From a virus, in UHGV virus genome UHGV-0214148: a stretch of DNA of 64,000 bases; one strand, written 5' to 3'. Positions 1 through 64,000 of this stretch are shown here, in pieces; within the stretch, counting starts at the first letter, position 1, and every line of letters begins with the position of its first letter. The position numbers and the translations under genes are program-made. A model generated the notes under the pieces. It had not been told where the DNA came from. It searched no databases and saw nothing but the letters and a program-made list of their open reading frames with translations.

Positions 1-252
1 AAAAGATGAGATCAGTAAGATCACACCGCCTAACGTACGAGGTACGCGTAAGGCTTCGAAACGTCGGCAGTAAGAGCGTACACAATACTCGGAACCTAAG
101 ATAACGATTTCGCAGTATTCTGAACGAATCGGTAGTAATTGAGAAACGAGTTTATCGCACGTTTCTTTGTTGTCTTCTAATAACCCGCCACTGAGAATAT
201 AATTGACAATGTTCTCAGGTGCCGATGTGTTCGCGATTTTATTTTCCATCAT
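1..252 (-). CDS. hypothetical protein, partial (start codon at 252, runs off left edge)
   Basis: Open frame without stops from ATG at 252 to position 1; its ATG overlaps the stop of the upstream gene (TAATG). Confidence 0.5.
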   Translation of the reverse strand, partial: MMENKIANTSAPENIVNYILSGGLLEDNKETCDKLVSQLLPIRSEYCEIVILGSEYCVRSYCRRFEALRVPRTLGGVILLISSF

Positions 253-650
253 TAAACTCCTATTGTGATCTCCGTAATGTGCATTCTTCGCATCTCACGG
301 GTCATTCTCTCCATTGCTCGTTGACACTCGAATAAATTGTCGTAGTATTTCTGGGCGGTAACATTGAATAAAACTCGACCATCTTTCAATTGTTTAGCAG
401 CGACTCTTATAGTTTCCGATTCAAACAACCGACCGCCTCCCCTGCCAACCTTAACCATAACGTCACGAATAGTAACGTTTATAAGTTCACCGTTAGGGGA
501 AGTCACAACCTCCGTATACCAGTCACCTTCTTTAACGACATATTGTACTCTTTTACCACACAGCCAGTTTTTAACTTTCCCGTTAACAAACAGTTGGGCT
601 TTTAATGACAAACGCCTTTTTAAGTAAAATAAACGCATCATGTAAATCAC
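252..650 (-). CDS. hypothetical protein (132 aa)
   Basis: ORF track; same strand and tight spacing with neighbours. Confidence 0.6.
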   Translation of the reverse strand: MIYMMRLFYLKRRLSLKAQLFVNGKVKNWLCGKRVQYVVKEGDWYTEVVTSPNGELINVTIRDVMVKVGRGGGRLFESETIRVAAKQLKDGRVLFNVTAQKYYDNLFECQRAMERMTREMRRMHITEITIGV

Positions 651-684
651 CTTATCTCCCTCGGCGTTCCCGAGGGAGAGCTAA

Positions 685-966
685 TCACAGTTTCTCTTCT
701 ATTGTATCTAATCGAACTAACGCATCGTGACTGACTTTACGTGCATGTCCAATCGTACTGCCTAAAGCTTTTGTTGTTGGGTCTAAGGTATTCAGACGGT
801 GATACTGATAATCGATATCCCGTATACAACGCGCCTGTTGTTTTACCATCCGAATTAATTGTCGTTTGGTTTGACGATTGTTACTAAGTTCCTGCCGTAA
901 CCGTGCGTTTTCTTTATAAAGCTCCTGTTGACGTGAGTTAATTAATCCCAACAACCAATCTAACAT
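685..966 (-). CDS. hypothetical protein (93 aa), charged/Q-rich and probably helical
   Basis: ORF track; tightly packed with flanking genes. Confidence 0.6.
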   Translation of the reverse strand: MLDWLLGLINSRQQELYKENARLRQELSNNRQTKRQLIRMVKQQARCIRDIDYQYHRLNTLDPTTKALGSTIGHARKVSHDALVRLDTIEEKL

Positions 967-968
967 TT

Positions 969-1484
969 TTACCCCCGGTGCAAGAAAATACGGTTAGTGT
1001 TTTCGAATTTCGGTTCCGTCCACTCTAGTTCCCAGTAAGCCTGGTTAATATCGCGAGACGTAAGTTTCAAATTCGAAACGCCGGGGATATCGATCTGTTG
1101 CAGTAAATTAATAATCGTCATCAGCTCTTTACGAGGACGGTTCCAGATAACTTCAAGATATTCCTTTAGGCGTTCTGGGTAAGCGACAGGACGAATATAA
1201 ACTAACCCAGAAGGATACTCAATTGCTGAGGGCGTTCTTGGCACTAACCAAACCCAGTCTTTTAATAGCGGTCCTGGGTGATAGTTGGAGAGTTGGGTAA
1301 GCGCGTTTGCGACCGAACAGCAACGGAAGTAGGTGATATCCCAATCGCGTTCATGACAATTTCGCGCAACGATAACTTTTAAACGGTCAATAGGTTTACC
1401 GTCGATGGTCGTAACACCAGGTTGATTCGCCAGAATCTGACGTTCACGTTTAGTGTAAAGATTCATGTTAATATTTACTGACAT
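969..1484 (-). CDS. hypothetical protein (171 aa)
   Basis: ORF with AAAGGAG RBS 7 nt upstream of ATG. Confidence 0.8.
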   Translation of the reverse strand: MSVNINMNLYTKRERQILANQPGVTTIDGKPIDRLKVIVARNCHERDWDITYFRCCSVANALTQLSNYHPGPLLKDWVWLVPRTPSAIEYPSGLVYIRPVAYPERLKEYLEVIWNRPRKELMTIINLLQQIDIPGVSNLKLTSRDINQAYWELEWTEPKFENTNRIFLHRG

Positions 1485-1510
1485 TTAATGCTCCTTTAGG
1501 TAAATGGTGT

Positions 1511-1519
1511 GGGGGGGGG
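1511..1519. repeat. homopolymeric G9 tract (intergenic, upstream of RBS of 969..1484)
   Basis: Read directly from sequence. Confidence 0.95.
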
Positions 1520-1533
1520 TAGTTAATGCTTCG

Positions 1534-2376
1534 TTATTTAAGATTCTGAATTTCTCTCATCTCGTTACAAAACTTATCAAACAACTGGGCGTATTTGTCA
1601 ATGTGATTTTCGAACTCCCCAAAAAGGTGGCGTGAAAGGCGTTCGCTGACTTCCTTTTCGTATTTCTCGAGAAGTTGTTTAAAATATTCACTGTCTCTCT
1701 TAATTTTCTTCACATGGGATTCCAAAACTTTAAGAATCCATGATTCGTTTCTGATCAAGAGATTCAAATTACCTTCAAGATATTTGCTTTGATAAATCAT
1801 AAATTCGCGGCCTTCGAGTTCATCTTTCACGCGTCGGATAAACTCGCCAGCATTGGCTTCGCTAATATCTTCAACTGTAAATACCAGAACATTTTCTCCC
1901 TCTATGTCTTCCAATAGTTGATTTAAAAGAACACGATAGCTAGTATATTCATAGTTCACCCTAAGTACGTTGTTTTCAACCAGATAAGTGAATTTGTCGC
2001 TGTAAAAAAGGTATAATATCGATCCAATTTTACCTGCTTGTTTGGGGGTAAGCGGAATCTCGTCTGTGAAGTAAGCGACGTCTTTTGCGGTGGGCTTGTC
2101 TTTTAGCCTACAAGTCATTTGATCGGGTATTTCTTGCCCTTTAGGCATCTCAACAGGCCGTACCAAAATATCCATAACTGCACTAATGAGCTTGTTAGAG
2201 AAATCGACCTCGCCTTCTACCCAGAAAATATTAAATGTTTCCGATTTAACTTTATAGTAAAAGGTGTACGTTTTTTGTAACTCAGCGATTTCCTTAATTT
2301 GTTCTTCTGTGGGGATAGGGGAGATCTTAAACCTGCTGATGACTTTTTCTTCTTCGGTGAGTTCGAACTGTAACAT
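1534..2376 (-). CDS. hypothetical protein (280 aa)
   Basis: Long ORF in operon-like minus-strand arrangement. Confidence 0.8.
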   Translation of the reverse strand: MLQFELTEEEKVISRFKISPIPTEEQIKEIAELQKTYTFYYKVKSETFNIFWVEGEVDFSNKLISAVMDILVRPVEMPKGQEIPDQMTCRLKDKPTAKDVAYFTDEIPLTPKQAGKIGSILYLFYSDKFTYLVENNVLRVNYEYTSYRVLLNQLLEDIEGENVLVFTVEDISEANAGEFIRRVKDELEGREFMIYQSKYLEGNLNLLIRNESWILKVLESHVKKIKRDSEYFKQLLEKYEKEVSERLSRHLFGEFENHIDKYAQLFDKFCNEMREIQNLK

Positions 2377-2387
2377 GTTATAGTTCC

Positions 2388-2831
2388 TTAAATCATACCT
2401 GGGAATTCGAAATCGATTTTATCTAAAAGTTTGTAGTCGTCTTTTAGTTGAAGCATTAGTGTATTCTTAAACAGTTCAAGTGAACCGATAAAGTAAGCCG
2501 TATAGCAGCTACCACGAACAGAAGAGGAAAGACCCAAGTCTCTTAAACACTGTTTCAAGATTTCATGTTCTTCAGCGGTACCGAAAAGTTGGAAATTGAT
2601 AACGGTAATCTGTTTATTAATGATTGCCGATAACCATTCTTTAATTCTTCTCGTGGTTATACGTTCTTTGAAATCACTAGCTTCTGGCAACCAGGTAATG
2701 TGAACGAACGGTGCATCGTAATCCACGAGAACTTTTTGCTGCCAACGTACTTGCATCAAACCACGAATACGGTTTGCTAACGTTTCAGAATCACAAAGTA
2801 ACATAATGCCGTTAGTAGTATTTGGTTTCAT
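2388..2831 (-). CDS. hypothetical protein (147 aa)
   Basis: ORF track; 4-nt overlap with upstream gene. Confidence 0.75.
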   Translation of the reverse strand: MKPNTTNGIMLLCDSETLANRIRGLMQVRWQQKVLVDYDAPFVHITWLPEASDFKERITTRRIKEWLSAIINKQITVINFQLFGTAEEHEILKQCLRDLGLSSSVRGSCYTAYFIGSLELFKNTLMLQLKDDYKLLDKIDFEFPGMI

Positions 2832-3679
2832 AATTGCCCTTCCTTCTTAATGTAATCTTCAACCAACTTATCAAACACGATTTTTATTTTCTCGCGTTCA
2901 TCTTCATTCAATTCACCAGAACAGGTTAGCCCATTTATCTTTCCGTACCGTAATTCCAACACATATTTCAACCGATGACGTAAGGCTTGTTCAAAATGCG
3001 TCGGGATATAGATCGGTTCGAAGTTGTGTAATAAAGTAAAATTGTCTTCGGTGTGTTTAGGGGGTTCGAATTTTACTTTATCTAAGATAGTAAGCCAACG
3101 GTGTCTGTCGACTAACCGATCGTCCCAATAAACCGGTTTTGTCTTAGAGGGAGTAAGTGTGTTGTAGTTACTGGAATCAGAGACACGGAAATTTGCCGTG
3201 ACATAAGTCTTCGAGAGTAACGAGAGAAGACAAATCGTACCTTCTTCAGAGAAACTTAAACCCTCGTCGAGTACGTCTTTAGCTTTCTTGAAGTAGTCCT
3301 CAATATAGTCTTCAGCAATTGGTTGAATTTCTACCTCCATACAGCTAATTTGGGGCCCGTCTATCCGTAAAGGAATTTTTAGTTCAGCAATATATTGCCT
3401 ATCCGATGTATAAGCTCGCGTAATAATAGGGTACGTAACAGGCTTAGCTAAATGACGATATTCGCCATCGCTAATGACTGAGAGACGTCCAAAGCCATCT
3501 TTATTCGATTTTGAAAAACTGTAAAGGTCTTTTAGATACTCCAGATACTGGTCATCCGTCATTTCATCGGTATCAAATTCACGAATGTAAAGTTGATTAA
3601 AAGATCCCTTTGTTTGTTCGTAGTAATAACCAGGGTCCCTATTTGCTAGAATGTGCGGGAGATAATACGGGTGATACAT
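2828..3679 (-). CDS. hypothetical protein (283 aa)
   Basis: ORF with AAAGGAGG RBS; preceded by conserved promoter-like motif and a terminator. Confidence 0.85.
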   Translation of the reverse strand: MYHPYYLPHILANRDPGYYYEQTKGSFNQLYIREFDTDEMTDDQYLEYLKDLYSFSKSNKDGFGRLSVISDGEYRHLAKPVTYPIITRAYTSDRQYIAELKIPLRIDGPQISCMEVEIQPIAEDYIEDYFKKAKDVLDEGLSFSEEGTICLLSLLSKTYVTANFRVSDSSNYNTLTPSKTKPVYWDDRLVDRHRWLTILDKVKFEPPKHTEDNFTLLHNFEPIYIPTHFEQALRHRLKYVLELRYGKINGLTCSGELNEDEREKIKIVFDKLVEDYIKKEGQL

Positions 3680-3723
3680 CTAATCCTCCTTTAGGCTATA
3701 ACTAATGGAGTGAACGTAAATTT

Positions 3724-3760
3724 CACTCTCTCCTAGGTAATATATATCTGAGAAAAAATA
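3724..3760 (-). promoter_or_regulatory. conserved promoter-like motif copy 1
   Basis: Minus-strand consensus TATTTTTTCTCAGATATATATTACCTAGGTGAGAG about 45 nt upstream of the ATG, directly after a terminator. Confidence 0.5.
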
Positions 3761-3796
3761 TAAAAACCGTAGGATGGACTAAGTCCATCCTACGGT
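3750..3796 (-). terminator. intrinsic terminator after tailspike gene
   Basis: Hairpin CCGTAGGATGGACT-AA-GTCCATCCTACGG followed by T-run on minus strand. Confidence 0.7.
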
Positions 3797-3801
3797 TTAA
3801 A

Positions 3802-5922
3802 TTAAATAACTACCCAGCTTTTGCCATCGGAACCAATCTGCATTAGCGTAATACTTTCATTGGTCTCAATGGGTTTGGCAAGACCTTCCGTCCCACTCTT
3901 TGGAGTGATGAGAACGTTTGAGTTTTCCGGTTTAACGATGATCTTACCAGCCTTATTTGCCACGATCTGTATATTTCTACCCACACTATATTCTAGATCA
4001 GGAATAGTAAGTTGGCCGCCACGGTTGGTGGCTGGGAAATACACATAAGACGACACATCTTCCTCAGATAACACTATACCACCAGAATCACGATTGACCG
4101 AGATCTCAAACTTAGAAATATCGATATCGTAGGCAGTAACTTTCGTAATATCTGTCAGAACCAATTCGTTCAAATCGGTATTAGCTGGACTGTTCGCCAG
4201 ATCAAACGGAGTGCCATTCTTGCCGTCAAGCACAGGTGTGACTTTGATTTTATTGTCACCCGGATAAATGATTTCAAGCGTATGCCAGTTATTATCGTAT
4301 GCACCAAAAGTTCCTAATTGCGCATTCTGCTTTTTATGATGCATCAGATAAAGATTCGTAGCGTCGGTCTGTAAGAAAAAAGACATTAGGTACGGGTTCG
4401 TCTTAGCCACACCAGCGTCAGCAAGTGTAGTACCAGAAGGTAGGTCGGACGCGGAAATACGCCAATAAAGTCCTAATCCGAAACGATCTGCTGCTAAATC
4501 ACCTTTTAGTCTAAAAGTAACGGTCAGACGTCCACCGTAACGTATCATGTCCGCAGCAGTCGCCATTGACTTAGTTACATTCCAAGGTTTCATCGTTACA
4601 GCCTTTCTTAATTCGACGAAATGCCCGTTTCCATCCTCAGTTTTTTGCACGGTTACGTTACAATCAACGATATTGTTCCAACCTTGCCCTTTCAGGGAAC
4701 CATCTCCACGACGACCGTTATAACCAACAGACTCTACTAATGGGGTATAGCTTCTTACCACATTCATATTGTCTTTGGAGCTCTTAGTGTCGTTCTTCGT
4801 CAGGAACATTGCACCAATCGCTGTTCTTGATAATATCTCGGCAGCTATTCTCTCTGAGATAATACCGCGTCGTGCCCAAGAACTGAAATGACTATTCCTT
4901 TCTGCAGACGTCCAGTTATCAGAACTACGGGAGGCAGCACCGTAATAGGCAGCACCAGTGATATTAGGATCGTCAGTGGGATCATTAGTCGGAACATGTT
5001 GGCCATTATCGTCGTACATGAATGGAACAAAAAAGATATTTTTTTGTTCGTTGTTACGATAATTACCGTATATGGTTTCATATTGAGCAGGATATTTTTC
5101 CTTCCAATAATAGGTAGTGTCCCCACAGATCCATGGTACTTCGGCGGTGGCGTACTCGGGCATCTGAGAGAGATGGTCAGAGAGATCAGTTCGGAAACGC
5201 TCTACCATTGCGTTAAATAACGCTGGTTGTTGTGCGTATTGTACTTTAGTCAGATCATACTCTCCCTGCATCCACACTACAGCCAAGAGTTTATTTTTAG
5301 GATTAACTTCCAGGGCTTTTTTGGTCCGGCTAACTAAATCTTTATAAAGCGGTTTGTCCACCCCCCATACCGATGACGCCGCAGAGGCTCCTGTGGCTTC
5401 ATCGAAGGTACCTTCTGCACCACCCGTGAAAGCAGAACCGCCGCGTGCGCAGGGTACTAGTAAGATACCGGCGTTCTTAGGAATATACGGGAGAAGACGC
5501 TTCGCGATATGAAGACCTTGACCCACACATCCGTATTCACCTTTGTCTAAATTGGCATTGGGATGCGAGTATTTGGACATATCTTGCACGTCGTGCAGAC
5601 AGTGATCCGCTGGAATGACGTCGTTATATTTACAATCAGCCCCATTAGGCGTTACCTTCGCACGGCGCGCCATCTGTTTAATTCGCGGATCGGGAGCGTC
5701 CAACGTCGCCGGTAGAGGCAACCCTTCACCATAACTCATCGCATTAGATTGCCCGGCTATAGGAATCACGAAGTAATACTCCGGCTCCGTCGTGCCCTGA
5801 AGTTTTGCAATATCAATTTTATATTCTTTTTCTTCCTTAGAAAGAAGAACTAACGCACCTTTGAGATCGCCAGAGAAATTGTCGAGTTCATGGATACGTT
5901 TCTTTCCAATTGGCTGACTCAT
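3802..5922 (-). CDS. tailspike / tail fibre protein with carbohydrate esterase (SGNH/SASA-like, GQSN motif) domain
   Basis: N-terminal about 35 aa is similar to the N-terminus of the 1479-aa fibre (shared anchor domain). Motif IPIAGQSNAMSYGEG resembles the catalytic GQSNM block of sialate-O-acetylesterase-type SGNH hydrolases found in esterase tailspikes. Confidence 0.6.
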   Translation of the reverse strand: MSQPIGKKRIHELDNFSGDLKGALVLLSKEEKEYKIDIAKLQGTTEPEYYFVIPIAGQSNAMSYGEGLPLPATLDAPDPRIKQMARRAKVTPNGADCKYNDVIPADHCLHDVQDMSKYSHPNANLDKGEYGCVGQGLHIAKRLLPYIPKNAGILLVPCARGGSAFTGGAEGTFDEATGASAASSVWGVDKPLYKDLVSRTKKALEVNPKNKLLAVVWMQGEYDLTKVQYAQQPALFNAMVERFRTDLSDHLSQMPEYATAEVPWICGDTTYYWKEKYPAQYETIYGNYRNNEQKNIFFVPFMYDDNGQHVPTNDPTDDPNITGAAYYGAASRSSDNWTSAERNSHFSSWARRGIISERIAAEILSRTAIGAMFLTKNDTKSSKDNMNVVRSYTPLVESVGYNGRRGDGSLKGQGWNNIVDCNVTVQKTEDGNGHFVELRKAVTMKPWNVTKSMATAADMIRYGGRLTVTFRLKGDLAADRFGLGLYWRISASDLPSGTTLADAGVAKTNPYLMSFFLQTDATNLYLMHHKKQNAQLGTFGAYDNNWHTLEIIYPGDNKIKVTPVLDGKNGTPFDLANSPANTDLNELVLTDITKVTAYDIDISKFEISVNRDSGGIVLSEEDVSSYVYFPATNRGGQLTIPDLEYSVGRNIQIVANKAGKIIVKPENSNVLITPKSGTEGLAKPIETNESITLMQIGSDGKSWVVI

Positions 5923-5925
5923 CTA

Positions 5926-6438
5926 CTACTCTCCAAAAGTTAAGATTTTATTGTCAAACGTCAACACGACAGAATCATCACCGATGCCACACGGTGTTTC
6001 ATCTGGGCCGAAAACCACCACGGAGAACTGTCCTTTATAAGCGATGGAATTTGGAGCGATGCTAAGCGTTACCGCGTCTTTACCTACCGTGAACGACTGG
6101 TCGGTTAAATCGTCGGTTTGTAAGTTAGCACCACAAACGGCATTGACGGATTCGATAAGATCGTGTGCATTAAACCCTTCACCTATTACTTTTACCAGAA
6201 TAGGTTGTTGGTTTAACCACCGCTCTGCGGTTAAACGGTTGTAGTAGATTTGCAACGTTCTGTTTCCAGGACGTTTAATCTTTACAATGGCAGTGGAGTC
6301 ACGATCCATTTCATCACTGGTTTTTACGTCACTGACTTCAACCTCGTTCTCTTGCAAGTCAAGTTGGAGGTCATGGTTAACCAGTGAAATAACCATGTTA
6401 AGTGAAGTTAGTGATAAATCTGGTGTGAATTTTTCCAC
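5926..6438 (-). CDS. tail-fibre-associated protein, paralog of 12527..13087 (GTG start)
   Basis: GTG start with AGGAGG RBS; clear similarity to 12527..13087 (PDLSL...LVNHD..., YY.RL.A...L...PIL, N..D....VN..CG.NLQ..DL); sits immediately upstream of a fibre gene. Confidence 0.7.
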   Translation of the reverse strand: MEKFTPDLSLTSLNMVISLVNHDLQLDLQENEVEVSDVKTSDEMDRDSTAIVKIKRPGNRTLQIYYNRLTAERWLNQQPILVKVIGEGFNAHDLIESVNAVCGANLQTDDLTDQSFTVGKDAVTLSIAPNSIAYKGQFSVVVFGPDETPCGIGDDSVVLTFDNKILTFGE

Positions 6439-6492
6439 GTATGTTTACCTCCTAAGGTTGGGGGTCATAAAATATTGACTAAAAAACATTCA

Positions 6493-6501
6493 CCCCCCCC
6501 C
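6493..6501. repeat. homopolymeric C9 tract (G9 on coding strand), intergenic between adhesin paralog and fibre-associated gene
   Basis: Read directly from sequence. Confidence 0.95.
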
Positions 6502-6535
6502 ACGATTATTTTCAACCGCTTTCAGTTGAAAATAA

Positions 6536-6979
6536 TTAGCTAATTCTCAAATCACGCAGTGCGCCTGTCGATTTCATCGCGTTTTGGAACGCGCCACTGA
6601 TGTTATTAGTCCAGTAATAATGCTGTCCGTTAATAACCTGCTGATAGGTCAGTGCGCAGGTGTTACCACCTAAATTTACGGTAATGTTAGAGGCTCTGCC
6701 TCCTTGTAAGTAAACCGCTAAAGTAGGCTTTGCGTTGGCAACTATCGTCGTTAACTGTAACTCAATACCTACTAAAGTTCCCACCCCGCAGTTACCCGCG
6801 TTTTGAATGGTTCCCTGATTTTTCTGGTTTAACGGCCAGCTTGGTCCTACCGCGCCCCATTTCTTACCTAAAGAATCGCTATATGCAGCGGTTGCAATTT
6901 TACAGCCCATAGATCTTCCCACCATTTGACTCATCATAAAAGGTCTACCCAATCCTAATTTACTACCAGCAGCGCTCAT
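6536..6979 (-). CDS. gp38-like tail-fibre adhesin paralog; annotated from internal ATG, true start probably ATG at 7044 disrupted by G10 tract
   Basis: Paralog of 7298..7843. Upstream ATG (7044..7042) with AGGAG RBS is followed by G10 then TAA; one extra G restores a 22-aa extension MGGGVTGSWVGSSAKNETGEQW that matches the N-terminus of the paralog. Confidence 0.6.
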   Translation of the reverse strand: MSAAGSKLGLGRPFMMSQMVGRSMGCKIATAAYSDSLGKKWGAVGPSWPLNQKNQGTIQNAGNCGVGTLVGIELQLTTIVANAKPTLAVYLQGGRASNITVNLGGNTCALTYQQVINGQHYYWTNNISGAFQNAMKSTGALRDLRIS

Positions 6980-7032
6980 CCATTGTTCGCCCGTTTCGTT
7001 CTTAGCCGAAGAACCGACCCACGAACCGGTTA

Positions 7033-7042
7033 CCCCCCCCCC
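7033..7042. repeat. homopolymeric C10 tract (G10 on coding strand) immediately after an ATG with AGGAG RBS; frameshifts the adhesin paralog N-terminus
   Basis: Read directly; minus strand AGGAGatcgcgATG-G9-TAA. Confidence 0.95.
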
Positions 7043-7056
7043 ATCGCGATCTCCTG

Positions 7057-7287
7057 TTAAGATTTTCTACATGTTATTGAATCGAAAGCACCACGCCCAA
7101 CCCAACGCCAATTATAATGATGATCAGCTTTATAAAGTGTGTATCTGCCCTGCTTTTTTACGTCGAAAATATTGATCGTAGTCTCTTCATTACCCAGCTT
7201 AGCTGTGCCGTAACATACAGGTTCGGGTAGTTGTTGACATCCACTTACTGTAAGCAATGCGAAACCCAGTAAAACTTTTCTTAACAT
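7057..7287 (-). CDS. small lipoprotein (76 aa; signal peptide with lipobox LTVSGC)
   Basis: N-terminal MLRKVLLGFALLTVSGC is a typical signal peptidase II substrate; located between the two adhesin paralogs. Confidence 0.65.
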   Translation of the reverse strand: MLRKVLLGFALLTVSGCQQLPEPVCYGTAKLGNEETTINIFDVKKQGRYTLYKADHHYNWRWVGRGAFDSITCRKS

Positions 7288-7297
7288 CTTTCTGTCC

Positions 7298-7843
7298 TTA
7301 GACTACACTTATTGAAATTGTTGCACCGTTCTGATTAAATAACCAGTTGGTTGCCGTCTTAGCCTCATAGCGCCGGACGCCGTTACTGTAAGAGTACGGT
7401 AGAAAAGTAATCTTCGTTCCGTTAAACGAAAGCGTAATATTCTGATTTGGTCCATTAGTTAGGGCCATGTAGATAATACCAGTATTTTGTACTTGGCTAA
7501 GATGTGTGACGCTACAACCCAAGATCGAACCTGACACCGAACCGGCCGCATTTTGTGTTTGCACACGATTCGATACTGTAGAACCAGCACCCGTTGTTGT
7601 AGAGTTGTTCGAATACCCCCCATACGTATTTGTAATAGGAACCCACTGCGTGTTCGTAGCCTGCACCAAAACAACATAGGTTGATCGGCCTACAACGAGT
7701 TTAAGATCCTCTACGCTACGCCCGACCATCTGCGACATGTTAAATGGTGTGCTCAGTTTAAGCTTATTACCTGCCACACTCATCCACTCCTGACCGGTTA
7801 CTGCCTTTGCTGAGCTTCCAACCCAGCCGGATGCTACCCCCAT
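7298..7843 (-). CDS. gp38-like tail-fibre tip adhesin (181 aa)
   Basis: N-terminus MGVASGWVGSSAKAVTGQEWMSVAG...MSQMVGRS resembles, from memory, the conserved fibre-attachment N-terminus of T2-type gp38 adhesins; directly downstream of the long fibre gene, as in T-even 37-38 order. Confidence 0.55.
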   Translation of the reverse strand: MGVASGWVGSSAKAVTGQEWMSVAGNKLKLSTPFNMSQMVGRSVEDLKLVVGRSTYVVLVQATNTQWVPITNTYGGYSNNSTTTGAGSTVSNRVQTQNAAGSVSGSILGCSVTHLSQVQNTGIIYMALTNGPNQNITLSFNGTKITFLPYSYSNGVRRYEAKTATNWLFNQNGATISISVV

Positions 7844-7884
7844 AAATCCTCCAAACTAAAATAGGGGGATTACTCCCCCTATCT

Positions 7885-10800
7885 TTAATTCCCCTTGAGT
7901 TCTTTAAGCTCTTGGCGAAGAGTTTTCATGCCTTCTACTAACAACGCAATAACACCATTGTAATTTAGACGTAAACGTTTTTCGCCTGAAATGGCATCAT
8001 CATCCTCAGACACAAGCTCAGGTAACGCTTCTAGAGCGTCCTGAGCAATTAGACCTACAGAAGTCTGCCAGCCGTCGTCAGGATGCTGAATTTCGTACAA
8101 ATAACCGGTTAGTAACTCTAACCGATCCAAAGCCTTATCCAGCTTCACCAGATTACGTTTGTTACGACGGTCAGAACGAATCTGTACGTCGTTAAACGAA
8201 CCGTTACCGTTGCCAGTAACGTTATGTCCAAAGTTTACTTGGCCGTTAGAATTATTAAAAGACAACGGGCGTAATCCGTTCCAGGAACCCGCTGCGGCTT
8301 GTCCGGCGTCGGTTACTAAGAAATAGGTATTGGCACCGTCGTTACGTAAAATAAAACCGTAGGTACCGTAAGCGATTCGAAAATCAGGGTATTTAGTGGC
8401 CAATTTACCATTAACGGTTAAATCACCGCCTACAGTACCGCCCCCTGACGGTAACGCGCCCACTTCCGCAGCAGTTGGCTTGTTTCTCGTATTGTAAGCA
8501 CGACGCCAGCCTGGTGAGTATCCATCGCCGTTAAATACGTAGATAAACTCCGCATTAGTGAGTGCTCCGCCGACGCTCGTCGTTGTGGCGGTCGTTATAC
8601 GGATCGTGTAGTTGTTTGTGCTGTTGCCGTTACTAATGACTTCTATAACGGCCCCAGCTAACGGAATGACACCACAACCCGTCTCGCTGTGAGGTATGGA
8701 CGCACTGGCGGCATAAGCCCACGCACAGCGAGCAACCCACGATCTTGTGGTAAATGCGCCGTTATTTTTCAATAACGTCACTAGCTGTGCTGTAGTTATT
8801 GCACCGCCATTAGCGCCAGTTTCTAACCAACCACTAGGTGATGCCGGACAACCTATTTCGGCTGGCCCTAACGATATATTTCTAGTGCCATCAAACGCAA
8901 TACCATTGATGGTTCTTGCGGTTTGCAACTTTGTTGCCGTGGCTGCGTTTCCGGTGGTCGACTGATTCCCTGTTTGGTTTACTCCAGGTAAGTTGATGTC
9001 TTTAGTACCATCAAAAGCTACGCCACCTATATTTCGCGCAGTCTGGAGCTTAGTCGCAGTCGCAGCATTCCCCGTCGTCGATTGGTTACCGGTTTGGTTC
9101 ACACCGGGCAGACTAATGTCTTGCGAACCATCAAAGTTAATACCACCGATCTTACGTGGCGTTTGTAACTTAGTAGCGGTCGCTGCATTACCTGTCGTAT
9201 TCTGGTTACCTTGCTGGTTAACCCCCGGTAAATTGATATCCCCAGTACCGTCAAAGGTAACGCCCCCGATTCTGCGAGCAGTTTTCAGTTTCGTCGCGGT
9301 AGCAGCGTTACCAGTAGTATCTTGATTACCGGTGGTATTTACACCAGGAATACTATCACGGGCAGTATAAACTTGTGCCCAATCTGACCACGGCGCATCC
9401 GCTGTATCGCGTCGACTACGAATATAAACGGGTGCGTGCGCACCACTCGTGCCCGACCAACCGATTAACAGTTCACCTTCACCTAGCGCAGTAGAACCGC
9501 CCAAATGCAGCAAGTTACCATAAGCGGTCGGATAACCGTTATTGTAAACTTCGTACATCTGAATACCGGGTGTACCTTTGTTTGAACCGGTTAGTGCAGT
9601 AACCCGACCACGACCTACCAGGGTGTTGATATTGATGTCAGCAGAACCATCGAATCTCACACCGTTAATATTTCTGGCAGTTTGAAGTTTAGTGGCTGTC
9701 CCGGCATTACCCGTGGTGTTTTGATTACCCTGTTGGTTAACACCTGGGAGGTTAATATCAGCACTACCGTCGAAAGCGACTCCACCAATTCTACGTGCCG
9801 TCTTTAATTTCGTTGCGGTTGAAGCATTGCCTGTTAACTCGCCTGCTAACCCTTTTGCAAAGGTCTGTTTTTCTGCCCAGGTGTGTGCTGCATTCAATAC
9901 AGGCATCTGTCGTGGTGTAATCGTACGACTACCTTTCTCACCAGCGATACGTACTGCAAAGAATCGATAGTTGGCAGTAGACACCGTACTACGCCAAACC
10001 AACATACTCCGGCCTGATGTAGCGCCATCTGATGGACCAACCAGAATGCTAACTAAGTTACCGTCAATAACACCCCAATCCATTCCCGTAGGAATGTTTT
10101 TCATGGTGTTAAGCGGCGTACAGATTAACTCACCCGGTTTAAAGTCATAGGTTTGCCAGTCTAAAGGATCAACATTCGCACGTTCACCGCCGATACCTAA
10201 TACCAGCGGAAGCGAATACGATGTGAAAACCTCACGCCAATCGCTCCAAGCGTTACCCGTACGGATACGTTGGAATTTACGACCTTTAGTTTCTGTACCC
10301 GTACCGTATGTAGTATAATTCTGTTCGACCCCTGTACCGTCTAAGCGTAAGGTAACTTCACAAACGCCTAATATGGTTTCACCAGAAGAACCGGTAAGTG
10401 GACCGTTAGTTGCTTCACCAGTGACACTGAAACGTCCCGGTTTAACGAGATCGTTAAAATTGGCTTTAAAGAAAGCACCGTCAGTCTGATAACCAACCTG
10501 AATCCAATCTTCCCATTGCGGGTTTGATGAATCCCACGTTGCGGTCAAACCACGAACATACATCGTACCACGACGTGTGGTGTATCGCTGCAACCGTCCG
10601 AAAAGACCACCTTCCATTACTTCTAGTACGCCTTGCGCACCGCCACCTTCTTCAGGGTAATGTCTGCTAAAAACAGCCAGCGAACTGCTTGAGTTTCGCC
10701 AGTTACCCATATGCTCAGCGCCACCCAAACTGTTCAAGTCTATAGCGGTAGATAATGGACGTACACCAGTAGTTACCATTCTCCACGGCGACCAGGGTCC

Positions 10801-12324
10801 ATTGGCACCATTCCACTCGCCACTCAGCATACGGTTGTACACGTTACCATTACGACAGGTAAAACGCTGTGCACCACTGTAATTACCGGCTTTATACACT
10901 TCCAGATAACCGACTGCACCGTCTTCTGGGAAATGTTTTGCCATCGACGCATTGGTTGACGTCGACTTAGCCCACGTTCCTGTGTAATTGGCATCAGGAG
11001 CAAATGTGTTAATATCAGCATCTACAGGCATTTCGCCACGGAAACGTAGATAGGTGTCAGGAGACAGACCGATATTGCGAGCAAACGTTTCTTTATCTGG
11101 GATATCAGCGCCGTTAGAGTTTTTCTGTAACGCGCCATTCGCTTTATCTACAGTGGCTTTTAATCCCAAGAAATTGATGATATCCGCAGTTGACCCTTTC
11201 GCTAACAAGGATCTGGCCGTTTCTGTAAAATCCGTTAATCCGACTTTATTACTGCCAGTGAAATACATGAGTTTATTTGCCGCTGTGGTGACTGCGGCAA
11301 TGGCGGTGAGCAACGGACTGAGAGGTTGTTTCTGCGCAAGTTCCCCAGTAATCGTTGTTGCGAAGTTAGGGTCATTACCTAACGCCTCAGCTAATTCCGC
11401 TAAGGTATTTAACGTCTCGGGTGAAGAACCAACCAGTTCCGCAATCGCGTCACGCACCCAGGCCGTTGTGGAGATGCTCGTGTCGTTCGAGTCCTTCGGG
11501 GGTGTTGGGGATGACGGTTTACCCGTAAAATTCGGCGAATGTTTATTGGCTTTTAACTGTAATTCGTCATTCAGCTGTTTAACCGTGGACGGTGTGGCGG
11601 CCTCAGTCACGGATTCGCTAGTCAGTGTATCGTTAAGTTTAACGATACCTTTACCGGTCGTACTAGCGTCGATTAAGCCCTGCGCAGCGATTTTCTCCGC
11701 ACGTAAGGCAGCTGACTCCGAGCGTGTTGCTGCGCCTTCTGAACTTTCTTTATCTTTCGCGACCTGTGCAGCAATCTTCTCCACTGCGCCCTTACTGGCC
11801 TCAACTGAAGCCGCAGTATTCTCGACACCGGTAGCCGTCTGTTGGACTTGTCCGGCCTGTTGCGTAACCGTTTCTGCTTTCTTAGTTACATCAGCCGCTG
11901 CAGCCGTCACCGATTGTTCGCTTGTAGCGACAGCTTGAGCTTTCTCATTTACCGACTGTAATACAGTATCTACGGCAGTTTTCGCGGCTAAAACTTCAGC
12001 GTGTTTTTTGTTAACCTCAGCAGTTTTAGTGGCAACGGTTCCCGCTTGCTCGCTAACGGTGGAAGCTAACGTGTCAGTTTGTTGCTTCGCGGTTTCTGCT
12101 AAGTCTTTTGCTTGTGTGGCTTCTGTTGCAGACTGTTGTGATTTGGCCGCAGCCGTTTGTGCGTCAGCAACCGCGTTTCTGACGGTGTCAATATCCGCAA
12201 CAATCTCGCGGACAGGTAACTGATAATCCCTTTCGTCTTTCGAAAAAAGTAAAACGCCTTCACCGATATCCCCGGTGTATGGACGTAAATCGTGTAAACG
12301 AATTTTCTTTACCGCTTTAGCCAT
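7885..12324 (-). CDS. long tail fibre protein (1479 aa) with tandem fibre repeats and C-terminal intramolecular chaperone (peptidase S74-like) domain
   Basis: About 6 tandem repeats of the type TATKLQTAR-IGGV-FDG--DI-LPGVNQ-GNQ-TTGNAA; C-terminal ...SDRRNKRNLVKLDKALDRLELLTGYLYE... resembles the auto-cleaving chaperone domain of T5 pb1 and endosialidases; N-terminal coiled-coil and anchor region. Confidence 0.8.
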   Translation of the reverse strand: MAKAVKKIRLHDLRPYTGDIGEGVLLFSKDERDYQLPVREIVADIDTVRNAVADAQTAAAKSQQSATEATQAKDLAETAKQQTDTLASTVSEQAGTVATKTAEVNKKHAEVLAAKTAVDTVLQSVNEKAQAVATSEQSVTAAAADVTKKAETVTQQAGQVQQTATGVENTAASVEASKGAVEKIAAQVAKDKESSEGAATRSESAALRAEKIAAQGLIDASTTGKGIVKLNDTLTSESVTEAATPSTVKQLNDELQLKANKHSPNFTGKPSSPTPPKDSNDTSISTTAWVRDAIAELVGSSPETLNTLAELAEALGNDPNFATTITGELAQKQPLSPLLTAIAAVTTAANKLMYFTGSNKVGLTDFTETARSLLAKGSTADIINFLGLKATVDKANGALQKNSNGADIPDKETFARNIGLSPDTYLRFRGEMPVDADINTFAPDANYTGTWAKSTSTNASMAKHFPEDGAVGYLEVYKAGNYSGAQRFTCRNGNVYNRMLSGEWNGANGPWSPWRMVTTGVRPLSTAIDLNSLGGAEHMGNWRNSSSSLAVFSRHYPEEGGGAQGVLEVMEGGLFGRLQRYTTRRGTMYVRGLTATWDSSNPQWEDWIQVGYQTDGAFFKANFNDLVKPGRFSVTGEATNGPLTGSSGETILGVCEVTLRLDGTGVEQNYTTYGTGTETKGRKFQRIRTGNAWSDWREVFTSYSLPLVLGIGGERANVDPLDWQTYDFKPGELICTPLNTMKNIPTGMDWGVIDGNLVSILVGPSDGATSGRSMLVWRSTVSTANYRFFAVRIAGEKGSRTITPRQMPVLNAAHTWAEKQTFAKGLAGELTGNASTATKLKTARRIGGVAFDGSADINLPGVNQQGNQNTTGNAGTATKLQTARNINGVRFDGSADININTLVGRGRVTALTGSNKGTPGIQMYEVYNNGYPTAYGNLLHLGGSTALGEGELLIGWSGTSGAHAPVYIRSRRDTADAPWSDWAQVYTARDSIPGVNTTGNQDTTGNAATATKLKTARRIGGVTFDGTGDINLPGVNQQGNQNTTGNAATATKLQTPRKIGGINFDGSQDISLPGVNQTGNQSTTGNAATATKLQTARNIGGVAFDGTKDINLPGVNQTGNQSTTGNAATATKLQTARTINGIAFDGTRNISLGPAEIGCPASPSGWLETGANGGAITTAQLVTLLKNNGAFTTRSWVARCAWAYAASASIPHSETGCGVIPLAGAVIEVISNGNSTNNYTIRITTATTTSVGGALTNAEFIYVFNGDGYSPGWRRAYNTRNKPTAAEVGALPSGGGTVGGDLTVNGKLATKYPDFRIAYGTYGFILRNDGANTYFLVTDAGQAAAGSWNGLRPLSFNNSNGQVNFGHNVTGNGNGSFNDVQIRSDRRNKRNLVKLDKALDRLELLTGYLYEIQHPDDGWQTSVGLIAQDALEALPELVSEDDDAISGEKRLRLNYNGVIALLVEGMKTLRQELKELKGN
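8780..9850 (-). repeat. in-frame tandem coding repeats (~35 aa units) within the long tail fibre gene
   Basis: Repeated peptide motif visible in translation; also generates spurious antisense ORFs 8747..8965 and 8993..9325. Confidence 0.7.
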
Positions 12325-12526
12325 GATATTTAATTCTCTATCGGGAGCTAAAAGATCTGAGGAAGTGTTTTACCCCTCAACATTTTTATAAGCGGATTAT
12401 TATACTGGTTTTAATCCATCATCTTCTAACGTGAAAGTGATGCCCAACTCCGCGCTTCATGATTTGGGATTGTTAAGTTTTGATAAAAGTTTGCTTTGAC
12501 CTCCATTACCGGTAAAACGGTCAAGT

Positions 12527-13087
12527 TCATGTAGCCGGGTTTTCTTCAGCTGTGTCGTCATCTGGAACCTCAAAGGTAAGAACGGCATCATCACCAATAC
12601 AGAAGATCGCATCATCTTCGTTTGCTAATGCTCGTTCGGTTGTATCGAATAACGTTACCATAAACGCATTCATCCACGCAGGAGAATCGTCAGCAACGTT
12701 AACAGCAATGGGTTCGTTACCTAAGGTGATATCTGCAGCACGTAAATCTTCGGGTTGTAAGTTCGTTCCGCAGAATTCATTTACAACACCTAAAATGTCA
12801 CGAAGGTTGTCTTCAGTACCGTCTAACGAAATCAAAATAGGTTCAGACGCTAACACTTCGTCCGCATCCAAACGGTCGTAATAAACAACCACAGAAGCAC
12901 CATCAGGTTTCCTGATTTTTGTAATCTCTGTCAGTGTGTTACGACGCGAAGTGGTCGGGGACGGGTTTGCCATAGTGTTGCTAATACGGATTTCGTTTAG
13001 AGACAACCGTGAACCGTTATCGTGGTTGATTAAAGCGACCACTAATTCGGCTGAGGCCAGACTTAAATCAGGTACGTAAGTAGTCAC
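12527..13087 (-). CDS. tail-fibre-associated protein, paralog of 5926..6438 (GTG start at 13087)
   Basis: ORF track start at 13153 would translate a terminator hairpin; GTG at 13087 with GGGAGG RBS gives an N-terminus (MTTYVPDLSL) that aligns with the paralog's MEKFTPDLSL. Confidence 0.7.
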   Translation of the reverse strand: MTTYVPDLSLASAELVVALINHDNGSRLSLNEIRISNTMANPSPTTSRRNTLTEITKIRKPDGASVVVYYDRLDADEVLASEPILISLDGTEDNLRDILGVVNEFCGTNLQPEDLRAADITLGNEPIAVNVADDSPAWMNAFMVTLFDTTERALANEDDAIFCIGDDAVLTFEVPDDDTAEENPAT

Positions 13088-13100
13088 TAAAACCTCCCAG

Positions 13101-13145
13101 ATCAAAAAAATAAAAACACCTACCGCCCATAGAATCGGGCGGTAG
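13101..13145 (-). terminator. intrinsic terminator (hairpin CTACCGCCC...GGGCGGTAG + T-run)
   Basis: Stem-loop plus TTTTTATTTTTTT on minus strand; mistranslated as N-terminus in ORF track. Confidence 0.6.
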
Positions 13146-13173
13146 ACAGTCATTTTACAGCTAAAAAATCAAA

Positions 13174-13548
13174 TCAGTCCGTTAATTCTCCACACAACTC
13201 GACGTCAATACCGAACATCAATCCCACCTCTTGAAGCTTGTTCGCCAATAAGTGGCGATGACAAAACTTACCTGGCGGACAATAACACATCAAAACCAAA
13301 TCTTCGTGTCTAAGTAATGACACTAAAGTTTCGGCGTCGGTATCTAACAGTCGTTCGAGTTTGTACAAATACTTTATCGTGTACTCGCGTTCAGCAGCTG
13401 CATCCTTTGCAGAGTTTTTATACGCCATTAAGAAATCCCAGTCGGGGGCGAGTTCCTTTCGCCCCGACTTCACAGTGATATCCACTACGTGAAACCCTTT
13501 CTGCTTAGCTAACCGCCACTTAGCGAGTTGTAACGTCCAGATACGCAT
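13174..13548 (-). CDS. hypothetical protein, DUF488-like (C-x-C...C-H-R motif)
   Basis: Motif LVLMCYCPPGKFCHRHLLA matches from memory the conserved cysteine/CHR block of DUF488; not verified. Confidence 0.4.
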   Translation of the reverse strand: MRIWTLQLAKWRLAKQKGFHVVDITVKSGRKELAPDWDFLMAYKNSAKDAAAEREYTIKYLYKLERLLDTDAETLVSLLRHEDLVLMCYCPPGKFCHRHLLANKLQEVGLMFGIDVELCGELTD

Positions 13549-13745
13549 TAGGAACGAGTCTGCGATTCAGCCATCAACGCACAACTTTTCACAGCCTGTG
13601 CATGAAGCTCTGTACCAGGTGTGTAATCCTTTATACAATCCTGATACAATTCGCTTTTCTTTTCTAAAACACGATTGTCGCACTCGGCACTTGCTAGTGC
13701 CCCAGCGATAAGGATAAAAGCTACAATCGGTAACCAAATCTTCAT
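13548..13745 (-). CDS. small secreted protein (65 aa; cleavable signal peptide ALASA|E)
   Basis: Hydrophobic N-terminus with AxA site; periplasmic part paralogous to 13742..13969 (LY.-C...., .VK-C motifs). Confidence 0.55.
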   Translation of the reverse strand: MKIWLPIVAFILIAGALASAECDNRVLEKKSELYQDCIKDYTPGTELHAQAVKSCALMAESQTRS

Positions 13746-13969
13746 CGGCCATCTCCCATTAGTTTAGCATGTTCTGTGCACGCCTTTACCAATTCGCTGT
13801 AACGCGGATCGTCTACGGTCTTTCCTGACATACACTCACGATAAAGGCTTTCTTTGCGCGAGTCATCTGACACACGGACATAAAACATCAGCATCGTCAC
13901 AACCAGCACGGTTGAAACAATCGCTGAGATGATGTATCCATTAGCTCTTTTCATCGTATAAAACACCAT
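13742..13969 (-). CDS. small membrane-anchored protein (75 aa), paralog of 13548..13745
   Basis: N-terminal TM segment; ATGA overlap with neighbour. Confidence 0.55.
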   Translation of the reverse strand: MVFYTMKRANGYIISAIVSTVLVVTMLMFYVRVSDDSRKESLYRECMSGKTVDDPRYSELVKACTEHAKLMGDGR

Positions 13970-14472
13970 GGTTCTGGATAAAACCCTGTAAGTAAATCAA
14001 CGTAAAAACTATGTAAATTTGTTAGTGTTATAACGCACCCTAACAAATCATGCTCAGTATGGTGATAAATCACTACAGATGTTTCTGATACTCGTTTAAC
14101 ATGTATATGGCCCACGTCTTTAATGCTCTGATACAATCGTCCGAAATCGACCGTACCGACAGCATCAGATGAATCCGTAACCGAGTACCGTATACGTGGA
14201 GTCTCATTATTTACTAACGAAAGAAATTTCTCCACACTTTCAGCATGGATTTGTTCCATAAAGGATAAGTGTGGGAACACTTCTTTACGTAACGCGCTGC
14301 TTGAAATCTTAGCAAAAACCTGACGTTCCGTTAAGCGCATTAACTCGCCTAATCTTTTCAAGTCTTTGTTATAGTTCAGAAAAGCAACCACCTTTTCATC
14401 GTGCGTAATAGGCGGCCATTCGACCGCCTTTGCCCGACGTTGCTTAAACCAACTCGCGAGTCGCGCTATCAC
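13951..14472 (-). CDS. hypothetical protein (173 aa)
   Basis: ORF track; operon packing. Confidence 0.7.
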   Translation of the reverse strand: MIARLASWFKQRRAKAVEWPPITHDEKVVAFLNYNKDLKRLGELMRLTERQVFAKISSSALRKEVFPHLSFMEQIHAESVEKFLSLVNNETPRIRYSVTDSSDAVGTVDFGRLYQSIKDVGHIHVKRVSETSVVIYHHTEHDLLGCVITLTNLHSFYVDLLTGFYPEPWCFIR

Positions 14473-14474
14473 GC

Positions 14475-15167
14475 TTAGTAATCCTCTTCCTGATTCACTA
14501 CCGATTGGATACGGGATGCGACTTCGTTAGTGTCCAGGTCAGTTTCGTCTACCTTATCCACAAGTTTCTGTACTTTACGTACATGTGATTCGGTAATATC
14601 AAAACGACCACGATCGGCTAACAACAACGTTACCATGTCCTTACGTGTAACCATCAGTTCTTCTTCAGGTAAGTGTAAGGATTTGTCTAACAGACCCGAA
14701 TGCATGAAGTTTTCCAGTAAGCGTTCTTCCCCCTGGTCGAAATCATAACGTTCGTTAGGTGCAGCAACGAAAGCATAACCGAAGTAGTTTTCTTCCGTCT
14801 CACGTAGCGACTTGATGATTTTGTCACCGTGTTGACAGAAATCACTTAACGTGTAGTCGTCAAGCGTTGCCACGACGGTTTCTGCTTGCACACCATTATC
14901 TGTTTCGTACAGATGCGCAACCCACAGTTTCCAGTTACGTGGCTCGTCAAACAAACCACCGATTAACATATCGGTAGCCGCCATGCGCATACGCGGTGAC
15001 GTTGTAAACTGGAAACCACGACCTGCGTACGGACCGATAGGACGAATAGAGCTACCGACGAAAGTAATGCGGTTTAGCGCATTTTCAGCAATGGTGTGCG
15101 CAGTACGGTTAGCAGCGGCTTTCGGATTATACTTTTTGTTACGCGGTTTCTTTTGTTTGGTAGCCAT
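14475..15167 (-). CDS. hypothetical protein (230 aa)
   Basis: ORF track. Confidence 0.75.
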   Translation of the reverse strand: MATKQKKPRNKKYNPKAAANRTAHTIAENALNRITFVGSSIRPIGPYAGRGFQFTTSPRMRMAATDMLIGGLFDEPRNWKLWVAHLYETDNGVQAETVVATLDDYTLSDFCQHGDKIIKSLRETEENYFGYAFVAAPNERYDFDQGEERLLENFMHSGLLDKSLHLPEEELMVTRKDMVTLLLADRGRFDITESHVRKVQKLVDKVDETDLDTNEVASRIQSVVNQEEDY

Positions 15168-15649
15168 TATTTATTCTCAACTAATACTGTGTGAAATGCT
15201 TTGTAAAGAGCTTGACGTGTCTCAATTAACGCGGGACGATTAATCAAGCACATGTATCCAATTTTCCAAGACCAGTAAGAAGTGTCGTCGGTATTTAACC
15301 CGTAATCAGGTTCAAGATATACCAAATCCGTGTATGCATCTGGTATATAAAGACGACACAAACTAAGATTCCAGAAATTCGGTAAATCCGATTTTGCAAG
15401 TTCAGTCATAACCTGCATTGGAATCTGACTTCCAATAGCGTCTGTTGCAAAAACGATATGCAGATTTCCAGGTGACTTAGAATACATACCGTGACCTTCA
15501 CAACTCCACATTGTCGCCAAGTGTGGATGGTCGTTGATTAGCTTGCAGGTGTCACGAACACCTTTTTCAATATAGCCGTTTTTAACTGCAAACTGACTAC
15601 GCTCTTTAAATGATGCTAGTCTTTCTGCATCAACAGAAAATTGATTCAT
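15167..15649 (-). CDS. hypothetical protein (160 aa)
   Basis: ORF track; start overlaps upstream stop. Confidence 0.75.
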   Translation of the reverse strand: MNQFSVDAERLASFKERSQFAVKNGYIEKGVRDTCKLINDHPHLATMWSCEGHGMYSKSPGNLHIVFATDAIGSQIPMQVMTELAKSDLPNFWNLSLCRLYIPDAYTDLVYLEPDYGLNTDDTSYWSWKIGYMCLINRPALIETRQALYKAFHTVLVENK

Positions 15650-16110
15650 GTTGGGTTCTTCCCTAAAATTATCTCACGCATTTCCAGGTAGGTGTCAAAC
15701 GGCACCACGGTGTCTTTATAACGTAGCGTTACGTAGGTTACAAAATGTTGGGGTGCCAGGAAAGGACGTTTTGGTGACCCGTCGTGATTGTAATACTGCT
15801 TCGGACGATATTTGTTGAAAATGTCTTCCCGTGGGAATAATGATTTCTGAATAACCACTTCCCAACGGTGCGGCGTTTCCAAGAGCCCAATACGGATCAG
15901 CATACCATCTACCCACCGGCTCATGTTTTCGGTTAATACGAAACTGACGTGGTGATGTTGTACCTCTGCTAACGCGACTTCGGGTTCTTTATCCAGTCGC
16001 ATTAATACCGCAAACAGTGGGCGATAATCAGAATCGTACAAGTCACGGAAAGCAGTTTTCTCACGCTGTTTAAACAACTCAACAATTTCTTTAGATTCGA
16101 AGTAATTCAT
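15646..16110 (-). CDS. hypothetical protein (154 aa; start revised to ATG at 16110, ATGA overlap with upstream stop)
   Basis: ORF track start at 16152 would overlap upstream gene by 46 nt; ATG at 16110 gives classic ATGA coupling. Confidence 0.7.
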   Translation of the reverse strand: MNYFESKEIVELFKQREKTAFRDLYDSDYRPLFAVLMRLDKEPEVALAEVQHHHVSFVLTENMSRWVDGMLIRIGLLETPHRWEVVIQKSLFPREDIFNKYRPKQYYNHDGSPKRPFLAPQHFVTYVTLRYKDTVVPFDTYLEMREIILGKNPT

Positions 16111-16502
16111 TTTGAAATCCCCAATTCGTAAGTAACTAAATCGAACAAACACATTTCCAGCATCGCTTGATACAATGTGTGTTCCCCATTACCCACAAAA
16201 CCATTGTTCAACATTTTATACGTATCTACCCCAAACATCGTCTTTACGTCTATAGGACGTTTTTCGAGAATACGTAATAGCGATATTTCCATTACAATCC
16301 AATAAGCAGGCTCAACCTTAATTCTGAATAACGGATTGATTTTACTTATTGTTTTATCCCAAATATTAAACCAGCGAACCCATTCTGTGCTATTCTGGGG
16401 TTTACGCAATCTAAGACGCGTATACGGTGAGTTGTTATATTGGTCGATAAATGTCTTAATGACATCAGCTTTTCTTGACATTATACCTATTATTGCGGTC
16501 AT
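16107..16502 (-). CDS. hypothetical protein (131 aa)
   Basis: ORF track. Confidence 0.7.
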   Translation of the reverse strand: MTAIIGIMSRKADVIKTFIDQYNNSPYTRLRLRKPQNSTEWVRWFNIWDKTISKINPLFRIKVEPAYWIVMEISLLRILEKRPIDVKTMFGVDTYKMLNNGFVGNGEHTLYQAMLEMCLFDLVTYELGISK

Positions 16503-16548
16503 CTCTATATTCTCCTAATCATTAAAATAGCCGCAGTTGTAAAAAAGA

Positions 16549-17070
16549 CTACGGGTTAAAAGGTAGCGGCTTGCAATCCCGCTTTTTCATCTCCTCTACT
16601 AACTCAGGTAATGTACACCAGCGTTTAAATTGGTTGTTAGCTTTAAAGTGGCTGAGAATCTCCTCAATGCGCTCAATAGACCACTTCCCTTTCCCTACGT
16701 TGTCTAGATCCTTACGTACCGATAGCGTCTCAATGGTAAACGCTAACTCTGAACTATCCGAGTGGTCGTACAACAATCTTACTGGTGTTGGTTGGTGTAG
16801 CGTAACACGCCACCCTGCCTCTTTAGCCCAATAGACGTCTTTAATTCGACCGCTGACGTCAATTACGGAACTGATATAAGTCCAATCGCTATCCAATTTG
16901 TTCTTTTCGGCGGTTAATGCATCTTCTAATCGTAAGGAGTTAGGGGACGGAATCCACCAACCGTACTTACCGTAATAATCGTCTATTACAGTAATACCTT
17001 CGTAATACAAATATTGTGTTTTTGTATTAACGAATATTTCATCGCCAATTAAAACCACGTTTATCTTCAT
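16549..17070 (-). CDS. hypothetical protein (173 aa)
   Basis: ORF track. Confidence 0.75.
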   Translation of the reverse strand: MKINVVLIGDEIFVNTKTQYLYYEGITVIDDYYGKYGWWIPSPNSLRLEDALTAEKNKLDSDWTYISSVIDVSGRIKDVYWAKEAGWRVTLHQPTPVRLLYDHSDSSELAFTIETLSVRKDLDNVGKGKWSIERIEEILSHFKANNQFKRWCTLPELVEEMKKRDCKPLPFNP

Positions 17071-17558
17071 CGTAAGTGCTTCCTGTAAAACAAGTCATAG
17101 GTGGTCGAGCTAGATGGATCAATAGAACCTACCAATGGCATAATTTTCTTTTCTGATATTCCAGTTGCCCAAGCAGCTCGCGCAAAACCTCCGCCAGAAC
17201 CCGTTGTCCAAACCGCATTTTTATTTATTACAAACGTTTTAAACTTATCTGCTACTAATGTCAGCCAATGTGTTTCTTTAGCCGTAAAAATGACGATTTG
17301 ATCGTATATTCGCTCTTTTTCGATAAGATCCGCAAGCAAGGGCTCAACCTTCTTACGTTTATCCTCGTCTAAATATTCTTCTATAGCAGCGGTAATCGAC
17401 ATTTTCCAAAACTCGGTGTCCAGTACACGTTCGCCCGTGTAGAAAACAAACTTGTTTTTGTGTTTATGCAGTTTGGGCAATTCTTTAACCGTACCAGCAT
17501 AATCCACAAGTCGGTCAGCTAAAATGTAATCCTTTGTTACCAATACCGTTGTCATCAC
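17067..17558 (-). CDS. hypothetical protein (163 aa)
   Basis: ORF track; 4-nt overlap with downstream gene. Confidence 0.75.
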   Translation of the reverse strand: MMTTVLVTKDYILADRLVDYAGTVKELPKLHKHKNKFVFYTGERVLDTEFWKMSITAAIEEYLDEDKRKKVEPLLADLIEKERIYDQIVIFTAKETHWLTLVADKFKTFVINKNAVWTTGSGGGFARAAWATGISEKKIMPLVGSIDPSSSTTYDLFYRKHLR

Positions 17559-17564
17559 ACACCT

Positions 17565-17606
17565 CGAAGAAAAATAAAAGTACCCTCTCTCCTAACGGAG
17601 AGAGGG
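17565..17606 (-). terminator. intrinsic terminator (CCCTCTCTCC-TAAC-GGAGAGAGGG)
   Basis: 10-bp GC-rich stem then T-run on minus strand. Confidence 0.7.
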
Positions 17607-17613
17607 GCACTGC

Positions 17614-17883
17614 TTAAATCTTACGGCTGCTACCGTAGCAGCCACGACCGGCTGTCGTTTTCGCAGCACTGACAGGCGCTAACGCAACCATCGTACCATC
17701 GTCCTTAACAATCTGTAAGTTACCTGCGCGAACCAGACCTTTAAAGGTAATCTTCACGCCCTTACGTAAACTCTTCACATTGAAACCGTCGAGTTTGAGT
17801 GTTTTGATTTTCTCAGGTTTACCTTCTTCGTAATAAGAAAGTACATTACCTGCACGTTTTTCAACAATATAGATCTTAGCCAT
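17614..17883 (-). CDS. hypothetical small basic protein (89 aa), own promoter-like motif and terminator
   Basis: Flanked by promoter-like motif (17914..17947) and terminator (17565..17606). Confidence 0.7.
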   Translation of the reverse strand: MAKIYIVEKRAGNVLSYYEEGKPEKIKTLKLDGFNVKSLRKGVKITFKGLVRAGNLQIVKDDGTMVALAPVSAAKTTAGRGCYGSSRKI

Positions 17884-17913
17884 TTTAGATTACTCCATTT
17901 AGTTAAGTGAGAA

Positions 17914-17947
17914 TTCTCACATAGATGAAATATATCTTAAATTTTTT
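17914..17947 (-). promoter_or_regulatory. promoter-like motif copy 5 (degenerate; contains 14-bp palindrome GTGAGAATTCTCAC)
   Basis: AAGATATATTTCATCTATGTGAGAATTCTCAC upstream of 17614..17883. Confidence 0.4.
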
Positions 17948-17956
17948 AGACAGCCA

Positions 17957-18265
17957 TTAACATAGCGCAATATTAACCGACTTACCAGGCAGCGGGAAAT
18001 GCTGAAGTTCTATCGATAGAAGTTTCCTGTCAATAGTCAGTATTTCATCAACGTTGGGTGTAAGGCGGAACACAGTGCGCGGTAACGTGAAAGGCACGTT
18101 CGTTGAACAGTTTTTTAACAGTAACTGATCCTGAGGATAGTCAATTTCTACCACCCTCCCAATTACCCAACGTTCGTGAACCTCACCACCTAGCGGTGCA
18201 GTTAGTGCCCGTTGCAAGCGCTGTAAATTCGTTTCGTCGGTATTAGTGTGGTTTTGGTTCGACAT
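17957..18265 (-). CDS. hypothetical protein (start revised to ATG 18265)
   Basis: ORF track start 18376 overlaps upstream gene by 134 nt; internal ATG at 18265 has a GGGGA RBS. Confidence 0.5.
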   Translation of the reverse strand: MSNQNHTNTDETNLQRLQRALTAPLGGEVHERWVIGRVVEIDYPQDQLLLKNCSTNVPFTLPRTVFRLTPNVDEILTIDRKLLSIELQHFPLPGKSVNIALC

Positions 18266-18560
18266 AGATTTCCCCAAACACGTATGCGGTTCCGGCTTCA
18301 TTTGTCGGTTTAGCAACGCACCACTTCCATTCTTTAGTTTCAGGGTTTTGCCAGGACAACAAAAGAGAACCCTCACAGATTTCAGAGGTATCGACCTCAG
18401 GGTGGAACAGCATGAATTCGTTTTCGTTGTCGTCCACTACGACGAATTGACCTTCTTCTACCCTTTCGAACTTAGCAACACCTACTACAGTTGCTGGCTC
18501 GCCAACAGTAAATACCATTTCTTGTTTTGGTAAATCACGGTGAATCGCACTTAACCACAT
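18243..18560 (-). CDS. hypothetical protein (105 aa)
   Basis: ORF track. Confidence 0.65.
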   Translation of the reverse strand: MWLSAIHRDLPKQEMVFTVGEPATVVGVAKFERVEEGQFVVVDDNENEFMLFHPEVDTSEICEGSLLLSWQNPETKEWKWCVAKPTNEAGTAYVFGEIYVEPKPH

Positions 18561-18611
18561 TTAGCTGTTCCTCAATTAATTTTGTTTACGTGTGCATAAT
18601 TAGACACGAAA

Positions 18612-18652
18612 CCGTAAAAATAAATACTCCCTCTCTCCAAACGGAGAGAGGG
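18612..18652 (-). terminator. intrinsic terminator (CCCTCTCTCC-AAAC-GGAGAGAGGG)
   Basis: Same stem sequence as 17565..17606. Confidence 0.7.
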
Positions 18653-18657
18653 TAAGT

Positions 18658-19164
18658 TTACAGTACGTTTTCTTCGCGATCGTCTACTAAAATCGAAGTA
18701 ATCACATAACGCGCTAAGCGACTGCGTGCTTCTTCCGTTTCTTCTTCAGAAGGTAACTGTTCGCCCGCAGGTGCACACAACGTTAGCCCAGATTCACGAA
18801 GCTGCTCGGTATAGTCTTCCACAGCGCTGTCGAACGTACCACGAATACCTGCTACCGCATCCATAATTTCGTCGTTCGGAATAATGGATTCTTTTAGCAC
18901 GGCGTGAGCATCCGTAGGCTCCACCATTTGCAGGTTCTGTTCTACCAGCAACGCCTGTTTCGCTAAGCTGTCGGTGATAAAGCAAGATAGAATCTTTTCG
19001 AAATCGTCTAACGAGAATTCGGAGTCTTCAGATGCCCCGGTAATCAATTGCCCGTAGCGATTAAAGAATTCTTTACAACGCGTTTCGTAGTCAGCTTCTA
19101 AGTCGCGAACACCGAGATCAAAATCGTGCTGCTCAAGCTGATTAAAATCCAGAGTCTCTTTCAT
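18658..19164 (-). CDS. hypothetical highly acidic protein (168 aa)
   Basis: Strong excess of D/E over K/R; isolated between two terminators. Confidence 0.75.
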   Translation of the reverse strand: MKETLDFNQLEQHDFDLGVRDLEADYETRCKEFFNRYGQLITGASEDSEFSLDDFEKILSCFITDSLAKQALLVEQNLQMVEPTDAHAVLKESIIPNDEIMDAVAGIRGTFDSAVEDYTEQLRESGLTLCAPAGEQLPSEEETEEARSRLARYVITSILVDDREENVL

Positions 19165-19202
19165 CTCTAAGTCTCCAGTTAAGAGGTCATATTACCTGCT
19201 GG

Positions 19203-19430
19203 TTAGAGTGCCAACGTTAACCCGGTATGGGTTTCTACTGAACCAACACCGTCACGCGCTTTTGCTTTGGCGATGAGTTTGTCAATTACACGTTGATGAC
19301 TGCGAGTAATATCTTTACCTGGATAACCGATAATCAGCACGTTCTCAGCATTAATAACCGCCGAGAACTCGTTATCACCTGCAACATAAGCAATCTTTTT
19401 GTCTTTGGTTACAATACGTTTGATTTCCAT
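19203..19430 (-). CDS. hypothetical protein (75 aa)
   Basis: ORF track. Confidence 0.6.
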   Translation of the reverse strand: MEIKRIVTKDKKIAYVAGDNEFSAVINAENVLIIGYPGKDITRSHQRVIDKLIAKAKARDGVGSVETHTGLTLAL

Positions 19431-19439
19431 TCAATGTCC

Positions 19440-20213
19440 TTAAAAGATAAAATGACCAGTTAATGCTTCTGCTTCAACACCAGGCATCGATGGAGGTGCT
19501 GAATATGGAAAAGTAAGACGCACGGTTGCGCCCTTTAAATACGCAATACGGTAGTACGTGGTCAAGAGCGCATTCCCGTAAGTACAATCGTTATAGAAGA
19601 AACCTTCGGTGGCAAACGTCTTTTCGTTGATTTTCGAATAGACTAAGATACCTTCAACTTTACCATCTTTACGGCAGCACAAACCTTCTGCTGCACCAAT
19701 CGCTAACAATTCCAGGCAGCGCGTATCCAAATTGACATTAACCACCTTAGTGATCGTAATCGTTTCTTCTAACGTTAGAGATTCAATATCATCTACATCA
19801 GGCAAATCGGTGCGAACTTCAGGTTTTTCAGTAAACGTCAGCTCATAATCGATGAACGACGGCTGCATACGCAAGAACGCCATTAACTGATCGCGACGTT
19901 TTAGGTCATTGGCAGGGTATGTGACATCAAACACCTCTACATTTAACAAACGTTTGAGTTGTGCGAAATTAATTTTCTTCTTCGCAAACACAACGATTGC
20001 CGACATGTAGAAAATCTTACCATCGGCGCGACCGGAGAAGACACATTGCAGCTGATTCGTGTTCGAAAGAATGATAAAGGTCGGATCTTCAGATTCGCGA
20101 ATGATGTCTTTTTCTATCAACCCTTTTCGTAGACGGGTTAGCGAAACTATTCTACCGCCCACACCAATTGCTAAATGGTCATTACGATAATCGTCAATAT
20201 CCACTATACGCAT
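19440..20213 (-). CDS. hypothetical protein (257 aa)
   Basis: ORF track; start/stop overlap with Dam gene. Confidence 0.75.
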   Translation of the reverse strand: MRIVDIDDYRNDHLAIGVGGRIVSLTRLRKGLIEKDIIRESEDPTFIILSNTNQLQCVFSGRADGKIFYMSAIVVFAKKKINFAQLKRLLNVEVFDVTYPANDLKRRDQLMAFLRMQPSFIDYELTFTEKPEVRTDLPDVDDIESLTLEETITITKVVNVNLDTRCLELLAIGAAEGLCCRKDGKVEGILVYSKINEKTFATEGFFYNDCTYGNALLTTYYRIAYLKGATVRLTFPYSAPPSMPGVEAEALTGHFIF

Positions 20214-21028
20214 TAGAGCACTCCCAGTAATTCAGTCACTGTTTTCCGAGCGGCACCAGACGCACCCATATAGCGACCGACCTCAATACTGCGCCACTCA
20301 AAACCGTAATAAATTTCTCGGGTGAGTAGGGTGTCTGCATTTGACAGCACGACGCTGTTGCCACGTCCCACCTGCTGCTGTAGTAACTTGGCTAATTCAC
20401 GATGATCCGTTTGTGAGAATTCTTTACGGTGGTATTGCGCGTGTTTCGCGGTATCCGATAACGGAATATAAGGAGGATCAGCATAAATCACGGCATCTTC
20501 AGGTGTCCGTGCTAATACAGAACGAAAGTCCTCACAAACAATTTCTAGATACTCAACTTCTGCGCAACGTTTAGCCCAATCCCGAATTTCTTCTAATGGA
20601 TAATAAACGCCATTCGGGTAACGTCCAAACGGAACATTGAACCCACCACTACTGTTATAGCGACACATCCCGTTATAACCGTGACGCATTAAGTATAAAA
20701 ACATTGCAGCACGTTCAACTTCGGTCATCGTTTTACCGCTATTAAACAGTTCACGACGTTCCATATACTTTACAGTGGTATTGCCGTCTAAGAACAACGG
20801 TTGCGATGCAGCGATCAGTTCTTCAGGCTGTTCACGCGCAACACAAAGTAAGCGTATCAAATCGGGGTTAGAATCCGATAGAATATACCGGCTGTAATTC
20901 GTATTTAGGAAAACAGACCCTGCGCCCACAAACGGTTCTACAAAGGTTGAACGTTTAGGTAAGACCTTTTGTAATTCACCCAAAACGCGTGTTTTCCCAC
21001 CCATCCATTTAATTATCGGTTTCCGCAT
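20213..21028 (-). CDS. dam: DNA adenine methyltransferase (Dam family, N6-A MTase)
   Basis: KWMGGK N-terminus, FVGAGSV SAM-binding motif, DPPY catalytic motif; collinear similarity to E. coli Dam. Confidence 0.88.
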   Translation of the reverse strand: MRKPIIKWMGGKTRVLGELQKVLPKRSTFVEPFVGAGSVFLNTNYSRYILSDSNPDLIRLLCVAREQPEELIAASQPLFLDGNTTVKYMERRELFNSGKTMTEVERAAMFLYLMRHGYNGMCRYNSSGGFNVPFGRYPNGVYYPLEEIRDWAKRCAEVEYLEIVCEDFRSVLARTPEDAVIYADPPYIPLSDTAKHAQYHRKEFSQTDHRELAKLLQQQVGRGNSVVLSNADTLLTREIYYGFEWRSIEVGRYMGASGAARKTVTELLGVL

Positions 21029-22007
21029 TATATCCGCCTTGTAACGATGACACTTCGTCGACTAACACCAATTTGACATGATTTTTCTGACGCTCCCAAC
21101 TGACGACGTTTTCGTCACGCACTAAAACAAATTCGTATTCGTAGGGGCGAAATTTAAATAATTCGACGGCCAGGTGCCTGAATGCAGGGTTGTTATTGAA
21201 ACACCCTATTTCTAATGGTGCCGCTGTTGTCGATGCAATTTGTAGAGCACGATACAATAAAGTCCGTCCGATACCACGACCCCGATGTGTCTCACTTACC
21301 GCAATGGCTTTTAATTCACACTCGTTAAGATTACGCAATTTAACTTGCACCGCGCCCACAATATCGTTGCCGTCCATCCAAACGTAGGTGTGGTGGTTGA
21401 CGTGGCGTACTAACTCCACCAACGTTTCGACTTGTGGCATGATTTGACGTGAGCGACTCACAGGGTCAGCGTTGATGTTTTCAACGACACTCGTACCCAA
21501 AAGCAACATAAGCTGTTCACGTTGTGCGGCAGTTAACTCTTTATAAAAATCGCCGGAAATGTTCTTCACGTTTGTTGGTAGAGCGATATCCAACAACGAG
21601 CGTGTACCTAAGCGATACGTAGTGTGGGTGTGTCTAAATCCTAAGTCATTAAGCTCAGCGATTTCTTCTACACCACTGGCGATTCGATTAAGGTACGTAA
21701 AACCGGTATAGTCGAGTACCAGTAGCAGGTTCAGTTTGTTCAAACAACCCGGTACAATTTCATGCATATACAAGCAGTGTAACGTTGGGTCGCCGTAAAT
21801 GTGTTTTGTGATGATAAACCCTTGGATTGTTTTTCCTTTTTGTAAAGAGAACGTATTCAGTTCACTATTGCACAACGCCTCACGAATCACAGCACCGTTA
21901 GGGCCCGATAAACATGCCTGAAGTTGAGGGTTGCGAATATCTCTACGTGCTAACCGACCTACTGTTAAATCCGTGGCGGTATGTTTTATAATCTTCATAA
22001 AAGCCAT
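21009..22007 (-). CDS. two-domain protein with C-terminal GNAT acetyltransferase fold
   Basis: C-terminal motif IAVSETHRGRGIGRTLLYRAL is a canonical acetyl-CoA binding motif A; 20-nt overlap with dam start. Confidence 0.7.
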   Translation of the reverse strand: MAFMKIIKHTATDLTVGRLARRDIRNPQLQACLSGPNGAVIREALCNSELNTFSLQKGKTIQGFIITKHIYGDPTLHCLYMHEIVPGCLNKLNLLLVLDYTGFTYLNRIASGVEEIAELNDLGFRHTHTTYRLGTRSLLDIALPTNVKNISGDFYKELTAAQREQLMLLLGTSVVENINADPVSRSRQIMPQVETLVELVRHVNHHTYVWMDGNDIVGAVQVKLRNLNECELKAIAVSETHRGRGIGRTLLYRALQIASTTAAPLEIGCFNNNPAFRHLAVELFKFRPYEYEFVLVRDENVVSWERQKNHVKLVLVDEVSSLQGGYNAETDN

Positions 22008-22049
22008 GTTAATTACTCCTTAAAAGGTCGTCTCAAAACAATACGCTAA

Positions 22050-22089
22050 AGTTGTAAAAACAAAAAAGAAAGGGGAACCGAAGTTCCCC
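22050..22089 (-). terminator. intrinsic terminator (GGGGAAC-CGAA-GTTCCCC)
   Basis: Hairpin + T-run on minus strand. Confidence 0.65.
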
Positions 22090-22101
22090 AATTATTAAAC
22101 A

Positions 22102-22773
22102 TCATGCAGAAGGGGCAGAGTTTGTAAAAGCAAGATTGGGTGTCAAGCCAGCTTTCCCTAATTTTTCATACAGGTAATTGAAAAATCTGAGATGGGCGTC
22201 GTAGTGGCCAGCCGCTACTCGCTGGCCGTAAACTTCTACCAAGTCAGGCGAAAACTTAATATGGCAGTTTTGTCTAGAGAACAAAGGTTGTTGCACCCCA
22301 CCCTTAATTAAGATGCGATACTTTTTACCGTCGTCTGTTACGGCGTGAAGAATATTTGTACTGAAATGGAAATAGATAGAAGGGTTAAAACACAACCAGG
22401 TGGCGGCATTGATTAGTAAGTCAGCTAACTTAACAGCGATTTTGTCAAGTTCAGGCCCTTCAAACTTATGCATTAACCGCAGAAGAATTTCAGTAATAAC
22501 CGTGCCTGTAAGTAATTTGTCTCTATTAAGACCAGGTGCAACCGCCAAAACATCACCATTATAAGTGCAGACAAGTGTGAATAAGTTGAAAGGCTGGTCT
22601 TGATAAAGTTCGAAAACCAGGTCAGTATACGGGCTAAAAGTTAAGAATTTCACCCCGAGTATTTCATTAACGCAGGGTAAAAGCTCAACTTTCACAGGCG
22701 GTTGAGCTTCGTTAACTTTAGTCTCGTTCTTTACAGCTTCTTCAATTACGGTTTTACCAATTTTCGGTGGCAT
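22102..22773 (-). CDS. hypothetical protein (223 aa)
   Basis: ORF track. Confidence 0.7.
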   Translation of the reverse strand: MPPKIGKTVIEEAVKNETKVNEAQPPVKVELLPCVNEILGVKFLTFSPYTDLVFELYQDQPFNLFTLVCTYNGDVLAVAPGLNRDKLLTGTVITEILLRLMHKFEGPELDKIAVKLADLLINAATWLCFNPSIYFHFSTNILHAVTDDGKKYRILIKGGVQQPLFSRQNCHIKFSPDLVEVYGQRVAAGHYDAHLRFFNYLYEKLGKAGLTPNLAFTNSAPSA

Positions 22774-22794
22774 GATAATACTCCTTCAGGTTGA

Positions 22795-23154
22795 TTAGTG
22801 TGTTGCGGCGTTAGTGATAAAACGCACATTCTTCGTGGTGCGTTTAATGGACGTGTTTGCAACGTAGTCCAACGCGGACTCTACGTGAACGGTTACTGAG
22901 CAACGACCCTTAACGGAATTAAAACTAATCTGGTATTTCAGACGAATCGCATCAGCAACTTTCATCATAATCGGCAAACTTAAACGTTCTGAGTGATCGT
23001 TCTTAATAGACGAGATAACGGGTTGTGAAACTTTCGCAAGCTGGGCAAGTTCACGCTGAGTAATGTCTTTTGTGGTCAAATGACGAATTACGTAAGACAA
23101 GTGAAGACCGAATTTACGCTTTGCCAGAATGATGGAATTGTGATTGTAAGCCAT
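22795..23154 (-). CDS. putative HTH DNA-binding regulator (119 aa)
   Basis: Segment ITQRELAQLAKVSQPVISSIKN resembles an XRE-type helix-turn-helix; follows a promoter-like motif copy. Confidence 0.5.
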   Translation of the reverse strand: MAYNHNSIILAKRKFGLHLSYVIRHLTTKDITQRELAQLAKVSQPVISSIKNDHSERLSLPIMMKVADAIRLKYQISFNSVKGRCSVTVHVESALDYVANTSIKRTTKNVRFITNAATH

Positions 23155-23203
23155 TGTAAATACTCCTTTAGGTTAACAAGTCGGTGTAAAGAGTTAATCA
23201 TAA

Positions 23204-23238
23204 CTCTCACCTAGGTAATATATATCTGAGAAAAAATA
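23204..23238 (-). promoter_or_regulatory. conserved promoter-like motif copy 2
   Basis: Near-identical to copy 1; upstream of HTH gene. Confidence 0.5.
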
Positions 23239-23268
23239 AAATATAGGTACCACCGTTGGGTGGTACCT
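23231..23268 (-). terminator. intrinsic terminator after tmk
   Basis: AGGTACCACC-GTTG-GGTGGTACCT + T-run. Confidence 0.65.
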
Positions 23269-23274
23269 AAGCGG

Positions 23275-23898
23275 TTAGTTTGCTAAAATGTGCGTAACAA
23301 TCTCAGCGGCTTTCAAACGGTAATCGTCATTCTGCGTTACTGGTAATAATGCGTGAAGACAACCACCTTCTGTTAAGATGTGATGCGCGAAACGATAATG
23401 GTCGCGTAAGCCATCCCAAGATTGGTTGTCCTTTAGGTACTTAACCGTAAGTACCTCATCGTCCCAATTCTTACCTTGTTCTTCTACACGTTTCTTAAAT
23501 CGCGCTAACGCTGTTGGGTAATCAACATCTGTCCAAATATAAAGGTCTGGCGTGTGGAAATGACGAGTTAGCTTACGTTGGAAAACTACGTCCTTGCCAT
23601 CTGTCCCCTGATAAACAATCGTTGAAGGGCAAAAACGATCGAAAATAACGACATCGTACTCGTCAACAACATGGTCTAACGTGTGAAGGAAGTCATCACA
23701 CATTGCTTCAGCAATTTTTGTTTTCGAAGCAGACTGTACAACCAAGCTACGTGCACGAATACCCGCCTCGGTTTCAGACGTCGGATGGTTCCGAATACAC
23801 ACTTTTAATCCTGCGGACTCCAACATCGCTTTTACCATTTTACACAATGTTGATTTCCCAGAAAAATCAGGACCATCAATAGACACTGTCTTAAGCAT
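23275..23898 (-). CDS. tmk: thymidylate (dTMP) kinase
   Basis: P-loop GPDFSGKST; DRF..ST.VYQG block equivalent to Tmk DRH..S..AYQG. Confidence 0.75.
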   Translation of the reverse strand: MLKTVSIDGPDFSGKSTLCKMVKAMLESAGLKVCIRNHPTSETEAGIRARSLVVQSASKTKIAEAMCDDFLHTLDHVVDEYDVVIFDRFCPSTIVYQGTDGKDVVFQRKLTRHFHTPDLYIWTDVDYPTALARFKKRVEEQGKNWDDEVLTVKYLKDNQSWDGLRDHYRFAHHILTEGGCLHALLPVTQNDDYRLKAAEIVTHILAN

Positions 23899-23932
23899 TA
23901 TTGTTTTACCTTTTTACGCACGTTAAGTGAAA

Positions 23933-23960
23933 CCTCTCACAATGAGAGTAACAGTTGTAA
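23933..23960 (-). promoter_or_regulatory. promoter-like motif copy 6 (weak; shares GTGAGAG core)
   Basis: Upstream of tmk at similar spacing. Confidence 0.3.
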
Positions 23961-23964
23961 TAAT

Positions 23965-24006
23965 TTACAATAAAAAAAGAAACCCGCCCCTACCGTTAAG
24001 TAGGGG
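23965..24006 (-). terminator. intrinsic terminator
   Basis: CCCCTAC-loop-GTAGGGG + T-run. Confidence 0.65.
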
Positions 24007-24013
24007 TAAGGTT

Positions 24014-24619
24014 TTATTGGTGATCAACAATCGGATCACTCCACACTTCTGACGTTTGTGGTGCGGTGAGGTTAGCAGCCTGTGCAGATGTTACGCACAG
24101 CAAGACTAACCCTTGTTTAGCAAGATAATGTTGCATTCTTGCAGCCTGCACAGCGGTGTCCACAATAACGAGCTCAGCGCCACGTAGAAGCGTTAGAGCC
24201 GCTTGACCCTCTTGCGGTGTGGTTAAGGCATCACTGTCGTCCAGAATGCGTTTAAGGCGGTTATACGCCAGCCCAGTTACATTACTTCGACCTGCACGAA
24301 GATCGACAACCATATCGTTGTATTCCCCCACCACTTGTTGCGTCGAATTGGGATAAAATCGAAACGCGGCACGGCGGCGTTTACGACGCACCTCAGAAAT
24401 CGCGCGTTGTAAAACCAGTAAAACGTATTTCGGTGCCGCTTCGCTATTCGGACGACGCATCTTAGCTAAACGTGCAGCTAAATCCAAAATTTTCGTTAAG
24501 GGATAGCGGTGTTTAAACCCGTCACGTTCGATAGTAACGCCACGCTTAGGCAACTTGCCCGTTTTGTTGATATACGATACTGTAATCAATAGTAATGAAT
24601 CGAGAATCATCTCTGACAT
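24014..24619 (-). CDS. hypothetical protein (201 aa)
   Basis: ORF track. Confidence 0.7.
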   Translation of the reverse strand: MSEMILDSLLLITVSYINKTGKLPKRGVTIERDGFKHRYPLTKILDLAARLAKMRRPNSEAAPKYVLLVLQRAISEVRRKRRRAAFRFYPNSTQQVVGEYNDMVVDLRAGRSNVTGLAYNRLKRILDDSDALTTPQEGQAALTLLRGAELVIVDTAVQAARMQHYLAKQGLVLLCVTSAQAANLTAPQTSEVWSDPIVDHQ

Positions 24620-24633
24620 TACAAGGCCCTCTC

Positions 24634-25005
24634 TTAGAACCCCTCAAGAACAGCTTTCACAAATTCATAAACCGTGCGTCGGTGTTCTTCAAGCGGATAA
24701 ACAAACTTAGAATAATCGTTGTTCCAGACAACCGGATAGAGGTCGCCGTCACAACTTAAATAGCTCTTACGAACCATGTAATAATCTAAACCTACACGGA
24801 AGTTTAACGACAGGCTCCCGTGTTTACTACAAACGTGTAGCTGGAGCGATTTCACACCGTCATGGGTCGGCGATTCAATCGTTTCCGCATACAATACATC
24901 CGAACACTGTTCTATAGTGCTAACGACATCTCTGAGGTTGTTGTCCGCATCGATGGTCGCTTTTCGGAGAGCGTCGGTGTATTGCTGAAGTTCTCGATAG
25001 AACAT
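24634..25005 (-). CDS. hypothetical protein (123 aa)
   Basis: ATG with AGGAG RBS; overlaps the 3' end of 24912..25544 by 94 nt in another frame. Confidence 0.6.
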   Translation of the reverse strand: MFYRELQQYTDALRKATIDADNNLRDVVSTIEQCSDVLYAETIESPTHDGVKSLQLHVCSKHGSLSLNFRVGLDYYMVRKSYLSCDGDLYPVVWNNDYSKFVYPLEEHRRTVYEFVKAVLEGF

Positions 25006-25544
25006 CCTGCTAATCTCCTGTCTCTACCGTATGGCAGAGGAAATGCTTTGTGTTCAAATTCTGCAACGACATACGCAGGATAGAACAAAAGGTATTTATA
25101 GAACGTAGCTAACGTAACGTCTTTCGGGGTGGCTAAGAAGTAATTAAGATCGGGGTTGTCTGGAAAAGCAAAATGCAACCCTGTGTATACCTGACCTTTG
25201 TACTCCCCATTAAAGGGCGTCACTGCACATCGTGGACGTGTTGGTTCGACGTGTAACCAACGACTCCCTACGTGATAAACACCACGTACCGCCGCGTTTC
25301 GTGTTTTACCCAAATAACGGCAACGGATATTCTTTTCCCACGCAGCACGTTGGGTGGGTGAACCCAGAGAAACAAACCGCGTTAAAGCTTCAGGTGTAAA
25401 GTAATCAAAAATGCCCGTCGGTAAATACCAGCACGCCTTATCGATTCGTACCACTCTCCAACCAGGACGAAAACCCACAGCGTAACGCTCTACACCAAAA
25501 GTATATCTAGACCCGTCGTGAAACGGTACGAATCTTGCAGCCAT
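24912..25544 (-). CDS. hypothetical protein (210 aa; 3' end overlaps next gene, possible frameshift or true overlap)
   Basis: ORF track. Confidence 0.6.
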   Translation of the reverse strand: MAARFVPFHDGSRYTFGVERYAVGFRPGWRVVRIDKACWYLPTGIFDYFTPEALTRFVSLGSPTQRAAWEKNIRCRYLGKTRNAAVRGVYHVGSRWLHVEPTRPRCAVTPFNGEYKGQVYTGLHFAFPDNPDLNYFLATPKDVTLATFYKYLLFYPAYVVAEFEHKAFPLPYGRDRRLAGCSIENFSNTPTLSEKRPSMRTTTSEMSLAL

Positions 25545-25545
25545 T

Positions 25546-26013
25546 TTAGATTTCCTTTATCATTTCCCTGCATTCAGTACGGAATCCCATTTTCTCATAC
25601 AAGGAGATAGCTTTAACGTTGTTGTCTAACACATCCAAACTCATCCAACCACAACCTTTGGACTTTCCATATTCACGGACTTTGTCCATAAGTGCACGAC
25701 CCACCCCTTGAGAACGCGCTTCGGGAATCACGTAGTAGTTCCCAATATAAACAAATGTGTCCTTCGAGCAAGAACCCATTGAAAAGGTCATAATTCCCAG
25801 AAGTTGTTCGTTGTCATCCACGGCACACGCACAGAGATAATCTTGGGGCCAGATCTCTTCTAAGTGTTCAATTGGGTTGAACGTGTCGCGTCCGGTTAAC
25901 TGACTAATACGCACTTTCTCTTCTGCGAACAACATGTTGTGCAGTTTGAGTACCTGGTCGCCGTATAACTTTCCGTATTTACTGTCGGGTTTGAGAATAA
26001 TAGTGATACGCAT
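25546..26013 (-). CDS. GNAT family N-acetyltransferase
   Basis: Motif A VIPEARSQGVGRALM and C-terminal NNVKAISLYEKMGF. Confidence 0.75.
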   Translation of the reverse strand: MRITIILKPDSKYGKLYGDQVLKLHNMLFAEEKVRISQLTGRDTFNPIEHLEEIWPQDYLCACAVDDNEQLLGIMTFSMGSCSKDTFVYIGNYYVIPEARSQGVGRALMDKVREYGKSKGCGWMSLDVLDNNVKAISLYEKMGFRTECREMIKEI

Positions 26014-27146
26014 TATTTAACCTCAATCAGTGACAACCTGCACCACTCCAGTAACCCTTCCGCAACGCGCACTAACGAGGTAGTAAACGCATCTTCTAAA
26101 CGCAGTGCGTTTTTATAACGTACGGTAGCGTCGCGTAACTCCCGCCCTTCAAGCGACTTAAGTTCCTTACGCATACGCTGAATCTCATCATAAATTCCTG
26201 TATACCCAACACTACGTCGTTTCGCACCACGCTGACGTAACGCTCGGATAATGTTTCTAACGGCGTCGAGTGCTGAACCGATTTCGTGCAAGTTTAGAGA
26301 TTTGATTGTGTGGCCAAAATCACCATCGCGAGCAATCGCCCATTCAATCTTACCGCTGTCGTGTTCAACGACCACCACGTTACCTGGCCACGGATATGCC
26401 TTCACCGTTTTAAACGGATCGATAATACCGAACAGCCCTGCGCTTCGTTTAATCGCCCAGTTCGTTGACCGGCCCACTTTCTCCAAACCGCTCTCGGTAA
26501 CTTTCTTGCTCTTACCGATTAACGTACGTGTTTTAACGGTATACTCGTTGACCATCGCATCCATTGCACTCAGGTTCTTACTGAACTCAATACATGCTTT
26601 TACGTTAGGCTTGTCTTCTAAACAAACTTTGGTTGTCCAACTTCCCGTGTCACAGTCAACCGGTTCTAAAGTGTCCTTGATACCGAGTAAACTTAAACGT
26701 GCTTCTAACTTCTGTAGCTTGCGCTCTAACGACGATGCTTTGGACGTCGCTTCTTTCAGTTCATTAATAACTTCTTTACCGGCGGCTTCCGCGAAGTCGA
26801 TGAAACGTAAGGCCAGCTGCTTAGAATGTTTACCTGCGAATTTTCCAGACGCTTTGGCTCCTGCCACTGCTGCTTTTCCAGCAACGCGTCCAACTCCCTT
26901 AACCGCTCTGCCGGTCGCACGCGCGACCGCTTTACCTACCCCTGCGTAAGGCTCGGTGTCCGCAACAAATTGCGCGCGTTCCATCATCGCTGCGGACTCC
27001 AACGCAACGTGGACATCATCTAAAGCCCACCGTTTTCGGATAGCGACAACCGCTGGATAATTGTCTTTAACATTAAGCGATTCTAACGCGACCAATCGAT
27101 CGTAGTCATCGCAAAGGACTTCTAAATCGGAATCTAATGTTGACAT
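26013..27146 (-). CDS. hypothetical protein (377 aa) with Ala/Gly/Lys-rich segment
   Basis: ORF track. Confidence 0.75.
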   Translation of the reverse strand: MSTLDSDLEVLCDDYDRLVALESLNVKDNYPAVVAIRKRWALDDVHVALESAAMMERAQFVADTEPYAGVGKAVARATGRAVKGVGRVAGKAAVAGAKASGKFAGKHSKQLALRFIDFAEAAGKEVINELKEATSKASSLERKLQKLEARLSLLGIKDTLEPVDCDTGSWTTKVCLEDKPNVKACIEFSKNLSAMDAMVNEYTVKTRTLIGKSKKVTESGLEKVGRSTNWAIKRSAGLFGIIDPFKTVKAYPWPGNVVVVEHDSGKIEWAIARDGDFGHTIKSLNLHEIGSALDAVRNIIRALRQRGAKRRSVGYTGIYDEIQRMRKELKSLEGRELRDATVRYKNALRLEDAFTTSLVRVAEGLLEWCRLSLIEVK

Positions 27147-27196
27147 CCTTTACCCCATTTTAAGCTAAAGCGGGGAGAAGCCCGCCCTGACTAACT

Positions 27197-27745
27197 TCAT
27201 AATAAGCGTAGGTCTTCTAACCACTTAGATGCATCCGTAACATGATAATAACAAGGGATGTTCAGTGACTGTGCGTAGCGAACACCCATCGCCGTACCCC
27301 CTTTTGGATTTCCCTTTTTATCATGCTCGGCGTAATAATAGACGGCGTCTACATGATCGTCCAAAGAATCACCGGATACAATATTTAAGTTTCGTCCATG
27401 CAACGCCCAAGCTATTTCCGATAGCTTATCAGGATTAGGGTGAAGCGATGCCACAATCCCACGATAACGGACGTCTTGTGGAATAACGCGAAAATCCACA
27501 TTCGGATGTAACTTACGTAACCACAACTTACGTTCGTCAGGCAAATAACAAATATGTGGACCTGGTTCAGTACGTGCTAACATAAACTGTAATTGGTCTG
27601 GTCCTTTGTAACAACCGCCTGACCGCGTTTCGATACTGTGCTGTTTATTACGAAGAATTTTGAACCCACGTTGCAACACATCCAACATTTCTTGCATCGT
27701 GTCTTCGGGCGTTTCTCGAGAACCAATAATAGCAATTTTATACAT
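27197..27745 (-). CDS. hypothetical protein, possibly DprA/SLOG-like Rossmann fold
   Basis: N-terminal KIAIIGSRE resembles the GSR motif of DprA/Smf-type domains; weak. Confidence 0.35.
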   Translation of the reverse strand: MYKIAIIGSRETPEDTMQEMLDVLQRGFKILRNKQHSIETRSGGCYKGPDQLQFMLARTEPGPHICYLPDERKLWLRKLHPNVDFRVIPQDVRYRGIVASLHPNPDKLSEIAWALHGRNLNIVSGDSLDDHVDAVYYYAEHDKKGNPKGGTAMGVRYAQSLNIPCYYHVTDASKWLEDLRLL

Positions 27746-27769
27746 TTGTCACCTCCATACTGAAGTTGT

Positions 27770-27817
27770 GAAGTGAAAAAAAAAGAAAGCAGGAGAGAAC
27801 CCTGAAAAGGTTCTCTC
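27770..27817 (-). terminator. intrinsic terminator
   Basis: GGAGAGAACC-CTGAAAA-GGTTCTCTCC + T-run. Confidence 0.7.
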
Positions 27818-27832
27818 CTATCGGTGATGTTA

Positions 27833-28471
27833 TCACGCTTCTAAACCACTTAAAACGACGGTCTCGAGTAACGCTTTGCCCATCCAGACGTCCAACTCAC
27901 CATCTAAGCCCCCTAAAGGACGTTTATTCAGTTCGTTGTTGTAATTAAGTCCGTCAAGGGTTTTATTCGTAATAATTTGCCCAATATGAAGCGGTAGAAT
28001 AAATCGATTTCGTGCGCTATAAATAAACGAATCACATTCGTAAATTACCACATAGCGTTCGAGATCCTCATCATACTCAACGTGACACTGCGAGCCCGTG
28101 TCCCATGCACGTGACAAAACCATACCACGGTCTTGACACATCTTCTCCACCGACACTTTCGCGGACTCTGCCCATTTATCGTAATTTTTAGGTTGGCCGT
28201 TTTCGAAATCGAACCAATCCAGATACTTACCGGGAATATCAAGAAAGTCGTTCAATTGAAGTTTCGTGTAAGATATCATCACCGCGTCGTTAATATCATT
28301 GCGGTTAGTTAACTTTACTCGATACCGACCTTCCGGTGTGGGTGCGCCTATTAAAGAAACATCCACTTTCTCAGCCGAAAGCTTTTTACGTACACTGCCG
28401 CTATTACAGTAACTAACGAGGTTGAGTAAGTTCTGTCTATGACCAACTTCAAAATCAATTACAAAAGACAT
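27833..28471 (-). CDS. hypothetical protein (start revised to ATG 28471 with GGAG RBS)
   Basis: ORF track start is GTG at 28495 overlapping upstream stop; ATG at 28471 has a better RBS. Confidence 0.7.
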   Translation of the reverse strand: MSFVIDFEVGHRQNLLNLVSYCNSGSVRKKLSAEKVDVSLIGAPTPEGRYRVKLTNRNDINDAVMISYTKLQLNDFLDIPGKYLDWFDFENGQPKNYDKWAESAKVSVEKMCQDRGMVLSRAWDTGSQCHVEYDEDLERYVVIYECDSFIYSARNRFILPLHIGQIITNKTLDGLNYNNELNKRPLGGLDGELDVWMGKALLETVVLSGLEA

Positions 28472-28494
28472 ACAAACTCCGCGGGGGTTAATCA

Positions 28495-28887
28495 CTAATA
28501 CCCGTATAATGGGTACCGTGCGGTGATCTCATCACCAACATAGAAAGTTAAACGTTGAACATTAATACTTTTATTTGCGTAGGGTACAGTTTCTAACGTT
28601 ACCTTTACACTGGCAGAACAACTACCCGGATCAACAAACTGATATGTACGCCGTTTGATGTTTACCAAATAGTAGCCGCCTGCCGGGCACAATTCGGTTT
28701 TACCGTAATTTACCGTGGCGAACTCATCGTTTTGAACTGCAACAACTGGCTGGTCGGTAGATTTAAAAACGACGGGTTTATCGCCCGGCACTGTAGGTTC
28801 AAAACGACTAATATCGTGCGGTTTAAATTCCGCGAACGCGGAAAATGAAAGTAACGTTAGAAATAGGGTAATGACAGTTCGTTTCAT
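28495..28887 (-). CDS. secreted protein (130 aa; N-terminal signal peptide)
   Basis: MKRTVITLFLTLLSFSAFA signal peptide. Confidence 0.7.
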   Translation of the reverse strand: MKRTVITLFLTLLSFSAFAEFKPHDISRFEPTVPGDKPVVFKSTDQPVVAVQNDEFATVNYGKTELCPAGGYYLVNIKRRTYQFVDPGSCSASVKVTLETVPYANKSINVQRLTFYVGDEITARYPLYGY

Positions 28888-29363
28888 CGGTCTACCTCAT
28901 CAAGATGATCGCGTAGCCATGGCATCGACTCTAAGCGCGGAATCATATTCCGTGTGTTCGGCGAAAACCATAGCGCTTCACGATATTTCTTTTTGAAACG
29001 TTCCCAGTGATACGAGAAAGGTTTGGGTGTAAAACCGCGCTCTTTTAGCACCTCCTCCCAAACCAAGTCTTTAATAAAATCGTCCACTAAAATTAATACC
29101 AACACTTTCCATTTACTGCGTCGGTAGTGCCGTGTAAAAGATTTGCGGAGATCAGAAAAGTCCTCTCGACGACGAGAACGTACTGCTGGAGTTGCCTTCT
29201 CTTTAAATTGCGAACAAGGATTATGTTGTAGTATCGTTACAGGAACTCCCCGAACACGGCCTGTACGTAAATCAACCTCGTGTGCGGGGATAACTTCAAC
29301 GCAACGTAACACTTTTGCTTTATTGCCTTCCAAGCACCGCGTCTCATATTCGACACGAATCAT
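28884..29363 (-). CDS. hypothetical basic protein (159 aa)
   Basis: ORF track. Confidence 0.7.
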   Translation of the reverse strand: MIRVEYETRCLEGNKAKVLRCVEVIPAHEVDLRTGRVRGVPVTILQHNPCSQFKEKATPAVRSRRREDFSDLRKSFTRHYRRSKWKVLVLILVDDFIKDLVWEEVLKERGFTPKPFSYHWERFKKKYREALWFSPNTRNMIPRLESMPWLRDHLDEVDR

Positions 29364-29382
29364 TTTGGGCTCTCAACTGTTT

Positions 29383-29859
29383 CTAATAAATCTTATCCGC
29401 AACAGAGAGAAAGATGGGGGTGTTTTCAATAAAATCCACCAAATATCCTTCTTCCGGCGGGGCGTATGACGAATCAACGTTACTGTTCGTCATACGAAAA
29501 TACCGACGGGAGTCACTGGCAATAAACCATCGGTCTATTTGGAAGCCTTTTTTGGAAAAGAAACACAACCCGTCTATGTTTGAGGGATGGACACGACACA
29601 TCACCATTTGACGATCTGAATTAAGTTGAACGTATTTCAGTAAAAAGGAACCTACGCCGCTACGACGAGAACCTTCGGCCACTACCAGATAGATAAGATT
29701 CCCCGGTTCCCAGATTGCAACCCCATGTGTAATATCGTCTTCAACAGCCAACGTGATTCTAACTGGCGTTTCCCGAATCGAATTTAAGTCGTTGACGTAT
29801 TCACGTAATTCAGGAAATTTAGCGGAAATTTTGTCTTCGGTAATATCTAACTGCTGCAT
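29383..29859 (-). CDS. GNAT family N-acetyltransferase
   Basis: Motif VVAEGSRRSGVGSFLL and FFSKKGF. Confidence 0.7.
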   Translation of the reverse strand: MQQLDITEDKISAKFPELREYVNDLNSIRETPVRITLAVEDDITHGVAIWEPGNLIYLVVAEGSRRSGVGSFLLKYVQLNSDRQMVMCRVHPSNIDGLCFFSKKGFQIDRWFIASDSRRYFRMTNSNVDSSYAPPEEGYLVDFIENTPIFLSVADKIY

Positions 29860-30539
29860 TATTGTTCCCCTATCGATAAAACGTTTTTAACAAATTCATC
29901 CCACGTGGTGTTCCCACCAGAAGTAAATAAACTGCTAAGTGGAACGTTTCGATGCTGTGGAATAATCGCATCGAGTTTCGTTACTGGAACTTCGGCCCAT
30001 AAAGCCCAACCGTACAACCCCTCCACTGTTTTTCTCTCACCACGTAGGGATGGCACCCACCAGGTAAACTGTATGAATCTTTTACCGCGACAGATTTTAA
30101 GGCTGGTAGTAAAACCGTGGTCTAACATCCGAACGTCGTCAAACTTACAATTAATCGAGAAAAGACCATAACGGGCAAGTAATCTCCTTATCTGTAACAT
30201 TAGGTCGTTTTGGTATTTGTTCAGTGTGGCAATGTCTACAAAAACCTGTCCCTTCCCAACCCCAAACCCTTTCTTTTCTAAATGCTCCGCTATTAACGCA
30301 GACGTACTCCCCTCTACACCCGGACAATCTAGACTGCCGGATAAAGGTACTGCACGATAATAGCGATGGAGCGTCTCTTGAAAAGCCGCCGTAAGAATTT
30401 TTTCCTCTTTAACGAAATCAACAATTTCCCCATTAGAGGTGACCAGCGGTCCAACCTTCAGGTCCTGAATAGGTATCAGTAACGTTCTGGTCATTAAGCG
30501 TAATGGTTCCACAATAGCACTCCTTCTTTTAAGTCTCAC
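29859..30539 (-). CDS. hypothetical protein (226 aa)
   Basis: ORF track. Confidence 0.7.
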   Translation of the reverse strand: MRLKRRSAIVEPLRLMTRTLLIPIQDLKVGPLVTSNGEIVDFVKEEKILTAAFQETLHRYYRAVPLSGSLDCPGVEGSTSALIAEHLEKKGFGVGKGQVFVDIATLNKYQNDLMLQIRRLLARYGLFSINCKFDDVRMLDHGFTTSLKICRGKRFIQFTWWVPSLRGERKTVEGLYGWALWAEVPVTKLDAIIPQHRNVPLSSLFTSGGNTTWDEFVKNVLSIGEQ

Positions 30540-30554
30540 AGTATGTTTAAAAAT

Positions 30555-30597
30555 TGTAAAAATAAAAAGAAGTAACCTCTACCCGAAGGTAGAGGTT
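30555..30597 (-). terminator. intrinsic terminator
   Basis: AACCTCTACC-CGAA-GGTAGAGGTT + T-run. Confidence 0.65.
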
Positions 30598-30601
30598 AAT
30601 G

Positions 30602-31180
30602 TTATTTCGTTGTTGGGCTTTCCGTCTTCGACTTAAGCTGGCCTGATTTCTCAAGCTTCTTCTCAACAACTTTTGTGGCTATCTCAAGAGACTTATAAGC
30701 CAACGTTTTAATCGGCCAAGTCGCAAAAACAACCAACGCAAAGAACGGTACCAACGTCACAATCAGAACATCTAAACTGTCTTCTGGAAAATGTTGATGC
30801 GTGTCATAACCCAGGAAACCGGTTACAACAACCGTCGCTAACGTCAGGAGGGCAATAATGAACTTCTGGGGAGCGGATAATTTCGGCCATAAGGTTAGCA
30901 TGGTTTCTTTGCTAATCTCATCCCCTAGAGATTCCACAGCGTCAGTTGCCTGCTGATGGAATTGTTCTGACAGTTTGCCTAAGTTATCGATTAGCGTCGG
31001 GCGTAAGTCGGAAAGAATCTTTGTTCCAGAACGGGTGACGTCAACGTCGACGTCATCCCCATACGCCGCTTTCAAGAGTTTCGTTAACTGTTCAGACTGT
31101 TCTTTACTTAACTTTCTGTTTCCAGCTTGGATCAATAAGTCAAGTATTTCAGTGGGTAGTGCTTGTGTGCTCGGTTCCAT
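30602..31180 (-). CDS. membrane protein (two predicted TM helices)
   Basis: Hydrophobic segments FIIALLTLATVVVTGFLGY and VLIVTLVPFFALVVFATW. Confidence 0.7.
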   Translation of the reverse strand: MEPSTQALPTEILDLLIQAGNRKLSKEQSEQLTKLLKAAYGDDVDVDVTRSGTKILSDLRPTLIDNLGKLSEQFHQQATDAVESLGDEISKETMLTLWPKLSAPQKFIIALLTLATVVVTGFLGYDTHQHFPEDSLDVLIVTLVPFFALVVFATWPIKTLAYKSLEIATKVVEKKLEKSGQLKSKTESPTTK

Positions 31181-31824
31181 TATCGTTTTCTCCGACGCCT
31201 TCTCCGCCTGGAGGTCTTAGTCGACTTTTGTTTAGGCGGTAGCAGGCTGTTTAAGTTTAACAGATTTACCCTGACGAAAATATTTCCCACCGCCACAGCA
31301 TCAATACTGTGCTCATCTAACGTTGTAATATCAAACAAAGCATGTTCGCGGTAGAGCTTGGTCACGGCCCGAAACATATCGGTTTTATCCGTCCCCTTCG
31401 CTTCCACCCCAACGAATGATTTTACAATGATAGGATTGAAGCCGTGTAAAATTTTCTCCGGGTAAACGTCCCACAAAGTACGTCGCAACATTAATTGTAG
31501 TTCGACACCAGATTCATAAGCGGAGAGTTTTGCTCTCCGCATAAACGGTGTCTCTGTTGCAACGAAAGTTGGGCAGGCAATCCGAAGAAATTCACGGTAA
31601 CAAGCTTCGAGCTTAACTAAACGATCGTCACGCTTACCGACACACTCTGCAAACGCATTTGGATGCGTTGGGTCTAATACATGCATGGTATCAGCCCAAA
31701 CCACTTCGGCTTGATCGCTGCCGTATTCCCAATCCAATACTGCCATACCAAGATGGCTCGTACCGGGGTCTATTGCCGCGATTCTTACCATCTTATCTGG
31801 AAGTCTCGGCTCGGGTATCAACAT
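31180..31824 (-). CDS. RuvC-like Holliday junction resolvase with poly-Arg C-terminal tail
   Basis: IDPGTSHLGMAV, ATETPF, KSFVGVEAKGTDKTDMFRAV and DEHSIDAVAVGN blocks are collinear with RuvC catalytic motifs; C-terminal RRRRRRRKR encoded by mixed Arg codons. Confidence 0.65.
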   Translation of the reverse strand: MLIPEPRLPDKMVRIAAIDPGTSHLGMAVLDWEYGSDQAEVVWADTMHVLDPTHPNAFAECVGKRDDRLVKLEACYREFLRIACPTFVATETPFMRRAKLSAYESGVELQLMLRRTLWDVYPEKILHGFNPIIVKSFVGVEAKGTDKTDMFRAVTKLYREHALFDITTLDEHSIDAVAVGNIFVRVNLLNLNSLLPPKQKSTKTSRRRRRRRKR

Positions 31825-32711
31825 CAGTTAGCTGTCCCCAGGAAGAACGGTGCAGGTTGTCCGATACGAATGGTCAAAGACAATTTGTCATTCGTCTGTG
31901 CCAGGTTGGTAAACATCGAAATATAGTACAGCGCTTGAACACCGATCGCCTCGTTATAGCTGAATTTAGACCCAGTTGCAGAGTCCCCGGACGCGACCTG
32001 GTCTAACCCTGAACAGAGTGCCAGTTCAGAGATAATTGAACTACGCGGGCTACCACGCATAATGCTCGTTACGTTCATATATTCCTGAACATCAAAGTCT
32101 GTCCACGGAATAACCAGGTCAGCACCCGATTCGACATAACGACCATCTGGAATTGCAACGGTACCATCGTCGTCGTAATCGTAGTCCGGCAATACCTTCG
32201 GTACGGGGTTTAATTCCGTGTCTGTGTACACAAAGTCTTCGACGGTCTCAACACCGTTCTCACGCCTGATATCGTAATCGGTGGTTTTTACAGCGCGCAT
32301 GTCGATGCGTTTTAAATAATACGCCCAGTATTCGCGTTTGTTAAACGTTTCCAAAGTACGAAAAGCGTAGTTCTTACGTTGTTCGTCAGACAGATCATTG
32401 TCTTTTGTACGCAGGACAAACGGAACGCGGGAAAACATCCCGGAAGCAATAGGTTCTTTACCTACAGGCACAACGTCAGCCACCACATCAGAGGTGTCGA
32501 CCATATGGCCACGGTTGCCAATTGCCATGTACTGCAAATGAGGACGCGCTTTACCGTCCGGCACTGGTGTTTGCATGAGTTTATAGAACTCATTCAGTGT
32601 GGATTTTTGCGGGTATTGCACGTCAGCACCGGTAATTAATGCGGTAGCCAAACGCATCGCATTAAGCGTTACCGTCGAGAGTTTACCGTCGTAAACTTTG
32701 ACATTAGACAT
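31824..32711 (-). CDS. hypothetical protein (295 aa)
   Basis: ORF track. Confidence 0.75.
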   Translation of the reverse strand: MSNVKVYDGKLSTVTLNAMRLATALITGADVQYPQKSTLNEFYKLMQTPVPDGKARPHLQYMAIGNRGHMVDTSDVVADVVPVGKEPIASGMFSRVPFVLRTKDNDLSDEQRKNYAFRTLETFNKREYWAYYLKRIDMRAVKTTDYDIRRENGVETVEDFVYTDTELNPVPKVLPDYDYDDDGTVAIPDGRYVESGADLVIPWTDFDVQEYMNVTSIMRGSPRSSIISELALCSGLDQVASGDSATGSKFSYNEAIGVQALYYISMFTNLAQTNDKLSLTIRIGQPAPFFLGTAN

Positions 32712-33231
32712 TGATTAATTCTCCTGGGCGGAACCCATCCAACGCTAATTTCGTCACAAGAGACGCCAATTTGCGTGGGGTGGAATCAGTAAATACGACC
32801 GGAATCGTTCCTTTAAAAGACAAATGATTCGGGACGAGACGAACATCATAAGAATCCAGCTCCTCTGAAATCGGCTCAATCATAATGTCGTCAGCACGCA
32901 GGTCAATCCCTGTTTGTGCAACGATATAATCAGCCAACTCCTCGCTGGACGTTACTGCGCCTTTCGGTACACTCACCGGTTCATCGGCCAGGAACGTTGC
33001 CAAATCAACGCGAGTTAAAATGAATTCCTGGTTACCGACAACGCCGTTACGGAAGACGGCAGCAACCTTTGATTCTAGTCCGTAACGTTGACGTTCTGCT
33101 AAAGTTAGTGGTTGAACGCCGTTTGCGTTAAACTCGATGTTATCAGCAGTATAGGATAGACTAAATACGTAGTTAATCCGGTCTACTAAAATTTGTTTAG
33201 GTGCTTTCGTTAAATCGACACGATATGCCAT
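32704..33231 (-). CDS. hypothetical protein (175 aa)
   Basis: ORF track. Confidence 0.75.
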   Translation of the reverse strand: MAYRVDLTKAPKQILVDRINYVFSLSYTADNIEFNANGVQPLTLAERQRYGLESKVAAVFRNGVVGNQEFILTRVDLATFLADEPVSVPKGAVTSSEELADYIVAQTGIDLRADDIMIEPISEELDSYDVRLVPNHLSFKGTIPVVFTDSTPRKLASLVTKLALDGFRPGELINV

Positions 33232-33238
33232 GATTCTC

Positions 33239-35422
33239 TCACTTAGGTAGCTGGTCTAACGTAAACCCTTCGAGATCGTTAATTTTCACCTGTTCGTTTA
33301 ACGCCCAGTCGTCAAGTGAAGACTTGACCTTAACAATCCCGGTGGTCGGTTCATTAATATCCACCACGACTTGCTGATTCACTCTCACACGGATACCCAT
33401 GTAAATGTTCATCCGTAGTTTGATGTGTTGCGGCATGGACAGTTCTTTAATCACCGGCGCTGCGGGAAGCACTTTGTCCGTCGTCATGTATTGGTGTCGC
33501 GTAACTGACTGTACGCCTAAGAGAGGTTCAATAATGGTAACTGTACCCTCCCCACTCATAGGGATATCCCCTAAGATTGGACAAAGCGGGTCCATAACGT
33601 CGTAAGAATCTGACCCCATCCGCGCAGCAAAATGTACGGTATACGACGAAAGCGTGGTCATTAATCGGACCATCGCGCGCTGTATTTCAGATTGCGAAAT
33701 TGTTGCACGCGTTTCAAGGTTTGTTGCGGTGTTCAATGCATCGACTGCAATATCTTGCCACGTCTCTGCAGAGACCAACGTATAGTCTAGCCCAAAGGTC
33801 TTAAAGAACTCGTCGTAGTTACGATACTTTAACTTTAAATCACAGCGATAATCACGATAATGGTAATCGAACAACATTAAGCCCGCAGCACGATCGGGAA
33901 TCTTACGGCGGTTTTGGCTGTAACGCCAACGGCGTCGCTTCTGTAAGATAATTTCATTAACCGTATCGTAAAGTTCGTCGGCACTGAGAATGGTCCCGAC
34001 TACCTCGGTGTGGGTGTCGGTATAGTAGTTAATCAGCGCATCGAAACGATGTTCCCAACTCGGGATAAGATGTTGTTCCATTTCATCGAAGGGCACCCAA
34101 CGTTTAATCAACACATCAAAAACGTTAAATACGGGGATTTCTTCAAGGGCAACATCGGAGTAACCTTTATACGCCGCGTACAGAAACAGTGCCAACAGTT
34201 CTTTCGAACTTAACTTTAATGTATCGCCGTTCGTTGGGTTAAGAATCTCATGGTAGATGCTGTATTTTCCCTTCGCTACCAAATGTACCCATTCATTAAA
34301 GAGGTTATGTGTGTATTCAAAACGCTCAATAGCTTCTGGGTCAACGGCGGTTACTTCTACGAGTTTCGTCGTTAAGTTGGGGTATTGTGTCAGACTCAGT
34401 CGTGTGTCTAAGTCTTCTTGGTACTCTGGTTCGTACGCCGGGTTGTTATACGCTAACCCCACCTCTTTTTGGATTATGTCCGTAGTGGTAACAATATCCA
34501 AATCGCGTCCAGAGTCTTTCTCTGTGTAGTTTAAAGATTGCTGATAACCGATAGGCAACGGTGTTAAGGTTGAATCGTCATCATCTTTCGGCTCGTGAAT
34601 CTGCTGCGCAACATTATACCCAACCGCAGGCATTCCCCAGCCTGTCAGTAGCGCATCGATTTGCCAGTCGAAGATCTCCTCTTTCCCTGAGTTACGTTCC
34701 CAGTATCGAATATTTCGATAAAGAATGAATTTTTGTTTCTGAGTCAGGTACGGCATAAACTCATGCAGTTCCTGGTGCGAAGCTAAAAATTCGGTAACGA
34801 AGAAAGAGTGTGTTTCTGTCGTATGCTGTAAAGAAGAACGAATATAACCAATTATGCCCGGTAGCTGCGGAAACAACATGCAGTAGAAAGCTAACACAAA
34901 CGCATCGTTGTGGACCTTCCAACCCTCAGCCATGTAACGGACGTGGGCTGCACGAATTCTCGCTTCCAGTCGGCTAATCAATGACGTCTCTTGTGATTCT
35001 ACTAACGAACTGTCGTAGTACAAAATAGAACAATCGTCTACACGTAACGCGTAATTTAAATCGATTGGCGTAAAGACGCCGCGAATATAAACCGCGTATT
35101 CGGGATAAGTTGCGATCAACGCCTCGATATACTCGACATTCGAACGAAAAACGTTAGAGGTCTTTTTATGACGGGACAGGTTGGCTGTCGTTAATTCTAT
35201 CTGCTCTTGCGTGTCGAGCGACGTGATGTAAATGGGTTTATCCATTTCGTGACGTTGTCCTGCTAAATGCAGGTAGTATCGCCACGTACTACGGTTATCG
35301 GAAACGAAACCGCCGTTCTCGGTTATTGCCAGATTCATCTGTTGTGCGATTGATTCTGATTTAATAATCAGCGATTTCGCCAACGCGATGTTCTGATCAC
35401 GAAATATGTTAAATCTCTGCAT
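33239..35422 (-). CDS. hypothetical large protein (start revised to ATG 35422)
   Basis: ORF track uses TTG at 35434; ATG at 35422 (MQRFNIF) is more likely. Divergent from plus-strand gene only 11 nt away. Confidence 0.8.
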   Translation of the reverse strand: MQRFNIFRDQNIALAKSLIIKSESIAQQMNLAITENGGFVSDNRSTWRYYLHLAGQRHEMDKPIYITSLDTQEQIELTTANLSRHKKTSNVFRSNVEYIEALIATYPEYAVYIRGVFTPIDLNYALRVDDCSILYYDSSLVESQETSLISRLEARIRAAHVRYMAEGWKVHNDAFVLAFYCMLFPQLPGIIGYIRSSLQHTTETHSFFVTEFLASHQELHEFMPYLTQKQKFILYRNIRYWERNSGKEEIFDWQIDALLTGWGMPAVGYNVAQQIHEPKDDDDSTLTPLPIGYQQSLNYTEKDSGRDLDIVTTTDIIQKEVGLAYNNPAYEPEYQEDLDTRLSLTQYPNLTTKLVEVTAVDPEAIERFEYTHNLFNEWVHLVAKGKYSIYHEILNPTNGDTLKLSSKELLALFLYAAYKGYSDVALEEIPVFNVFDVLIKRWVPFDEMEQHLIPSWEHRFDALINYYTDTHTEVVGTILSADELYDTVNEIILQKRRRWRYSQNRRKIPDRAAGLMLFDYHYRDYRCDLKLKYRNYDEFFKTFGLDYTLVSAETWQDIAVDALNTATNLETRATISQSEIQRAMVRLMTTLSSYTVHFAARMGSDSYDVMDPLCPILGDIPMSGEGTVTIIEPLLGVQSVTRHQYMTTDKVLPAAPVIKELSMPQHIKLRMNIYMGIRVRVNQQVVVDINEPTTGIVKVKSSLDDWALNEQVKINDLEGFTLDQLPK

Positions 35423-35433
35423 CGGAGACCCCA

Positions 35434-38151
35434 ATGGACGATATTAGTAAATTAACGGGCGACCCCGCCGTAGCTGCAATTCTTCGTAAAACTACGGGCC
35501 CAGCACCCCAGCAACAACGCGGTACGCGTAGCGAGGGTGGTTCTACGCCAACACGTCAGGAACTTGCAGGAATTGTAAGTTCGCGTATTCGTACTATCAA
35601 AAATGCGGAACGTATCTTTGATGCGTTACCTGAACTCGAAACGATTGTTACCATTGCAACTTCGAGCTTGCTGTCGACAAAAGACTTAATCAACACCACG
35701 TTGATTTACGACAACATCGCAGACATTCCAATTGACTTACGTAATGACCTACTGACACCAACGCGTGATTATCATGATAACGTACGTCAATTACCTAAGA
35801 AATTATATCAGTGGATTTACGACGCGTTAAAAACAAAAGGCGCAAGTCCAGTGATGATAATCTCGGACAACGGTTTTGACCAGTTGTTCGGTTTAGACGC
35901 CAAAGTCGCTACCGAATCCGTACGTCGTTCTCAAGCTGCCTATTTCGAAGAACAGCTCGGTATTCTCGGTCCAATCAACGGGCAAGATGACGGGCAACGG
36001 GTGGGTGTGGAATCTATTCTGAGTCGTGTCCGTGGGCCTGTTAAAGGACCACAATCACTGAAAATCAATTTCAGTAACCATGATAAGATGTTCTCAGATA
36101 AGTTCGAAATGGACATCTCGATCACCGACAACCCACGTATCACGTTACTACCCCATGCTTATCGTCGAATCGCTCATGAGAACGCACGTACTGGTCTCTA
36201 CGGCCAATTAGAGCAAGCCGCATATGAAAAGCCTGCCACACCGACAGGTGCTACGCCGTATGAAGTTAATCAACAGTTTAACGACCGTCAGCGTGACGCG
36301 GCTGAAAAAGGCTTCATTAACTTAGGCGATCTGAACGAAGCGTACAAAGGTACACCAAAAACTCAGACTTATGGCGATATTCCGATTATTTCGATGAATG
36401 AAAACAACCAAATCGAATATTTCGAATGCCTATTGCCTGCTGAGTCTACCGCACCGTTGGTTATCGGCGACGACGTTCGTAACCCTATTGGGTTTCTGAC
36501 CATTATTGACGATATGGGTAACTTCATCAACTCACGTTCTTCACTTTACGGGGACGCGAACTTTATGAACTACCTTAATAACGACGGCATGACGGACAGT
36601 ATTATCAACCGCTCTAATTTGGGTTTGGGTAATACCTCTCGTATAACGCCAGAGATCGCCAACCGTTTAAGTGCCCGTTGTAGCGAGATTGCTGAGAACG
36701 AATTTACCCGTGCGTTAAGCCAGGCATTGGGTGGAGCTGAAATCAGCATGAAAATTACCGAAACTTTCGGTCGTATTCTGCTGGCACGTCACCTCGCAAA
36801 ACGTCACACACAGGTTGTCTATATCCCGGTTAATAACTTGTGCTACTTTGCAACGGACTTTAACGAAGATGGTATTGGGGTGTCTATCACTGAACGTTCC
36901 TTTATCATTTCTACGGTCAGGATGGCGCTGTTGTTCGCAACGATGAACTCTTCAGTGTTGAACTCAGCACGTCACATGCAATACGACATCGAGTTATCGC
37001 CGGACGATATGAACGGTCAGAAAACGGTTGACCAGGTTAAATCAGATATCCTTAACTCCTATAACCGTCGTTTACCGATGTGGGGTGATATCAATGACGC
37101 TTGGTCGATGGGGGCTAATGCCGGGATTGCATTTAACGTGACGGGTAATGAATACTACGCCAGTCATAAAGTGTCCGTTTCGGACACAACGCCTGAGTAT
37201 AAAGTGCCCGATCAACAAATCGATGAAAACTTACTCCGTCGTACTTGTCACATCGCGTGTGTAGACCCGGATCTTGTTTTGACGCCGGAAAACCTGGAAT
37301 TTGCTTCGCAGATTTATTCCAAGTCACTGCTGGTCACTCAGCAAATCGTGAAGAAACAAGAAATTCTGTCTACGCCGTTAACACGCTACGTGACAAACAG
37401 TTTGCAAGCCTCTCCTAAATTACAAGCAGAGTTGGTTCGTATTATTGTTGAATATATTCGCAATCAAAATCCTAATGTAACAGGTGAAGACTTGACCAAA
37501 CAAACGTCGGAGTATCTGGCGAAGTTCATCAACGGTATGAAGGTCACTTTACCACCACCAGACACATCAGCTTCTTCTTCACAAGCGGATCTGTTTGATA
37601 AACGCTATGAGTTCATTGAGAAACTGGCGGATCTGGTTGTTACCGACGATATTTCGAATATGCTTCAGAATGAAGGTATCGAAATGCAGCCTGATGATCT
37701 CAAGACGATGATTAAATCGTTCTATACGCGTAACTGGCTGCGTAATCAAGGCATCGAAACCGATCTGTTTGATTTGATCTACGACGAAGATAAACGTGGT
37801 GAAAACGTCAAGATGATTTCTGATGAAATCGCAGCAGCATCGAAGACGCTGATTCAGTTAGCTAAACGCACAACAGGTAAAGTTGAAACCTTAGCAAAAG
37901 CGGCTGATTTGAATCCTGAGGACGCCAATAACTTCGGCGGGGGTAGCGACTTCGGTGGCGGCTCTGAAGACGACGGTGGCTTAGGGGGCGATGAGGACTT
38001 AGGTGGTGACGATATGGGCGGTGATGAAGACTTGGACATGTCTGATGATGAAACGACGGAAACCGATACGACAACGGAAGAAGACGTTTCTGCTGAAGAC
38101 ACAGACGAGACGGATACCGGTACAGACGACAACGCCGATGAAACTCTCTAA
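35434..38151 (+). CDS. large protein (905 aa) with Gly/Asp/Glu-rich acidic C-terminal tail
   Basis: GGAG RBS; long ORF; followed by bidirectional terminator. Confidence 0.85.
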   Translation: MDDISKLTGDPAVAAILRKTTGPAPQQQRGTRSEGGSTPTRQELAGIVSSRIRTIKNAERIFDALPELETIVTIATSSLLSTKDLINTTLIYDNIADIPIDLRNDLLTPTRDYHDNVRQLPKKLYQWIYDALKTKGASPVMIISDNGFDQLFGLDAKVATESVRRSQAAYFEEQLGILGPINGQDDGQRVGVESILSRVRGPVKGPQSLKINFSNHDKMFSDKFEMDISITDNPRITLLPHAYRRIAHENARTGLYGQLEQAAYEKPATPTGATPYEVNQQFNDRQRDAAEKGFINLGDLNEAYKGTPKTQTYGDIPIISMNENNQIEYFECLLPAESTAPLVIGDDVRNPIGFLTIIDDMGNFINSRSSLYGDANFMNYLNNDGMTDSIINRSNLGLGNTSRITPEIANRLSARCSEIAENEFTRALSQALGGAEISMKITETFGRILLARHLAKRHTQVVYIPVNNLCYFATDFNEDGIGVSITERSFIISTVRMALLFATMNSSVLNSARHMQYDIELSPDDMNGQKTVDQVKSDILNSYNRRLPMWGDINDAWSMGANAGIAFNVTGNEYYASHKVSVSDTTPEYKVPDQQIDENLLRRTCHIACVDPDLVLTPENLEFASQIYSKSLLVTQQIVKKQEILSTPLTRYVTNSLQASPKLQAELVRIIVEYIRNQNPNVTGEDLTKQTSEYLAKFINGMKVTLPPPDTSASSSQADLFDKRYEFIEKLADLVVTDDISNMLQNEGIEMQPDDLKTMIKSFYTRNWLRNQGIETDLFDLIYDEDKRGENVKMISDEIAAASKTLIQLAKRTTGKVETLAKAADLNPEDANNFGGGSDFGGGSEDDGGLGGDEDLGGDDMGGDEDLDMSDDETTETDTTTEEDVSAEDTDETDTGTDDNADETL

Positions 38152-38154
38152 ATA

Positions 38155-38220
38155 GCAAAAAAAAAATAATTCGAGCTTACTCCGACCCTTCTGGGGTCGG
38201 AGTGGCTTTTCTTTTTTTTT
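38155..38220. terminator. bidirectional intrinsic terminator between convergent genes
   Basis: A10-hairpin(CTCCGACCC...GGGTCGGAG)-T-rich run. Confidence 0.75.
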
Positions 38221-38520
38221 TCACCACGCTATCTCGTCTTTCTTAATAGCAAGGTCCAGCATCACTCCTATTGCTAAGGGATCGTTATCGTACGCCGTCA
38301 GTTTCGCTAACAGTTCCGACTGACCTGATTTCTTGACGGCTTTCAGTAACTCATTACGTGCATTATAGTAGATAAGCCAGTATCTACCGTGATTGATTTT
38401 GGTGTTTGAATGCTCTAATAAGTAGCGATTAAACTCCATGGTTGCTTTGGTTTCAGGTAACTCAAAACGAAAACGTGGGCTACGTTCGTAGTCTACATTA
38501 ATAACGACATATTTAATCAT
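38221..38520 (-). CDS. hypothetical protein (99 aa)
   Basis: ORF with GAGG RBS. Confidence 0.7.
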   Translation of the reverse strand: MIKYVVINVDYERSPRFRFELPETKATMEFNRYLLEHSNTKINHGRYWLIYYNARNELLKAVKKSGQSELLAKLTAYDNDPLAIGVMLDLAIKKDEIAW

Positions 38521-38559
38521 TTCCTCATTCCCTCACTATAGTGGGCGGCTATAATAAAT

Positions 38560-38597
38560 TGGGGAATAAAAATAAAGGAGGAGAGCCGAAGCTCTCC
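38560..38597 (-). terminator. intrinsic terminator
   Basis: GGAGAGC-CGAA-GCTCTCC + T-run. Confidence 0.6.
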
Positions 38598-38607
38598 TGT
38601 GGGGCGA

Positions 38608-38856
38608 TTAGACAATAGCGGCAATACGTTCTTCTAACAACAACTTCTCTGCGGCCATTACCTCCAGTTCCGCAGTGATCAGTTTCACTTGGCGATCGTC
38701 AATGAAAATTGGGCGTTTTTCAATGAACTGTTCGCGTTCGTGCATCCGAACTTGGAGTTGGTATAACTCCAGATTAAGCTGTTGCTTTAAACGAGCGGCG
38801 GTATCAATCTCCTTTAACTCAATTTTTGTATTACTGTAATCAACATAGGCTGCCAT
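38608..38856 (-). CDS. hypothetical coiled-coil protein (82 aa)
   Basis: ORF track. Confidence 0.7.
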   Translation of the reverse strand: MAAYVDYSNTKIELKEIDTAARLKQQLNLELYQLQVRMHEREQFIEKRPIFIDDRQVKLITAELEVMAAEKLLLEERIAAIV

Positions 38857-38900
38857 GATACTGTCCTGTGGTGTCTATAGATTAGGGGGCACGAAGCCCC

Positions 38901-40541
38901 TTAGTAACGCACCGGTGCGGTAATTTCACCATTGCTAAGCAGTGTATAGGATGCCGACGGGGTAGCCAGCTTCACAATAGCTTCAGGTGCGCGTTGGTTA
39001 ATTGCTTCATAGATACCGACAATAGGTTCAAACGCATTACCGAAGGAGGAAATCTCTACGATATTGCGACCTTTTGCAGACGGGTAATCCGCAGGCAGCT
39101 GAATGGTGTAAGTTACACGGCAAATTTCAATAGCACGATCGTTAGATTTCAGACGGAAGTGCAGCTTACGAACAGAACGTGCAACCAGCAAGCACAGTTC
39201 GCGGAAGAAATCCGCAGCCGTGGTTACGCCATTTTCACCGATAGTGCGCGGGAACAGCGTGTCACGGAAGTATTCGAGATCGCTTAAGTTACAATCGAAT
39301 TGTACAAATTTCGTACCTGGAATTCCTTTACCGTAGTTTGTCGCAACAGCAATCGCGTTATGAACCAAAACAGTGAGCGTTGCGTTAAACTGCTGACAGA
39401 ACTCCACACAGCTTTGTTTCAGTGTATCCGGCTCCTCTGCCTGAGTATTGAAATATTGCAGTAGGCGCTCAGACATTTTACGGATGCGGAACACCTCATC
39501 GATCGTACGCTTCAGCATTTCTTCAGGATCGTCAATATCGCGAATATCTTCGATACCATCGATTGCCTGGCGGGTGGCAGTATAAAATTCTTGAAGGTAA
39601 GTTTTGCTCGAATCCGTACTCACCATCGGGAACAATTTATACTCGCTTTCGGTTTTCACCATCACATCCGCTTCATCATAAACGCAATAATCGACGTCTT
39701 CATTATCGATGATTTCGTCAACCTTTTCTGACCAATTGTGATGGCTAGAATACGGTGAATTTTTGATGCGTTCATTGAGTTCTTTCGGCGTAAGAATATT
39801 TTTCTTAATCTGTTCTCTAAGTTCGTGATCTAAATAGTCTTCCACAATTTCCACCCGGAAATGATCGATGATAGGTTTATTGTAACGTTCGACAAGTTCT
39901 TCGATAGTTTTCTCGTCGAGCTCACGCGGCTTGTTAGCTTCCACCATAGACTGCGAAACAGTCGGTTTAGGCTGTGCCTGTTGCACGGGTTGCTGTGCAG
40001 GCTGGCCGAAGTTACCTTGCGGTTGCGCTGTTTGCTTCTGTGCCGCTGTGCGCGGATCGTAAGTTGACATTGGGATAGAACCCCCTTGTACCGCTGGTGC
40101 TGGTTGTGGACTACCATAGCCGCTGCCTGGGAAGCTAGACGCTGGCATCGCTAAGCTCGGAGACCCACCCATTGCTGGGCCACCAAAAGTGCTCGATTGC
40201 GCCATAAGCTGTTTAGCTTGTACCGCATACTGATTTGCCGTACGGAATTCCTGTTCCAGCTGGCTGTGAATACGCGGGTCCAGTGGCTGCATACCACGCC
40301 CCAGTAAGTCACTATACAGCGTCGATTTAAAAGTTGCCAGAATCGCCGATGCAGTTTCGTTATCTGGACGACGGTTGTATACAAACCACGTGGCGACGGT
40401 AACGGCATTATCCATGTATTTGTCGTCATTCAATCCAGCAGCACGTGCTTGATTACAAAGATACGATAAAAGTTCATCACGACCACTGGAGATCGTGCTA
40501 TAGATGTGGTTACGAATTACGTCTTTATTGACAGTTGCCAT
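38901..40541 (-). CDS. hypothetical protein (546 aa) with Q/P/G-rich low-complexity linker
   Basis: ORF track. Confidence 0.8.
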   Translation of the reverse strand: MATVNKDVIRNHIYSTISSGRDELLSYLCNQARAAGLNDDKYMDNAVTVATWFVYNRRPDNETASAILATFKSTLYSDLLGRGMQPLDPRIHSQLEQEFRTANQYAVQAKQLMAQSSTFGGPAMGGSPSLAMPASSFPGSGYGSPQPAPAVQGGSIPMSTYDPRTAAQKQTAQPQGNFGQPAQQPVQQAQPKPTVSQSMVEANKPRELDEKTIEELVERYNKPIIDHFRVEIVEDYLDHELREQIKKNILTPKELNERIKNSPYSSHHNWSEKVDEIIDNEDVDYCVYDEADVMVKTESEYKLFPMVSTDSSKTYLQEFYTATRQAIDGIEDIRDIDDPEEMLKRTIDEVFRIRKMSERLLQYFNTQAEEPDTLKQSCVEFCQQFNATLTVLVHNAIAVATNYGKGIPGTKFVQFDCNLSDLEYFRDTLFPRTIGENGVTTAADFFRELCLLVARSVRKLHFRLKSNDRAIEICRVTYTIQLPADYPSAKGRNIVEISSFGNAFEPIVGIYEAINQRAPEAIVKLATPSASYTLLSNGEITAPVRY

Positions 40542-40580
40542 TATTATACTCCTGTTACGTCTTTTCTATAATTTAATTCG

Positions 40581-42356
40581 TTAACGGCCAATCTTCGCAA
40601 TGTCTTCTTCGGTTGCTTGGATCAACTCGTTGAGTTTTGGATTACGTACCATCACCAGTTGGGTGTTCGTCTTCATATACGGATTGAGAATACCCGATTT
40701 AAACGGTGATGATTTCGGAATGTAATACACGTTACCACATTCCAGATGAGATGCAGAGGCATGTTTTGTCCGGTCATTAAGGTTAACCGTCTTACCGCCC
40801 TTGCTGTTACGTTTGGATTCTGTTTCTGTCTGGCTGATAGCATGGGTTGAAACCCCCAGCACCATAGACTCGGTAGAAGCGTTGAAATAACTTACACCGC
40901 CATTGCCGGTAATGTTGCGTAATACCAGGCTAGTTACAATGTCTTTATTCAACGCGCTGCGTATCATGTTCGCACAAGACTCCGGTGTTCGATTTTCCGT
41001 TTGTCCCAAGTGGAAACGAATCGCTGCGATGGTAGGCGTAAAGCCACGCTCACCCAATAACAGGTAATCTGTTACGGTCAGACGTTTTCCATACATTGAC
41101 GGAATATCACCTTGTTTCGTAAGGCGCGTTCTCACCATCAACTTCGTCGCGTACCAGAAGAAATCAAACATATCCATATCGTCCGGGATATCGGGATCTG
41201 ACATCATTAACTCACCACGGAATGTTGAGTTAACGTAGCGTTCGCACTCCGTATAGTGTTTCGTCATGCTGTGTGCCAGTTCAATATCGGACGGTTTAAG
41301 TCCAACAATACTTCTCCCCAAAATCTCCCGCCAAATTGCGGAGGAATTCAGGTTTACAACATCGTCCTCCATTGCAAGTTCGTTAATCGCGGTAAACAAC
41401 GGCGGTAAAGGAACAACGTTGCCGTTTTTAATCGCTTGCTTTCCGCAATAATAGTGCGCTGCTTTAAAGAATGCAGAAATCGCCACGAGTAATAAGTGCT
41501 CGTTTTGATCCCATCCCGCTTTATCGAGATTTGGTAAAGCCTCTGCAGGAACCGTCACTACGTACATAATCGACCGATTATGTTTAGGCTCACCTGAACT
41601 GATTACTACTTTTTTATCGAGATCGATTTCAGGTACTTTGAATGCAGGATATATCTCCACATCCACGCCAGTATAACGTTTGATGGCTTCCTTAAATCCA
41701 TAACGCCCGAATAGCCAGTACATTAACGGCTTTTCGTCCGTGTCAGGATGTGTGGCGTTTTTGGCTTTAAACAAATTGTTTGTTCCGGGCAAGAACAACT
41801 CTTCTTTCTTCCCATTCACTAAAATCCGTACCGGGTGCTTACAGAATTTTAATGACGCTTTACGTTTAAAGTCAAAATTAACAAACACCCCGCCGTGCTC
41901 ACGACAGATACCCGGCTGATGAATAACAGGTGCAACATGATACGTTGTTCCGTAATAGTTCATCAACCCACCACGACGAATGAAAGGCAAGTTAATCGGT
42001 CTTGAGATTGGTCTTGAGTCTCCAGGAATACGGAACGACGACATGACCATATACGCATCGGTATTAGCGATTGACATCACACCACGACGCTTATCCATCC
42101 TGCTGCTCTCTGAACGAGACAGCTTATAGATAAAAGTTTCGAACGGCGACATTAAACGAACACCCAACACGGCCAAGCCTTCAGGAACACGAGGGTTCTC
42201 TACAGGATGGTAATCTAGCTCACGTTTCAAGATACGATGTACACGATCGTGAATACCATCTTTGGCTTGTGTATAACCGACTCCTTCCGCAATCGCACGG
42301 TTAAAGGGTACTATTTTACCACTCTCTTTAAGCTTTTTGATTGCATCTTTAAACAC
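40581..42356 (-). CDS. hypothetical protein (591 aa)
   Basis: ORF track. Confidence 0.8.
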   Translation of the reverse strand: MFKDAIKKLKESGKIVPFNRAIAEGVGYTQAKDGIHDRVHRILKRELDYHPVENPRVPEGLAVLGVRLMSPFETFIYKLSRSESSRMDKRRGVMSIANTDAYMVMSSFRIPGDSRPISRPINLPFIRRGGLMNYYGTTYHVAPVIHQPGICREHGGVFVNFDFKRKASLKFCKHPVRILVNGKKEELFLPGTNNLFKAKNATHPDTDEKPLMYWLFGRYGFKEAIKRYTGVDVEIYPAFKVPEIDLDKKVVISSGEPKHNRSIMYVVTVPAEALPNLDKAGWDQNEHLLLVAISAFFKAAHYYCGKQAIKNGNVVPLPPLFTAINELAMEDDVVNLNSSAIWREILGRSIVGLKPSDIELAHSMTKHYTECERYVNSTFRGELMMSDPDIPDDMDMFDFFWYATKLMVRTRLTKQGDIPSMYGKRLTVTDYLLLGERGFTPTIAAIRFHLGQTENRTPESCANMIRSALNKDIVTSLVLRNITGNGGVSYFNASTESMVLGVSTHAISQTETESKRNSKGGKTVNLNDRTKHASASHLECGNVYYIPKSSPFKSGILNPYMKTNTQLVMVRNPKLNELIQATEEDIAKIGR

Positions 42357-42366
42357 GCCATGCTCC

Positions 42367-43377
42367 TTACGTTAGCATCCCTATAAATGCGACACCCGCC
42401 GCCAAATACGCAGGGACAGATTTAAATAGGTCTGAGCCGTCCTTACGAATGTAAGAACGCGTCTCGTAGAATTCTTTACGCGCCTCAGCCCGTGACTTCG
42501 CTTCCAATTCCTGTTGCTTGAATGCTAAAGTCAATCGCTCCTTTTCTAAAGCCATGCTCTGTAGTTGTTTCTTGTGTTCCAATTCTAACTTGTCTTTTGC
42601 CGAATCCAAGCTTTCTAATTTTTCTTTGTACTGCTCCTCTAAACGTTGCTTAATCTCAAAGAGGCCGGGAACTGCTTCTTGCCATCGAAACGCGTCTGCC
42701 GCTGCCTCATCCTTAAATAATCTAAACGGTGAAGTAATGTCGTCAAATTCAAAATGAATCATTCGACTGCCTTCCACCCTCGTTCCACCTCCTATTATCA
42801 TGTAAACGCCCGGTTCATAATAGCGTGACGTTATTGGTTCGATTTTCATTTTCGTACCGTAGAAACGTAGCCACCGATAATTGTCAGGCTCGTCGTAGCG
42901 CTGCACAACAACAACACCCAATGTAAATTCAGTGCGCTCACCTCCAGGGCGCATAGTTGGGGGTTTACTATCTAAGCGTATCGGTGTTGTTGAGAAAGCA
43001 AAGCCTAACTGCTTTAGTACAACCAAATCTCCTCGCAGCAACGCACCAACGTCGTTTACTGCATACTCTAACGTTACCTCCCCTTTTTCTTTCAATTGGT
43101 CGCAAAAGCGAGAAAACTGTTTTCCCGGCATCAGTTCAGCAAACCCATTGAGATTCGCGCATCTTCCGTATGATTGATACGTCACGTAAACGATAACCCC
43201 ATGCTCATCAGCGGGGTTTTTCGAAGCATTTAAAATAAAGCTACCGCCACTGGTTTCAGTGACGTGGATAGGCACGCCAGTGTTATTTTCAAACGTAACA
43301 AGTTTCCTCAATCCAGACGTTTGACATAACGAGCGTTCAGAGATACTGGGCACCACATCAATATCAAGACGTTTCAT
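42367..43377 (-). CDS. hypothetical protein (336 aa) with C-terminal coiled coil
   Basis: ORF track; promoter-like motif about 90 nt upstream with a 16-codon leader ORF. Confidence 0.75.
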   Translation of the reverse strand: MKRLDIDVVPSISERSLCQTSGLRKLVTFENNTGVPIHVTETSGGSFILNASKNPADEHGVIVYVTYQSYGRCANLNGFAELMPGKQFSRFCDQLKEKGEVTLEYAVNDVGALLRGDLVVLKQLGFAFSTTPIRLDSKPPTMRPGGERTEFTLGVVVVQRYDEPDNYRWLRFYGTKMKIEPITSRYYEPGVYMIIGGGTRVEGSRMIHFEFDDITSPFRLFKDEAAADAFRWQEAVPGLFEIKQRLEEQYKEKLESLDSAKDKLELEHKKQLQSMALEKERLTLAFKQQELEAKSRAEARKEFYETRSYIRKDGSDLFKSVPAYLAAGVAFIGMLT

Positions 43378-43465
43378 GGGAACCCAAGCTAAATTTTAAT
43401 GATGACACATATCTTTAGTTTAAACTGTATTTTTTCCATACATACTCCTTTAAAACCAACTGGCC

Positions 43466-43500
43466 GTCTCCCTTTAATAATATCTATCCAAAAAATAATA
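43466..43500 (-). promoter_or_regulatory. promoter-like motif copy 7 (degenerate, ends ...TATTAAAGGGAGAC)
   Basis: GGATAGATATTATTAAAGGGAGACG following the capsid-gene terminator. Confidence 0.4.
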
Positions 43501-43552
43501 GAAAGAAAAAAAAATAAAAGGTCTAAGCCCCGAAGGGCTTAGACTCTTTTTA
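43495..43552. terminator. strong bidirectional terminator downstream of 764-aa virion gene
   Basis: A-run-GTCTAAGCCC-CGAA-GGGCTTAGAC-TCTTTTT. Confidence 0.75.
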
Positions 43553-43559
43553 AGCAAGA

Positions 43560-45854
43560 TTACTTACCAGCAGCAGCTTTGCCTTCGCCAGCAACGTTAC
43601 CTGCTACACCACCTTCGGTTTGTTTCTGACCGTTCTGTTCAACAGAAACATTGTAAGCCAGTTTTTCTTCAACCAGTTTGGTGATGCCTTTAACCCAGAT
43701 CAGACCAGTGATCGGGCAGTGGCAGATGTGCGCGTTACGCGGCTGTACGGCCAGCTCTTTAGAGGTAGAACCGTTACGCTGAATGTTGATGTTGGTAACC
43801 ATGATCGGAGACCAGAAGTGGTTACCCCAGTTCAGCACGTTGTAGGAACCATCGTCCGCAGTCGGAACTTTCAGGAACCATTGCAGACGACGAGTCCAGG
43901 AACCGTCAGCTGCGTTGTAGATACGCCAGCGGTCATCGTTGGTGGTGATCACTTCGTATTCGTAGCGATCGCCCAGCAGACGTTGGTCGCCCTGTACCAG
44001 CAGCAGCATAGATGCAGTCGGTTCGTCAGTTGCAATAACAACTTTCGGCAGAATGTCCGGATCGGCAGTGTACAGACGCAGCGCAGGAATGAAGCGAGAT
44101 TCCTGGATAGCCTGAGTTACCTGATTACCGATACGCTGTACCAGGCCCTGACGAGCGTTGATCAGTGCATCTTTGGTATCCAGGGACTGTACAACTTCAT
44201 CAACGTTGTAGTCAGACTCTTTGAACCACGGAGCAACCCAGTGACGGCCCAGACCACGAATGGCCGGTTTGTCCCACGGAGTGATCATGCTTGCAGCAGC
44301 GTTACGTACCGCTTCGGTGTAAGACAGCGTCTGAGTGATAGCCAGCTGTTCGTTACGGATGTTAACTGCGGAAATCAGGTCGTCCAGACGTTCGGTATCG
44401 TCGTATTCAACGCCAACCGGAGACTTGGTCAGGATCGGAGAACCGTATTGCAGTTTGTAGTTTTCTTGTTCCCAGATTGGGTCAAGCAGCAGACCCTGGG
44501 TACGACGGTTTTCGTTGGTACGAGTACCATCGAAGCGCCAGCCCATCAGTTCAAGTTTCAGACCGTCCAGGATAACTTTGCCGGTACCAGATTTGGTATC
44601 AACTTTGTTACCGGTAGCGTCGTACAGACCTTCGATTTCCAGTTTGTGACCAGCGATGTCAACTTTACCACCGAACTGACCGGTAGTGAACAGAGACATG
44701 TTGATGGTGATCACATAACGCAGGGTGTAGGAGTTCTGTTCCAGTGATTTCAGTGCCGGAATAGCTTCGCCTTTCCAGTCGGTGGTTTTCGCATTCAGAG
44801 AGAACGCAGTACGACGGAATTGCAGTACCAGCTCACGGCCATCACCTTCAGCAGGACGCTGGAAGGTTGCGAACTGCATGTCACGAACGTGCAGTTTGAT
44901 GAATTTACCTGCTTTCGCTTCTTCGGTCGGTTTACGTACGGAAATCAGCAGGCTGCCCAGAGCACAACCCGGTGCGATTTCATCAGTTTCGTCGTAACCT
45001 TCCTGAACGATACCCGGATGCGCAGACAGCTGGAACAGGTTCAGAGTGTCTTTAGCAAAGCTCAGGTAGTTAGTCGGGTACGGAGGTACACGACCCAGGC
45101 GAACAGATTCGTTCGGTACCAGTTCTTCGCTTACGAAGTATTCAGCGTTTTCACCGGTTTCCATTACGTAAGGAACGATGTTGATCGCTTCGTCCTGAAG
45201 AACGGTGTGGTCAGTCAGCGCTTCGTGCAGGTTACGACGATGATCTTCAACAACGTCTTTGGTCAGTAACGCGTGCATGACACCACGAGAAACGGTGGTC
45301 ACTTTGGTACGTACGGTAATACCAACATCGTTGGTGTCAACGGTGATGGTCGGGAACAGAGTCTCAGCAAAACGAGACTGAGTTTCCAGAGCACGTACGT
45401 TCAGCGTCCAGGTCAGACCCAGGTTTTTGTCGTAATCTTTGTTGGTGTAGTATTCCTGAGCAACAACCATACGCTCTTTGCCCCAGTCGCCGTTACCAGC
45501 TTGGGAACCAGGAATCGCAACGTCCAGGTTAAAACGGCTATGGAATTCTGGCTTAGCGTATTCTTGCGCTACTTTTTCTTGCAGGTCCATACCGTGACCA
45601 GCAGCACCCAGAATCATTGCAGAAGCAACTTCCGCAGCGTGGGACATTTTCTTACCGCCAGCAAACGCGTTTGCGTAGTGCTGTGCAGCATCGTCACGCA
45701 GGGTACCAAAAACTTTCGTGTTGCTACGTACAGACTCACCAGCAACGATGGTGTTCCACATTTCGCCAGCACTGTTGTTACTAATGACGCTTTGTACCAG
45801 CGAGTTACCAGCTTGTACGAGTTTCTCCAGATTAGAGATTCGGGTATCTTTCAT
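43560..45854 (-). CDS. highly expressed major virion protein candidate (764 aa; possibly major capsid protein)
   Basis: E. coli-optimal codon usage (CTG, CGT, GGT, AAC, GAA) contrasting with neighbours; strong bidirectional terminator immediately downstream. Function inferred only from size and expression signature. Confidence 0.85.
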   Translation of the reverse strand: MKDTRISNLEKLVQAGNSLVQSVISNNSAGEMWNTIVAGESVRSNTKVFGTLRDDAAQHYANAFAGGKKMSHAAEVASAMILGAAGHGMDLQEKVAQEYAKPEFHSRFNLDVAIPGSQAGNGDWGKERMVVAQEYYTNKDYDKNLGLTWTLNVRALETQSRFAETLFPTITVDTNDVGITVRTKVTTVSRGVMHALLTKDVVEDHRRNLHEALTDHTVLQDEAINIVPYVMETGENAEYFVSEELVPNESVRLGRVPPYPTNYLSFAKDTLNLFQLSAHPGIVQEGYDETDEIAPGCALGSLLISVRKPTEEAKAGKFIKLHVRDMQFATFQRPAEGDGRELVLQFRRTAFSLNAKTTDWKGEAIPALKSLEQNSYTLRYVITINMSLFTTGQFGGKVDIAGHKLEIEGLYDATGNKVDTKSGTGKVILDGLKLELMGWRFDGTRTNENRRTQGLLLDPIWEQENYKLQYGSPILTKSPVGVEYDDTERLDDLISAVNIRNEQLAITQTLSYTEAVRNAAASMITPWDKPAIRGLGRHWVAPWFKESDYNVDEVVQSLDTKDALINARQGLVQRIGNQVTQAIQESRFIPALRLYTADPDILPKVVIATDEPTASMLLLVQGDQRLLGDRYEYEVITTNDDRWRIYNAADGSWTRRLQWFLKVPTADDGSYNVLNWGNHFWSPIMVTNINIQRNGSTSKELAVQPRNAHICHCPITGLIWVKGITKLVEEKLAYNVSVEQNGQKQTEGGVAGNVAGEGKAAAGK

Positions 45855-45866
45855 TTGTTTAATACC

Positions 45867-46391
45867 TTAATGAGATAAATGACATGCGTATAATTGCGTC
45901 AGCACTTCGTTAGCGGCAAACTGCGTTGAGGTACTGAAGCAGTCATCCACGACGCGAGTCTTGGTACGCATATATTTAAAAAGTTCTGCGCAGAACATCT
46001 TTTTCGCAGCGTGGTCTTCACCCGAAGAAAAACCCGAACCGGACTTCGCTTCTGCAAATGACGCCACAATCGTATCACCACGTTGAGTAAACACCCAACG
46101 TACGCGACAAGGAATTGTTTCCCCATATAAATCGTCAAGGGAAACCTTTTCGCCTGATTCGACCAGACGTAACACCTGATCATAATATTTACCTGGAAGC
46201 ACAGGCGGAGCCATCAGTGCTTTATAAATAGCAGAACGACTTACTTCAGGTAAGATAATAGAACTGAAACCATTCGGACAGTCATATAACCAGTTAAAGA
46301 ACCCTGCCTGGAGCAATTCTATACTTTTAACGGCAGCGCCTTTATCTATGTTAGGTTGAACTTCCCACGGTGGACTAAAACGAATTTGCAT
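45867..46391 (-). CDS. hypothetical protein (174 aa)
   Basis: ORF track; 12 nt upstream of the 764-aa gene. Confidence 0.7.
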   Translation of the reverse strand: MQIRFSPPWEVQPNIDKGAAVKSIELLQAGFFNWLYDCPNGFSSIILPEVSRSAIYKALMAPPVLPGKYYDQVLRLVESGEKVSLDDLYGETIPCRVRWVFTQRGDTIVASFAEAKSGSGFSSGEDHAAKKMFCAELFKYMRTKTRVVDDCFSTSTQFAANEVLTQLYACHLSH

Positions 46392-46404
46392 TTAAGGATG
46401 CTCC

Positions 46405-47967
46405 ATGAATAACAAAATGATGTTGATAACCGCCTTAGCCACATTATACGCTGAAAGTCTTCTGACCGATCCTGAAAAGGACCACGACATCATAAGAAAA
46501 GTGCTGTTAGAGGCTAAGCTTCCTGATTACGCAGAAGAAGGTGACGAACGTGCCGCCCTCGTCGAAATCAAGGATATCATCACATCCATCATAGACGGCG
46601 GTATGCCTTACGACCACACAAACGTCATGAAACGTTTGAAACTGGCCACTACGCAAATACGTCCTCTATACGATACGATTACCAAATTCCTGGAAGATGA
46701 TATTCCAGAAGAACCAGAAGCACGCATCGAGCATCTTAATCGCCAAGTAGCACAATACTACTTTCAGTTACGTCAAGCTATTCAAGGCGTACAACTGAAA
46801 CAAAAATTGGGTCGTACGTTAGGCGCACTGAACGGCACTGAAACGCGTGTTGATTTACAAACGGCGCTCAACGACCTTAAGGATACCTTATCCACGTTCA
46901 GTGAACGCTCTCATAATAAGATTCCTTCTCTGGTAGGGGAATTGATTACTGACAATAAAGCACCCTTCGTACATGTATTCGACTCTATCAGTAAGAAAGC
47001 GGCAGGGAACGGGTTGCGTACGGGGTGGAAAGCAATTAACCAAATGCTTGGCTGTAACAAAGGGATCACTGAAGAACTCTGGCTGATGCCTGCTCTCCCC
47101 TTTAACTGTAAGTCATTATTCAGTTTATTGCTCTCTATTAGCATTCCTGTATTCAACACCCCAGAAAAGGTGATGGCAAATGTTAAAGGTGACTTACAAC
47201 CGGTTATTCTGGATTTAAGTTTAGAAAACGAATTAGATGTTAACTTGGCTTACGCGTATCAAGCACTTTACGGACACTTTGAAGGTACAGCTCCGGTAAT
47301 GGTTGCACCTGAAACGGCAACTGACGAAGAAAAAGCGCTACACAATGCACAAATGTCAGATTACCTCTGTAGTAAAATGCGGGCAAACGGTTGGGAGTAT
47401 ATTTTCCAAAAACACACAAACTCCGATTTTAAAATTCACTATTTGAATGATTTGATTTTAGATTTAAAACGTCGAGGTTATCATGTAGCTGGAATACGCG
47501 GAGACTATTTCGGTACTATCAGCAAAGCAGGACACGGTAACGGTATTGCGGGTAGTGACATTAAAGAAATTTATCGTATCGCGCGAAACATCCAAGTGGT
47601 ACGTAATCGTGGTTTCCTCTTAGCACCACACCAAATCTCACCAGAAGGCAAAAAATTAAAAGCACTCGACCCAGCAAGTTTCTGTAAGAGCTTACCTGGT
47701 CGTGGTCTTTACGACAACTGCTCTAGCTTAGACAACGAAGCTGACGGTGAGATGTATTTTAACAAACGTGTCGTCAGCGGACACAGCTATTTAGAAGTAC
47801 AACGCGGTAAACACCGTACCATTATTGACACCAAAGAAGCTTATCATTATACTGTAATACCTTTCCGCGATGTTGGCATTTTGCCATGGGATTGTGATAA
47901 AGAAGAAACTGTAACAGCCTCGTCGATTAACGTATTTACCGGCGGCATGGGTGACGAACTCTTTTGA
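46405..47967 (+). CDS. hypothetical protein (520 aa)
   Basis: Plus-strand ORF followed by plus-oriented terminators. Confidence 0.8.
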   Translation: MNNKMMLITALATLYAESLLTDPEKDHDIIRKVLLEAKLPDYAEEGDERAALVEIKDIITSIIDGGMPYDHTNVMKRLKLATTQIRPLYDTITKFLEDDIPEEPEARIEHLNRQVAQYYFQLRQAIQGVQLKQKLGRTLGALNGTETRVDLQTALNDLKDTLSTFSERSHNKIPSLVGELITDNKAPFVHVFDSISKKAAGNGLRTGWKAINQMLGCNKGITEELWLMPALPFNCKSLFSLLLSISIPVFNTPEKVMANVKGDLQPVILDLSLENELDVNLAYAYQALYGHFEGTAPVMVAPETATDEEKALHNAQMSDYLCSKMRANGWEYIFQKHTNSDFKIHYLNDLILDLKRRGYHVAGIRGDYFGTISKAGHGNGIAGSDIKEIYRIARNIQVVRNRGFLLAPHQISPEGKKLKALDPASFCKSLPGRGLYDNCSSLDNEADGEMYFNKRVVSGHSYLEVQRGKHRTIIDTKEAYHYTVIPFRDVGILPWDCDKEETVTASSINVFTGGMGDELF

Positions 47968-48070
47968 GTCTGGGGAGCTTCGGCTCCCCCTATAACCCCT
48001 TATGCGTCTCGGAAAGCAAAAAAAAACAGAAGACTATTAATTATGAATGGAAAACAACTACCGAACTAAG

Positions 48071-48100
48071 CAGGGGGTGGTAGCAACACCCCCTTTATTA
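48071..48100 (+). terminator. plus-strand terminator after 46405..47967
   Basis: GGGGGTGGT...ACCCCC + TTTATTA. Confidence 0.6.
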
Positions 48101-48109
48101 GTTAGTAAC

Positions 48110-48271
48110 TTATCTCCTTACAGGTGGTTGGTGAACATTGTGGTTGTTAACCGTTTTCGGTGCCGCAACGAGGCCGAGACGAACATATTCGTCCATGCGT
48201 TGGTTAAACTGAATTTGTTTCTCACGATTTCGCATCGCGGTATTGAACATCTGTATTTGATATTCGTTCAT
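48110..48271 (-). CDS. small protein S1 (53 aa), member of tandem small-gene array
   Basis: ATG with AAAGG RBS; weak similarity (Q-x-x-x-L-G motif) to S2/S3; below the ORF-track size cutoff. Confidence 0.45.
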   Translation of the reverse strand: MNEYQIQMFNTAMRNREKQIQFNQRMDEYVRLGLVAAPKTVNNHNVHQPPVRR

Positions 48272-48332
48272 TTTTCATTACCTTTCGTAATGTTGTAAAA
48301 ACGTCAACAACTTTATGTGTTGACACCGTACA

Positions 48333-48420
48333 GTAGAGACTGTTCCACCAGTCTCTACTGCTTTAACTTCTCTTTGGAAAAGTTAAAGCTAAGAAAAGGG
48401 GTGGTGAAGCACCCTTTTTT
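48333..48420. other. structured intergenic unit U1: variable 10-bp hairpin + conserved 31-nt box + terminator-like hairpin
   Basis: GTAGAGACTG-TTCCAC-CAGTCTCTAC, then TGCTTTAACTTCTCTTTGGAAAAGTTAAAGC, then GGGTG hairpin + T6. Confidence 0.6.
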
Positions 48421-48492
48421 ATACCTACGACCACCATCTCGGCAGGTTACTGTACGAGGAGGAGGGGCGCTGACACGCCCCTCCTTTATTTG

Positions 48493-48666
48493 TTAGTAGT
48501 GTTCACTCCTCTTTTCAGTGAATATCTGCGTGAAACGGTTGGTAGACGGTTTTAACCGTTTATCCATGCCGAGCTGACTATACTTGTAGATACGTTGCTG
48601 TAAATTGGTCTTTGCTGCACTCTGTTCTGCAAGCATTTTGTCAGTAAAGTAGTAACCATTGTTCAT
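48493..48666 (-). CDS. small protein S2 (57 aa), paralog of S3
   Basis: ATG with AGAGGG RBS; aligns with S3 (AEQ...QLG..KRLK.S.N....QIFTE.RS..Y). Confidence 0.55.
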   Translation of the reverse strand: MNNGYYFTDKMLAEQSAAKTNLQQRIYKYSQLGMDKRLKPSTNRFTQIFTEKRSEHY

Positions 48667-48728
48667 GGTAAGCCCTCTTTGTAGGGTGATTAAAGAAATC
48701 CACTACGGAAACGTGGTGGTGCTGTAAA

Positions 48729-48828
48729 GGGTACGCTGGTGCTACAGCGTACCCTGCTTTAACTTCTCTTTCGAAAAGTTAAAGCTATGTAAAGGGGTGT
48801 GACAGCACCCCTTTATTTTATTTAGTAG
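48729..48828. other. structured intergenic unit U2 (same architecture)
   Basis: GGGTACGCTG-GTGCTA-CAGCGTACCC + conserved box + terminator hairpin. Confidence 0.6.
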
Positions 48829-48992
48829 TTACTTCTCCTTTCGGTGAAGATCTGTACTCGAGGATTGTTAGAGGCTTTAAGCCTTTTATTTAATCCGAGT
48901 TGTTGAACCTCTCTTAGTCGTTCATTAAACCTCGCTTGTTCTGCATAGCTGTTTGAGATAGAAGTAAAGATACGTGTATTGTTGTTAGTCAT
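48822..48992 (-). CDS. small protein S3 (56 aa), paralog of S2
   Basis: ATG with GAGG RBS; conserved with S2 at protein level. Confidence 0.55.
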   Translation of the reverse strand: MTNNNTRIFTSISNSYAEQARFNERLREVQQLGLNKRLKASNNPRVQIFTERRSNY

Positions 48993-49020
48993 GTTAAAAC
49001 CTCACACGAGTTGGGGATTA

Positions 49021-49140
49021 AGCTATTACGTACCGGTAATAGCGACAAGTAGGGACTGTATAGGCAGTCCCTACTGCTTTAACTTCTCTTTCGAAAAGAT
49101 AAAGCGCCTATGGGGAGTGTTGGCGCATTCCCCCTTTAGG
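49021..49140. other. structured intergenic unit U3 (same architecture, preceded by 22-bp palindrome)
   Basis: GTAGGGACTG-TATAGG-CAGTCCCTAC (compensatory change relative to U1) + conserved box + hairpin. Confidence 0.6.
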
Positions 49141-49153
49141 TTGTTACCCCCTC

Positions 49154-49282
49154 TCAACTACCGACTGGGTGTTTCTTGGGTTGTGTTAACGTTGGTTGCG
49201 CTATTTCACTAACCCTTCGTTGAAATTCGAGCTGTTTTACGGACAACTCGTTTAACCGTCGAAACAACAGTTCATGTTTCAT
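49154..49282 (-). CDS. small protein S4 (42 aa)
   Basis: ATG with AGGAG RBS at 9-nt spacing. Confidence 0.5.
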   Translation of the reverse strand: MKHELLFRRLNELSVKQLEFQRRVSEIAQPTLTQPKKHPVGS

Positions 49283-49358
49283 GAACTTATCTCCTATGTT
49301 GAATTTGCGAAAATAAATAAAGTGTACCCCTAATCCCGAAAAGGATTAGGGGTTGCTT

Positions 49359-50174
49359 TTATTTAGTCGCTACGTATTGAACATGACCACATTCCTTACA
49401 TTGCACGTTGGCTTTCGGGATTGTCAGGCCGGTTAAAGGAACACGTATTTGGTACTGTGCTCCACATTCTTCACAAACAAAATCGTATTCTGGATAGACA
49501 CGACCTTTTAATTTCTCTTCTTTCCTTAGTGTGCCTGCTAAGAACAGCATCGCACCTAACGCTTCATTAATCTGCTGTTCCCATTCTCCGTCTAACGGGT
49601 AAGCGAACGCACGAGTCAACGTTTCCACCATCTCTGGAGCATTACTTACATAAACGTGTTTCAGTTCAAACTCAACACGCTGTAAGCCAAACAATACGCG
49701 CGCTGTTACTGTAACGTTATCTAATGTTTGTGCAAACACAACAGGATTATCGTCACCGTACATTGCGAATAACGCAGCACGTTCGTATTCGATATCACTC
49801 CACTCGATTAGTTCTACAGATTTAATCTCTTCCGCAATCGCTGCATTACCGAACGTTTCATGTTCCAATAATCCGACGATAACTTCATTCAACGATTTCA
49901 ATTGCTGTAAACGAATCACAGGATCGGTGTTCACGATAAGCAAACGATGCATTCTGGATTTCAACCAGTTAATCGTTCCTTCTACACCACCCCCAAACGA
50001 GCAGATGCTTATCACTTCAGGTTCGCGAAGGATAAGAGTGGATTTTCCTGCTGCCGTACTCAAGTAGAGTTTAAAAGACTTATCGCTGGACTCTACAACG
50101 ATGGCAATGTCTTCAGTTGGAACGAAGTTTTCATTGCTCAGTCCACGCGGAAAATAATCTTTAATGGTAATCAT
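49359..50174 (-). CDS. hypothetical protein with C-terminal zinc ribbon (CxxC-16-CxxC)
   Basis: CEECG...CKECG at the C-terminus. Confidence 0.75.
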   Translation of the reverse strand: MITIKDYFPRGLSNENFVPTEDIAIVVESSDKSFKLYLSTAAGKSTLILREPEVISICSFGGGVEGTINWLKSRMHRLLIVNTDPVIRLQQLKSLNEVIVGLLEHETFGNAAIAEEIKSVELIEWSDIEYERAALFAMYGDDNPVVFAQTLDNVTVTARVLFGLQRVEFELKHVYVSNAPEMVETLTRAFAYPLDGEWEQQINEALGAMLFLAGTLRKEEKLKGRVYPEYDFVCEECGAQYQIRVPLTGLTIPKANVQCKECGHVQYVATK

Positions 50175-50190
50175 CTTTTATGCTCCAATT

Positions 50191-50223
50191 AATAAAAAAA
50201 TTAAGGGCACCCGAAGGTGCCTT
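50191..50223 (-). terminator. intrinsic terminator after small lipoprotein gene
   Basis: AGGGCACC-CGAA-GGTGCCTT + T-run. Confidence 0.6.
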
Positions 50224-50228
50224 ATACA

Positions 50229-50372
50229 TTAACCACGACCAGTGCACTGTGCAACGGAATTACCGTTGTCGATGCAAGTGTCGTAGCCTTTGTCGATGTC
50301 CAGATACAGGCAACCCAGAACAACAGCGATAACAACAGCGAAGATAGCTTTTTTGTGTTTTACAGAAATCAT
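50229..50372 (-). CDS. small putative lipoprotein / membrane peptide (47 aa)
   Basis: MISVKHKKAIFAVVIAVVLGC... with lipobox-like VLGC; own promoter-like motif (50418..50443) and terminator (50191..50223); below ORF-track cutoff. Confidence 0.55.
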   Translation of the reverse strand: MISVKHKKAIFAVVIAVVLGCLYLDIDKGYDTCIDNGNSVAQCTGRG

Positions 50373-50417
50373 GATATAACTCCTAATTAAGTATTCGATA
50401 AATGAGTATTACGTAAA

Positions 50418-50443
50418 CTCTCACCTAGGTAATATATATCTGA
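50418..50443 (-). promoter_or_regulatory. conserved promoter-like motif copy 3
   Basis: Core CAGATATATATTACCTAGGTGAGAG upstream of small lipoprotein gene. Confidence 0.5.
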
Positions 50444-50559
50444 AATCTTTTTGAATCCATATACCCTCTAGAACGCTCTAAAACGCATTCTGACGCAATT
50501 TTCTTTTTAAAGGGTAATTAGTCGTCTTAGCGGTTAAATGACTTCTGCGTGTCGTTTAG

Positions 50560-50602
50560 GAATAAATAAAAGGTATTCCCGTTACCCATAGAGGTAACGG
50601 GA
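50560..50602 (-). terminator. intrinsic terminator
   Basis: TCCCGTTACC-loop-GGTAACGGGA + T-run. Confidence 0.6.
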
Positions 50603-50607
50603 AGTTT

Positions 50608-51414
50608 TTACAGACCTTGCATCTTATCCATTACAGCGATTTCAGGATCGTTAATGCCCGTCTTCGAAGAAATCATAAAGCGCTTATCGCTAATAGCTTC
50701 TACAGATTCGCGAATAAACAATGACTTTTCTTCCGCAACAGGGAGAATAGAATCGTTATCCTGCGGACCCACAAGCTGACAACTGAATGGCACATAGCTG
50801 TTGAAAGTCACATAAGGACCTAACTGCAAGACCGGATACACTTCATTAAAGTTATTTGATGTACCGCTGTCTGTAGAAATCACAGAATAGCGCACCACCG
50901 CACGAACCGCTGTTGTGTATTCAGGATCGCGGGCTTCACCCACCACGGTAAAACGAAACGCATTGAAGTCGTAGTCTTCCGACTCACTAAAGTGTGAAGG
51001 GAGAATACGTTCAATATACTGAGGATAGGTTTCTTGTTGCCCTGGAACAACCGCTGCAGCTAATTTCTGAGCATAGAAGTAACAATAAGCAAAGCCGTAT
51101 TGCGCTTCTAAAGCACCAGACACCACGGCGGTTGTGATCGCGTGCAGGAACAACAAATGGCCTAACGTCCCTTTTTCTTCGATTGGTAATAAGCGACAAT
51201 TCTGTACACCGTCTACGGTATAAATAACAGAAATCGTTTTGTCAGCACTGGACGCCATGATGTAGTCCAACTGGCGTTGTTCGCCACCAGGAATAACATT
51301 AAGGCAACGTTCTAACAACTTCGACGGTTTCGAAAAATTCTCTTCTTCGAACTTGTCGATTTGAATTAACGTTTGGCCAGACATTCTGAAAGTAAGTAGA
51401 TTACTCATTAACAA
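50608..51414 (-). CDS. hypothetical protein (268 aa)
   Basis: ORF track. Confidence 0.75.
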   Translation of the reverse strand: MLMSNLLTFRMSGQTLIQIDKFEEENFSKPSKLLERCLNVIPGGEQRQLDYIMASSADKTISVIYTVDGVQNCRLLPIEEKGTLGHLLFLHAITTAVVSGALEAQYGFAYCYFYAQKLAAAVVPGQQETYPQYIERILPSHFSESEDYDFNAFRFTVVGEARDPEYTTAVRAVVRYSVISTDSGTSNNFNEVYPVLQLGPYVTFNSYVPFSCQLVGPQDNDSILPVAEEKSLFIRESVEAISDKRFMISSKTGINDPEIAVMDKMQGL

Positions 51415-51440
51415 ATCCTTTAGGTTACGGACGACATAAT

Positions 51441-52760
51441 TTACGTAGCGGTTGTAAATTTTTCATTAGTCAACCACAACGTCAATTGACTAATGGTATT
51501 AAATTGTGGGGACGCCATCGAACCACCGTCAACGGCAGCTTGGAAAACTTCACCAACCAACGTCCCATAACGAGTGTATACACCGTAATTATTCGCATAC
51601 AGATATTTTACTGCCATACCCGGCTGCAATAAACCGTACGCTGAACGGTTCCAGGTCGTTGCGGTCAGTGTCCCTCTGGCGGCAGCCAACTTAGAACGAC
51701 GAGGCTTATCCGTGTCGCTGAAGTGCTCGTTTGGATCAATAGGTGCATTAACAACACCGCCGGGGTACTGTGTAGGGTCTGCTGCCGAAACAAACGAATC
51801 TGACGTCGTTGCTGAAACGTCGCCTGGAGAGAAAGAACTTGCACGTCCATCTAAGGCACGGATTGAACCCACACGGTAACCTGTTCCCTGATTTAACGCG
51901 AGGGCGTCTTTGTCTTCGAAGGTGTGAACATCGCCACCGCAAATCAGATAAATGACGTCACCTGCAATGTGACACGTTTTATCTAAATAGGCAACTTTCT
52001 CTCTTGGAAGGTTAATTACCACCAGTTTCTTTTTTGCCGAAGAGAATTTCTTAGAATCCCACGGTTGAAAGATATGCCAACGGTGTTTATACAAGAAGAC
52101 ACCTAATCCTTGACTATACACACCGTAGCGGTTCTGAATGAAATCGAAAACCGAAAGAAAACTTTGCGAATCGGGAATCAAAATGTCACGATAAGGCTGT
52201 TGTTCTTCTTCCTCGTATTCCACACCAACCAACTGACCTTCTGGTGCATCCCCGGTAGGTAACGTATCGGCAAGTAATGCACGAACGACACTTAATCCAT
52301 CGGTTTCGTGGTAAATCCCTCCTACCTGACGACAACGAAGGAACCACATCGATTCGTCCATCAGTTCCAACGTTACCACGCCCAACCCTTTTTGGTCAGA
52401 TTCACCCAAAAACATTGTAGGTGATTCCATATCAGGATCGTGGTTGTTAACCACAATTCCTCGGTAGTTCAGTTGCGCAATGGTTTTCTTGTTCATTGTC
52501 CGCATCAGGATTTTAACTGATAAATCCCCTTCTGCCGATGACGTAAGAATACGTTGCTGGCTCAGTGGAATCACCACACTGAGGTGCGTGATGGTCGTTA
52601 AATCCTGAGCGAAATTACTGGCATGGATTATCGACATGGTTTTGTAAACGTCAATCGTCACCCCACGGACCGTGATAAGGGGTACGTAGTCGATGGCCGG
52701 TAATCCCGCCGCTTGTGCAATGTGCACGTTTGCTATGTTCTGTAACCGACCAAACGACAT
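51441..52760 (-). CDS. hypothetical protein (439 aa)
   Basis: ORF track. Confidence 0.8.
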   Translation of the reverse strand: MSFGRLQNIANVHIAQAAGLPAIDYVPLITVRGVTIDVYKTMSIIHASNFAQDLTTITHLSVVIPLSQQRILTSSAEGDLSVKILMRTMNKKTIAQLNYRGIVVNNHDPDMESPTMFLGESDQKGLGVVTLELMDESMWFLRCRQVGGIYHETDGLSVVRALLADTLPTGDAPEGQLVGVEYEEEEQQPYRDILIPDSQSFLSVFDFIQNRYGVYSQGLGVFLYKHRWHIFQPWDSKKFSSAKKKLVVINLPREKVAYLDKTCHIAGDVIYLICGGDVHTFEDKDALALNQGTGYRVGSIRALDGRASSFSPGDVSATTSDSFVSAADPTQYPGGVVNAPIDPNEHFSDTDKPRRSKLAAARGTLTATTWNRSAYGLLQPGMAVKYLYANNYGVYTRYGTLVGEVFQAAVDGGSMASPQFNTISQLTLWLTNEKFTTAT

Positions 52761-53299
52761 TACAGAATTCCTCCACGTCTACGGTATATCTGTTCAATAC
52801 GGTGCATAATCGTATCGTTGAACTGATGCCGCTCTGTTTCCAATCGGACTTCGCCAAATAACGCTTGTACGGAAACCGCCATTGTTACTTCGGGTTTCTT
52901 AAAGTAACCGTAACGGTTCGCTACCGGGAACAGTTTACGCGCTAACGCATTAAACTGACGCAAGCCCTCCATAGGGACTTTACGTGTTGTCAGGTGTGGG
53001 GTCTGCATGTAATTTAGCCAATCAGCTAAGTGTTCCATGATATACCCGTACACGATGATCCCGTCATGTGGGTCGTGGACGTCTAACGCCGCGCCAGATT
53101 CTGCATAAACCGCAACTTCGAAAGGTCGCATGTATACAGTCTTTTTATTGAGCAGTATCGCGCGTGCTTTTTTCTCGTCTTCCGGTAAGAACAACCCATG
53201 TTCCTGAGACATGTACGTTGAAATCGTCGTCCATTCAGGGACACGCCATCCCACCCACTTGTGAAACAGCATAAATGCTGCGCTACGTTTTTCAGCCAC
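52760..53299 (-). CDS. hypothetical protein (start revised to GTG 53299 with GAGGGA RBS)
   Basis: ORF track start 53401 overlaps upstream gene by 100 nt. Confidence 0.6.
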   Translation of the reverse strand: MAEKRSAAFMLFHKWVGWRVPEWTTISTYMSQEHGLFLPEDEKKARAILLNKKTVYMRPFEVAVYAESGAALDVHDPHDGIIVYGYIMEHLADWLNYMQTPHLTTRKVPMEGLRQFNALARKLFPVANRYGYFKKPEVTMAVSVQALFGEVRLETERHQFNDTIMHRIEQIYRRRGGIL

Positions 53300-53300
53300 G

Positions 53301-54671
53301 TTAATCCCTCGCATACCGTAACAACAAATACACCATCGGAATGTAATAGAATTGCGCATCCTTCGGCAAACGGTAAACTTCTTCAAACAACCGTAATGCA
53401 ATTACCGTTGACAGTGGGCGTTTATTCAGATAGAGATATAAACCGTATTCTAATAACGAACTGTACGAGCCCTCGTAGAACGTTGGGCTTAACAAATACG
53501 GTTCGTAAGTCAGTGGTAGAAATGCAGGGATTGATTCGCCTTCATTACCCCGATAGTTCTCCACTTCAACCGGTTCAAACTCCGTCCACTTCGGCCACTG
53601 TCCAGGGAAACGTTGCGCCATCCCATAGCCCGGTTTTAATTCATCGGTAAAGAATCGGGTATCCGAAATTAATGACCAGGTCACAGAATTCCGATGCTGC
53701 ATCGTACGGAAGGTTTTTACCTGCCAGACACTGGAATCACGTTTATAATCCGCTAAGAACGTTGGCGATTGATTTAACAACGCTGTCCAGACCGTTTCAA
53801 TATCTTCCACACGCATTGGTGGGTGCGGATAGATTTGAATATCTTTACCGACAGTCCGTAAACCTACAGAACGTACAAACTGTGCTAAGAACACGTCGTA
53901 GTACGCGCGACTACGCAGCCCATCGCTGTGCCGATCGTGCGGGAAAAGCAACGTTGCCGTTTCCCCATCGTAAAACCGTTTTACGTAAGTCTGTTCAATA
54001 TCCGCAATCGCATCAACAACCTTCAAAAACGCACGGTATTCTTTCGGTGTCAGTAACGTATCACCGCCCGTCCAGGCACGTTCAGAAACGTAATAATACT
54101 CACGGACCGTACAACGGCGAATGGTTTCTGCAACTTCTGGATCAACTTCAAACAGCAGCGTATATTCAATGTTATACGTTGCAATTTTGTTATTGGACAT
54201 CCGCACGACGTTCGTGACATTGAACAACGCGAACCGTCCGTCTCCAATCGGGGCAACAAAAAAACACCCTTCGTTGGGAATCACCGAGTTCGCCATTGTT
54301 GCGGCACCGGACATGGTGAACGTTTTGTTTGTCGTGTCCTGAGAACGATCTAACGGTGTAGTAACCCGCAATTCTAACCCGATGATTTTCTCTACTTGCT
54401 GGTCAGGCGTAAGTACCTTCGAATCGAAGAATTTCTTCGCGTCGTTACGCCCTTTCAGGAAATTAAAGAAATCCACTGTCCAGGAAGACCCTTCCAGGTA
54501 CTTCATCAGGTACTGTTTCGGTATACGCTCTAAATCCGTCACCGTTGTACGTGTCGGTTGTGTCACCACGTTCGTGGTTTCTTTCACACCGTCTTGTGGT
54601 TTATTCAACTCAGGGATCGGGCGTTCCACCGGTTCGAAAGAAGACGGTTTATCACGCTTCGCTTTGAGCAT
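53301..54671 (-). CDS. hypothetical protein (456 aa)
   Basis: ORF track. Confidence 0.8.
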   Translation of the reverse strand: MLKAKRDKPSSFEPVERPIPELNKPQDGVKETTNVVTQPTRTTVTDLERIPKQYLMKYLEGSSWTVDFFNFLKGRNDAKKFFDSKVLTPDQQVEKIIGLELRVTTPLDRSQDTTNKTFTMSGAATMANSVIPNEGCFFVAPIGDGRFALFNVTNVVRMSNNKIATYNIEYTLLFEVDPEVAETIRRCTVREYYYVSERAWTGGDTLLTPKEYRAFLKVVDAIADIEQTYVKRFYDGETATLLFPHDRHSDGLRSRAYYDVFLAQFVRSVGLRTVGKDIQIYPHPPMRVEDIETVWTALLNQSPTFLADYKRDSSVWQVKTFRTMQHRNSVTWSLISDTRFFTDELKPGYGMAQRFPGQWPKWTEFEPVEVENYRGNEGESIPAFLPLTYEPYLLSPTFYEGSYSSLLEYGLYLYLNKRPLSTVIALRLFEEVYRLPKDAQFYYIPMVYLLLRYARD

Positions 54672-56160
54672 TCTCTGTTCCTCGCATGGTAATAATGGTC
54701 GAGTTCAGCACCGTCAATAACACACGGGCTTCTACGTTCGGAATCAGTTTATTAATGTCATCGATAACACTCGGCGGTAACACCGGCTTATCCCACCACC
54801 AATCAGGAACGTCCCATTTCGGGAACAACCACTCAATTAATACTTTCGCTGCCTGTGGATATAACTGTAATGGCCAGAGGTTCATTCCACGCCAGTCAAA
54901 CATGACCGATTCGGTTAAGTAATAACCCTTATTTACTTTCAGGTCACGACCTTTAAGCGAAAACGTATTTCCTTCCCAATGGTAGAAACGCGGTTCGATA
55001 ATCTGTCCCTCTTCGAACAACTCGATACGGAAAACACCCGTCTGTCCTGTCGGGTCGATCGCACGACAATGTTCGATATACGGTAGCAACGCTTCGTTCC
55101 ATTCGTAAGGTAAATCTTCCGTAGACATCACCTTCGGCGATAACATGTTGTCCGGTTCAAAAACAACATCTGTACCGAAAATCGGTAAGAGTTTATCTTT
55201 AAGCGGGGAGTGCGTACGATGGAACTGTTCCGTGGGAGATAACAAATACGGGAGACGAATATACTGACGAGTTTCGTTAATCCACCAGGTTGAATCGAGA
55301 TTCTTCTGTTGTGGATGGCGGTAAACTAACTCCTCGTTAGATACCCACGGAGGATCTATCTCCGGCCAATATTCATCGGGCAGTGGTGTCTGATTGATGA
55401 TATACGGATACGATACCACAATCTCTTCAGGGCGCTGATAAGAGAAACGGATAACGAACGTTGCTTCCCAGTGGTTTTCATCTTTATCCCAAGCCGGTGT
55501 TTGAACGTCATATACCGTTTCTAAACGCGTAGGTGCGTAACGTACCGCAATGGTTTCCTGCCCCCCGGCAACATTGGCTGCACGAAATACGTCGGGCGTA
55601 AAATACGCTTTCAAATAAGCTTTAAAATCGTCAAACGTCGGTACTCGTGTTCCTGCAGCAACGTAGCAGGCATTCAACAACTTTAACGCGGGTTTAGGGA
55701 TATAATAGAACGCTTCTGACTCTGTCATGGTCGAATAACGGCCCATGTCCACTAATGAGTCTAAACGGTTCGTCCAGCGCAATAACTCATCACGTGAGGC
55801 ACTGGTACGTCGTAACGTTACTGTTACGTTATACATCGTTCTAACGGGCCAGGCGCGTACCTGATCGACACGGTTCTCAAAGAAGTACGGTTCAGCCTGC
55901 TGACCAACCTGACGATTGATTCTGGCCCACTCATCGCGTTCTTCTTCTACTTCAACGTAAACCTTTTCAGGTGAACTGTACTCTACTTCAGTACCGTCAC
56001 CTAAAGTAGAATCCGGTTGATGGGCGCTATTGAATTCATCGAGGAAAACAACCGCTGCTGTATCAATACCAGACTCATTAAGTACACGTTGTATAACGCC
56101 ATCGATTATTGGTTTGCGAATGGTCGCGTCTAACGACGGAATTTCAAAATACTGTTGCAT
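54652..56160 (-). CDS. hypothetical protein (502 aa)
   Basis: ORF track. Confidence 0.8.
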   Translation of the reverse strand: MQQYFEIPSLDATIRKPIIDGVIQRVLNESGIDTAAVVFLDEFNSAHQPDSTLGDGTEVEYSSPEKVYVEVEEERDEWARINRQVGQQAEPYFFENRVDQVRAWPVRTMYNVTVTLRRTSASRDELLRWTNRLDSLVDMGRYSTMTESEAFYYIPKPALKLLNACYVAAGTRVPTFDDFKAYLKAYFTPDVFRAANVAGGQETIAVRYAPTRLETVYDVQTPAWDKDENHWEATFVIRFSYQRPEEIVVSYPYIINQTPLPDEYWPEIDPPWVSNEELVYRHPQQKNLDSTWWINETRQYIRLPYLLSPTEQFHRTHSPLKDKLLPIFGTDVVFEPDNMLSPKVMSTEDLPYEWNEALLPYIEHCRAIDPTGQTGVFRIELFEEGQIIEPRFYHWEGNTFSLKGRDLKVNKGYYLTESVMFDWRGMNLWPLQLYPQAAKVLIEWLFPKWDVPDWWWDKPVLPPSVIDDINKLIPNVEARVLLTVLNSTIITMRGTENAQSEA

Positions 56161-56250
56161 TGGCTTGTTCCTTCGTTATAGTCATATCACAGGCGCGAAA
56201 TGAAAAAAAAAATAAAAGGGAACCGAAGCCCCCTTTTACGTTTAACCTGC

Positions 56251-56547
56251 CTATAACAGATAAGGTATACCTTCAAAGATAATCTCATCGTTAGCGAAGC
56301 CAACAGACGCTTCCTCACCCCCAGAGGTGGTTGCCCAAATCTCTGCCGCAAAACGCTGGTTGTTAATCAACAGCCCACGGTTGTTTTCGAACAACACTAT
56401 CAAGATCAACCTGACGCTTTTCTCTTGATGTAAACGGCGTATAAACGCGTGCTTTACAGGAGAAGGATACCAGGTGAAGCGCGCTATTTTCCCTTTCGCA
56501 ACTCTACCTAAAAAGAGCTTTTCTAAGGTTACAAACTCAGTGCCCAT
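56251..56547 (-). CDS. hypothetical protein (start revised to ATG 56547)
   Basis: ORF track start 56583 overlaps DHFR by 47 nt. Confidence 0.5.
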   Translation of the reverse strand: MGTEFVTLEKLFLGRVAKGKIARFTWYPSPVKHAFIRRLHQEKSVRLILIVLFENNRGLLINNQRFAAEIWATTSGGEEASVGFANDEIIFEGIPYLL

Positions 56548-57073
56548 CTCTTTTCCAAATCTGATAATGCCAACGCGGAACATCGCTATCCGGTTTGGAA
56601 GCGTGCGTTAAGTTATAAACCAGTCTAAACGTGTTACGATCGATTTCAGGAAAGAACGCATCCGCACCATCGACTTTAACTTCTACGCGTGACAAGTAAA
56701 TCTTATCCACGTAAGGTAACGCCTGATGGTAAATTTCTGCACCACCGATAATAAAGATTTCTTTAGGATAACCCTTTTTCTCAACCTCAGTTTTGAGGAA
56801 CTCAATAATCGAACCCATTTCACCCTTAAGGTTAAGCACCCCATCGATTTCGGGCACACCACCAGGTCTTCTCGTCAACACGACATGGTGACGATTAGGC
56901 AGGGGTTTATGCCCTAACGATTCCCATGTCTTGCTTCCCATCACGATAACCTTACCTGATGTAAGTGCCTTAAAATTCTTTAAGTCATCGGGAATACGCC
57001 ACGGTAATTTATTGTCTTTCCCAATTTCGTTATTCAACCCAGCAGCAGCTATCATCGAAACTGTAATTGTCAT
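56537..57073 (-). CDS. folA: dihydrofolate reductase
   Basis: MIAAAGLNNEIGKDNKLPW...VMGSKTWESLG...IGGAEIY matches the DHFR signature; true start is ATG at 57073 with GGAG RBS (ORF-track N-terminal extension rejected). Confidence 0.88.
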   Translation of the reverse strand: MTITVSMIAAAGLNNEIGKDNKLPWRIPDDLKNFKALTSGKVIVMGSKTWESLGHKPLPNRHHVVLTRRPGGVPEIDGVLNLKGEMGSIIEFLKTEVEKKGYPKEIFIIGGAEIYHQALPYVDKIYLSRVEVKVDGADAFFPEIDRNTFRLVYNLTHASKPDSDVPRWHYQIWKRDGH

Positions 57074-57375
57074 TTCTTTATCTCCAGTGAGCCTCTTAAA
57101 TGGCGTATAAAATCTTTTCGGGTATACCGACTCGTTTTGTACTGATCGGCTAAATGGTAAACGGTAACGTACCGCCCTTTGGCTTCCATATGCAAATGCG
57201 TTATATTGCCATCGTTCGTAGGGAGTGGTCTGATCAGAGGAATCATCAAATCCCCATTCCAACCAGGTTCATTAAGTCTCGGTATCAGTAATCGAATGTC
57301 TAGCCGTTTTACGCAGTACACCACATTACTTTCCGGCAACTTAACAACACATATCGCATCGGCTTTGAGTTTCAT
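57070..57375 (-). CDS. hypothetical protein (101 aa)
   Basis: ATGA overlap with DHFR start. Confidence 0.65.
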   Translation of the reverse strand: MKLKADAICVVKLPESNVVYCVKRLDIRLLIPRLNEPGWNGDLMIPLIRPLPTNDGNITHLHMEAKGRYVTVYHLADQYKTSRYTRKDFIRHLRGSLEIKK

Positions 57376-57377
57376 TT

Positions 57378-57977
57378 TTAACCTTCCTGGTATTGTCTAA
57401 TTCCGTAATCAGGTAGAATGTTTTCTACTGTGTTTTTCGGTACAACTGAAAGCTGGTTGTATAAATTCAACAAATCTTCACGCAGTAACTTCTGCTCGAT
57501 ATCAAGTTTATAACAAGCCAGTTCTTTTTCTAGCGGTTTAAGTAACACAACGCGTGTTTGAAAACCGTCAATAGGCTCAGGAACACGATAACCACGACGA
57601 CGGTAAAAGGTTTCCAGCTTCGAATAATCGCGAATGTATGTTTTCGTCAGTGTGGAATAACCTGCGTCTAACATAAACTTGTAGAACGGACGTAAAGCAA
57701 TGAAACGATCGTATTCCAGGTGTTCTGGAATATAGAATTCGTAATTGTTGTAAGTGAGCGTGGAGAGTTGAGAACCATTACAATGCGCACAGTTAATAAA
57801 AATAGCCAGTCCAATCATTACCGGACGTGGGACGATAAGGGTTTTATCGCCAAACCGAATACGAAAGATTTCCTGCTGTAAACTGGTTTCAGATACAACT
57901 TCAGCGTCTAAAATATTAAATTTGTTCATTTCTATTCTCCTAAAGGTCGAAAAAATAAAGCCCTCCGTAGAGGGCAT
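57378..57977 (-). CDS. hypothetical protein (199 aa)
   Basis: ORF track. Confidence 0.75.
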   Translation of the reverse strand: MPSTEGFIFSTFRRIEMNKFNILDAEVVSETSLQQEIFRIRFGDKTLIVPRPVMIGLAIFINCAHCNGSQLSTLTYNNYEFYIPEHLEYDRFIALRPFYKFMLDAGYSTLTKTYIRDYSKLETFYRRRGYRVPEPIDGFQTRVVLLKPLEKELACYKLDIEQKLLREDLLNLYNQLSVVPKNTVENILPDYGIRQYQEG

Positions 57978-57982
57978 TCTGA

Positions 57983-58624
57983 TTATAGAGCTTCGAAGAA
58001 ACGATCTACCGCCTGCGCAGCGGTAAGGTTAATCTGAATGAAAGTGCTTTCCTGTTCTGTTTCTTCGCTTGCTACCAGCGGGAGCAGCTTAAAGCCATCA
58101 CCTACTTCCAATACGCGCTCCACGATACGCGGTATGTCATTTAATCCAGATAGTGAACTGGTGACATCATCCATACGCATCTCGGCCGCATCATTCGCAA
58201 TACTGCAAACCAACTCTTCATTCGTAGGTTCAACAATACGAAAGTAGATAACGGTCGTAAAGAACTTATTCTCGCCTTCACAGATAGCAACATGCGAATC
58301 TTCAAAAGAGTAATATTTCACACCATCAAAAGTTCTGGTAACAACCGGGGTGTTGACATCTTTAAGCAAGCTGTTTAAAAGGGTCTGTGGCAAACGGCTC
58401 TGAATTTCTGTTTTATACACAAATTCACGTCGACCAACCTTCAGCACCTCTTCATCAAGACCCTTACAGCCAGCGTCTATAGCCCTTGCTAACCAAATCG
58501 AAATTGCAATAACTTCGGCTTGATACAACGATAAGACTCTTGCGTTTGGTGCCGCCATTACGAGTTTGTCGCCTTCAACAGAAAAGGCACATTCACAGAA
58601 GTCAGCTAAATTGTAACGTGTCAT
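57983..58624 (-). CDS. hypothetical protein (213 aa)
   Basis: ORF track; promoter-like motif upstream. Confidence 0.75.
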   Translation of the reverse strand: MTRYNLADFCECAFSVEGDKLVMAAPNARVLSLYQAEVIAISIWLARAIDAGCKGLDEEVLKVGRREFVYKTEIQSRLPQTLLNSLLKDVNTPVVTRTFDGVKYYSFEDSHVAICEGENKFFTTVIYFRIVEPTNEELVCSIANDAAEMRMDDVTSSLSGLNDIPRIVERVLEVGDGFKLLPLVASEETEQESTFIQINLTAAQAVDRFFEAL

Positions 58625-58673
58625 GATAATTCTCCTAAACGTAATAAACAGGTCGTTAAAAGATTACATTGTA

Positions 58674-58700
58674 ATCTCACTAAGGTAATATCTATCTGAG
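58674..58700 (-). promoter_or_regulatory. conserved promoter-like motif copy 4 (degenerate)
   Basis: CTCAGATAGATATTACCTTAGTGAGAT upstream of 57983..58624. Confidence 0.45.
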
Positions 58701-58714
58701 ATTATTTTTAATGC

Positions 58715-58760
58715 GAAAAAAAAAAGAAAGGGGAGAACCACCCCATTACAGGGTGGTTCT
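58715..58760 (-). terminator. intrinsic terminator after paralog A virion gene
   Basis: AGAACCACCC-CATTACA-GGGTGGTTCT + T10. Confidence 0.65.
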
Positions 58761-58779
58761 CTTACTAAACAATCAGGGA

Positions 58780-60069
58780 TTATTTAGATTTTTCGTAAGC
58801 AGCGATACCTGCGGAGATATAGCCGTTCAGACCGCCAGCCAGATGTTTCTGAGTAGAGGCAATAACTTTCTCGCCCAGAGACACTGCCTGGTTAATGCTG
58901 TTGATGTAACGACGTGCGGTACGTACAGATTCGGTCAGTTCCGGTTTTTCGTCGATCTTCACGCTGTCGATTTCTTTCAGCAGCTTCTCAATCTGCTGAC
59001 TGAATTTCTCGCGAGCCTGTTCGGTCTTACGATATTCCAGAACGTTCTTCTCAATCTGTTTACCCACTTCGTTGAAGAAGGCATTGGTCTTAGCCAGTTC
59101 GCTAACAGACGGAGTTTTAACGTTGGTTTCAGCACGGTTTTCAGCTTCCACGTAGCTGGAGCTAAAGCCGCCTTCTTCGTCATATTCCATCTTCAGCGCC
59201 ATGTTACCAAGTTTGAACTTGTTAACGTCTTCTTTGGCCAGAGCAGCGAAGTCTGCTTTCAGTTTATCAACTTTAGCGCCATCGCCTTTAACAACGTTAC
59301 CAACCAAATCCGTACCGTTGTTCAGGAAGCTCTGAACGTTACCACTGTAGTAGGTGGAAACGTGGTTCAGGATATTCTTCAGGCGCACCAGATCGTCACC
59401 AACGAATTTACCGTCGACGGACAGAGACTTGATGAAGCCACCAGAGATTTCATCTTTCTTCTGTTTGCCCAGCTTACGAATAGCTTCGTCGTATTTCTTA
59501 GAACGGGCCTGGATGGATTTACCCTGGTTGGAGAATTTCAGCCAACGATCTTTGATCTTACGGCCTTGTTCTTTCAGCCATTCCCAAATACGTTTCAGGA
59601 AGGCTTTAATGTCTTCCCACAGGGATTCACGAGCAACCTGACGACGGTTACGAGAACCGTAGGATTCGTGAGCAACAGAAGAACGGTGTTCGAAGTTCCA
59701 ACGAGAACGGATAGATTCCTGAGCAACGTCCAGCGCAGTCGCAGCGTCGTCCGGCATATCTTCTTCGGCGTCCATCGGTTCTTCACCGTCTTCGCCAGCA
59801 CCTTCACCGTCAGCAGCAGCCTGAGCTTCATCCAGAACTTCCAGCTGAGCATCAGTTTCGTCACCGTCTTCTGCCAGCAGTTCAGCGTCAGCGTCCAGGG
59901 CTTCGATCGGTTTGGTATCATGCTCGATATCGGCCAGAGTACCTTCAACAGATTCTGCTGGCAGTTCGATGCCGTCTGGAACTACAGTGGCAGTAGCTTC
60001 CATCGATTCACGAGCGGCGCGAGTTTTTGCGAAATTTGCCATTTTAAGCTTTTCCTCTAAGGGGAACAC
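58780..60069 (-). CDS. highly expressed virion-associated protein, paralog A (429 aa)
   Basis: Host-optimal codon usage; first 16 aa (MANFAKTRAARESMEA) identical to paralog B and C-terminus conserved (GLNGY..AGI.AY.KSK). Confidence 0.85.
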   Translation of the reverse strand: MFPLEEKLKMANFAKTRAARESMEATATVVPDGIELPAESVEGTLADIEHDTKPIEALDADAELLAEDGDETDAQLEVLDEAQAAADGEGAGEDGEEPMDAEEDMPDDAATALDVAQESIRSRWNFEHRSSVAHESYGSRNRRQVARESLWEDIKAFLKRIWEWLKEQGRKIKDRWLKFSNQGKSIQARSKKYDEAIRKLGKQKKDEISGGFIKSLSVDGKFVGDDLVRLKNILNHVSTYYSGNVQSFLNNGTDLVGNVVKGDGAKVDKLKADFAALAKEDVNKFKLGNMALKMEYDEEGGFSSSYVEAENRAETNVKTPSVSELAKTNAFFNEVGKQIEKNVLEYRKTEQAREKFSQQIEKLLKEIDSVKIDEKPELTESVRTARRYINSINQAVSLGEKVIASTQKHLAGGLNGYISAGIAAYEKSK

Positions 60070-60118
60070 GTCGTTCCCCTATTGATTTATTTCAAGAACT
60101 GTACGAGCGTAAGTCTAA

Positions 60119-61390
60119 TTATTTAGACTTTTTGTACGCGCCGATACCAGCACCCAGGTAACCGTTCAGACCGCTAATGACGGTGTTAGCTACGTAGCTA
60201 ACGGCACGGTTCAGGGTCTGGTAGTTCTTCACAGACTGATCAGCAGCTTGACGTGCATTACGCAGTCCTTCCCACTTACTCTCGTCTTTTTCGTTGTTCA
60301 GCGCGTTGGACGCTTTTTCAGCAGCCTGTTGCAGTTTCACGATTTCAGAATCGTAAGCACGGAAATCTTTCAGTACGGCTTCGAAGCCTTTACCGATTGC
60401 TTCCAGAGCAGATGCTGCGCCAGCCATTTCAGAAACAGACGGAGTAGCCACTTCTTTATCGTCAGAAGCGTCACCGGTGCTCATGAAAGCAATTGCGGTG
60501 AACTTGTGGCCGCCAGCCAGTTCTTTAGTACCAGCCTGAACGTAAGCGTTGCCCGGCAGTGCCAGCAGTTTAGACGCATCACCATTTTCAAAGTTCGGCA
60601 GAGAATGCAGTTTAGACGCTGCTTTACCAAACAGTTCTACCGGCTGATCGCCACGCATTGCTTTGAATGCGTCATCGTCACCTTTGGTAACAGCGGTCAC
60701 AGCTTCACCGGCTTGTTTTTCCAGTGCACCGATAGCACCTTTCGCTTTACCTGCGGTAACTTCTTTAGCGATGGCAATAGAGCCAGCAGCATCGAATTTA
60801 CCTTCGATGGACAGTTTGGTGATAAAGCCACCAGAAATGTTGTCTTTATCTTGTTTGCCCAGCTTGCGGATCATTTCCTGATATTTCTTCGCACGTTTCT
60901 GCGCGGTCTTACCGACGTTGAAATATTTCAGTTTCAGGTCTTTGATCTTCGCGATCACTTCTTTACAGAACTGAATGAAGCGCTCGTAAAGACCCTTCAG
61001 GGTTTCTTTCCAACCTTCCTGGGCAGCAGCAGTCATGCCACGACCACGGCGATAGGATTCGCGAGCCAGTTTAGTGCGCTCCAGGTTCCAACGACGTGCG
61101 ATGGATTCCTGTGCCACTTCGTGCAGGGCAACCGCTTCTTCCGGCATTTCTTCACCGTTAGCAACGGCTTCTTCCGCCTGTTCGATAGCGTCTTCAGTAC
61201 GCTCGGTATCGGCAGCCAGGGTTTCACCGTCGGTTTCCAGCTGATCGAGCTGACCGTCGATAGATGCTACGTCCGCAAGTTGGACGTCCAGGTTCTCTTC
61301 TGCCGGTTCAACGTTGCTGATACCGTCGATTACTTCATCGGCCGCTTCCATCGATTCACGAGCGGCGCGAGTTTTTGCGAAATTTGCCAT
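60119..61390 (-). CDS. highly expressed virion-associated protein, paralog B (423 aa)
   Basis: As paralog A. Confidence 0.85.
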   Translation of the reverse strand: MANFAKTRAARESMEAADEVIDGISNVEPAEENLDVQLADVASIDGQLDQLETDGETLAADTERTEDAIEQAEEAVANGEEMPEEAVALHEVAQESIARRWNLERTKLARESYRRGRGMTAAAQEGWKETLKGLYERFIQFCKEVIAKIKDLKLKYFNVGKTAQKRAKKYQEMIRKLGKQDKDNISGGFITKLSIEGKFDAAGSIAIAKEVTAGKAKGAIGALEKQAGEAVTAVTKGDDDAFKAMRGDQPVELFGKAASKLHSLPNFENGDASKLLALPGNAYVQAGTKELAGGHKFTAIAFMSTGDASDDKEVATPSVSEMAGAASALEAIGKGFEAVLKDFRAYDSEIVKLQQAAEKASNALNNEKDESKWEGLRNARQAADQSVKNYQTLNRAVSYVANTVISGLNGYLGAGIGAYKKSK

Positions 61391-61449
61391 TTCGTTTATT
61401 TCCTTTGGTTATATAACCCAATTACACGCCCCTAGAATGAGGGGCCCCC

Positions 61450-62010
61450 TTAGGGACGTGCGATTTTCAAAAACACTGCTAACGACGAGATCATGTCGGA
61501 CAACCCGTTCGGGCGCGTCATCCAGCGTGCCAGCAGTTCATGGTCTGCATAAGATAAAAGACGTTTGCTACACTCAACAGATTGGTGAGCGGAGCCCATA
61601 TTACGTACAGTACCTCGGCGACCAAACGCAGCAGCTAACAGACGCGAGCCTAATGCACCCGTCTGTTCAACATTCTTCGTGTTACGAACATCGTTCATAT
61701 ACGACGACAGCAAAGTCGACCACTGCCCTAACGTCACATTACGTCGCTTACCATCCAGCAGGAAGGCTACGCTTTCGTTATAAAACGTATTAAAGGTAAA
61801 TCCGACCTGCGGATATTCGTCATATAATACCTGCTGCAATGAGTCAGCAGCCATCAGACGAAAGTACGGTAAAATAACGGCGGCGGCTTCCAGTGTTTTG
61901 TGAATAACCTCGTCATCGTGTGTGTCGATTGGGTTTTTCGATAAAATCGACATGTAGGATTTAATGCGCTCTACAGCAACATTAAATTCTGGACTATCGT
62001 GCTCAAACAT
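61450..62010 (-). CDS. hypothetical protein (186 aa)
   Basis: ORF track. Confidence 0.75.
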   Translation of the reverse strand: MFEHDSPEFNVAVERIKSYMSILSKNPIDTHDDEVIHKTLEAAAVILPYFRLMAADSLQQVLYDEYPQVGFTFNTFYNESVAFLLDGKRRNVTLGQWSTLLSSYMNDVRNTKNVEQTGALGSRLLAAAFGRRGTVRNMGSAHQSVECSKRLLSYADHELLARWMTRPNGLSDMISSLAVFLKIARP

Positions 62011-62027
62011 TCGCCTCTCCTAACGGT

Positions 62028-62963
62028 TTACGCTAAACCGTATTTCTTTTCAAGACGCTCACGCTTGTGCTTGAGTTCCATCAGATGCTTTTCACTGATT
62101 TCAATCAGTTTCTCAATGTGGGCATCACCCTTACCTTCTGCGACTTGCTTTTTGTAAAGTAAGATACGCAGTTCCGCCGCTTTCGCCGCTTCTACACACT
62201 CGTCGTACTTATCCATCTGCCGTTCAGCGATATTCAAACGTACGCGCAATATCAGCGAGATTGGGAACGGTACACTGCTCATTCCCAGTGGGTCAACGGA
62301 GCTCGAACCGAACTGTTGCGCCAACTCACCGTAAGTTTCGTCGTTAAAGATCGCTTCAGGAATTTCCGCATAATCCGCTTTCAGTTTATTCAGCGGCGTT
62401 GCCAGCACACGGACAGCAATGCAGTAAGAAATAGAACGAGTATTGAGGTATTGAAGGTCATTCGGACCGACGCCTTTTACTTCAATATTCGAGCCTTCTA
62501 CGGCGGCTATTTCTTCTGCGGTTACGTAGTTAAGTAAGGTGGCACTGTAACCTGTAAAGAAGTCAATCAGGTCAAGCAGTCTGAGCACCGTTAATTTATT
62601 AAACGTCATTGAAGACGTGACTAACGCTTTACCAATGTCACGCGTAATACATTGGTCTAAGAAAGAACGCAATTGTAGCGTGTTTTCCATCGAGGCAACG
62701 ATGTATTCCAGCATCGAAGGATTACGGAGACCTTTGGCTTCCAGACCGGAATTCCGCAGGTATTTAACCAAATCATCCGACATGTCCTGCACCGTTTTCG
62801 ATTTAAACGGCTTGCCTTCTTTCGACGCTACCAGCTCTTGCAGAGACTGGAAACGCGGTAAAAGTTGTTCACCAATCGCATCACAGTTTGATGAGAGTTG
62901 GTTTTTCAAGTTTGTTGCTTCAAAGCTCGGCAACAACATAGCGAGCATATTCGGGATTGCCAT
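62028..62963 (-). CDS. hypothetical protein (311 aa)
   Basis: ORF track. Confidence 0.75.
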   Translation of the reverse strand: MAIPNMLAMLLPSFEATNLKNQLSSNCDAIGEQLLPRFQSLQELVASKEGKPFKSKTVQDMSDDLVKYLRNSGLEAKGLRNPSMLEYIVASMENTLQLRSFLDQCITRDIGKALVTSSMTFNKLTVLRLLDLIDFFTGYSATLLNYVTAEEIAAVEGSNIEVKGVGPNDLQYLNTRSISYCIAVRVLATPLNKLKADYAEIPEAIFNDETYGELAQQFGSSSVDPLGMSSVPFPISLILRVRLNIAERQMDKYDECVEAAKAAELRILLYKKQVAEGKGDAHIEKLIEISEKHLMELKHKRERLEKKYGLA

Positions 62964-62973
62964 GCCTTACCCC

Positions 62974-63999
62974 TTAAAGAACTGGCTGAGCGCCAGAGCG
63001 ATACGCTTCGATGATTTTATTTACATCGGCGCTACCAGACTTCGATTTACTAAAGTCAGATTTATCGAGTTCCTGAGAGCCGTTCTGACCACGGGTATAA
63101 ATAGTGACACGATTCCAGGTGGTGTCCACAACAACATAGTAGACGGTCAAGGTGTCTTTGAATACACGTTGACGGATATTGAAATCGTCGAATTCGCCAC
63201 CTAGCTGTGCGGTCAAACCGTCGATGGTGTCTTGAGAAACCACCATGACGGAAGATGCGTTATTGATAGACGGTGCCAGAGACAGCAAACCAGACAACCA
63301 GTTACCGTTCTTCTTCTCCATCATCTTACGGTAATAACCGGACTTATCGCGATAACGGTTCTTACGATATTCTTCTACCAGGTCGTTACAGAACGCGATG
63401 TCTTTTACGTAACTCAACGCACCAACACGTGCACGCAGCCAACGTTCCCAGAATGTTTTCGTCTGGTCACTGAACGCAATCAGCGTTTCAATTTGTTCGG
63501 TCGGTAAGGATTTCACATCCAAACGTAGGCGCATTGGGAGTTCGACTTTATTACCGTCACGTTCGAATGTTACTGAGAACATTTTCCCGTTGGACAACCC
63601 TTCTTGATCGAAAAGCAGTTTAATCGGTTCACCTTTCCCGCCACTGACCGAACCTTTTGATTCCTGGGCGACCCGTCGGGCAGATTCGCCGACTGCAATG
63701 CCGATTTTATCGTATGATGGTAAACCATAACGGGCAGATTCGCCGACTGCAAGCGCTGCTAAGCGGGAACCGCTGCGGACTGCGTTATCAAGTGCACTAC
63801 GACGTGTGCTGACCTGATCCAGGGTACCGATAATGTCAACATCCGGTACACCGGTTAACAGTGAGATAGCCGTTAATTGGTTTCCTGCCAGCAAAATTTG
63901 GATTTTCTCCAGAATTCCCGGAAGGTAATCTAAACCCAGCAGGCTTTGTTCGACTAAGGTAATGTGCTCGTTATAGAGCACTGAGTTAAATTCCTCCAT
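62974..63999 (-). CDS. hypothetical protein (341 aa) with internal 22-bp in-frame direct repeat
   Basis: ORF track; repeat cgggcagattcgccgactgcaa at 63677..63698 and 63731..63752. Confidence 0.8.
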   Translation of the reverse strand: MEEFNSVLYNEHITLVEQSLLGLDYLPGILEKIQILLAGNQLTAISLLTGVPDVDIIGTLDQVSTRRSALDNAVRSGSRLAALAVGESARYGLPSYDKIGIAVGESARRVAQESKGSVSGGKGEPIKLLFDQEGLSNGKMFSVTFERDGNKVELPMRLRLDVKSLPTEQIETLIAFSDQTKTFWERWLRARVGALSYVKDIAFCNDLVEEYRKNRYRDKSGYYRKMMEKKNGNWLSGLLSLAPSINNASSVMVVSQDTIDGLTAQLGGEFDDFNIRQRVFKDTLTVYYVVVDTTWNRVTIYTRGQNGSQELDKSDFSKSKSGSADVNKIIEAYRSGAQPVL

Positions 64000-64000
64000 C

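What the first reader, a model, noticed from the sequence alone, without database searches (positions are those of the whole stretch)
43560..61390. Codon-usage islands marking three probably abundant virion proteins, including a paralog pair with identical 16-aa N-termini
Genes 43560..45854, 58780..60069 and 60119..61390 use strongly host-optimal codons unlike their neighbours, typical of very abundant proteins such as capsid, sheath or internal head proteins; this same bias produces long spurious antisense ORFs. The two ~425-aa paralogs are divergent overall but begin with the identical peptide MANFAKTRAARESMEA, which contains two S/A-x-E triplets, the cleavage motif I recall for phiKZ-type prohead proteases. 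That would make the N-terminus a candidate capsid-targeting or propeptide signal.
Basis: partly seen in the sequence, partly recalled or inferred. Interest (0 to 1): 0.5.

Follow-up and report, generated by a model that had tools for sequence, protein, structure and literature searches.

The report
Capsid and internal head protein genes
The three codon-optimised genes are the major capsid protein and the two very abundant internal head proteins of an SPN3US-like giant phage, whose shared protease-cleaved N-terminal tag is already described in SPN3US; here the tag is nucleotide-identical because one gene's start was recently copied onto the other.

Summary
The window comes from an SPN3US/Asesino-like giant enterobacterial phage.

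- **Gene identities.** 43560-45854(-) is the phiKZ-type major capsid protein (SPN3US gp75 orthologue). 60119-61390(-) and 58780-60042(-) are the orthologues of SPN3US gp53 and gp54, both phiKZ_IP family internal head or ejection proteins.
- **Codon bias.** Their CAI is 0.74, 0.67 and 0.71, against 0.265±0.058 (max 0.41) for 71 other ORFs. ENC is 32-34 against 51. The same three genes rank top in SPN3US and across a whole 222-kb relative.
- **Antisense ORFs.** They lie in the codon-aligned frame and arise because TTA/CTA/TCA codons are almost absent.
- **Published precedent.** SPN3US papers report these as the three most abundant virion proteins, note the identical 15-residue N-termini, and map ARE-12 and the maturation cleavages. 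All six mapped AXE sites are conserved here.
- **What appears new.** The identity is a perfect 49-nt repeat. Relatives 93-96% identical carry a different gp54 start (MANFYKNKIARESMES). The identity therefore reflects recent short-tract gene conversion, and the N-terminus shows concerted evolution across the clade.

A capsid-targeting role for the tag remains untested.

The parts
43560..45854 (-). Major capsid protein gene (764 aa; orthologue of SPN3US gp75, 78% aa identity)
   Evidence: PF25620 E = 4e-209 and phrog_3231 E = 1e-280. It matches solved giant-phage capsid proteins, including phiKZ gp120 8y6v. CAI 0.736, ENC 32.2.
45453..45854 (-). Predicted capsid-protein propeptide, codons 1-134, ending at AQE-134|YYTNK
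   Evidence: It aligns with the MS-mapped SPN3US gp75 site ATE-130|YYTNK (PMC10052503 Table 2). Five of the seven AxE motifs in the protein lie in this 134-residue segment.
43521..43544 (-). Intrinsic terminator after the capsid gene
   Evidence: 10-bp GC-rich stem followed by a T-run. Fold -22.1 kcal/mol, z = -5.3.
60119..61390 (-). Internal head/ejection protein, gp53 orthologue (423 aa; 69.5% aa identity to SPN3US gp53)
   Evidence: PF12699 E = 1.5e-73 and phrog_2497 E = 4e-146. CAI 0.671 with no TTA/CTA/TCA codons. ARE-12, AQE-95 and AQE-125|GWKETLK are conserved.
61016..61390 (-). Predicted gp53-like propeptide (codons 1-125): basic 12-mer tag, acidic core, basic linker
   Evidence: Net charge is +2 for residues 1-12, -26 for 13-95 and +5 for 96-125. 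The mature part is +10 with pI 9.3. Eight of 13 AxE motifs lie here.
58780..60042 (-). Internal head/ejection protein, gp54 orthologue (420 aa; 62.5% aa identity to SPN3US gp54); true start is the ATG at 60042
   Evidence: PF12699 E = 8e-59 and phrog_2497 E = 6e-119. CAI 0.707 with no TTA/CTA/TCA codons. AHE-126 and ARE-139|SLWEDIK are conserved.
59626..60042 (-). Predicted gp54-like propeptide (codons 1-139)
   Evidence: It aligns to the MS-mapped SPN3US gp54 site ARE-137|SLWDDIK. The propeptide has net charge -27 and the mature part +10.
61344..61392 (-). Donor copy of the exact 49-nt repeat (-2 to +47 of the gp53-like gene), encoding MANFAKTRAARESMEA
   Evidence: The same sequence is present in the gp53-like gene of all close relatives, L001-L004 and L024.
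59996..60044 (-). Recipient copy of the 49-nt repeat (gene-conversion patch at the 5' end of the gp54-like gene)
   Evidence: Relatives L002-L004 and L024 carry ATGGCGAATTTCTACAAAAACAAAATTGCTCGTGAGTCTATGGAGTC here, which differs at 16 of 47 ungapped positions. The next 100 nt are 93-95% identical to the window.
60060..60080 (-). Intercistronic hairpin without a T-run, immediately upstream of the gp54-like RBS
   Evidence: 8-bp GGGGAAC/GTTCCCC stem. The stem is kept while the loop varies in relatives, and SPN3US has a different stem sequence at the same place.
58733..58761 (-). Intrinsic terminator ending the gp53-like/gp54-like gene pair
   Evidence: 13-bp stem followed by a T-run. Fold z = -3.3.
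58711..60060 (+). Spurious antisense ORF (449 aa) across the gp54-like gene
   Evidence: It is in the codon-aligned reverse frame, and the sense gene has no TTA/CTA/TCA codons. The sense strand carries the Pfam and PHROG matches.
60248..61435 (+). Spurious antisense ORF (395 aa) across the gp53-like gene
   Evidence: Same mechanism.
43620..45878 (+). Three spurious antisense ORFs (375, 149 and 201 aa) across the capsid gene
   Evidence: They are separated exactly at the reverse complements of the only TTA (codon 196) and TCA (codon 370) in the gene.

Best explanation
The region encodes the three highest-copy head proteins of an SPN3US-like giant (phiKZ-related) myovirus of enterobacteria. These are the T=27 shell protein and two tandem paralogous internal head ('ejection') proteins.

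Codon bias. Because each particle needs hundreds to more than a thousand copies of each protein, selection for translation efficiency has driven these three genes to the codon set of highly expressed enterobacterial genes (CTG, CGT, GGT, ACC, TCT, AAC and so on). One side effect is the near absence of TTA, CTA and TCA. That removes stop codons from the codon-aligned antisense frame and leaves long meaningless ORFs.

Precursor layout. Each internal protein is made as a precursor with four segments:
- a basic 12-residue N-terminal tag ending in ARE|S;
- a strongly acidic segment of about 80 residues, studded with AXE sites;
- a short basic linker;
- a basic mature protein of about 31.7 kDa.

Assembly (inferred by orthology with SPN3US, not shown for this phage). 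The precursors are built into the prohead. The S80 prohead protease cuts after A-X-E at positions 12, about 95, about 111 and 125/139, and at 134 in the capsid protein. The acidic fragments leave the head, and the basic mature proteins stay with the DNA and are ejected into the host.

Origin of the identity (shown). In this phage the N-terminal identity of the paralogues results from a recent templated replacement of 41-49 nt at the 5' end of the gp54-like gene by the gp53-like sequence, that is, gene conversion.

Function of the tag (inferred). Across the clade the tag shows concerted evolution on top of an invariant core, M-(A/S)-N-F-x5-A-R/Q-E-S. This fits a shared recognition or processing function, either docking to the same prohead partner or to the protease.
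For: Identities.

Codon bias and its mechanism. The same three genes top the CAI ranking in SPN3US (0.716, 0.693, 0.649). They also top the ranking in a whole 221.9-kb relative (0.710, 0.706, 0.681, against tube 0.548, sheath 0.459 and a median of 0.294). That order parallels the measured SPN3US copy numbers: capsid about 1,560-1,615, gp53 and gp54 more than 600 each, sheath and tube about 260 (PMC5694885, PMC10052503).

Cleavage: all six MS-mapped SPN3US sites are conserved as AXE at aligned positions (PMC10052503 Table 2). AxE density is 4-6 per 100 residues in the propeptides and 0.3-1.7 in the mature parts. An S80 protease gene is present in the close relative NZ_CP173450.1.

Charge layout.

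Gene conversion:
- There is an exact 49-nt repeat.
- All 13 informative codons of positions 2-15 are the same, where the background same-codon rate at identical residues is 0.61.
- Relatives L002-L004 and L024 keep a different gp54 start with otherwise near-identical flanks.
- Both alleles are common in databases, 32 versus 19 protein clusters.

Concerted evolution: within-genome N-terminal identity is 0.856 against 0.692 across genomes (permutation p = 1e-4). For the rest of the protein the figures are 0.281 and 0.272. Five lineages have different but internally identical tags, including a shared loss of Ala2 in L021.

Protein-level constraint on ARES: synonymous differences accumulate at codons 10-16 in other genomes, and the motif persists in homologues down to 29% identity.
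Against: - No proteomic or expression data exist for this particular phage. Abundance, incorporation, cleavage and ejection are all transferred from SPN3US orthologues that are 62-78% identical.
- The CAI weights are for E. coli and were typed in from memory, and the true host is not known. ENC, which needs no reference, gives the same three outliers.
- The prohead protease gene is not in the window.
- Identity of the two tags is not required for viability. Many relatives (L002-L005, L008, L014, L018, L024) have non-identical tags, which weakens any argument that identity as such is selected.
- The tag occurs on no other ORF of a 222-kb relative. It is therefore not a general capsid-targeting sequence shared by many head proteins, as the T4 sequence is.
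- The direction of the conversion (gp53 to gp54) rests on the distribution among relatives, not on a rooted phylogeny.
Confidence: 0.88

Rival explanations
1. The identical N-termini reflect only strong purifying selection on a functional peptide inherited unchanged from the ancestral duplication, with no gene conversion.
For: The core M-x-NF...A-R/Q-E-S is conserved in homologues down to 29% identity. In other genomes the ARESxE codons differ at synonymous sites, as expected for protein-level constraint.
Against: In the window every synonymous site in 49 nt is identical. Positions 5-9, 14 and 16 differ freely between phages yet match within five lineages. Relatives 93-96% identical to the window carry a gp54 start that differs at 16 of 47 nt.
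Confidence: 0.05
2. The shared 5' sequence is maintained at the RNA level. It would act as a common translation-initiation region or regulatory target that gives both abundant proteins the same initiation rate, and the peptide itself would be secondary.
For: In several other genomes codons 2-9 use the same codon in both paralogues (7/8, 7/8, 8/8, 6/8, 6/6), while codons 10-16 do not (1/6 to 3/7). CAI of codons 2-16 is only 0.42-0.45 against about 0.7 for the rest of each gene, as expected for a 5' region under constraints other than elongation speed. Both genes have a hairpin just upstream of the RBS.
Against: The regions upstream of the ATG, including spacing and RBS context, differ between the two genes. 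Viable relatives have quite different 5' coding sequences in the two genes. The peptide carries an experimentally cleaved site in the orthologue (ARE-12; PMC10052503). A/U-rich codon preference near start codons could by itself raise same-codon use.
Confidence: 0.12
3. The codon-usage islands mark horizontally acquired genes (from the host or another phage) rather than translational selection for abundance.
For: GC content is locally higher at the islands, 0.49-0.51 against about 0.44.
Against: The genes are core, syntenic orthologues throughout the SPN3US/Erwinia giant-phage clade and carry the same bias there. The bias is specifically towards the optimal codons of highly expressed enterobacterial genes, not a general composition shift. 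The CAI ranking follows measured virion copy number (PMC5694885). A third family member in the same genome (26013-27146) has ordinary codons.
Confidence: 0.02
4. The long antisense ORFs are real overlapping genes.
For: They are long (375-449 aa), and one exceeds the length of its sense gene.
Against: They are fully explained by the absence of three sense codons. All family matches lie on the sense strand. The antisense ORF 58711-60060 has CAI 0.281. PGAP annotates none of them in the relative NZ_CP173450.1.
Confidence: 0.01

Closest known systems
Salmonella phage SPN3US gp53 and gp54 ('paralog family A', high-abundance ejection proteins; Ali et al. 2017 PMC5694885; 2023 PMC10052503)
   Same: Direct orthologues (69.5% and 62.5% aa identity) in the same tandem order. 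Both match PF12699 and have the same propeptide and mature layout. Cleavage motifs are conserved at ARE-12, AQE-95, AQE-125 and AXE-126/ARE-139. The paralogues have identical N-termini, and the codon bias is the same.
   Different: The tag sequence differs (AKTRA..M.A here, VKSKL..V. in SPN3US). In SPN3US the two tags differ at 6 synonymous sites in 45 nt, which points to an older homogenisation. Here they are nucleotide-perfect over 49 nt, and the unconverted allele still circulates in close relatives.
SPN3US gp75 / phiKZ gp120 major capsid protein (PF25620)
   Same: 78% aa identity to gp75. The maturation-site context VAxE|YYTNKD is conserved. It matches the solved phiKZ capsid protein 8y6v.
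   Different: The site is AQE-134 rather than ATE-130, because of small N-terminal indels. Nothing else was noted.
phiKZ inner-body proteins gp93/94/95/162/163 (pfam12699), cleaved by gp175 at S/A/G-X-E
   Same: Same Pfam family. phiKZ gp93 is processed close to its N-terminus at SLE-13, as cited in PMC5694885, which is analogous to ARE-12 here.
   Different: phiKZ has five paralogues at lower copy number. The SPN3US-type protease has only been seen to cut after A-X-E. I did not compare the phiKZ sequences directly.
T4 capsid-targeting sequences of internal proteins IPI-III and Alt (Mullaney & Black 1996, as cited in PMC5694885)
   Same: A short N-terminal peptide of about 10-20 residues on basic internal head proteins, ending in a prohead-protease site and removed during maturation.
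   Different: Here the tag is followed by a further propeptide of about 110-125 residues. It is carried only by the two paralogues in a 222-kb relative. Sufficiency for targeting is untested, and there is no sequence similarity to the T4 sequences.
Translational-selection codon bias in high-copy phage structural genes (general principle; my own knowledge, e.g. T4 gene 23)
   Same: The highest-copy virion proteins use the host's optimal codons.
   Different: None in kind. The contrast here is unusually sharp (CAI about 0.7 against about 0.27) and ranks proteins in the order of measured copy number.

Membership tests
phiKZ-type major capsid protein (PF25620) | Full-length match to the family profile above the curated threshold | tested here: met
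   696 bits against a cut-off of 27, covering profile positions 2-634 of 635. phrog_3231 E = 1e-280.
phiKZ-type major capsid protein (PF25620) | Sequence relationship to structurally solved giant-phage capsid shell proteins | tested here: met
   phmmer hits to four solved capsid-protein sequences, including phiKZ gp120 8y6v at E = 4e-35.
phiKZ-type major capsid protein (PF25620) | N-terminal propeptide of about 130 residues removed at an AXE site | tested here: inconclusive
   The motif and its context are conserved (AQE-134|YYTNK against SPN3US ATE-130|YYTNK). Cleavage itself cannot be tested with these tools.
phiKZ_IP internal head proteins (PF12699) / SPN3US paralog family A | Profile match above the gathering threshold over the whole domain | tested here: met
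   248.7 and 200.2 bits against a cut-off of 27, covering profile positions 2-387 of 387. phrog_2497 E = 4e-146 and 6e-119.
phiKZ_IP internal head proteins (PF12699) / SPN3US paralog family A | Orthologous position and tandem arrangement in the genome | tested here: met
   The gene order is the same as SPN3US 53606-56220, with the same flanking genes.
phiKZ_IP internal head proteins (PF12699) / SPN3US paralog family A | Long N-terminal propeptide with AXE sites at the positions mapped by MS in SPN3US | tested here: met
   ARE-12, AQE-95, AQE-125, AHE-126 and ARE-139 are all conserved at aligned positions.
phiKZ_IP internal head proteins (PF12699) / SPN3US paralog family A | Packaged inside the head at high copy number and cleaved by the S80 prohead protease | not testable with these tools
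   Only proxies are available. These are extreme codon bias, an S80 protease gene in the close relative and the SPN3US proteomics (PMC5694885, PMC10052503).
T4-type capsid-targeting sequence | Short N-terminal peptide ending in a prohead-protease site and removed in the mature protein | tested here: inconclusive
   The motif ARE|S is present and invariant across the clade. Cleavage at ARE-12 was seen by MS only in SPN3US gp53 (PMC10052503).
T4-type capsid-targeting sequence | The same tag is shared by several otherwise unrelated head proteins | tested here: not met
   A six-frame scan of the 221.9-kb relative finds the tag only on the two paralogues. The third phiKZ_IP member in the window lacks it.
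T4-type capsid-targeting sequence | The tag is necessary and sufficient to direct a protein into the prohead | not testable with these tools
   This requires fusion or deletion experiments.
Gene conversion between tandem paralogues | A tract of perfect nucleotide identity, including synonymous sites, embedded in otherwise diverged genes | tested here: met
   49/49 nt are identical, while the next best shared stretches are 71-77% identical. All 13 informative codons are the same against a background rate of 0.61.
Gene conversion between tandem paralogues | Close relatives retain the unconverted allele with conserved flanks | tested here: met
   L002-L004 and L024 carry MANFYKNKIARESMES, with 34/47 aligned nt identical in the tract and 93-95/100 just downstream.

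The most novel reading that the evidence does not exclude
The 12-16-residue N-terminal tag is a paralogue-specific signal for prohead incorporation or protease docking. Its sequence is repeatedly homogenised between the two most abundant internal head proteins by very short-tract gene conversion. Both proteins then compete equally for the same prohead partner (for example the gp243-like factor needed for their incorporation in SPN3US), which would hold their roughly 1:1 stoichiometry. The co-circulating 'identical' and 'non-identical' alleles in the ~225-kb phage population would then be a natural experiment on that stoichiometry.
Probability: 0.25. Interest if true: 0.45.

Novelty: new member of a known kind. 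Interest (0 to 1): 0.25.

Why it matters
The main value is as validation. Codon-usage contrast alone correctly picked out the three highest-copy virion proteins of a giant phage, in the order of their measured copy numbers. It also explains long antisense ORFs that could be mis-annotated as genes.

The biology of abundant internal head proteins with long acidic propeptides and an AXE-cleaved N-terminal tag is already published for SPN3US, so a specialist would not be surprised.

The modest addition is evolutionary. The tag's identity is maintained by short-tract gene conversion, it is polymorphic among near-identical phages, and identity as such is dispensable while the core M-x-NF-x5-ARES is not. 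That narrows which residues to mutate when testing whether the tag is a targeting signal. It also offers natural allele pairs for the experiment.

Tried and rejected
- **Solved structures for the internal proteins.** A profile search of the PDB found nothing at E <= 0.1.
- **tRNA genes.** I looked for phage-encoded tRNAs in the window that might explain the codon pattern and found none.
- **Sigma-70-like promoters upstream of the three genes.** There were none above chance, as expected for phiKZ-like phages that use their own RNA polymerases.
- **Tag on other head proteins.** I tested whether it is shared, as in T4. It is not, either in the window or in a 222-kb relative.
- **Horizontal transfer as the cause of the bias.** Rejected, because the orthologues are syntenic and carry the same bias.
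- **Assembly artefact as the cause of the 49-nt identity.** Rejected, because L001 and 32 independent protein clusters carry the same allele.
- **Odd SPFM-phage hits.** I first suspected that the 'proteins' hit by the gp53 query were annotated antisense ORFs. They are block-scrambled copies of gp53, an annotation artefact in those records.
- **Literature.** Searches for codon-usage islands or gene conversion in these proteins found nothing specific. The library is incomplete, so absence there is not proof of novelty.
- **phiEaH2 annotation.** The 'hypothetical protein' under the capsid match in phiEaH2 is only a 37-aa ORF beside a mis-called capsid start.

Full report
**What the window is.** The capsid-gene region matches giant enterobacterial myoviruses of the SPN3US/Asesino/phiEaH2 group at about 77-83% nucleotide identity. 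Gene order across 43-64 kb is colinear with SPN3US 50.9-72.4 kb. Much closer relatives (88-99%) exist only as IMG/VR contigs and isolate-assembly contigs. They are also deposited as ~222-kb circular 'plasmids' of E. coli and Enterobacter.

**Checking the observation.** ORFs 43560-45854, 58780-60069 and 60119-61390 exist on the minus strand. The two shorter products both contain MANFAKTRAARESMEA.

The middle ORF as listed starts at a GTG (60069) nine codons upstream of that peptide. The ATG at 60042 has a GAGGA ribosome-binding site, the GTG lies in a hairpin loop, and every orthologue starts at the ATG. The gene is therefore 58780-60042.

I scored codon usage over 74 ORFs. CAI used Sharp-Li E. 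coli weights that I entered from memory, so absolute values are approximate.
- The three genes score 0.736, 0.707 and 0.671.
- The other 71 ORFs give 0.265 ± 0.058 with a maximum of 0.408.
- The reference-free effective number of codons is 32-34 against a mean of 51 and a minimum of 43.6.
- The shift is towards CTG (92% of Leu against 17%), CGT, GGT, ACC, TCT, CCG, ATC and AAC. This is the signature of highly expressed enterobacterial genes, not a simple GC shift.

The antisense ORFs are all in the codon-aligned reverse frame, where stop codons are the reverse complements of TTA, CTA and TCA. Those three codons occur 2, 0 and 0 times in the three genes, against about 5 per 100 codons elsewhere. 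The capsid gene's two occurrences (codons 196 and 370) coincide exactly with the ends of its three antisense ORFs.

**What the genes are.**
- 43560-45854 is a phiKZ-type major capsid protein. It matches PF25620 at 696 bits and phrog_3231. It is 78% identical to SPN3US gp75 and hits solved giant-phage capsid proteins including phiKZ gp120.
- The paralogues are phiKZ_IP (PF12699) internal head proteins in phrog_2497.
- From the maturation-site peptides, 60119-61390 (…AAQE|GWKETLK…) is the gp53 orthologue. 58780-60042 (…VARE|SLWEDIK…) is the gp54 orthologue (PMC10052503 Fig. 3).
- None of the three is a sheath protein.

**Comparison with published experiments on the orthologues.** In SPN3US, gp75, gp53 and gp54 have the three highest spectral-count/mass values of the virion (22.6, 21.0, 20.2). 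There are about 1,560-1,615 copies of gp75 and more than 600 copies each of gp53 and gp54, against about 260 for sheath and tube (PMC5694885; PMC10052503).

The 2017 paper explicitly notes that the first 15 residues of gp53 and gp54 (MANFVKSKLARESVE) are identical despite 34% overall identity. It also notes that they contain AXE-12 and SXE-15 and resemble T4 capsid-targeting sequences.

The 2023 paper maps cleavage by the prohead protease gp245 at these sites:
- ARE-12, AQE-95 and AQE-125 in gp53;
- AQE-124 and ARE-137 in gp54;
- ATE-130 in gp75.

It also reports a preference for Ser at P1'.

All six sites are conserved as A-X-E at aligned positions in the window proteins: ARE-12|S, AQE-95|S, AQE-125|G, AHE-126|S, ARE-139|S and capsid AQE-134|Y. 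AxE motifs are concentrated in the predicted propeptides, at 3.7-6.4 per 100 residues against 0.3-1.7 in the mature parts.

Its propeptide half has experimental support in the orthologue. Its targeting half is still open.

**Codon bias tracks copy number.** The same three genes are the CAI maxima in the 77 kb of SPN3US that I scored (0.716, 0.693, 0.649 against medians of 0.30-0.32). In the complete 221.9-kb relative NZ_CP173450.1 they rank 1-3 of 237 ORFs (0.710, 0.706, 0.681). Tail tube scores 0.548 and sheath 0.459.

A third, previously unremarked phiKZ_IP member in the window (26013-27146) has ordinary codons (CAI 0.276). The bias is therefore not a property of the protein family. It belongs to these two high-copy members.

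**Anatomy and likely mechanism.** Each paralogue has four parts:
- a basic 12-mer (net +2);
- an acidic stretch, residues 13-95 (net -26 and -29);
- a basic linker;
- a basic mature protein of about 31.7 kDa (net +10, pI 9.3).

By analogy with SPN3US, the precursors enter the prohead. The S80 protease, whose gene is present in the close relative, chops the acidic propeptide into small pieces that leave the head. The basic mature proteins remain with the DNA and are ejected. These steps are inferred, not shown, for this phage.

The pair is followed by a strong intrinsic terminator (58733-58761), as is the capsid gene (43521-43544). Hairpins without T-runs sit just upstream of both paralogue ribosome-binding sites.

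**What the identical N-terminus really is.** At DNA level the identity is an exact 49-nt repeat, 59996-60044 = 61344-61392. The next most similar stretches of the two genes are only 71-77% identical. All 13 informative codons of positions 2-15 are the same, where the same-codon rate at identical residues elsewhere in the pair is 0.61.

The decisive evidence comes from close relatives. L002-L004 have gp53-like proteins 93-96% identical to the window's, and the E. coli 'plasmid' is 88% identical at the nucleotide level.
- They have the same gp53-like start.
- Their gp54-like gene begins MANFYKNKIARESMES. It differs at 16 of 47 ungapped nucleotides.
- The following 100 nt are 93-95% identical to the window.

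The window and its 99% twin L001 therefore carry a templated replacement of 41-49 nt at the 5' end of the gp54-like gene by the gp53-like sequence, that is, short-tract gene conversion.

Among 52 database clusters of the gp54-like protein, 32 carry the converted allele, 19 the YKNKI allele and one a chimera. The converted allele sits mainly on one backbone cluster but also on a second. The YKNKI allele is spread over more diverse backbones. YKNKI is therefore probably ancestral, and the converted allele has either arisen more than once or moved by recombination.

**Clade-wide pattern.** In 10 non-redundant genomes with both paralogues, the 16 N-terminal positions are 85.6% identical within genomes and 69.2% between genomes (permutation p = 1e-4). 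The rest of the protein shows 28.1% against 27.2%.

Five lineages have internally identical but mutually different tags: AKTRA, VKSKL, AQRKV, AQRKI and M-NFAQRNL, the last with a shared loss of Ala2. Others have non-identical tags (L002-L005, L008, L014, L018).

The invariant core is M-(A/S)-N-F … A-R/Q-E-S. It persists in homologues down to 29% identity. In other genomes it shows synonymous divergence, so it is held by selection on the protein.

My reading has three parts:
- The core is functionally constrained, as a cleavage site plus something else.
- The variable positions are homogenised sporadically by conversion.
- Strict identity is not required.

An RNA-level role for the first ~27 nt cannot be excluded. 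Codons 2-9 use the same codon in both paralogues in several genomes. I rate this as less likely.

**Is it a T4-type capsid-targeting sequence?** It works like one in being a short N-terminal peptide ending at a protease site on basic internal proteins. However, the tag is found on no other ORF in a 222-kb relative. It is followed by a further propeptide of more than 100 residues, and sufficiency for targeting is untested. I therefore do not file it as a member of that class.

**Novelty and verdict.** The finding is real, correctly interpreted and already explained by the SPN3US literature. This locus is a new member of a known kind. The apparently unreported element is the nucleotide-level evidence for recent and recurrent short-tract gene conversion, with a standing polymorphism of the tag. 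No mention turned up in the searchable library, which is incomplete. Interest is low to moderate.

Noticed in passing
window 26013-27146 (-): A third phiKZ_IP family member (377 aa; PF12699 31.5 bits, phrog_2497 E = 3e-74). It has ordinary codon usage (CAI 0.276) and lacks the MANF..ARES tag, but it has ALE|S motifs and an IRKRW motif like the paralogues' propeptide. The SPN3US papers list only gp53 and gp54 as this paralogue family. RefSeq calls the SPN3US orthologue (89362-90495) an 'internal head protein'.
   Followed up: partly
gp54-like gene, window 58780-60042; proteins P0054-P0110: The gp54-like protein is far more diverse in databases than its gp53-like neighbour, with about 52 clusters at 90% identity against a handful. 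Variation is concentrated at aligned residues ~210-300 of the mature protein, while the propeptide is almost invariant. This could reflect diversifying selection or mosaicism in an ejected protein.
   Followed up: partly
whole window; relatives NZ_CP173450.1 (E. coli 98232, 221,873 bp, circular) and NZ_CP134650.1 (Enterobacter ludwigii, 222,441 bp): Close relatives of this giant phage are deposited as circular 'plasmids' in complete bacterial genomes. They also appear as 220-227-kb contigs in many Salmonella, Shigella and E. coli isolate assemblies. This suggests a carrier state, pseudolysogeny or frequent co-purification with isolates.
   Followed up: partly
NZ_CP173450.1 137326-139164 (L027:37326-39164, -), outside the window: A 612-aa protein with no Pfam match has the fourth-highest CAI in the relative's genome (0.648), above tail tube (0.548) and sheath (0.459). 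It is presumably another very abundant protein. I suspected a phage-nucleus shell protein but did not test this.
   Followed up: no
window 60060-80 and about 61424-61462 (-): There are stable hairpins without T-runs immediately upstream of the ribosome-binding sites of both paralogues. The stem upstream of the gp54-like gene is conserved while its loop varies in relatives. SPN3US has a different stem sequence (GGCGGTAC/GTACCGCC) at the same place. They could be processing or stabilising elements or partial terminators.
   Followed up: partly
C-termini of both paralogues, window 58783-58835 and 60122-60174: Both paralogues end in a conserved motif, G-L-N-G-Y-x-x-A-G-I-x-A-Y-x-K-S-K. The two ends are 77% identical at nucleotide level, so the motif is held at protein level and not by conversion. 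It is the second most conserved segment of these otherwise 40%-identical proteins and is retained in the mature form.
   Followed up: no
proteins P0111, P0113-P0118 (Salmonella phages SPFM5-20, GenBank LR5359xx): These records contain 'proteins' that are gp53 cut into blocks of about 20 residues and joined in reversed order. This is an annotation or translation artefact in the deposited records.
   Followed up: partly
window 35434-38151 (+): The only long plus-strand gene in this part of the window is the portal orthologue (905 aa; phrog_3004, syntenic with SPN3US gp81). In SPN3US the portal is itself a protease substrate with a 254-residue propeptide.
   Followed up: no
first ~50 codons of all three genes: CAI drops to 0.33-0.45 over codons 2-16 and to 0.42-0.56 over the first 50 codons, against about 0.7-0.75 for the rest of each gene. 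This is the familiar relaxation of codon optimisation near start codons.
   Followed up: yes
NC_019929.1 (phiEaH2) 238987-239122, locus L030: The phiEaH2 record calls the capsid gene from a later start and annotates a 37-aa antisense ORF inside its true 5' end. This is a small example of mis-annotation in this gene.
   Followed up: yes

Follow-up and report, generated by a model that had tools for sequence, protein, structure and literature searches.

In the 64,000-nt stretch of the viral genome UHGV-0214148 that was analyzed here and is called the window below, an array of tiny paralogous genes adjoins a helicase gene. The genome is that of a phiKZ-like jumbo phage of the SPN3US group, and the locus is a recombination-prone hotspot of accessory genes, not yet a proven regulatory RNA. 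On balance we consider it somewhat more probable than not that the small-gene cassettes are self-contained units bounded by a duplicated back-to-back terminator/leader module, which also supplies the homology for their shuffling. The locus is a compact natural example of accessory-gene turnover in nucleus-forming jumbo phages, where little is known about this process, and it also bears on the insulation of single genes under phage-encoded RNA polymerases.

A family of small basic proteins next to the helicase gene

The genome was placed by its phiKZ-type major capsid protein and a divergent DnaB helicase, with 83-85% amino acid identity to SPN3US/phiEaH2. Comparison of the region with 50,697 GenBank phage records (megablast and blastn) returned no match and the clade is thus without a close isolate there. 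The genes flanking the array encode the helicase, a 271-aa Zn-ribbon protein for which a PDB sequence search was uninformative, proteins of 268 and 439 aa, the major capsid protein and a 174-aa protein. The helicase gene is convergent to the small genes S1 to S4, which all reside on the minus strand, and a GC hairpin with a plus-strand T-run (48072..48094, plus strand) is located 3' of S1, facing the helicase gene. A bidirectional terminator-like hairpin is found between the Zn-ribbon gene and S4 (49326..49353). A replication origin or iterons beside the helicase gene were considered and set aside: the units between the small genes are absent from phiEaH2 and Asesino and number one to three in close relatives, and the GC skew has no inflection. 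A CRISPR-like array is likewise rejected, given a spacing of 320-396 nt and genes between the repeats.

Four minus-strand ORFs of 42-57 aa with good ribosome-binding sites had been pointed out in an earlier note on this DNA, and all of them are found where it had placed them. S1 (48110..48271) encodes a small basic protein of 53 aa that matches the family profile with 2.7e-21. S2 (48493..48666, 57 aa) and S3 (48822..48992, 56 aa) are assigned to the same family by alignment and profile. Alignment also identifies S4 (49154..49282, 42 aa) as a truncated allele of a 52-aa family member, the frame of which is shifted by a 14-nt deletion relative to L010. Shine-Dalgarno sequences (AAGG for S1, GAGGG for S2, GAGG for S3 and GGAG for S4) precede the ATG by 6-9 nt. 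A 3'-end remnant of a fifth paralogue, S5, which is intact in L005 and L008, lies on the minus strand within spacer unit 1 (48421..48457). A profile search of the window revealed no family member besides S1-S4.

Homology of S2 and S3 and a weaker motif in S1 had already been noted; the motif KQxxFxQR, common to the four ORFs as well as to SPN3US and other homologues, together with the profile unites them in one family and extends it to S4. This family is under purifying selection. The pN/pS ratio is about 0.17 for S1 versus diverged alleles and about 0.2 for S2, the alleles of S3 exhibit synonymous differences only (range over S1-S3, 0-0.2), and values of 0.35-0.5 are obtained for S4. The paralogous genes are mutually only 51-63% identical in nucleotides, and an identical S3 protein (P0009) is present on at least 90 contigs; at least 140 carry the family protein P0015. 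In total, the family comprises 62 clusters at 90% identity, every one of them named 'hypothetical', is represented by only 12 clusters among 1.84 billion proteins and is confined to SPN3US-like chimalliviruses. Pfam and PHROGs searches with S1-S4 and a PDB sequence search with the family were uninformative. The cassette gene products are basic helical proteins of 42-61 aa; the S proteins have pI values of 9.8-11.3 and are strongly hydrophilic (GRAVY -0.75 to -1.15), and the AF2 model of S3 consists of one long N-terminal helix and a disordered tail. A soluble helix of this kind speaks against a type I toxin-antitoxin system, for which a small hydrophobic membrane toxin together with an overlapping antisense RNA would be expected. 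An accessory or host-interaction role appears plausible, and host-interaction or anti-defence factors may reasonably be sought among these fast-diversifying basic helical proteins.

The spacer module and its ancestral layout

The S genes are separated by a repeat unit of about 102 nt, the three copies of which start at 48317, 48713 and 49033 and are 66-73% identical. Each spacer contains four hairpins, H0, H1, box and H3. H0 is variable and lies between H1 and each ribosome-binding site, in unit 1 that of S1 (48303..48324, minus strand); it recurs on the same strand at 48700..48719 in unit 2, where compensated changes are seen in the L024 type, and at 49022..49043 in unit 3. H1, also on the minus strand, has the stem GTAGAGACTG in unit 1 (48331..48360), where it directly abuts the box with no linker, GGGTACGCTG in unit 2 (48728..48755) and GTAGGGACTG in unit 3 (49048..49075). 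Its loop is found in either orientation among relatives, as exemplified by GTGCTA versus TAGCAC for unit 2 and TATAGG versus CCTATA in L005 for unit 3, and this also holds for unit 1. The earlier observation that these spacer hairpins differ in sequence while pairing is kept can be put in numbers: pairing of H1 is intact in all of 29 variants (100%), and two-sided changes affect 7 of the 11 pairs. The box is a 13-bp hairpin on the minus strand, with the sense-strand loop CAAA in copy 1 (48360..48389) and GAAA in the other two. Copy 2 (48756..48785) represents the consensus sequence and copy 3 (49076..49105) is chimeric at one variable stem pair, reading A.A on the plus and U.U on the sense strand. 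The GC hairpin H3 carries the plus-strand T-run described before in all three units. It is bidirectional terminator-like in unit 1 (48394..48420, plus strand; T6 on the plus and TTTTCTT on the minus strand), has its loop flipped in L007 in unit 2 (48789..48816, plus strand) and exhibits a weak T-run in unit 3 (49112..49133, plus strand). Directly 3' of S2, unit 1 harbors an extra GC hairpin with a plus-strand T-run (48458..48487, plus strand), the own 3' hairpin of S2, which in L005 is joined straight to a box.

The near-invariant box proves to be 30 nt long. Three copies with at most one mismatch occur in the window where none is expected (100 shuffles), and the 64 kb contain no further copy. 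In 220-kb viral contigs and in 241 million metagenome records it is found only at the present locus of the same phage clade, which disposes of the box as a genome-wide signal. The view that it is conserved in sequence rather than in structure has to be revised. The box is a 30-bp inverted repeat with perfect 10-bp arms and an asymmetric 10-bp centre, lacks extrahelical bases, contains a single U.G, shows one compensated pair (A-U to U-A) and pairs its invariant U.G on the sense strand only. Over 32 variants, 24 of the 30 positions are invariant; the loop varies between GAAA, CAAA, CGAA, GAAAA and GAATA, the majority being GAAA or GAAAA closed by C-G. Plus-strand ORFs running over the box have no conserved starts, are broken by loop flips and are by-products of box conservation, so that a coding function was rejected. 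Rfam 15 yielded no family even at permissive E-values (best scores 14-22 bits versus thresholds of 34-100 bits, E at least 0.16), ARAGORN detected neither tRNA nor tmRNA, and no relevant hit came from searching the rest of the window for a simple AT-palindrome motif.

Terminator-like sites are abundant in the window (14 found versus 2.1 expected). Stable hairpins with T-runs are present in the module, in the layout of back-to-back intrinsic terminators, i.e., two GC hairpins about 20-180 nt apart, each with a U-tract on its own strand. Ordinary minus-strand genes in the window have the T-run of their hairpin on the minus strand; those of H3 lie on the plus strand. Terminators of the hairpin-plus-U type have been mapped in phiKZ and 201phi2-1, as have regions of bidirectional termination between convergent genes (PMC10914365, PMC11512511). 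Our module shares with the latter its GC hairpins with U-tracts, which lie on opposite strands at a distance of some tens of nucleotides where convergent genes meet, and the ancestral single-copy module in SPN3US and relatives has exactly the same layout. The module of the window differs in being reiterated within a co-directional gene array, in an AT-rich spacer that is conserved base for base and in a stable hairpin preferentially on one strand. The module hairpins are candidate terminator or insulator parts for jumbo-phage engineering.

The orientation of the H3 T-runs also bears on the possibility that the units are genes for small RNAs read from the plus strand (H0-H1-box-H3 with a U-run, about 100-125 nt). 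Each such gene would lie antisense to the neighbouring small gene, overlapping its 5' end or directly adjoining it, and would act as its repressor. A succession of several stem-loops and an intrinsic terminator is typical of small RNAs, the H3 T-runs keep consistently to the plus strand, that strand also gives the more stable H3 in 22 of 29 variants, and short transcription units and small RNAs are known from related jumbo phages (PMC11512511). On the other hand, the plus strand of the array has no shared promoter motif and lacks the early-promoter consensus as well as T5ACAAC; TATG, the core of the phiKZ late promoter (PMC7598289), occurs in the H0 loop of unit 1 but not in units 2 and 3. The plus-strand box contains a C.A mismatch and H1 variants contain A.C mismatches, the loops as likely seed regions flip orientation freely, and the Rfam search gave no match. 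Taken together, we regard a small RNA gene as decidedly improbable. Promoter signals for the sense strand are equally sparse. A T5ACAAC promoter-like motif lies 29 nt upstream of S1 and no promoter was found for S2-S4. A sigma-70-type scan of the window retrieved four promoter-like sites versus 4.0 expected, none of them in the box/H1/H3 module. With misfitting hexamers and a scan at chance level, the box was rejected as a sigma-70 promoter; it was also rejected as a phage early promoter, as the window contains the early-type motif CAGATATATATTACCTAGGTGAGAG at four other places and the array lacks it.

Related phages do not lack the structure, as became evident from a covariance-model search of the kind the earlier note had proposed. 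Model R1 detects no other copy in the window and matches SPN3US, pEa_SNUABM_29, L014, L015 and L017 over its full length at the corresponding position (E 2e-4 to 1e-2). The matches in other genera (helicase identity 70-83%) share the three-hairpin layout and a related AU-rich core, UUUUCG.AAAGA.AA. There the module occurs once, with the Zn-ribbon gene on one side and the first small gene on the other, a position to which the hairpin at 49326..49353 corresponds in the window; the second small gene of SPN3US is without an AU hairpin. The order of the single module is GC hairpin, T-rich arm, A-rich arm, GC hairpin, with a T-rich tail on the minus strand for the first hairpin and on the plus strand for the second, the counterpart of H1. 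In the model we favor, the spacer H3-box-H1 would be a duplicated copy of this ancestral back-to-back terminator module. A cassette would begin with a structured leader, made up of the right box half, H1, H0 and the ribosome-binding site, continue with the gene for a basic helical protein and end with H3 and the left box half. H3 would stop antisense transcription on the plus strand coming from the convergent helicase side and would cap the 3' end of the upstream small-gene mRNA. In the sense RNA, box and H1 would fold into helices of 13 and 11 bp that directly adjoin each other, at or close to the 5' terminus of the message of the next gene. Terminator and leader activity of the hairpins is thus predicted from their sequence and arrangement.

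Cassette joints in the box and their probable origin

The number of S genes at this site is zero in phiEaH2 and Asesino, one in pEa_SNUABM_29, two in SPN3US and two to four in the clade of the window. Close relatives contain six paralogues, S1-S6, in at least ten different neighbour pairs. A duplicating accessory cassette had been among the options offered before, and these 0-4 copies, many orders and joints within the repeated module bear it out. BLAST breakpoints between relatives fall at the repeat units. The type of H1/H0 always tracks the downstream gene and that of H3 the upstream gene, whereas box variants (loop type and pair 7/24) assort with either flanking side; at pair 7/24, the reciprocal chimeras A.A and T.T both occur beside the A-T and T-A forms. 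It follows that the cassette joint lies in the box, with one exception, the L010 S3-S1 junction, which is situated outside. Since the 30-nt box and the CAG/CTG bases of H1 are nearly identical in every cassette, they would constitute the patch where homologous recombination joins cassettes. As with the PeSL cassettes of T4-like phages, co-circulating phages would in this way gain, lose and re-order paralogues. One small-protein family would thereby diversify as its cassettes are duplicated and exchanged at a defined joint of 30 nt. Public data already contain more than 30 natural variants, and the locus offers a testable model of modular shuffling outside T4-like phages.

The PeSLs (promoter-early stem-loops) are mobile regulatory cassettes of T4-type phages (Arbiol et al. 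2010, PMC2839356; Comeau et al. 2014, PMC4122927). In both cases, conserved composite intergenic stem-loop motifs flank small genes without annotated function in hypervariable regions, and close relatives differ by whole-gene insertions, deletions and replacements joined at the motif. Our module likewise sits upstream of small 'hypothetical' genes in a hyperplastic region, with 0-4 copies across relatives, and the motif supplies recombination homology together with expression signals, the latter being a presumed role here. Differences are also obvious: PeSLs carry a sigma-70 consensus promoter, number about 50 per genome and are scattered beside unrelated ORFans, while we find a single locus with one paralogue family and no sigma-70-like promoter, because the phage uses its own RNA polymerases. 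Furthermore, the conserved core of our module is a 13-bp hairpin, on either side of which a covarying hairpin is located.

Site-specific recombination, with the box as an integron-attC-like or Xer/lox-like core site at which cassettes are excised and inserted, would also place joints in the box. The box is an inverted repeat whose copies all have the same direct orientation and all mark cassette joints, the reciprocal chimeras place crossovers inside it, and its ends GCTTTAAC and GTTAAAGC resemble the attC motifs RYYYAAC/GTTRRRY. As in integron arrays, small ORFs in tandem are each bounded by an imperfect palindrome whose structure is kept while its sequence varies, and cassette order differs between relatives. 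However, neither an integrase nor another recombinase is among the six flanking genes, as scanned with Pfam and PHROG, each box end is one base off the attC core consensus, and the L010 junction escapes the box. In addition, attC sites are bulged, 57-141 nt long and have an R''/L''/L'/R' organisation that the 30-nt box does not have. All cassettes are paralogues of one family, as expected from unequal crossing-over. For homologous recombination in phages, 30-45 bp of identity can be enough. We therefore grant a dedicated recombination site hardly any probability and retain homologous recombination as the presumable mechanism of shuffling.

Covariation, loop inversion and strand asymmetry

Covariation had been taken as an argument for a selected RNA structure. 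Pairing is indeed maintained, as 96.5% of cells pair versus 45-59% with the partner slid, yet the argument is weakened by loop inversions, a signature of template switching. Inversions are frequent for H1 (at least seven pairs) and occur in H3 as well. They are also seen at the unrelated terminator 49326..49353, the loop of which has the same orientation in 11 and the flipped one in 13 of 24 relatives. Template switching in DNA generates loop inversions and multi-base, two-sided changes in stems in single events (PMC8794818). Judged by the inversions, including those at the unrelated terminator, the 'compensatory' changes may derive from this process and do not prove selection on RNA. The locus is therefore a cautionary case: compensatory changes and loop inversions alone are no proof of a functional RNA, and their origin by template switching is probable.

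Carried to its end, this line of thought would have hairpins and box without a function of their own, as DNA palindromes created, perfected and homogenised by template switching during replication and by gene conversion in a tandem duplication. The chimeric box variants, which point to ongoing exchange, would agree with it. However, the three-hairpin layout and AU core are kept at one position across genera, the wobble asymmetry and the consistent plus-strand T-runs would be unexpected, and the centre of the box has one orientation in all 32 variants, despite flipping of the adjacent hairpin loops. Purely neutral palindromes are in our opinion very improbable. The constant orientation of the box centre hints at an orientation-specific function that the cassette model leaves unexplained. 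Moreover, 24 of 30 box positions are invariant, even across paralogues with only 51-63% nucleotide identity of their genes, although a T/A-rich terminator spacer needs no such base-for-base conservation. Selection or gene conversion, beyond a mere spacer function, must hold the box sequence.

Box and H1 do favor the sense strand. All wobble cells, 27 in the box and 5 in H1, are G.U on this strand and A.C on the other, and for every one of the 29 variants box plus H1 fold more stably on the sense strand, with a mean advantage of 6.25 kcal/mol, which makes H1 a poor fit to a plus-strand terminator. These features point in the direction of a sense-strand cis-regulatory RNA, an operator or leader bound by a factor, possibly the S proteins themselves, that controls translation, stability or read-through of each cassette. 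The prevailing GAAA/GAAAA loop closed by C-G, the box centre that never inverts and the invariant stem, suggestive of sequence-specific recognition, are consistent with such an element, as are the S proteins with their basic character, single long helix and conserved K-Q-x-x-aromatic motif and the co-occurrence of S genes with a box or AU hairpin across genera. Against it stand the variable loop, which argues against boxB-style loop recognition, and the second SPN3US small gene without AU hairpin. Sequence-specific reading of an A-form stem would be needed, which is unusual. The strand asymmetry, finally, goes back to roughly 6-7 independent events, most of them C-to-T changes in the coding strand, and mutation bias could account for it. 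We consider a cis-regulatory RNA unlikely. In a bolder and, to our mind, likewise unlikely reading, the box hairpin would be an orientation-specific recognition element, in sense RNA or single-stranded DNA, bound by a phage factor, most plausibly the S proteins, and the array would represent autoregulated, self-recognising cassettes or recombinase-independent cassette exchange in nucleus-forming jumbo phages. To our knowledge, no class of self-recognising or recombinase-independent exchange cassettes has been described for chimalliviruses.

The resemblance of S proteins and box to the lambda N/nut boxB pair may serve as a lead only. Differences are that the boxB hairpin has a conserved GNRA-like pentaloop and a stem of 5 bp versus 13 bp in the box, where the stem and not the loop is conserved, that the S proteins are not arginine-rich and that no boxA-like sequence is conserved in the alignment. 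The likeness is that a short RNA hairpin with the loop GAAA or GAAAA adjoins the gene of a protein that is small, basic and helical, and the K-Q-x-x-aromatic motif of the S proteins recalls residues K14-W18 of lambda N.

Four small genes of a jumbo phage

The window derives from a phiKZ-like (chimallivirus) jumbo phage. Its ORF at 43560-45854 has a match to the major capsid family of PhiKZ and the ORF at 46405-47967 is a divergent DnaB helicase, the protein being 83-85% identical to those of Erwinia phage phiEaH2 and Salmonella phage SPN3US. Nucleotide searches with the array region against 50,697 GenBank phage records gave no match and no isolate of the clade is found there. Close relatives are contigs of ~220-228 kb in IMG/VR, gut metagenomes and E. 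coli and Shigella assemblies, and others were deposited as circular 'plasmids' with complete genomes of E. coli and Enterobacter ludwigii, namely NZ_CP173450.1 (L033; ~222 kb, complete assembly of a urinary E. coli) and NZ_CP134650.1 (L034; ~222 kb, complete assembly of E. ludwigii from a gull cloaca). Deposits of this jumbo-phage clade as plasmids or within bacterial assemblies suggest a carrier state or co-purified phage.

As described in the earlier note, the minus strand carries four ORFs, each preceded by a good ribosome-binding site: S1 (48110-48271), S2 (48493-48666), S3 (48822-48992) and S4 (49154-49282). The homology proposed for S2 and S3 and, more weakly, S1 is borne out and extends to S4; all four proteins can be aligned to one another and to proteins of 47-55 aa whose genes occupy the equivalent position in relatives, with which they share a KQxxFxQR..E motif and a conserved C-terminal tail. 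SPN3US has two such copies, pEa_SNUABM_29 and the relatives L014, L015 and L017 have one each, and none is found in phiEaH2 and Asesino; the window holds no further family members. Profile searches returned 62 clusters among 5.8 billion proteins, every one annotated as 'hypothetical' and every one from this phage group, and, in an exhaustive run over 1.84 billion cluster representatives, 12 family matches. The genes are real, because pN/pS between orthologous alleles is ~0.17-0.2 for S1 and S2 and S3 alleles differ by synonymous changes only. In the window S4 is frame-shifted by a 14-nt deletion (42 instead of 52 aa). With pI values of 9.8-11.3 the S proteins are basic, and they are hydrophilic too; AlphaFold2 confidently predicts one N-terminal helix of 30 residues and, after it, a disordered tail, and Pfam, PHROGs and PDB searches were uninformative as to function. 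Next to the array, a conserved 271-aa protein with a C-terminal CxxC...CxxC zinc ribbon is encoded at 49359-50174 on the minus strand. Its gene always adjoins the small-gene site, even in phages devoid of small genes, and sequence searches of Pfam, PHROG and PDB provided no functional assignment.

The spacer module and the shuffling of cassettes

The spacers between the small genes carry three copies of a ~102-nt unit, which on the sense (minus) strand comprises the hairpin H3, a 30-nt box, the hairpin H1 and a fourth, variable hairpin, H0, that lies between H1 and every ribosome-binding site. In agreement with the earlier note, H1 (10-12 bp) differs in stem sequence among the copies with pairing intact, H3 is a GC hairpin with its T-run on the plus strand, and the box is near-invariant. 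Its copies (48360, 48756 and 49076) have at most one mismatch, with no other occurrence in the 64 kb, where none is expected by chance either. The view that the box is conserved in sequence and not in structure is wrong, as it forms a 13-bp hairpin itself. Terminator-like sites are strongly enriched at the array (14 versus 2.1 expected). We lean slightly towards each spacer being a transcription-punctuation module that descends from a pair of convergent terminators. Antisense transcription from the direction of the helicase would be halted at H3 ahead of each small gene, and H3 would also cap the message of the upstream small gene; box and H1 would form the leader of the next gene as abutting helices, and the near-identical box would act as a homology patch at which recombination shuffles cassettes, each consisting of leader, small gene and 3' hairpin.

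Shared segments of close relatives are 84-97% identical at the nucleotide level, yet gene content differs. The order is S4-S3-S2-S1 in the window, S4-S3-S2 in L024-L032, S4-S3-S1 in L010, S4-S1 in L006 and L033, S4-S2 in L042 and, with the further paralogues S5 and S6, truncated S2-S5-S1 in L005, S4-S5-S2 in L035 and L039, S6-S1 in L034, S6-S3 in L041 and S5-S3 in L037. A 37-nt remnant of S5 persists in the window (48421-48457). In every case the H1/H0 type goes with the downstream gene and the H3 type with the upstream gene, while box variants (loop type, variable pair) combine with either flank. At the variable box pair the reciprocal chimeras A.A and T.T both exist beside the A-T and T-A forms, and the cassette joint therefore lies inside the box. 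One junction is outside the box: at 6861-7050 of L010, S2 is deleted and its first codons are joined in frame to the S1 leader, which is why gene callers report an 'extended S1' of 79-83 aa (P0005, P0007, P0011). We regard it as extremely unlikely that the box is a site-specific recombination site. Searched as a palindromic pattern matching either strand, it occurred in only nine stretches among 241 million metagenome records, all from this locus and clade, and no Rfam family matches the module.

The element consists of repeat-bounded small-gene cassettes with modular shuffling, in line with the accessory cassette that the earlier note had listed as an option. In T4-like phages, small genes lie between conserved promoter/stem-loop motifs (PeSL), through which they are gained, lost and replaced (PMC2839356). 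The array shows the same shuffling pattern, a functional parallel and not family membership; it differs in lacking a sigma-70 promoter, in being confined to a single locus and in that all cassettes are paralogues.

Covariation and strand asymmetry

From relatives 32 distinct unit variants were gathered, 29 of which were aligned in sense orientation for pairing. All H1 cells are paired (100%), with two-sided change at 7 of 11 pairs; for H3 the values are 89% and covariation at 4 of 9 pairs. In the box 12 of 13 pairs are constant, one of them as U.G, and the remaining pair is A-U (n=15), U-A (n=6), G.U (n=4) or unpaired (n=4). Sliding the 3' partners by 1-3 columns lowers pairing from 96.5% to 45-59%.

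Orthologous hairpins repeatedly have the same stem with the loop in opposite orientation (at least seven H1 pairs and several H3), and the CGAAAA loop of an unrelated terminator (49326-49353) reads the same in 11 relatives and as its reverse complement in 13. Such lineage-wide small inversions fit replication template switching, a DNA-level process that leaves inverted loops combined with two-sided stem changes of several bases as its footprint (PMC8794818). Covariation alone is therefore no proof of RNA, and the selected RNA structure originally deduced from it is weakened without being refuted. Several asymmetries remain. Wobble cells in the box (27) and H1 (5) are without exception G.U on the sense strand, where the opposite strand has A.C, the sense strand gives the more stable box plus H1 in 29/29 variants (mean difference 6.25 kcal/mol), and the box centre keeps its orientation in 32/32 variants, although the arms are 10-bp perfect. 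Furthermore, 24 of 30 box positions are invariant, compared with 51-63% nucleotide identity among the paralogous genes. Together these features point to a strand-specific constraint; mutation bias is an alternative for the asymmetries, because independent events are few and mostly C-to-T on the coding strand. Functionless palindromes maintained by template switching and gene conversion, for which the loop flips might speak, appear very unlikely to us beside the constant centre orientation and the strand bias of the box. An operator on the sense strand, to which a factor such as the S proteins binds, would also entail strand-specific constraint and is rather unlikely. Loop orientation is also polymorphic among close relatives in perfect hairpins at 48072-48094 and 48460-48485.

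Ancestry of the module and promoter-like motifs

A covariance model of H3-box-H1 found no further copy in the window. Applied to related phages, in the kind of search that the earlier note had proposed for phage genomes, it gave weaker, full-length matches at the equivalent position of the SPN3US, pEa_SNUABM_29, L014, L015 and L017 genomes. There, a GC hairpin, an AU hairpin UUUAUUUUCG(c)AAAGAAAAUAAA and another GC hairpin precede the first small gene. These matches in other genera mark the layout and the core UUUUCG.AAAGA.AA as ancestral, with the exact box sequence being specific to the window clade. In the other genera the T-rich tail of the first hairpin, which follows the zinc-ribbon gene, is on the minus strand and that of the second on the plus strand, and the two complementary tails jointly form the AU hairpin. 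This layout is that of back-to-back terminators at a convergent junction, for which phiKZ provides experimentally mapped examples (PMC10914365); in 201phi2-1, mapping revealed hairpin terminators with conserved motifs (PMC11512511). phiEaH2 has no small genes, and its helicase and zinc-ribbon gene converge directly onto one bidirectional hairpin. The window units look like copies of the ancestral module, duplicated along with a small gene. Hairpins of ordinary minus-strand genes in the window have T-runs on the minus strand, whereas those of H3 are on the plus strand, the strand on which H3 is more stable in 22/29 variants. Plus-strand antisense small RNAs with ends at H3 would suit this orientation and are distinctly unlikely; a punctuation module, which we prefer, would suit it as well.

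Within the array, a promoter candidate is recognisable for S1 only, in the form of a T5ACAAC motif. TTTT(T)ACAA(C/T) occurs on the minus strand at 48292-48300, 30553-30561, 22051-22059 and 16536-16544, 22-52 nt before four start codons (S1 and three others) and usually directly after a terminator T-run; TTTTACAA is found six times on the minus and once on the plus strand. The motif may be a middle- or late-promoter element. A 25-nt motif, CAGATATATATTACCTAGG(T/A)GAGAG, lies on the minus strand at 3726-3750, 23204-23228, 50418-50442 and 58674-58698 (two copies identical, one with 1 mismatch, one with 4), and every copy precedes a minus-strand gene by 40-60 nt. Containing the TATATTAC core of phiKZ early promoters, the motif is probably the early promoter that the virion RNA polymerase of this phage uses; it is absent from the array. 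G/C runs of 9-10 nt occur at 1511-1519, 6493-6501 and 7033-7042, two of the three being intergenic and upstream of minus-strand genes; these slippage-prone tracts could act as phase-variable switches or give rise to sequencing errors. Directly past the helicase stop, 47972-48030 contains a hairpin GGGGAGCTTCGGCTCCCC without T-run, TTATGCGTC and then nine A. The element includes TATG, the phiKZ late-promoter core, is kept in SPN3US, phiEaH2 and pEa_SNUABM_29 despite diverged surroundings, and might be where a short RNA starts on the plus strand, with its end at the 48072-48094 hairpin.
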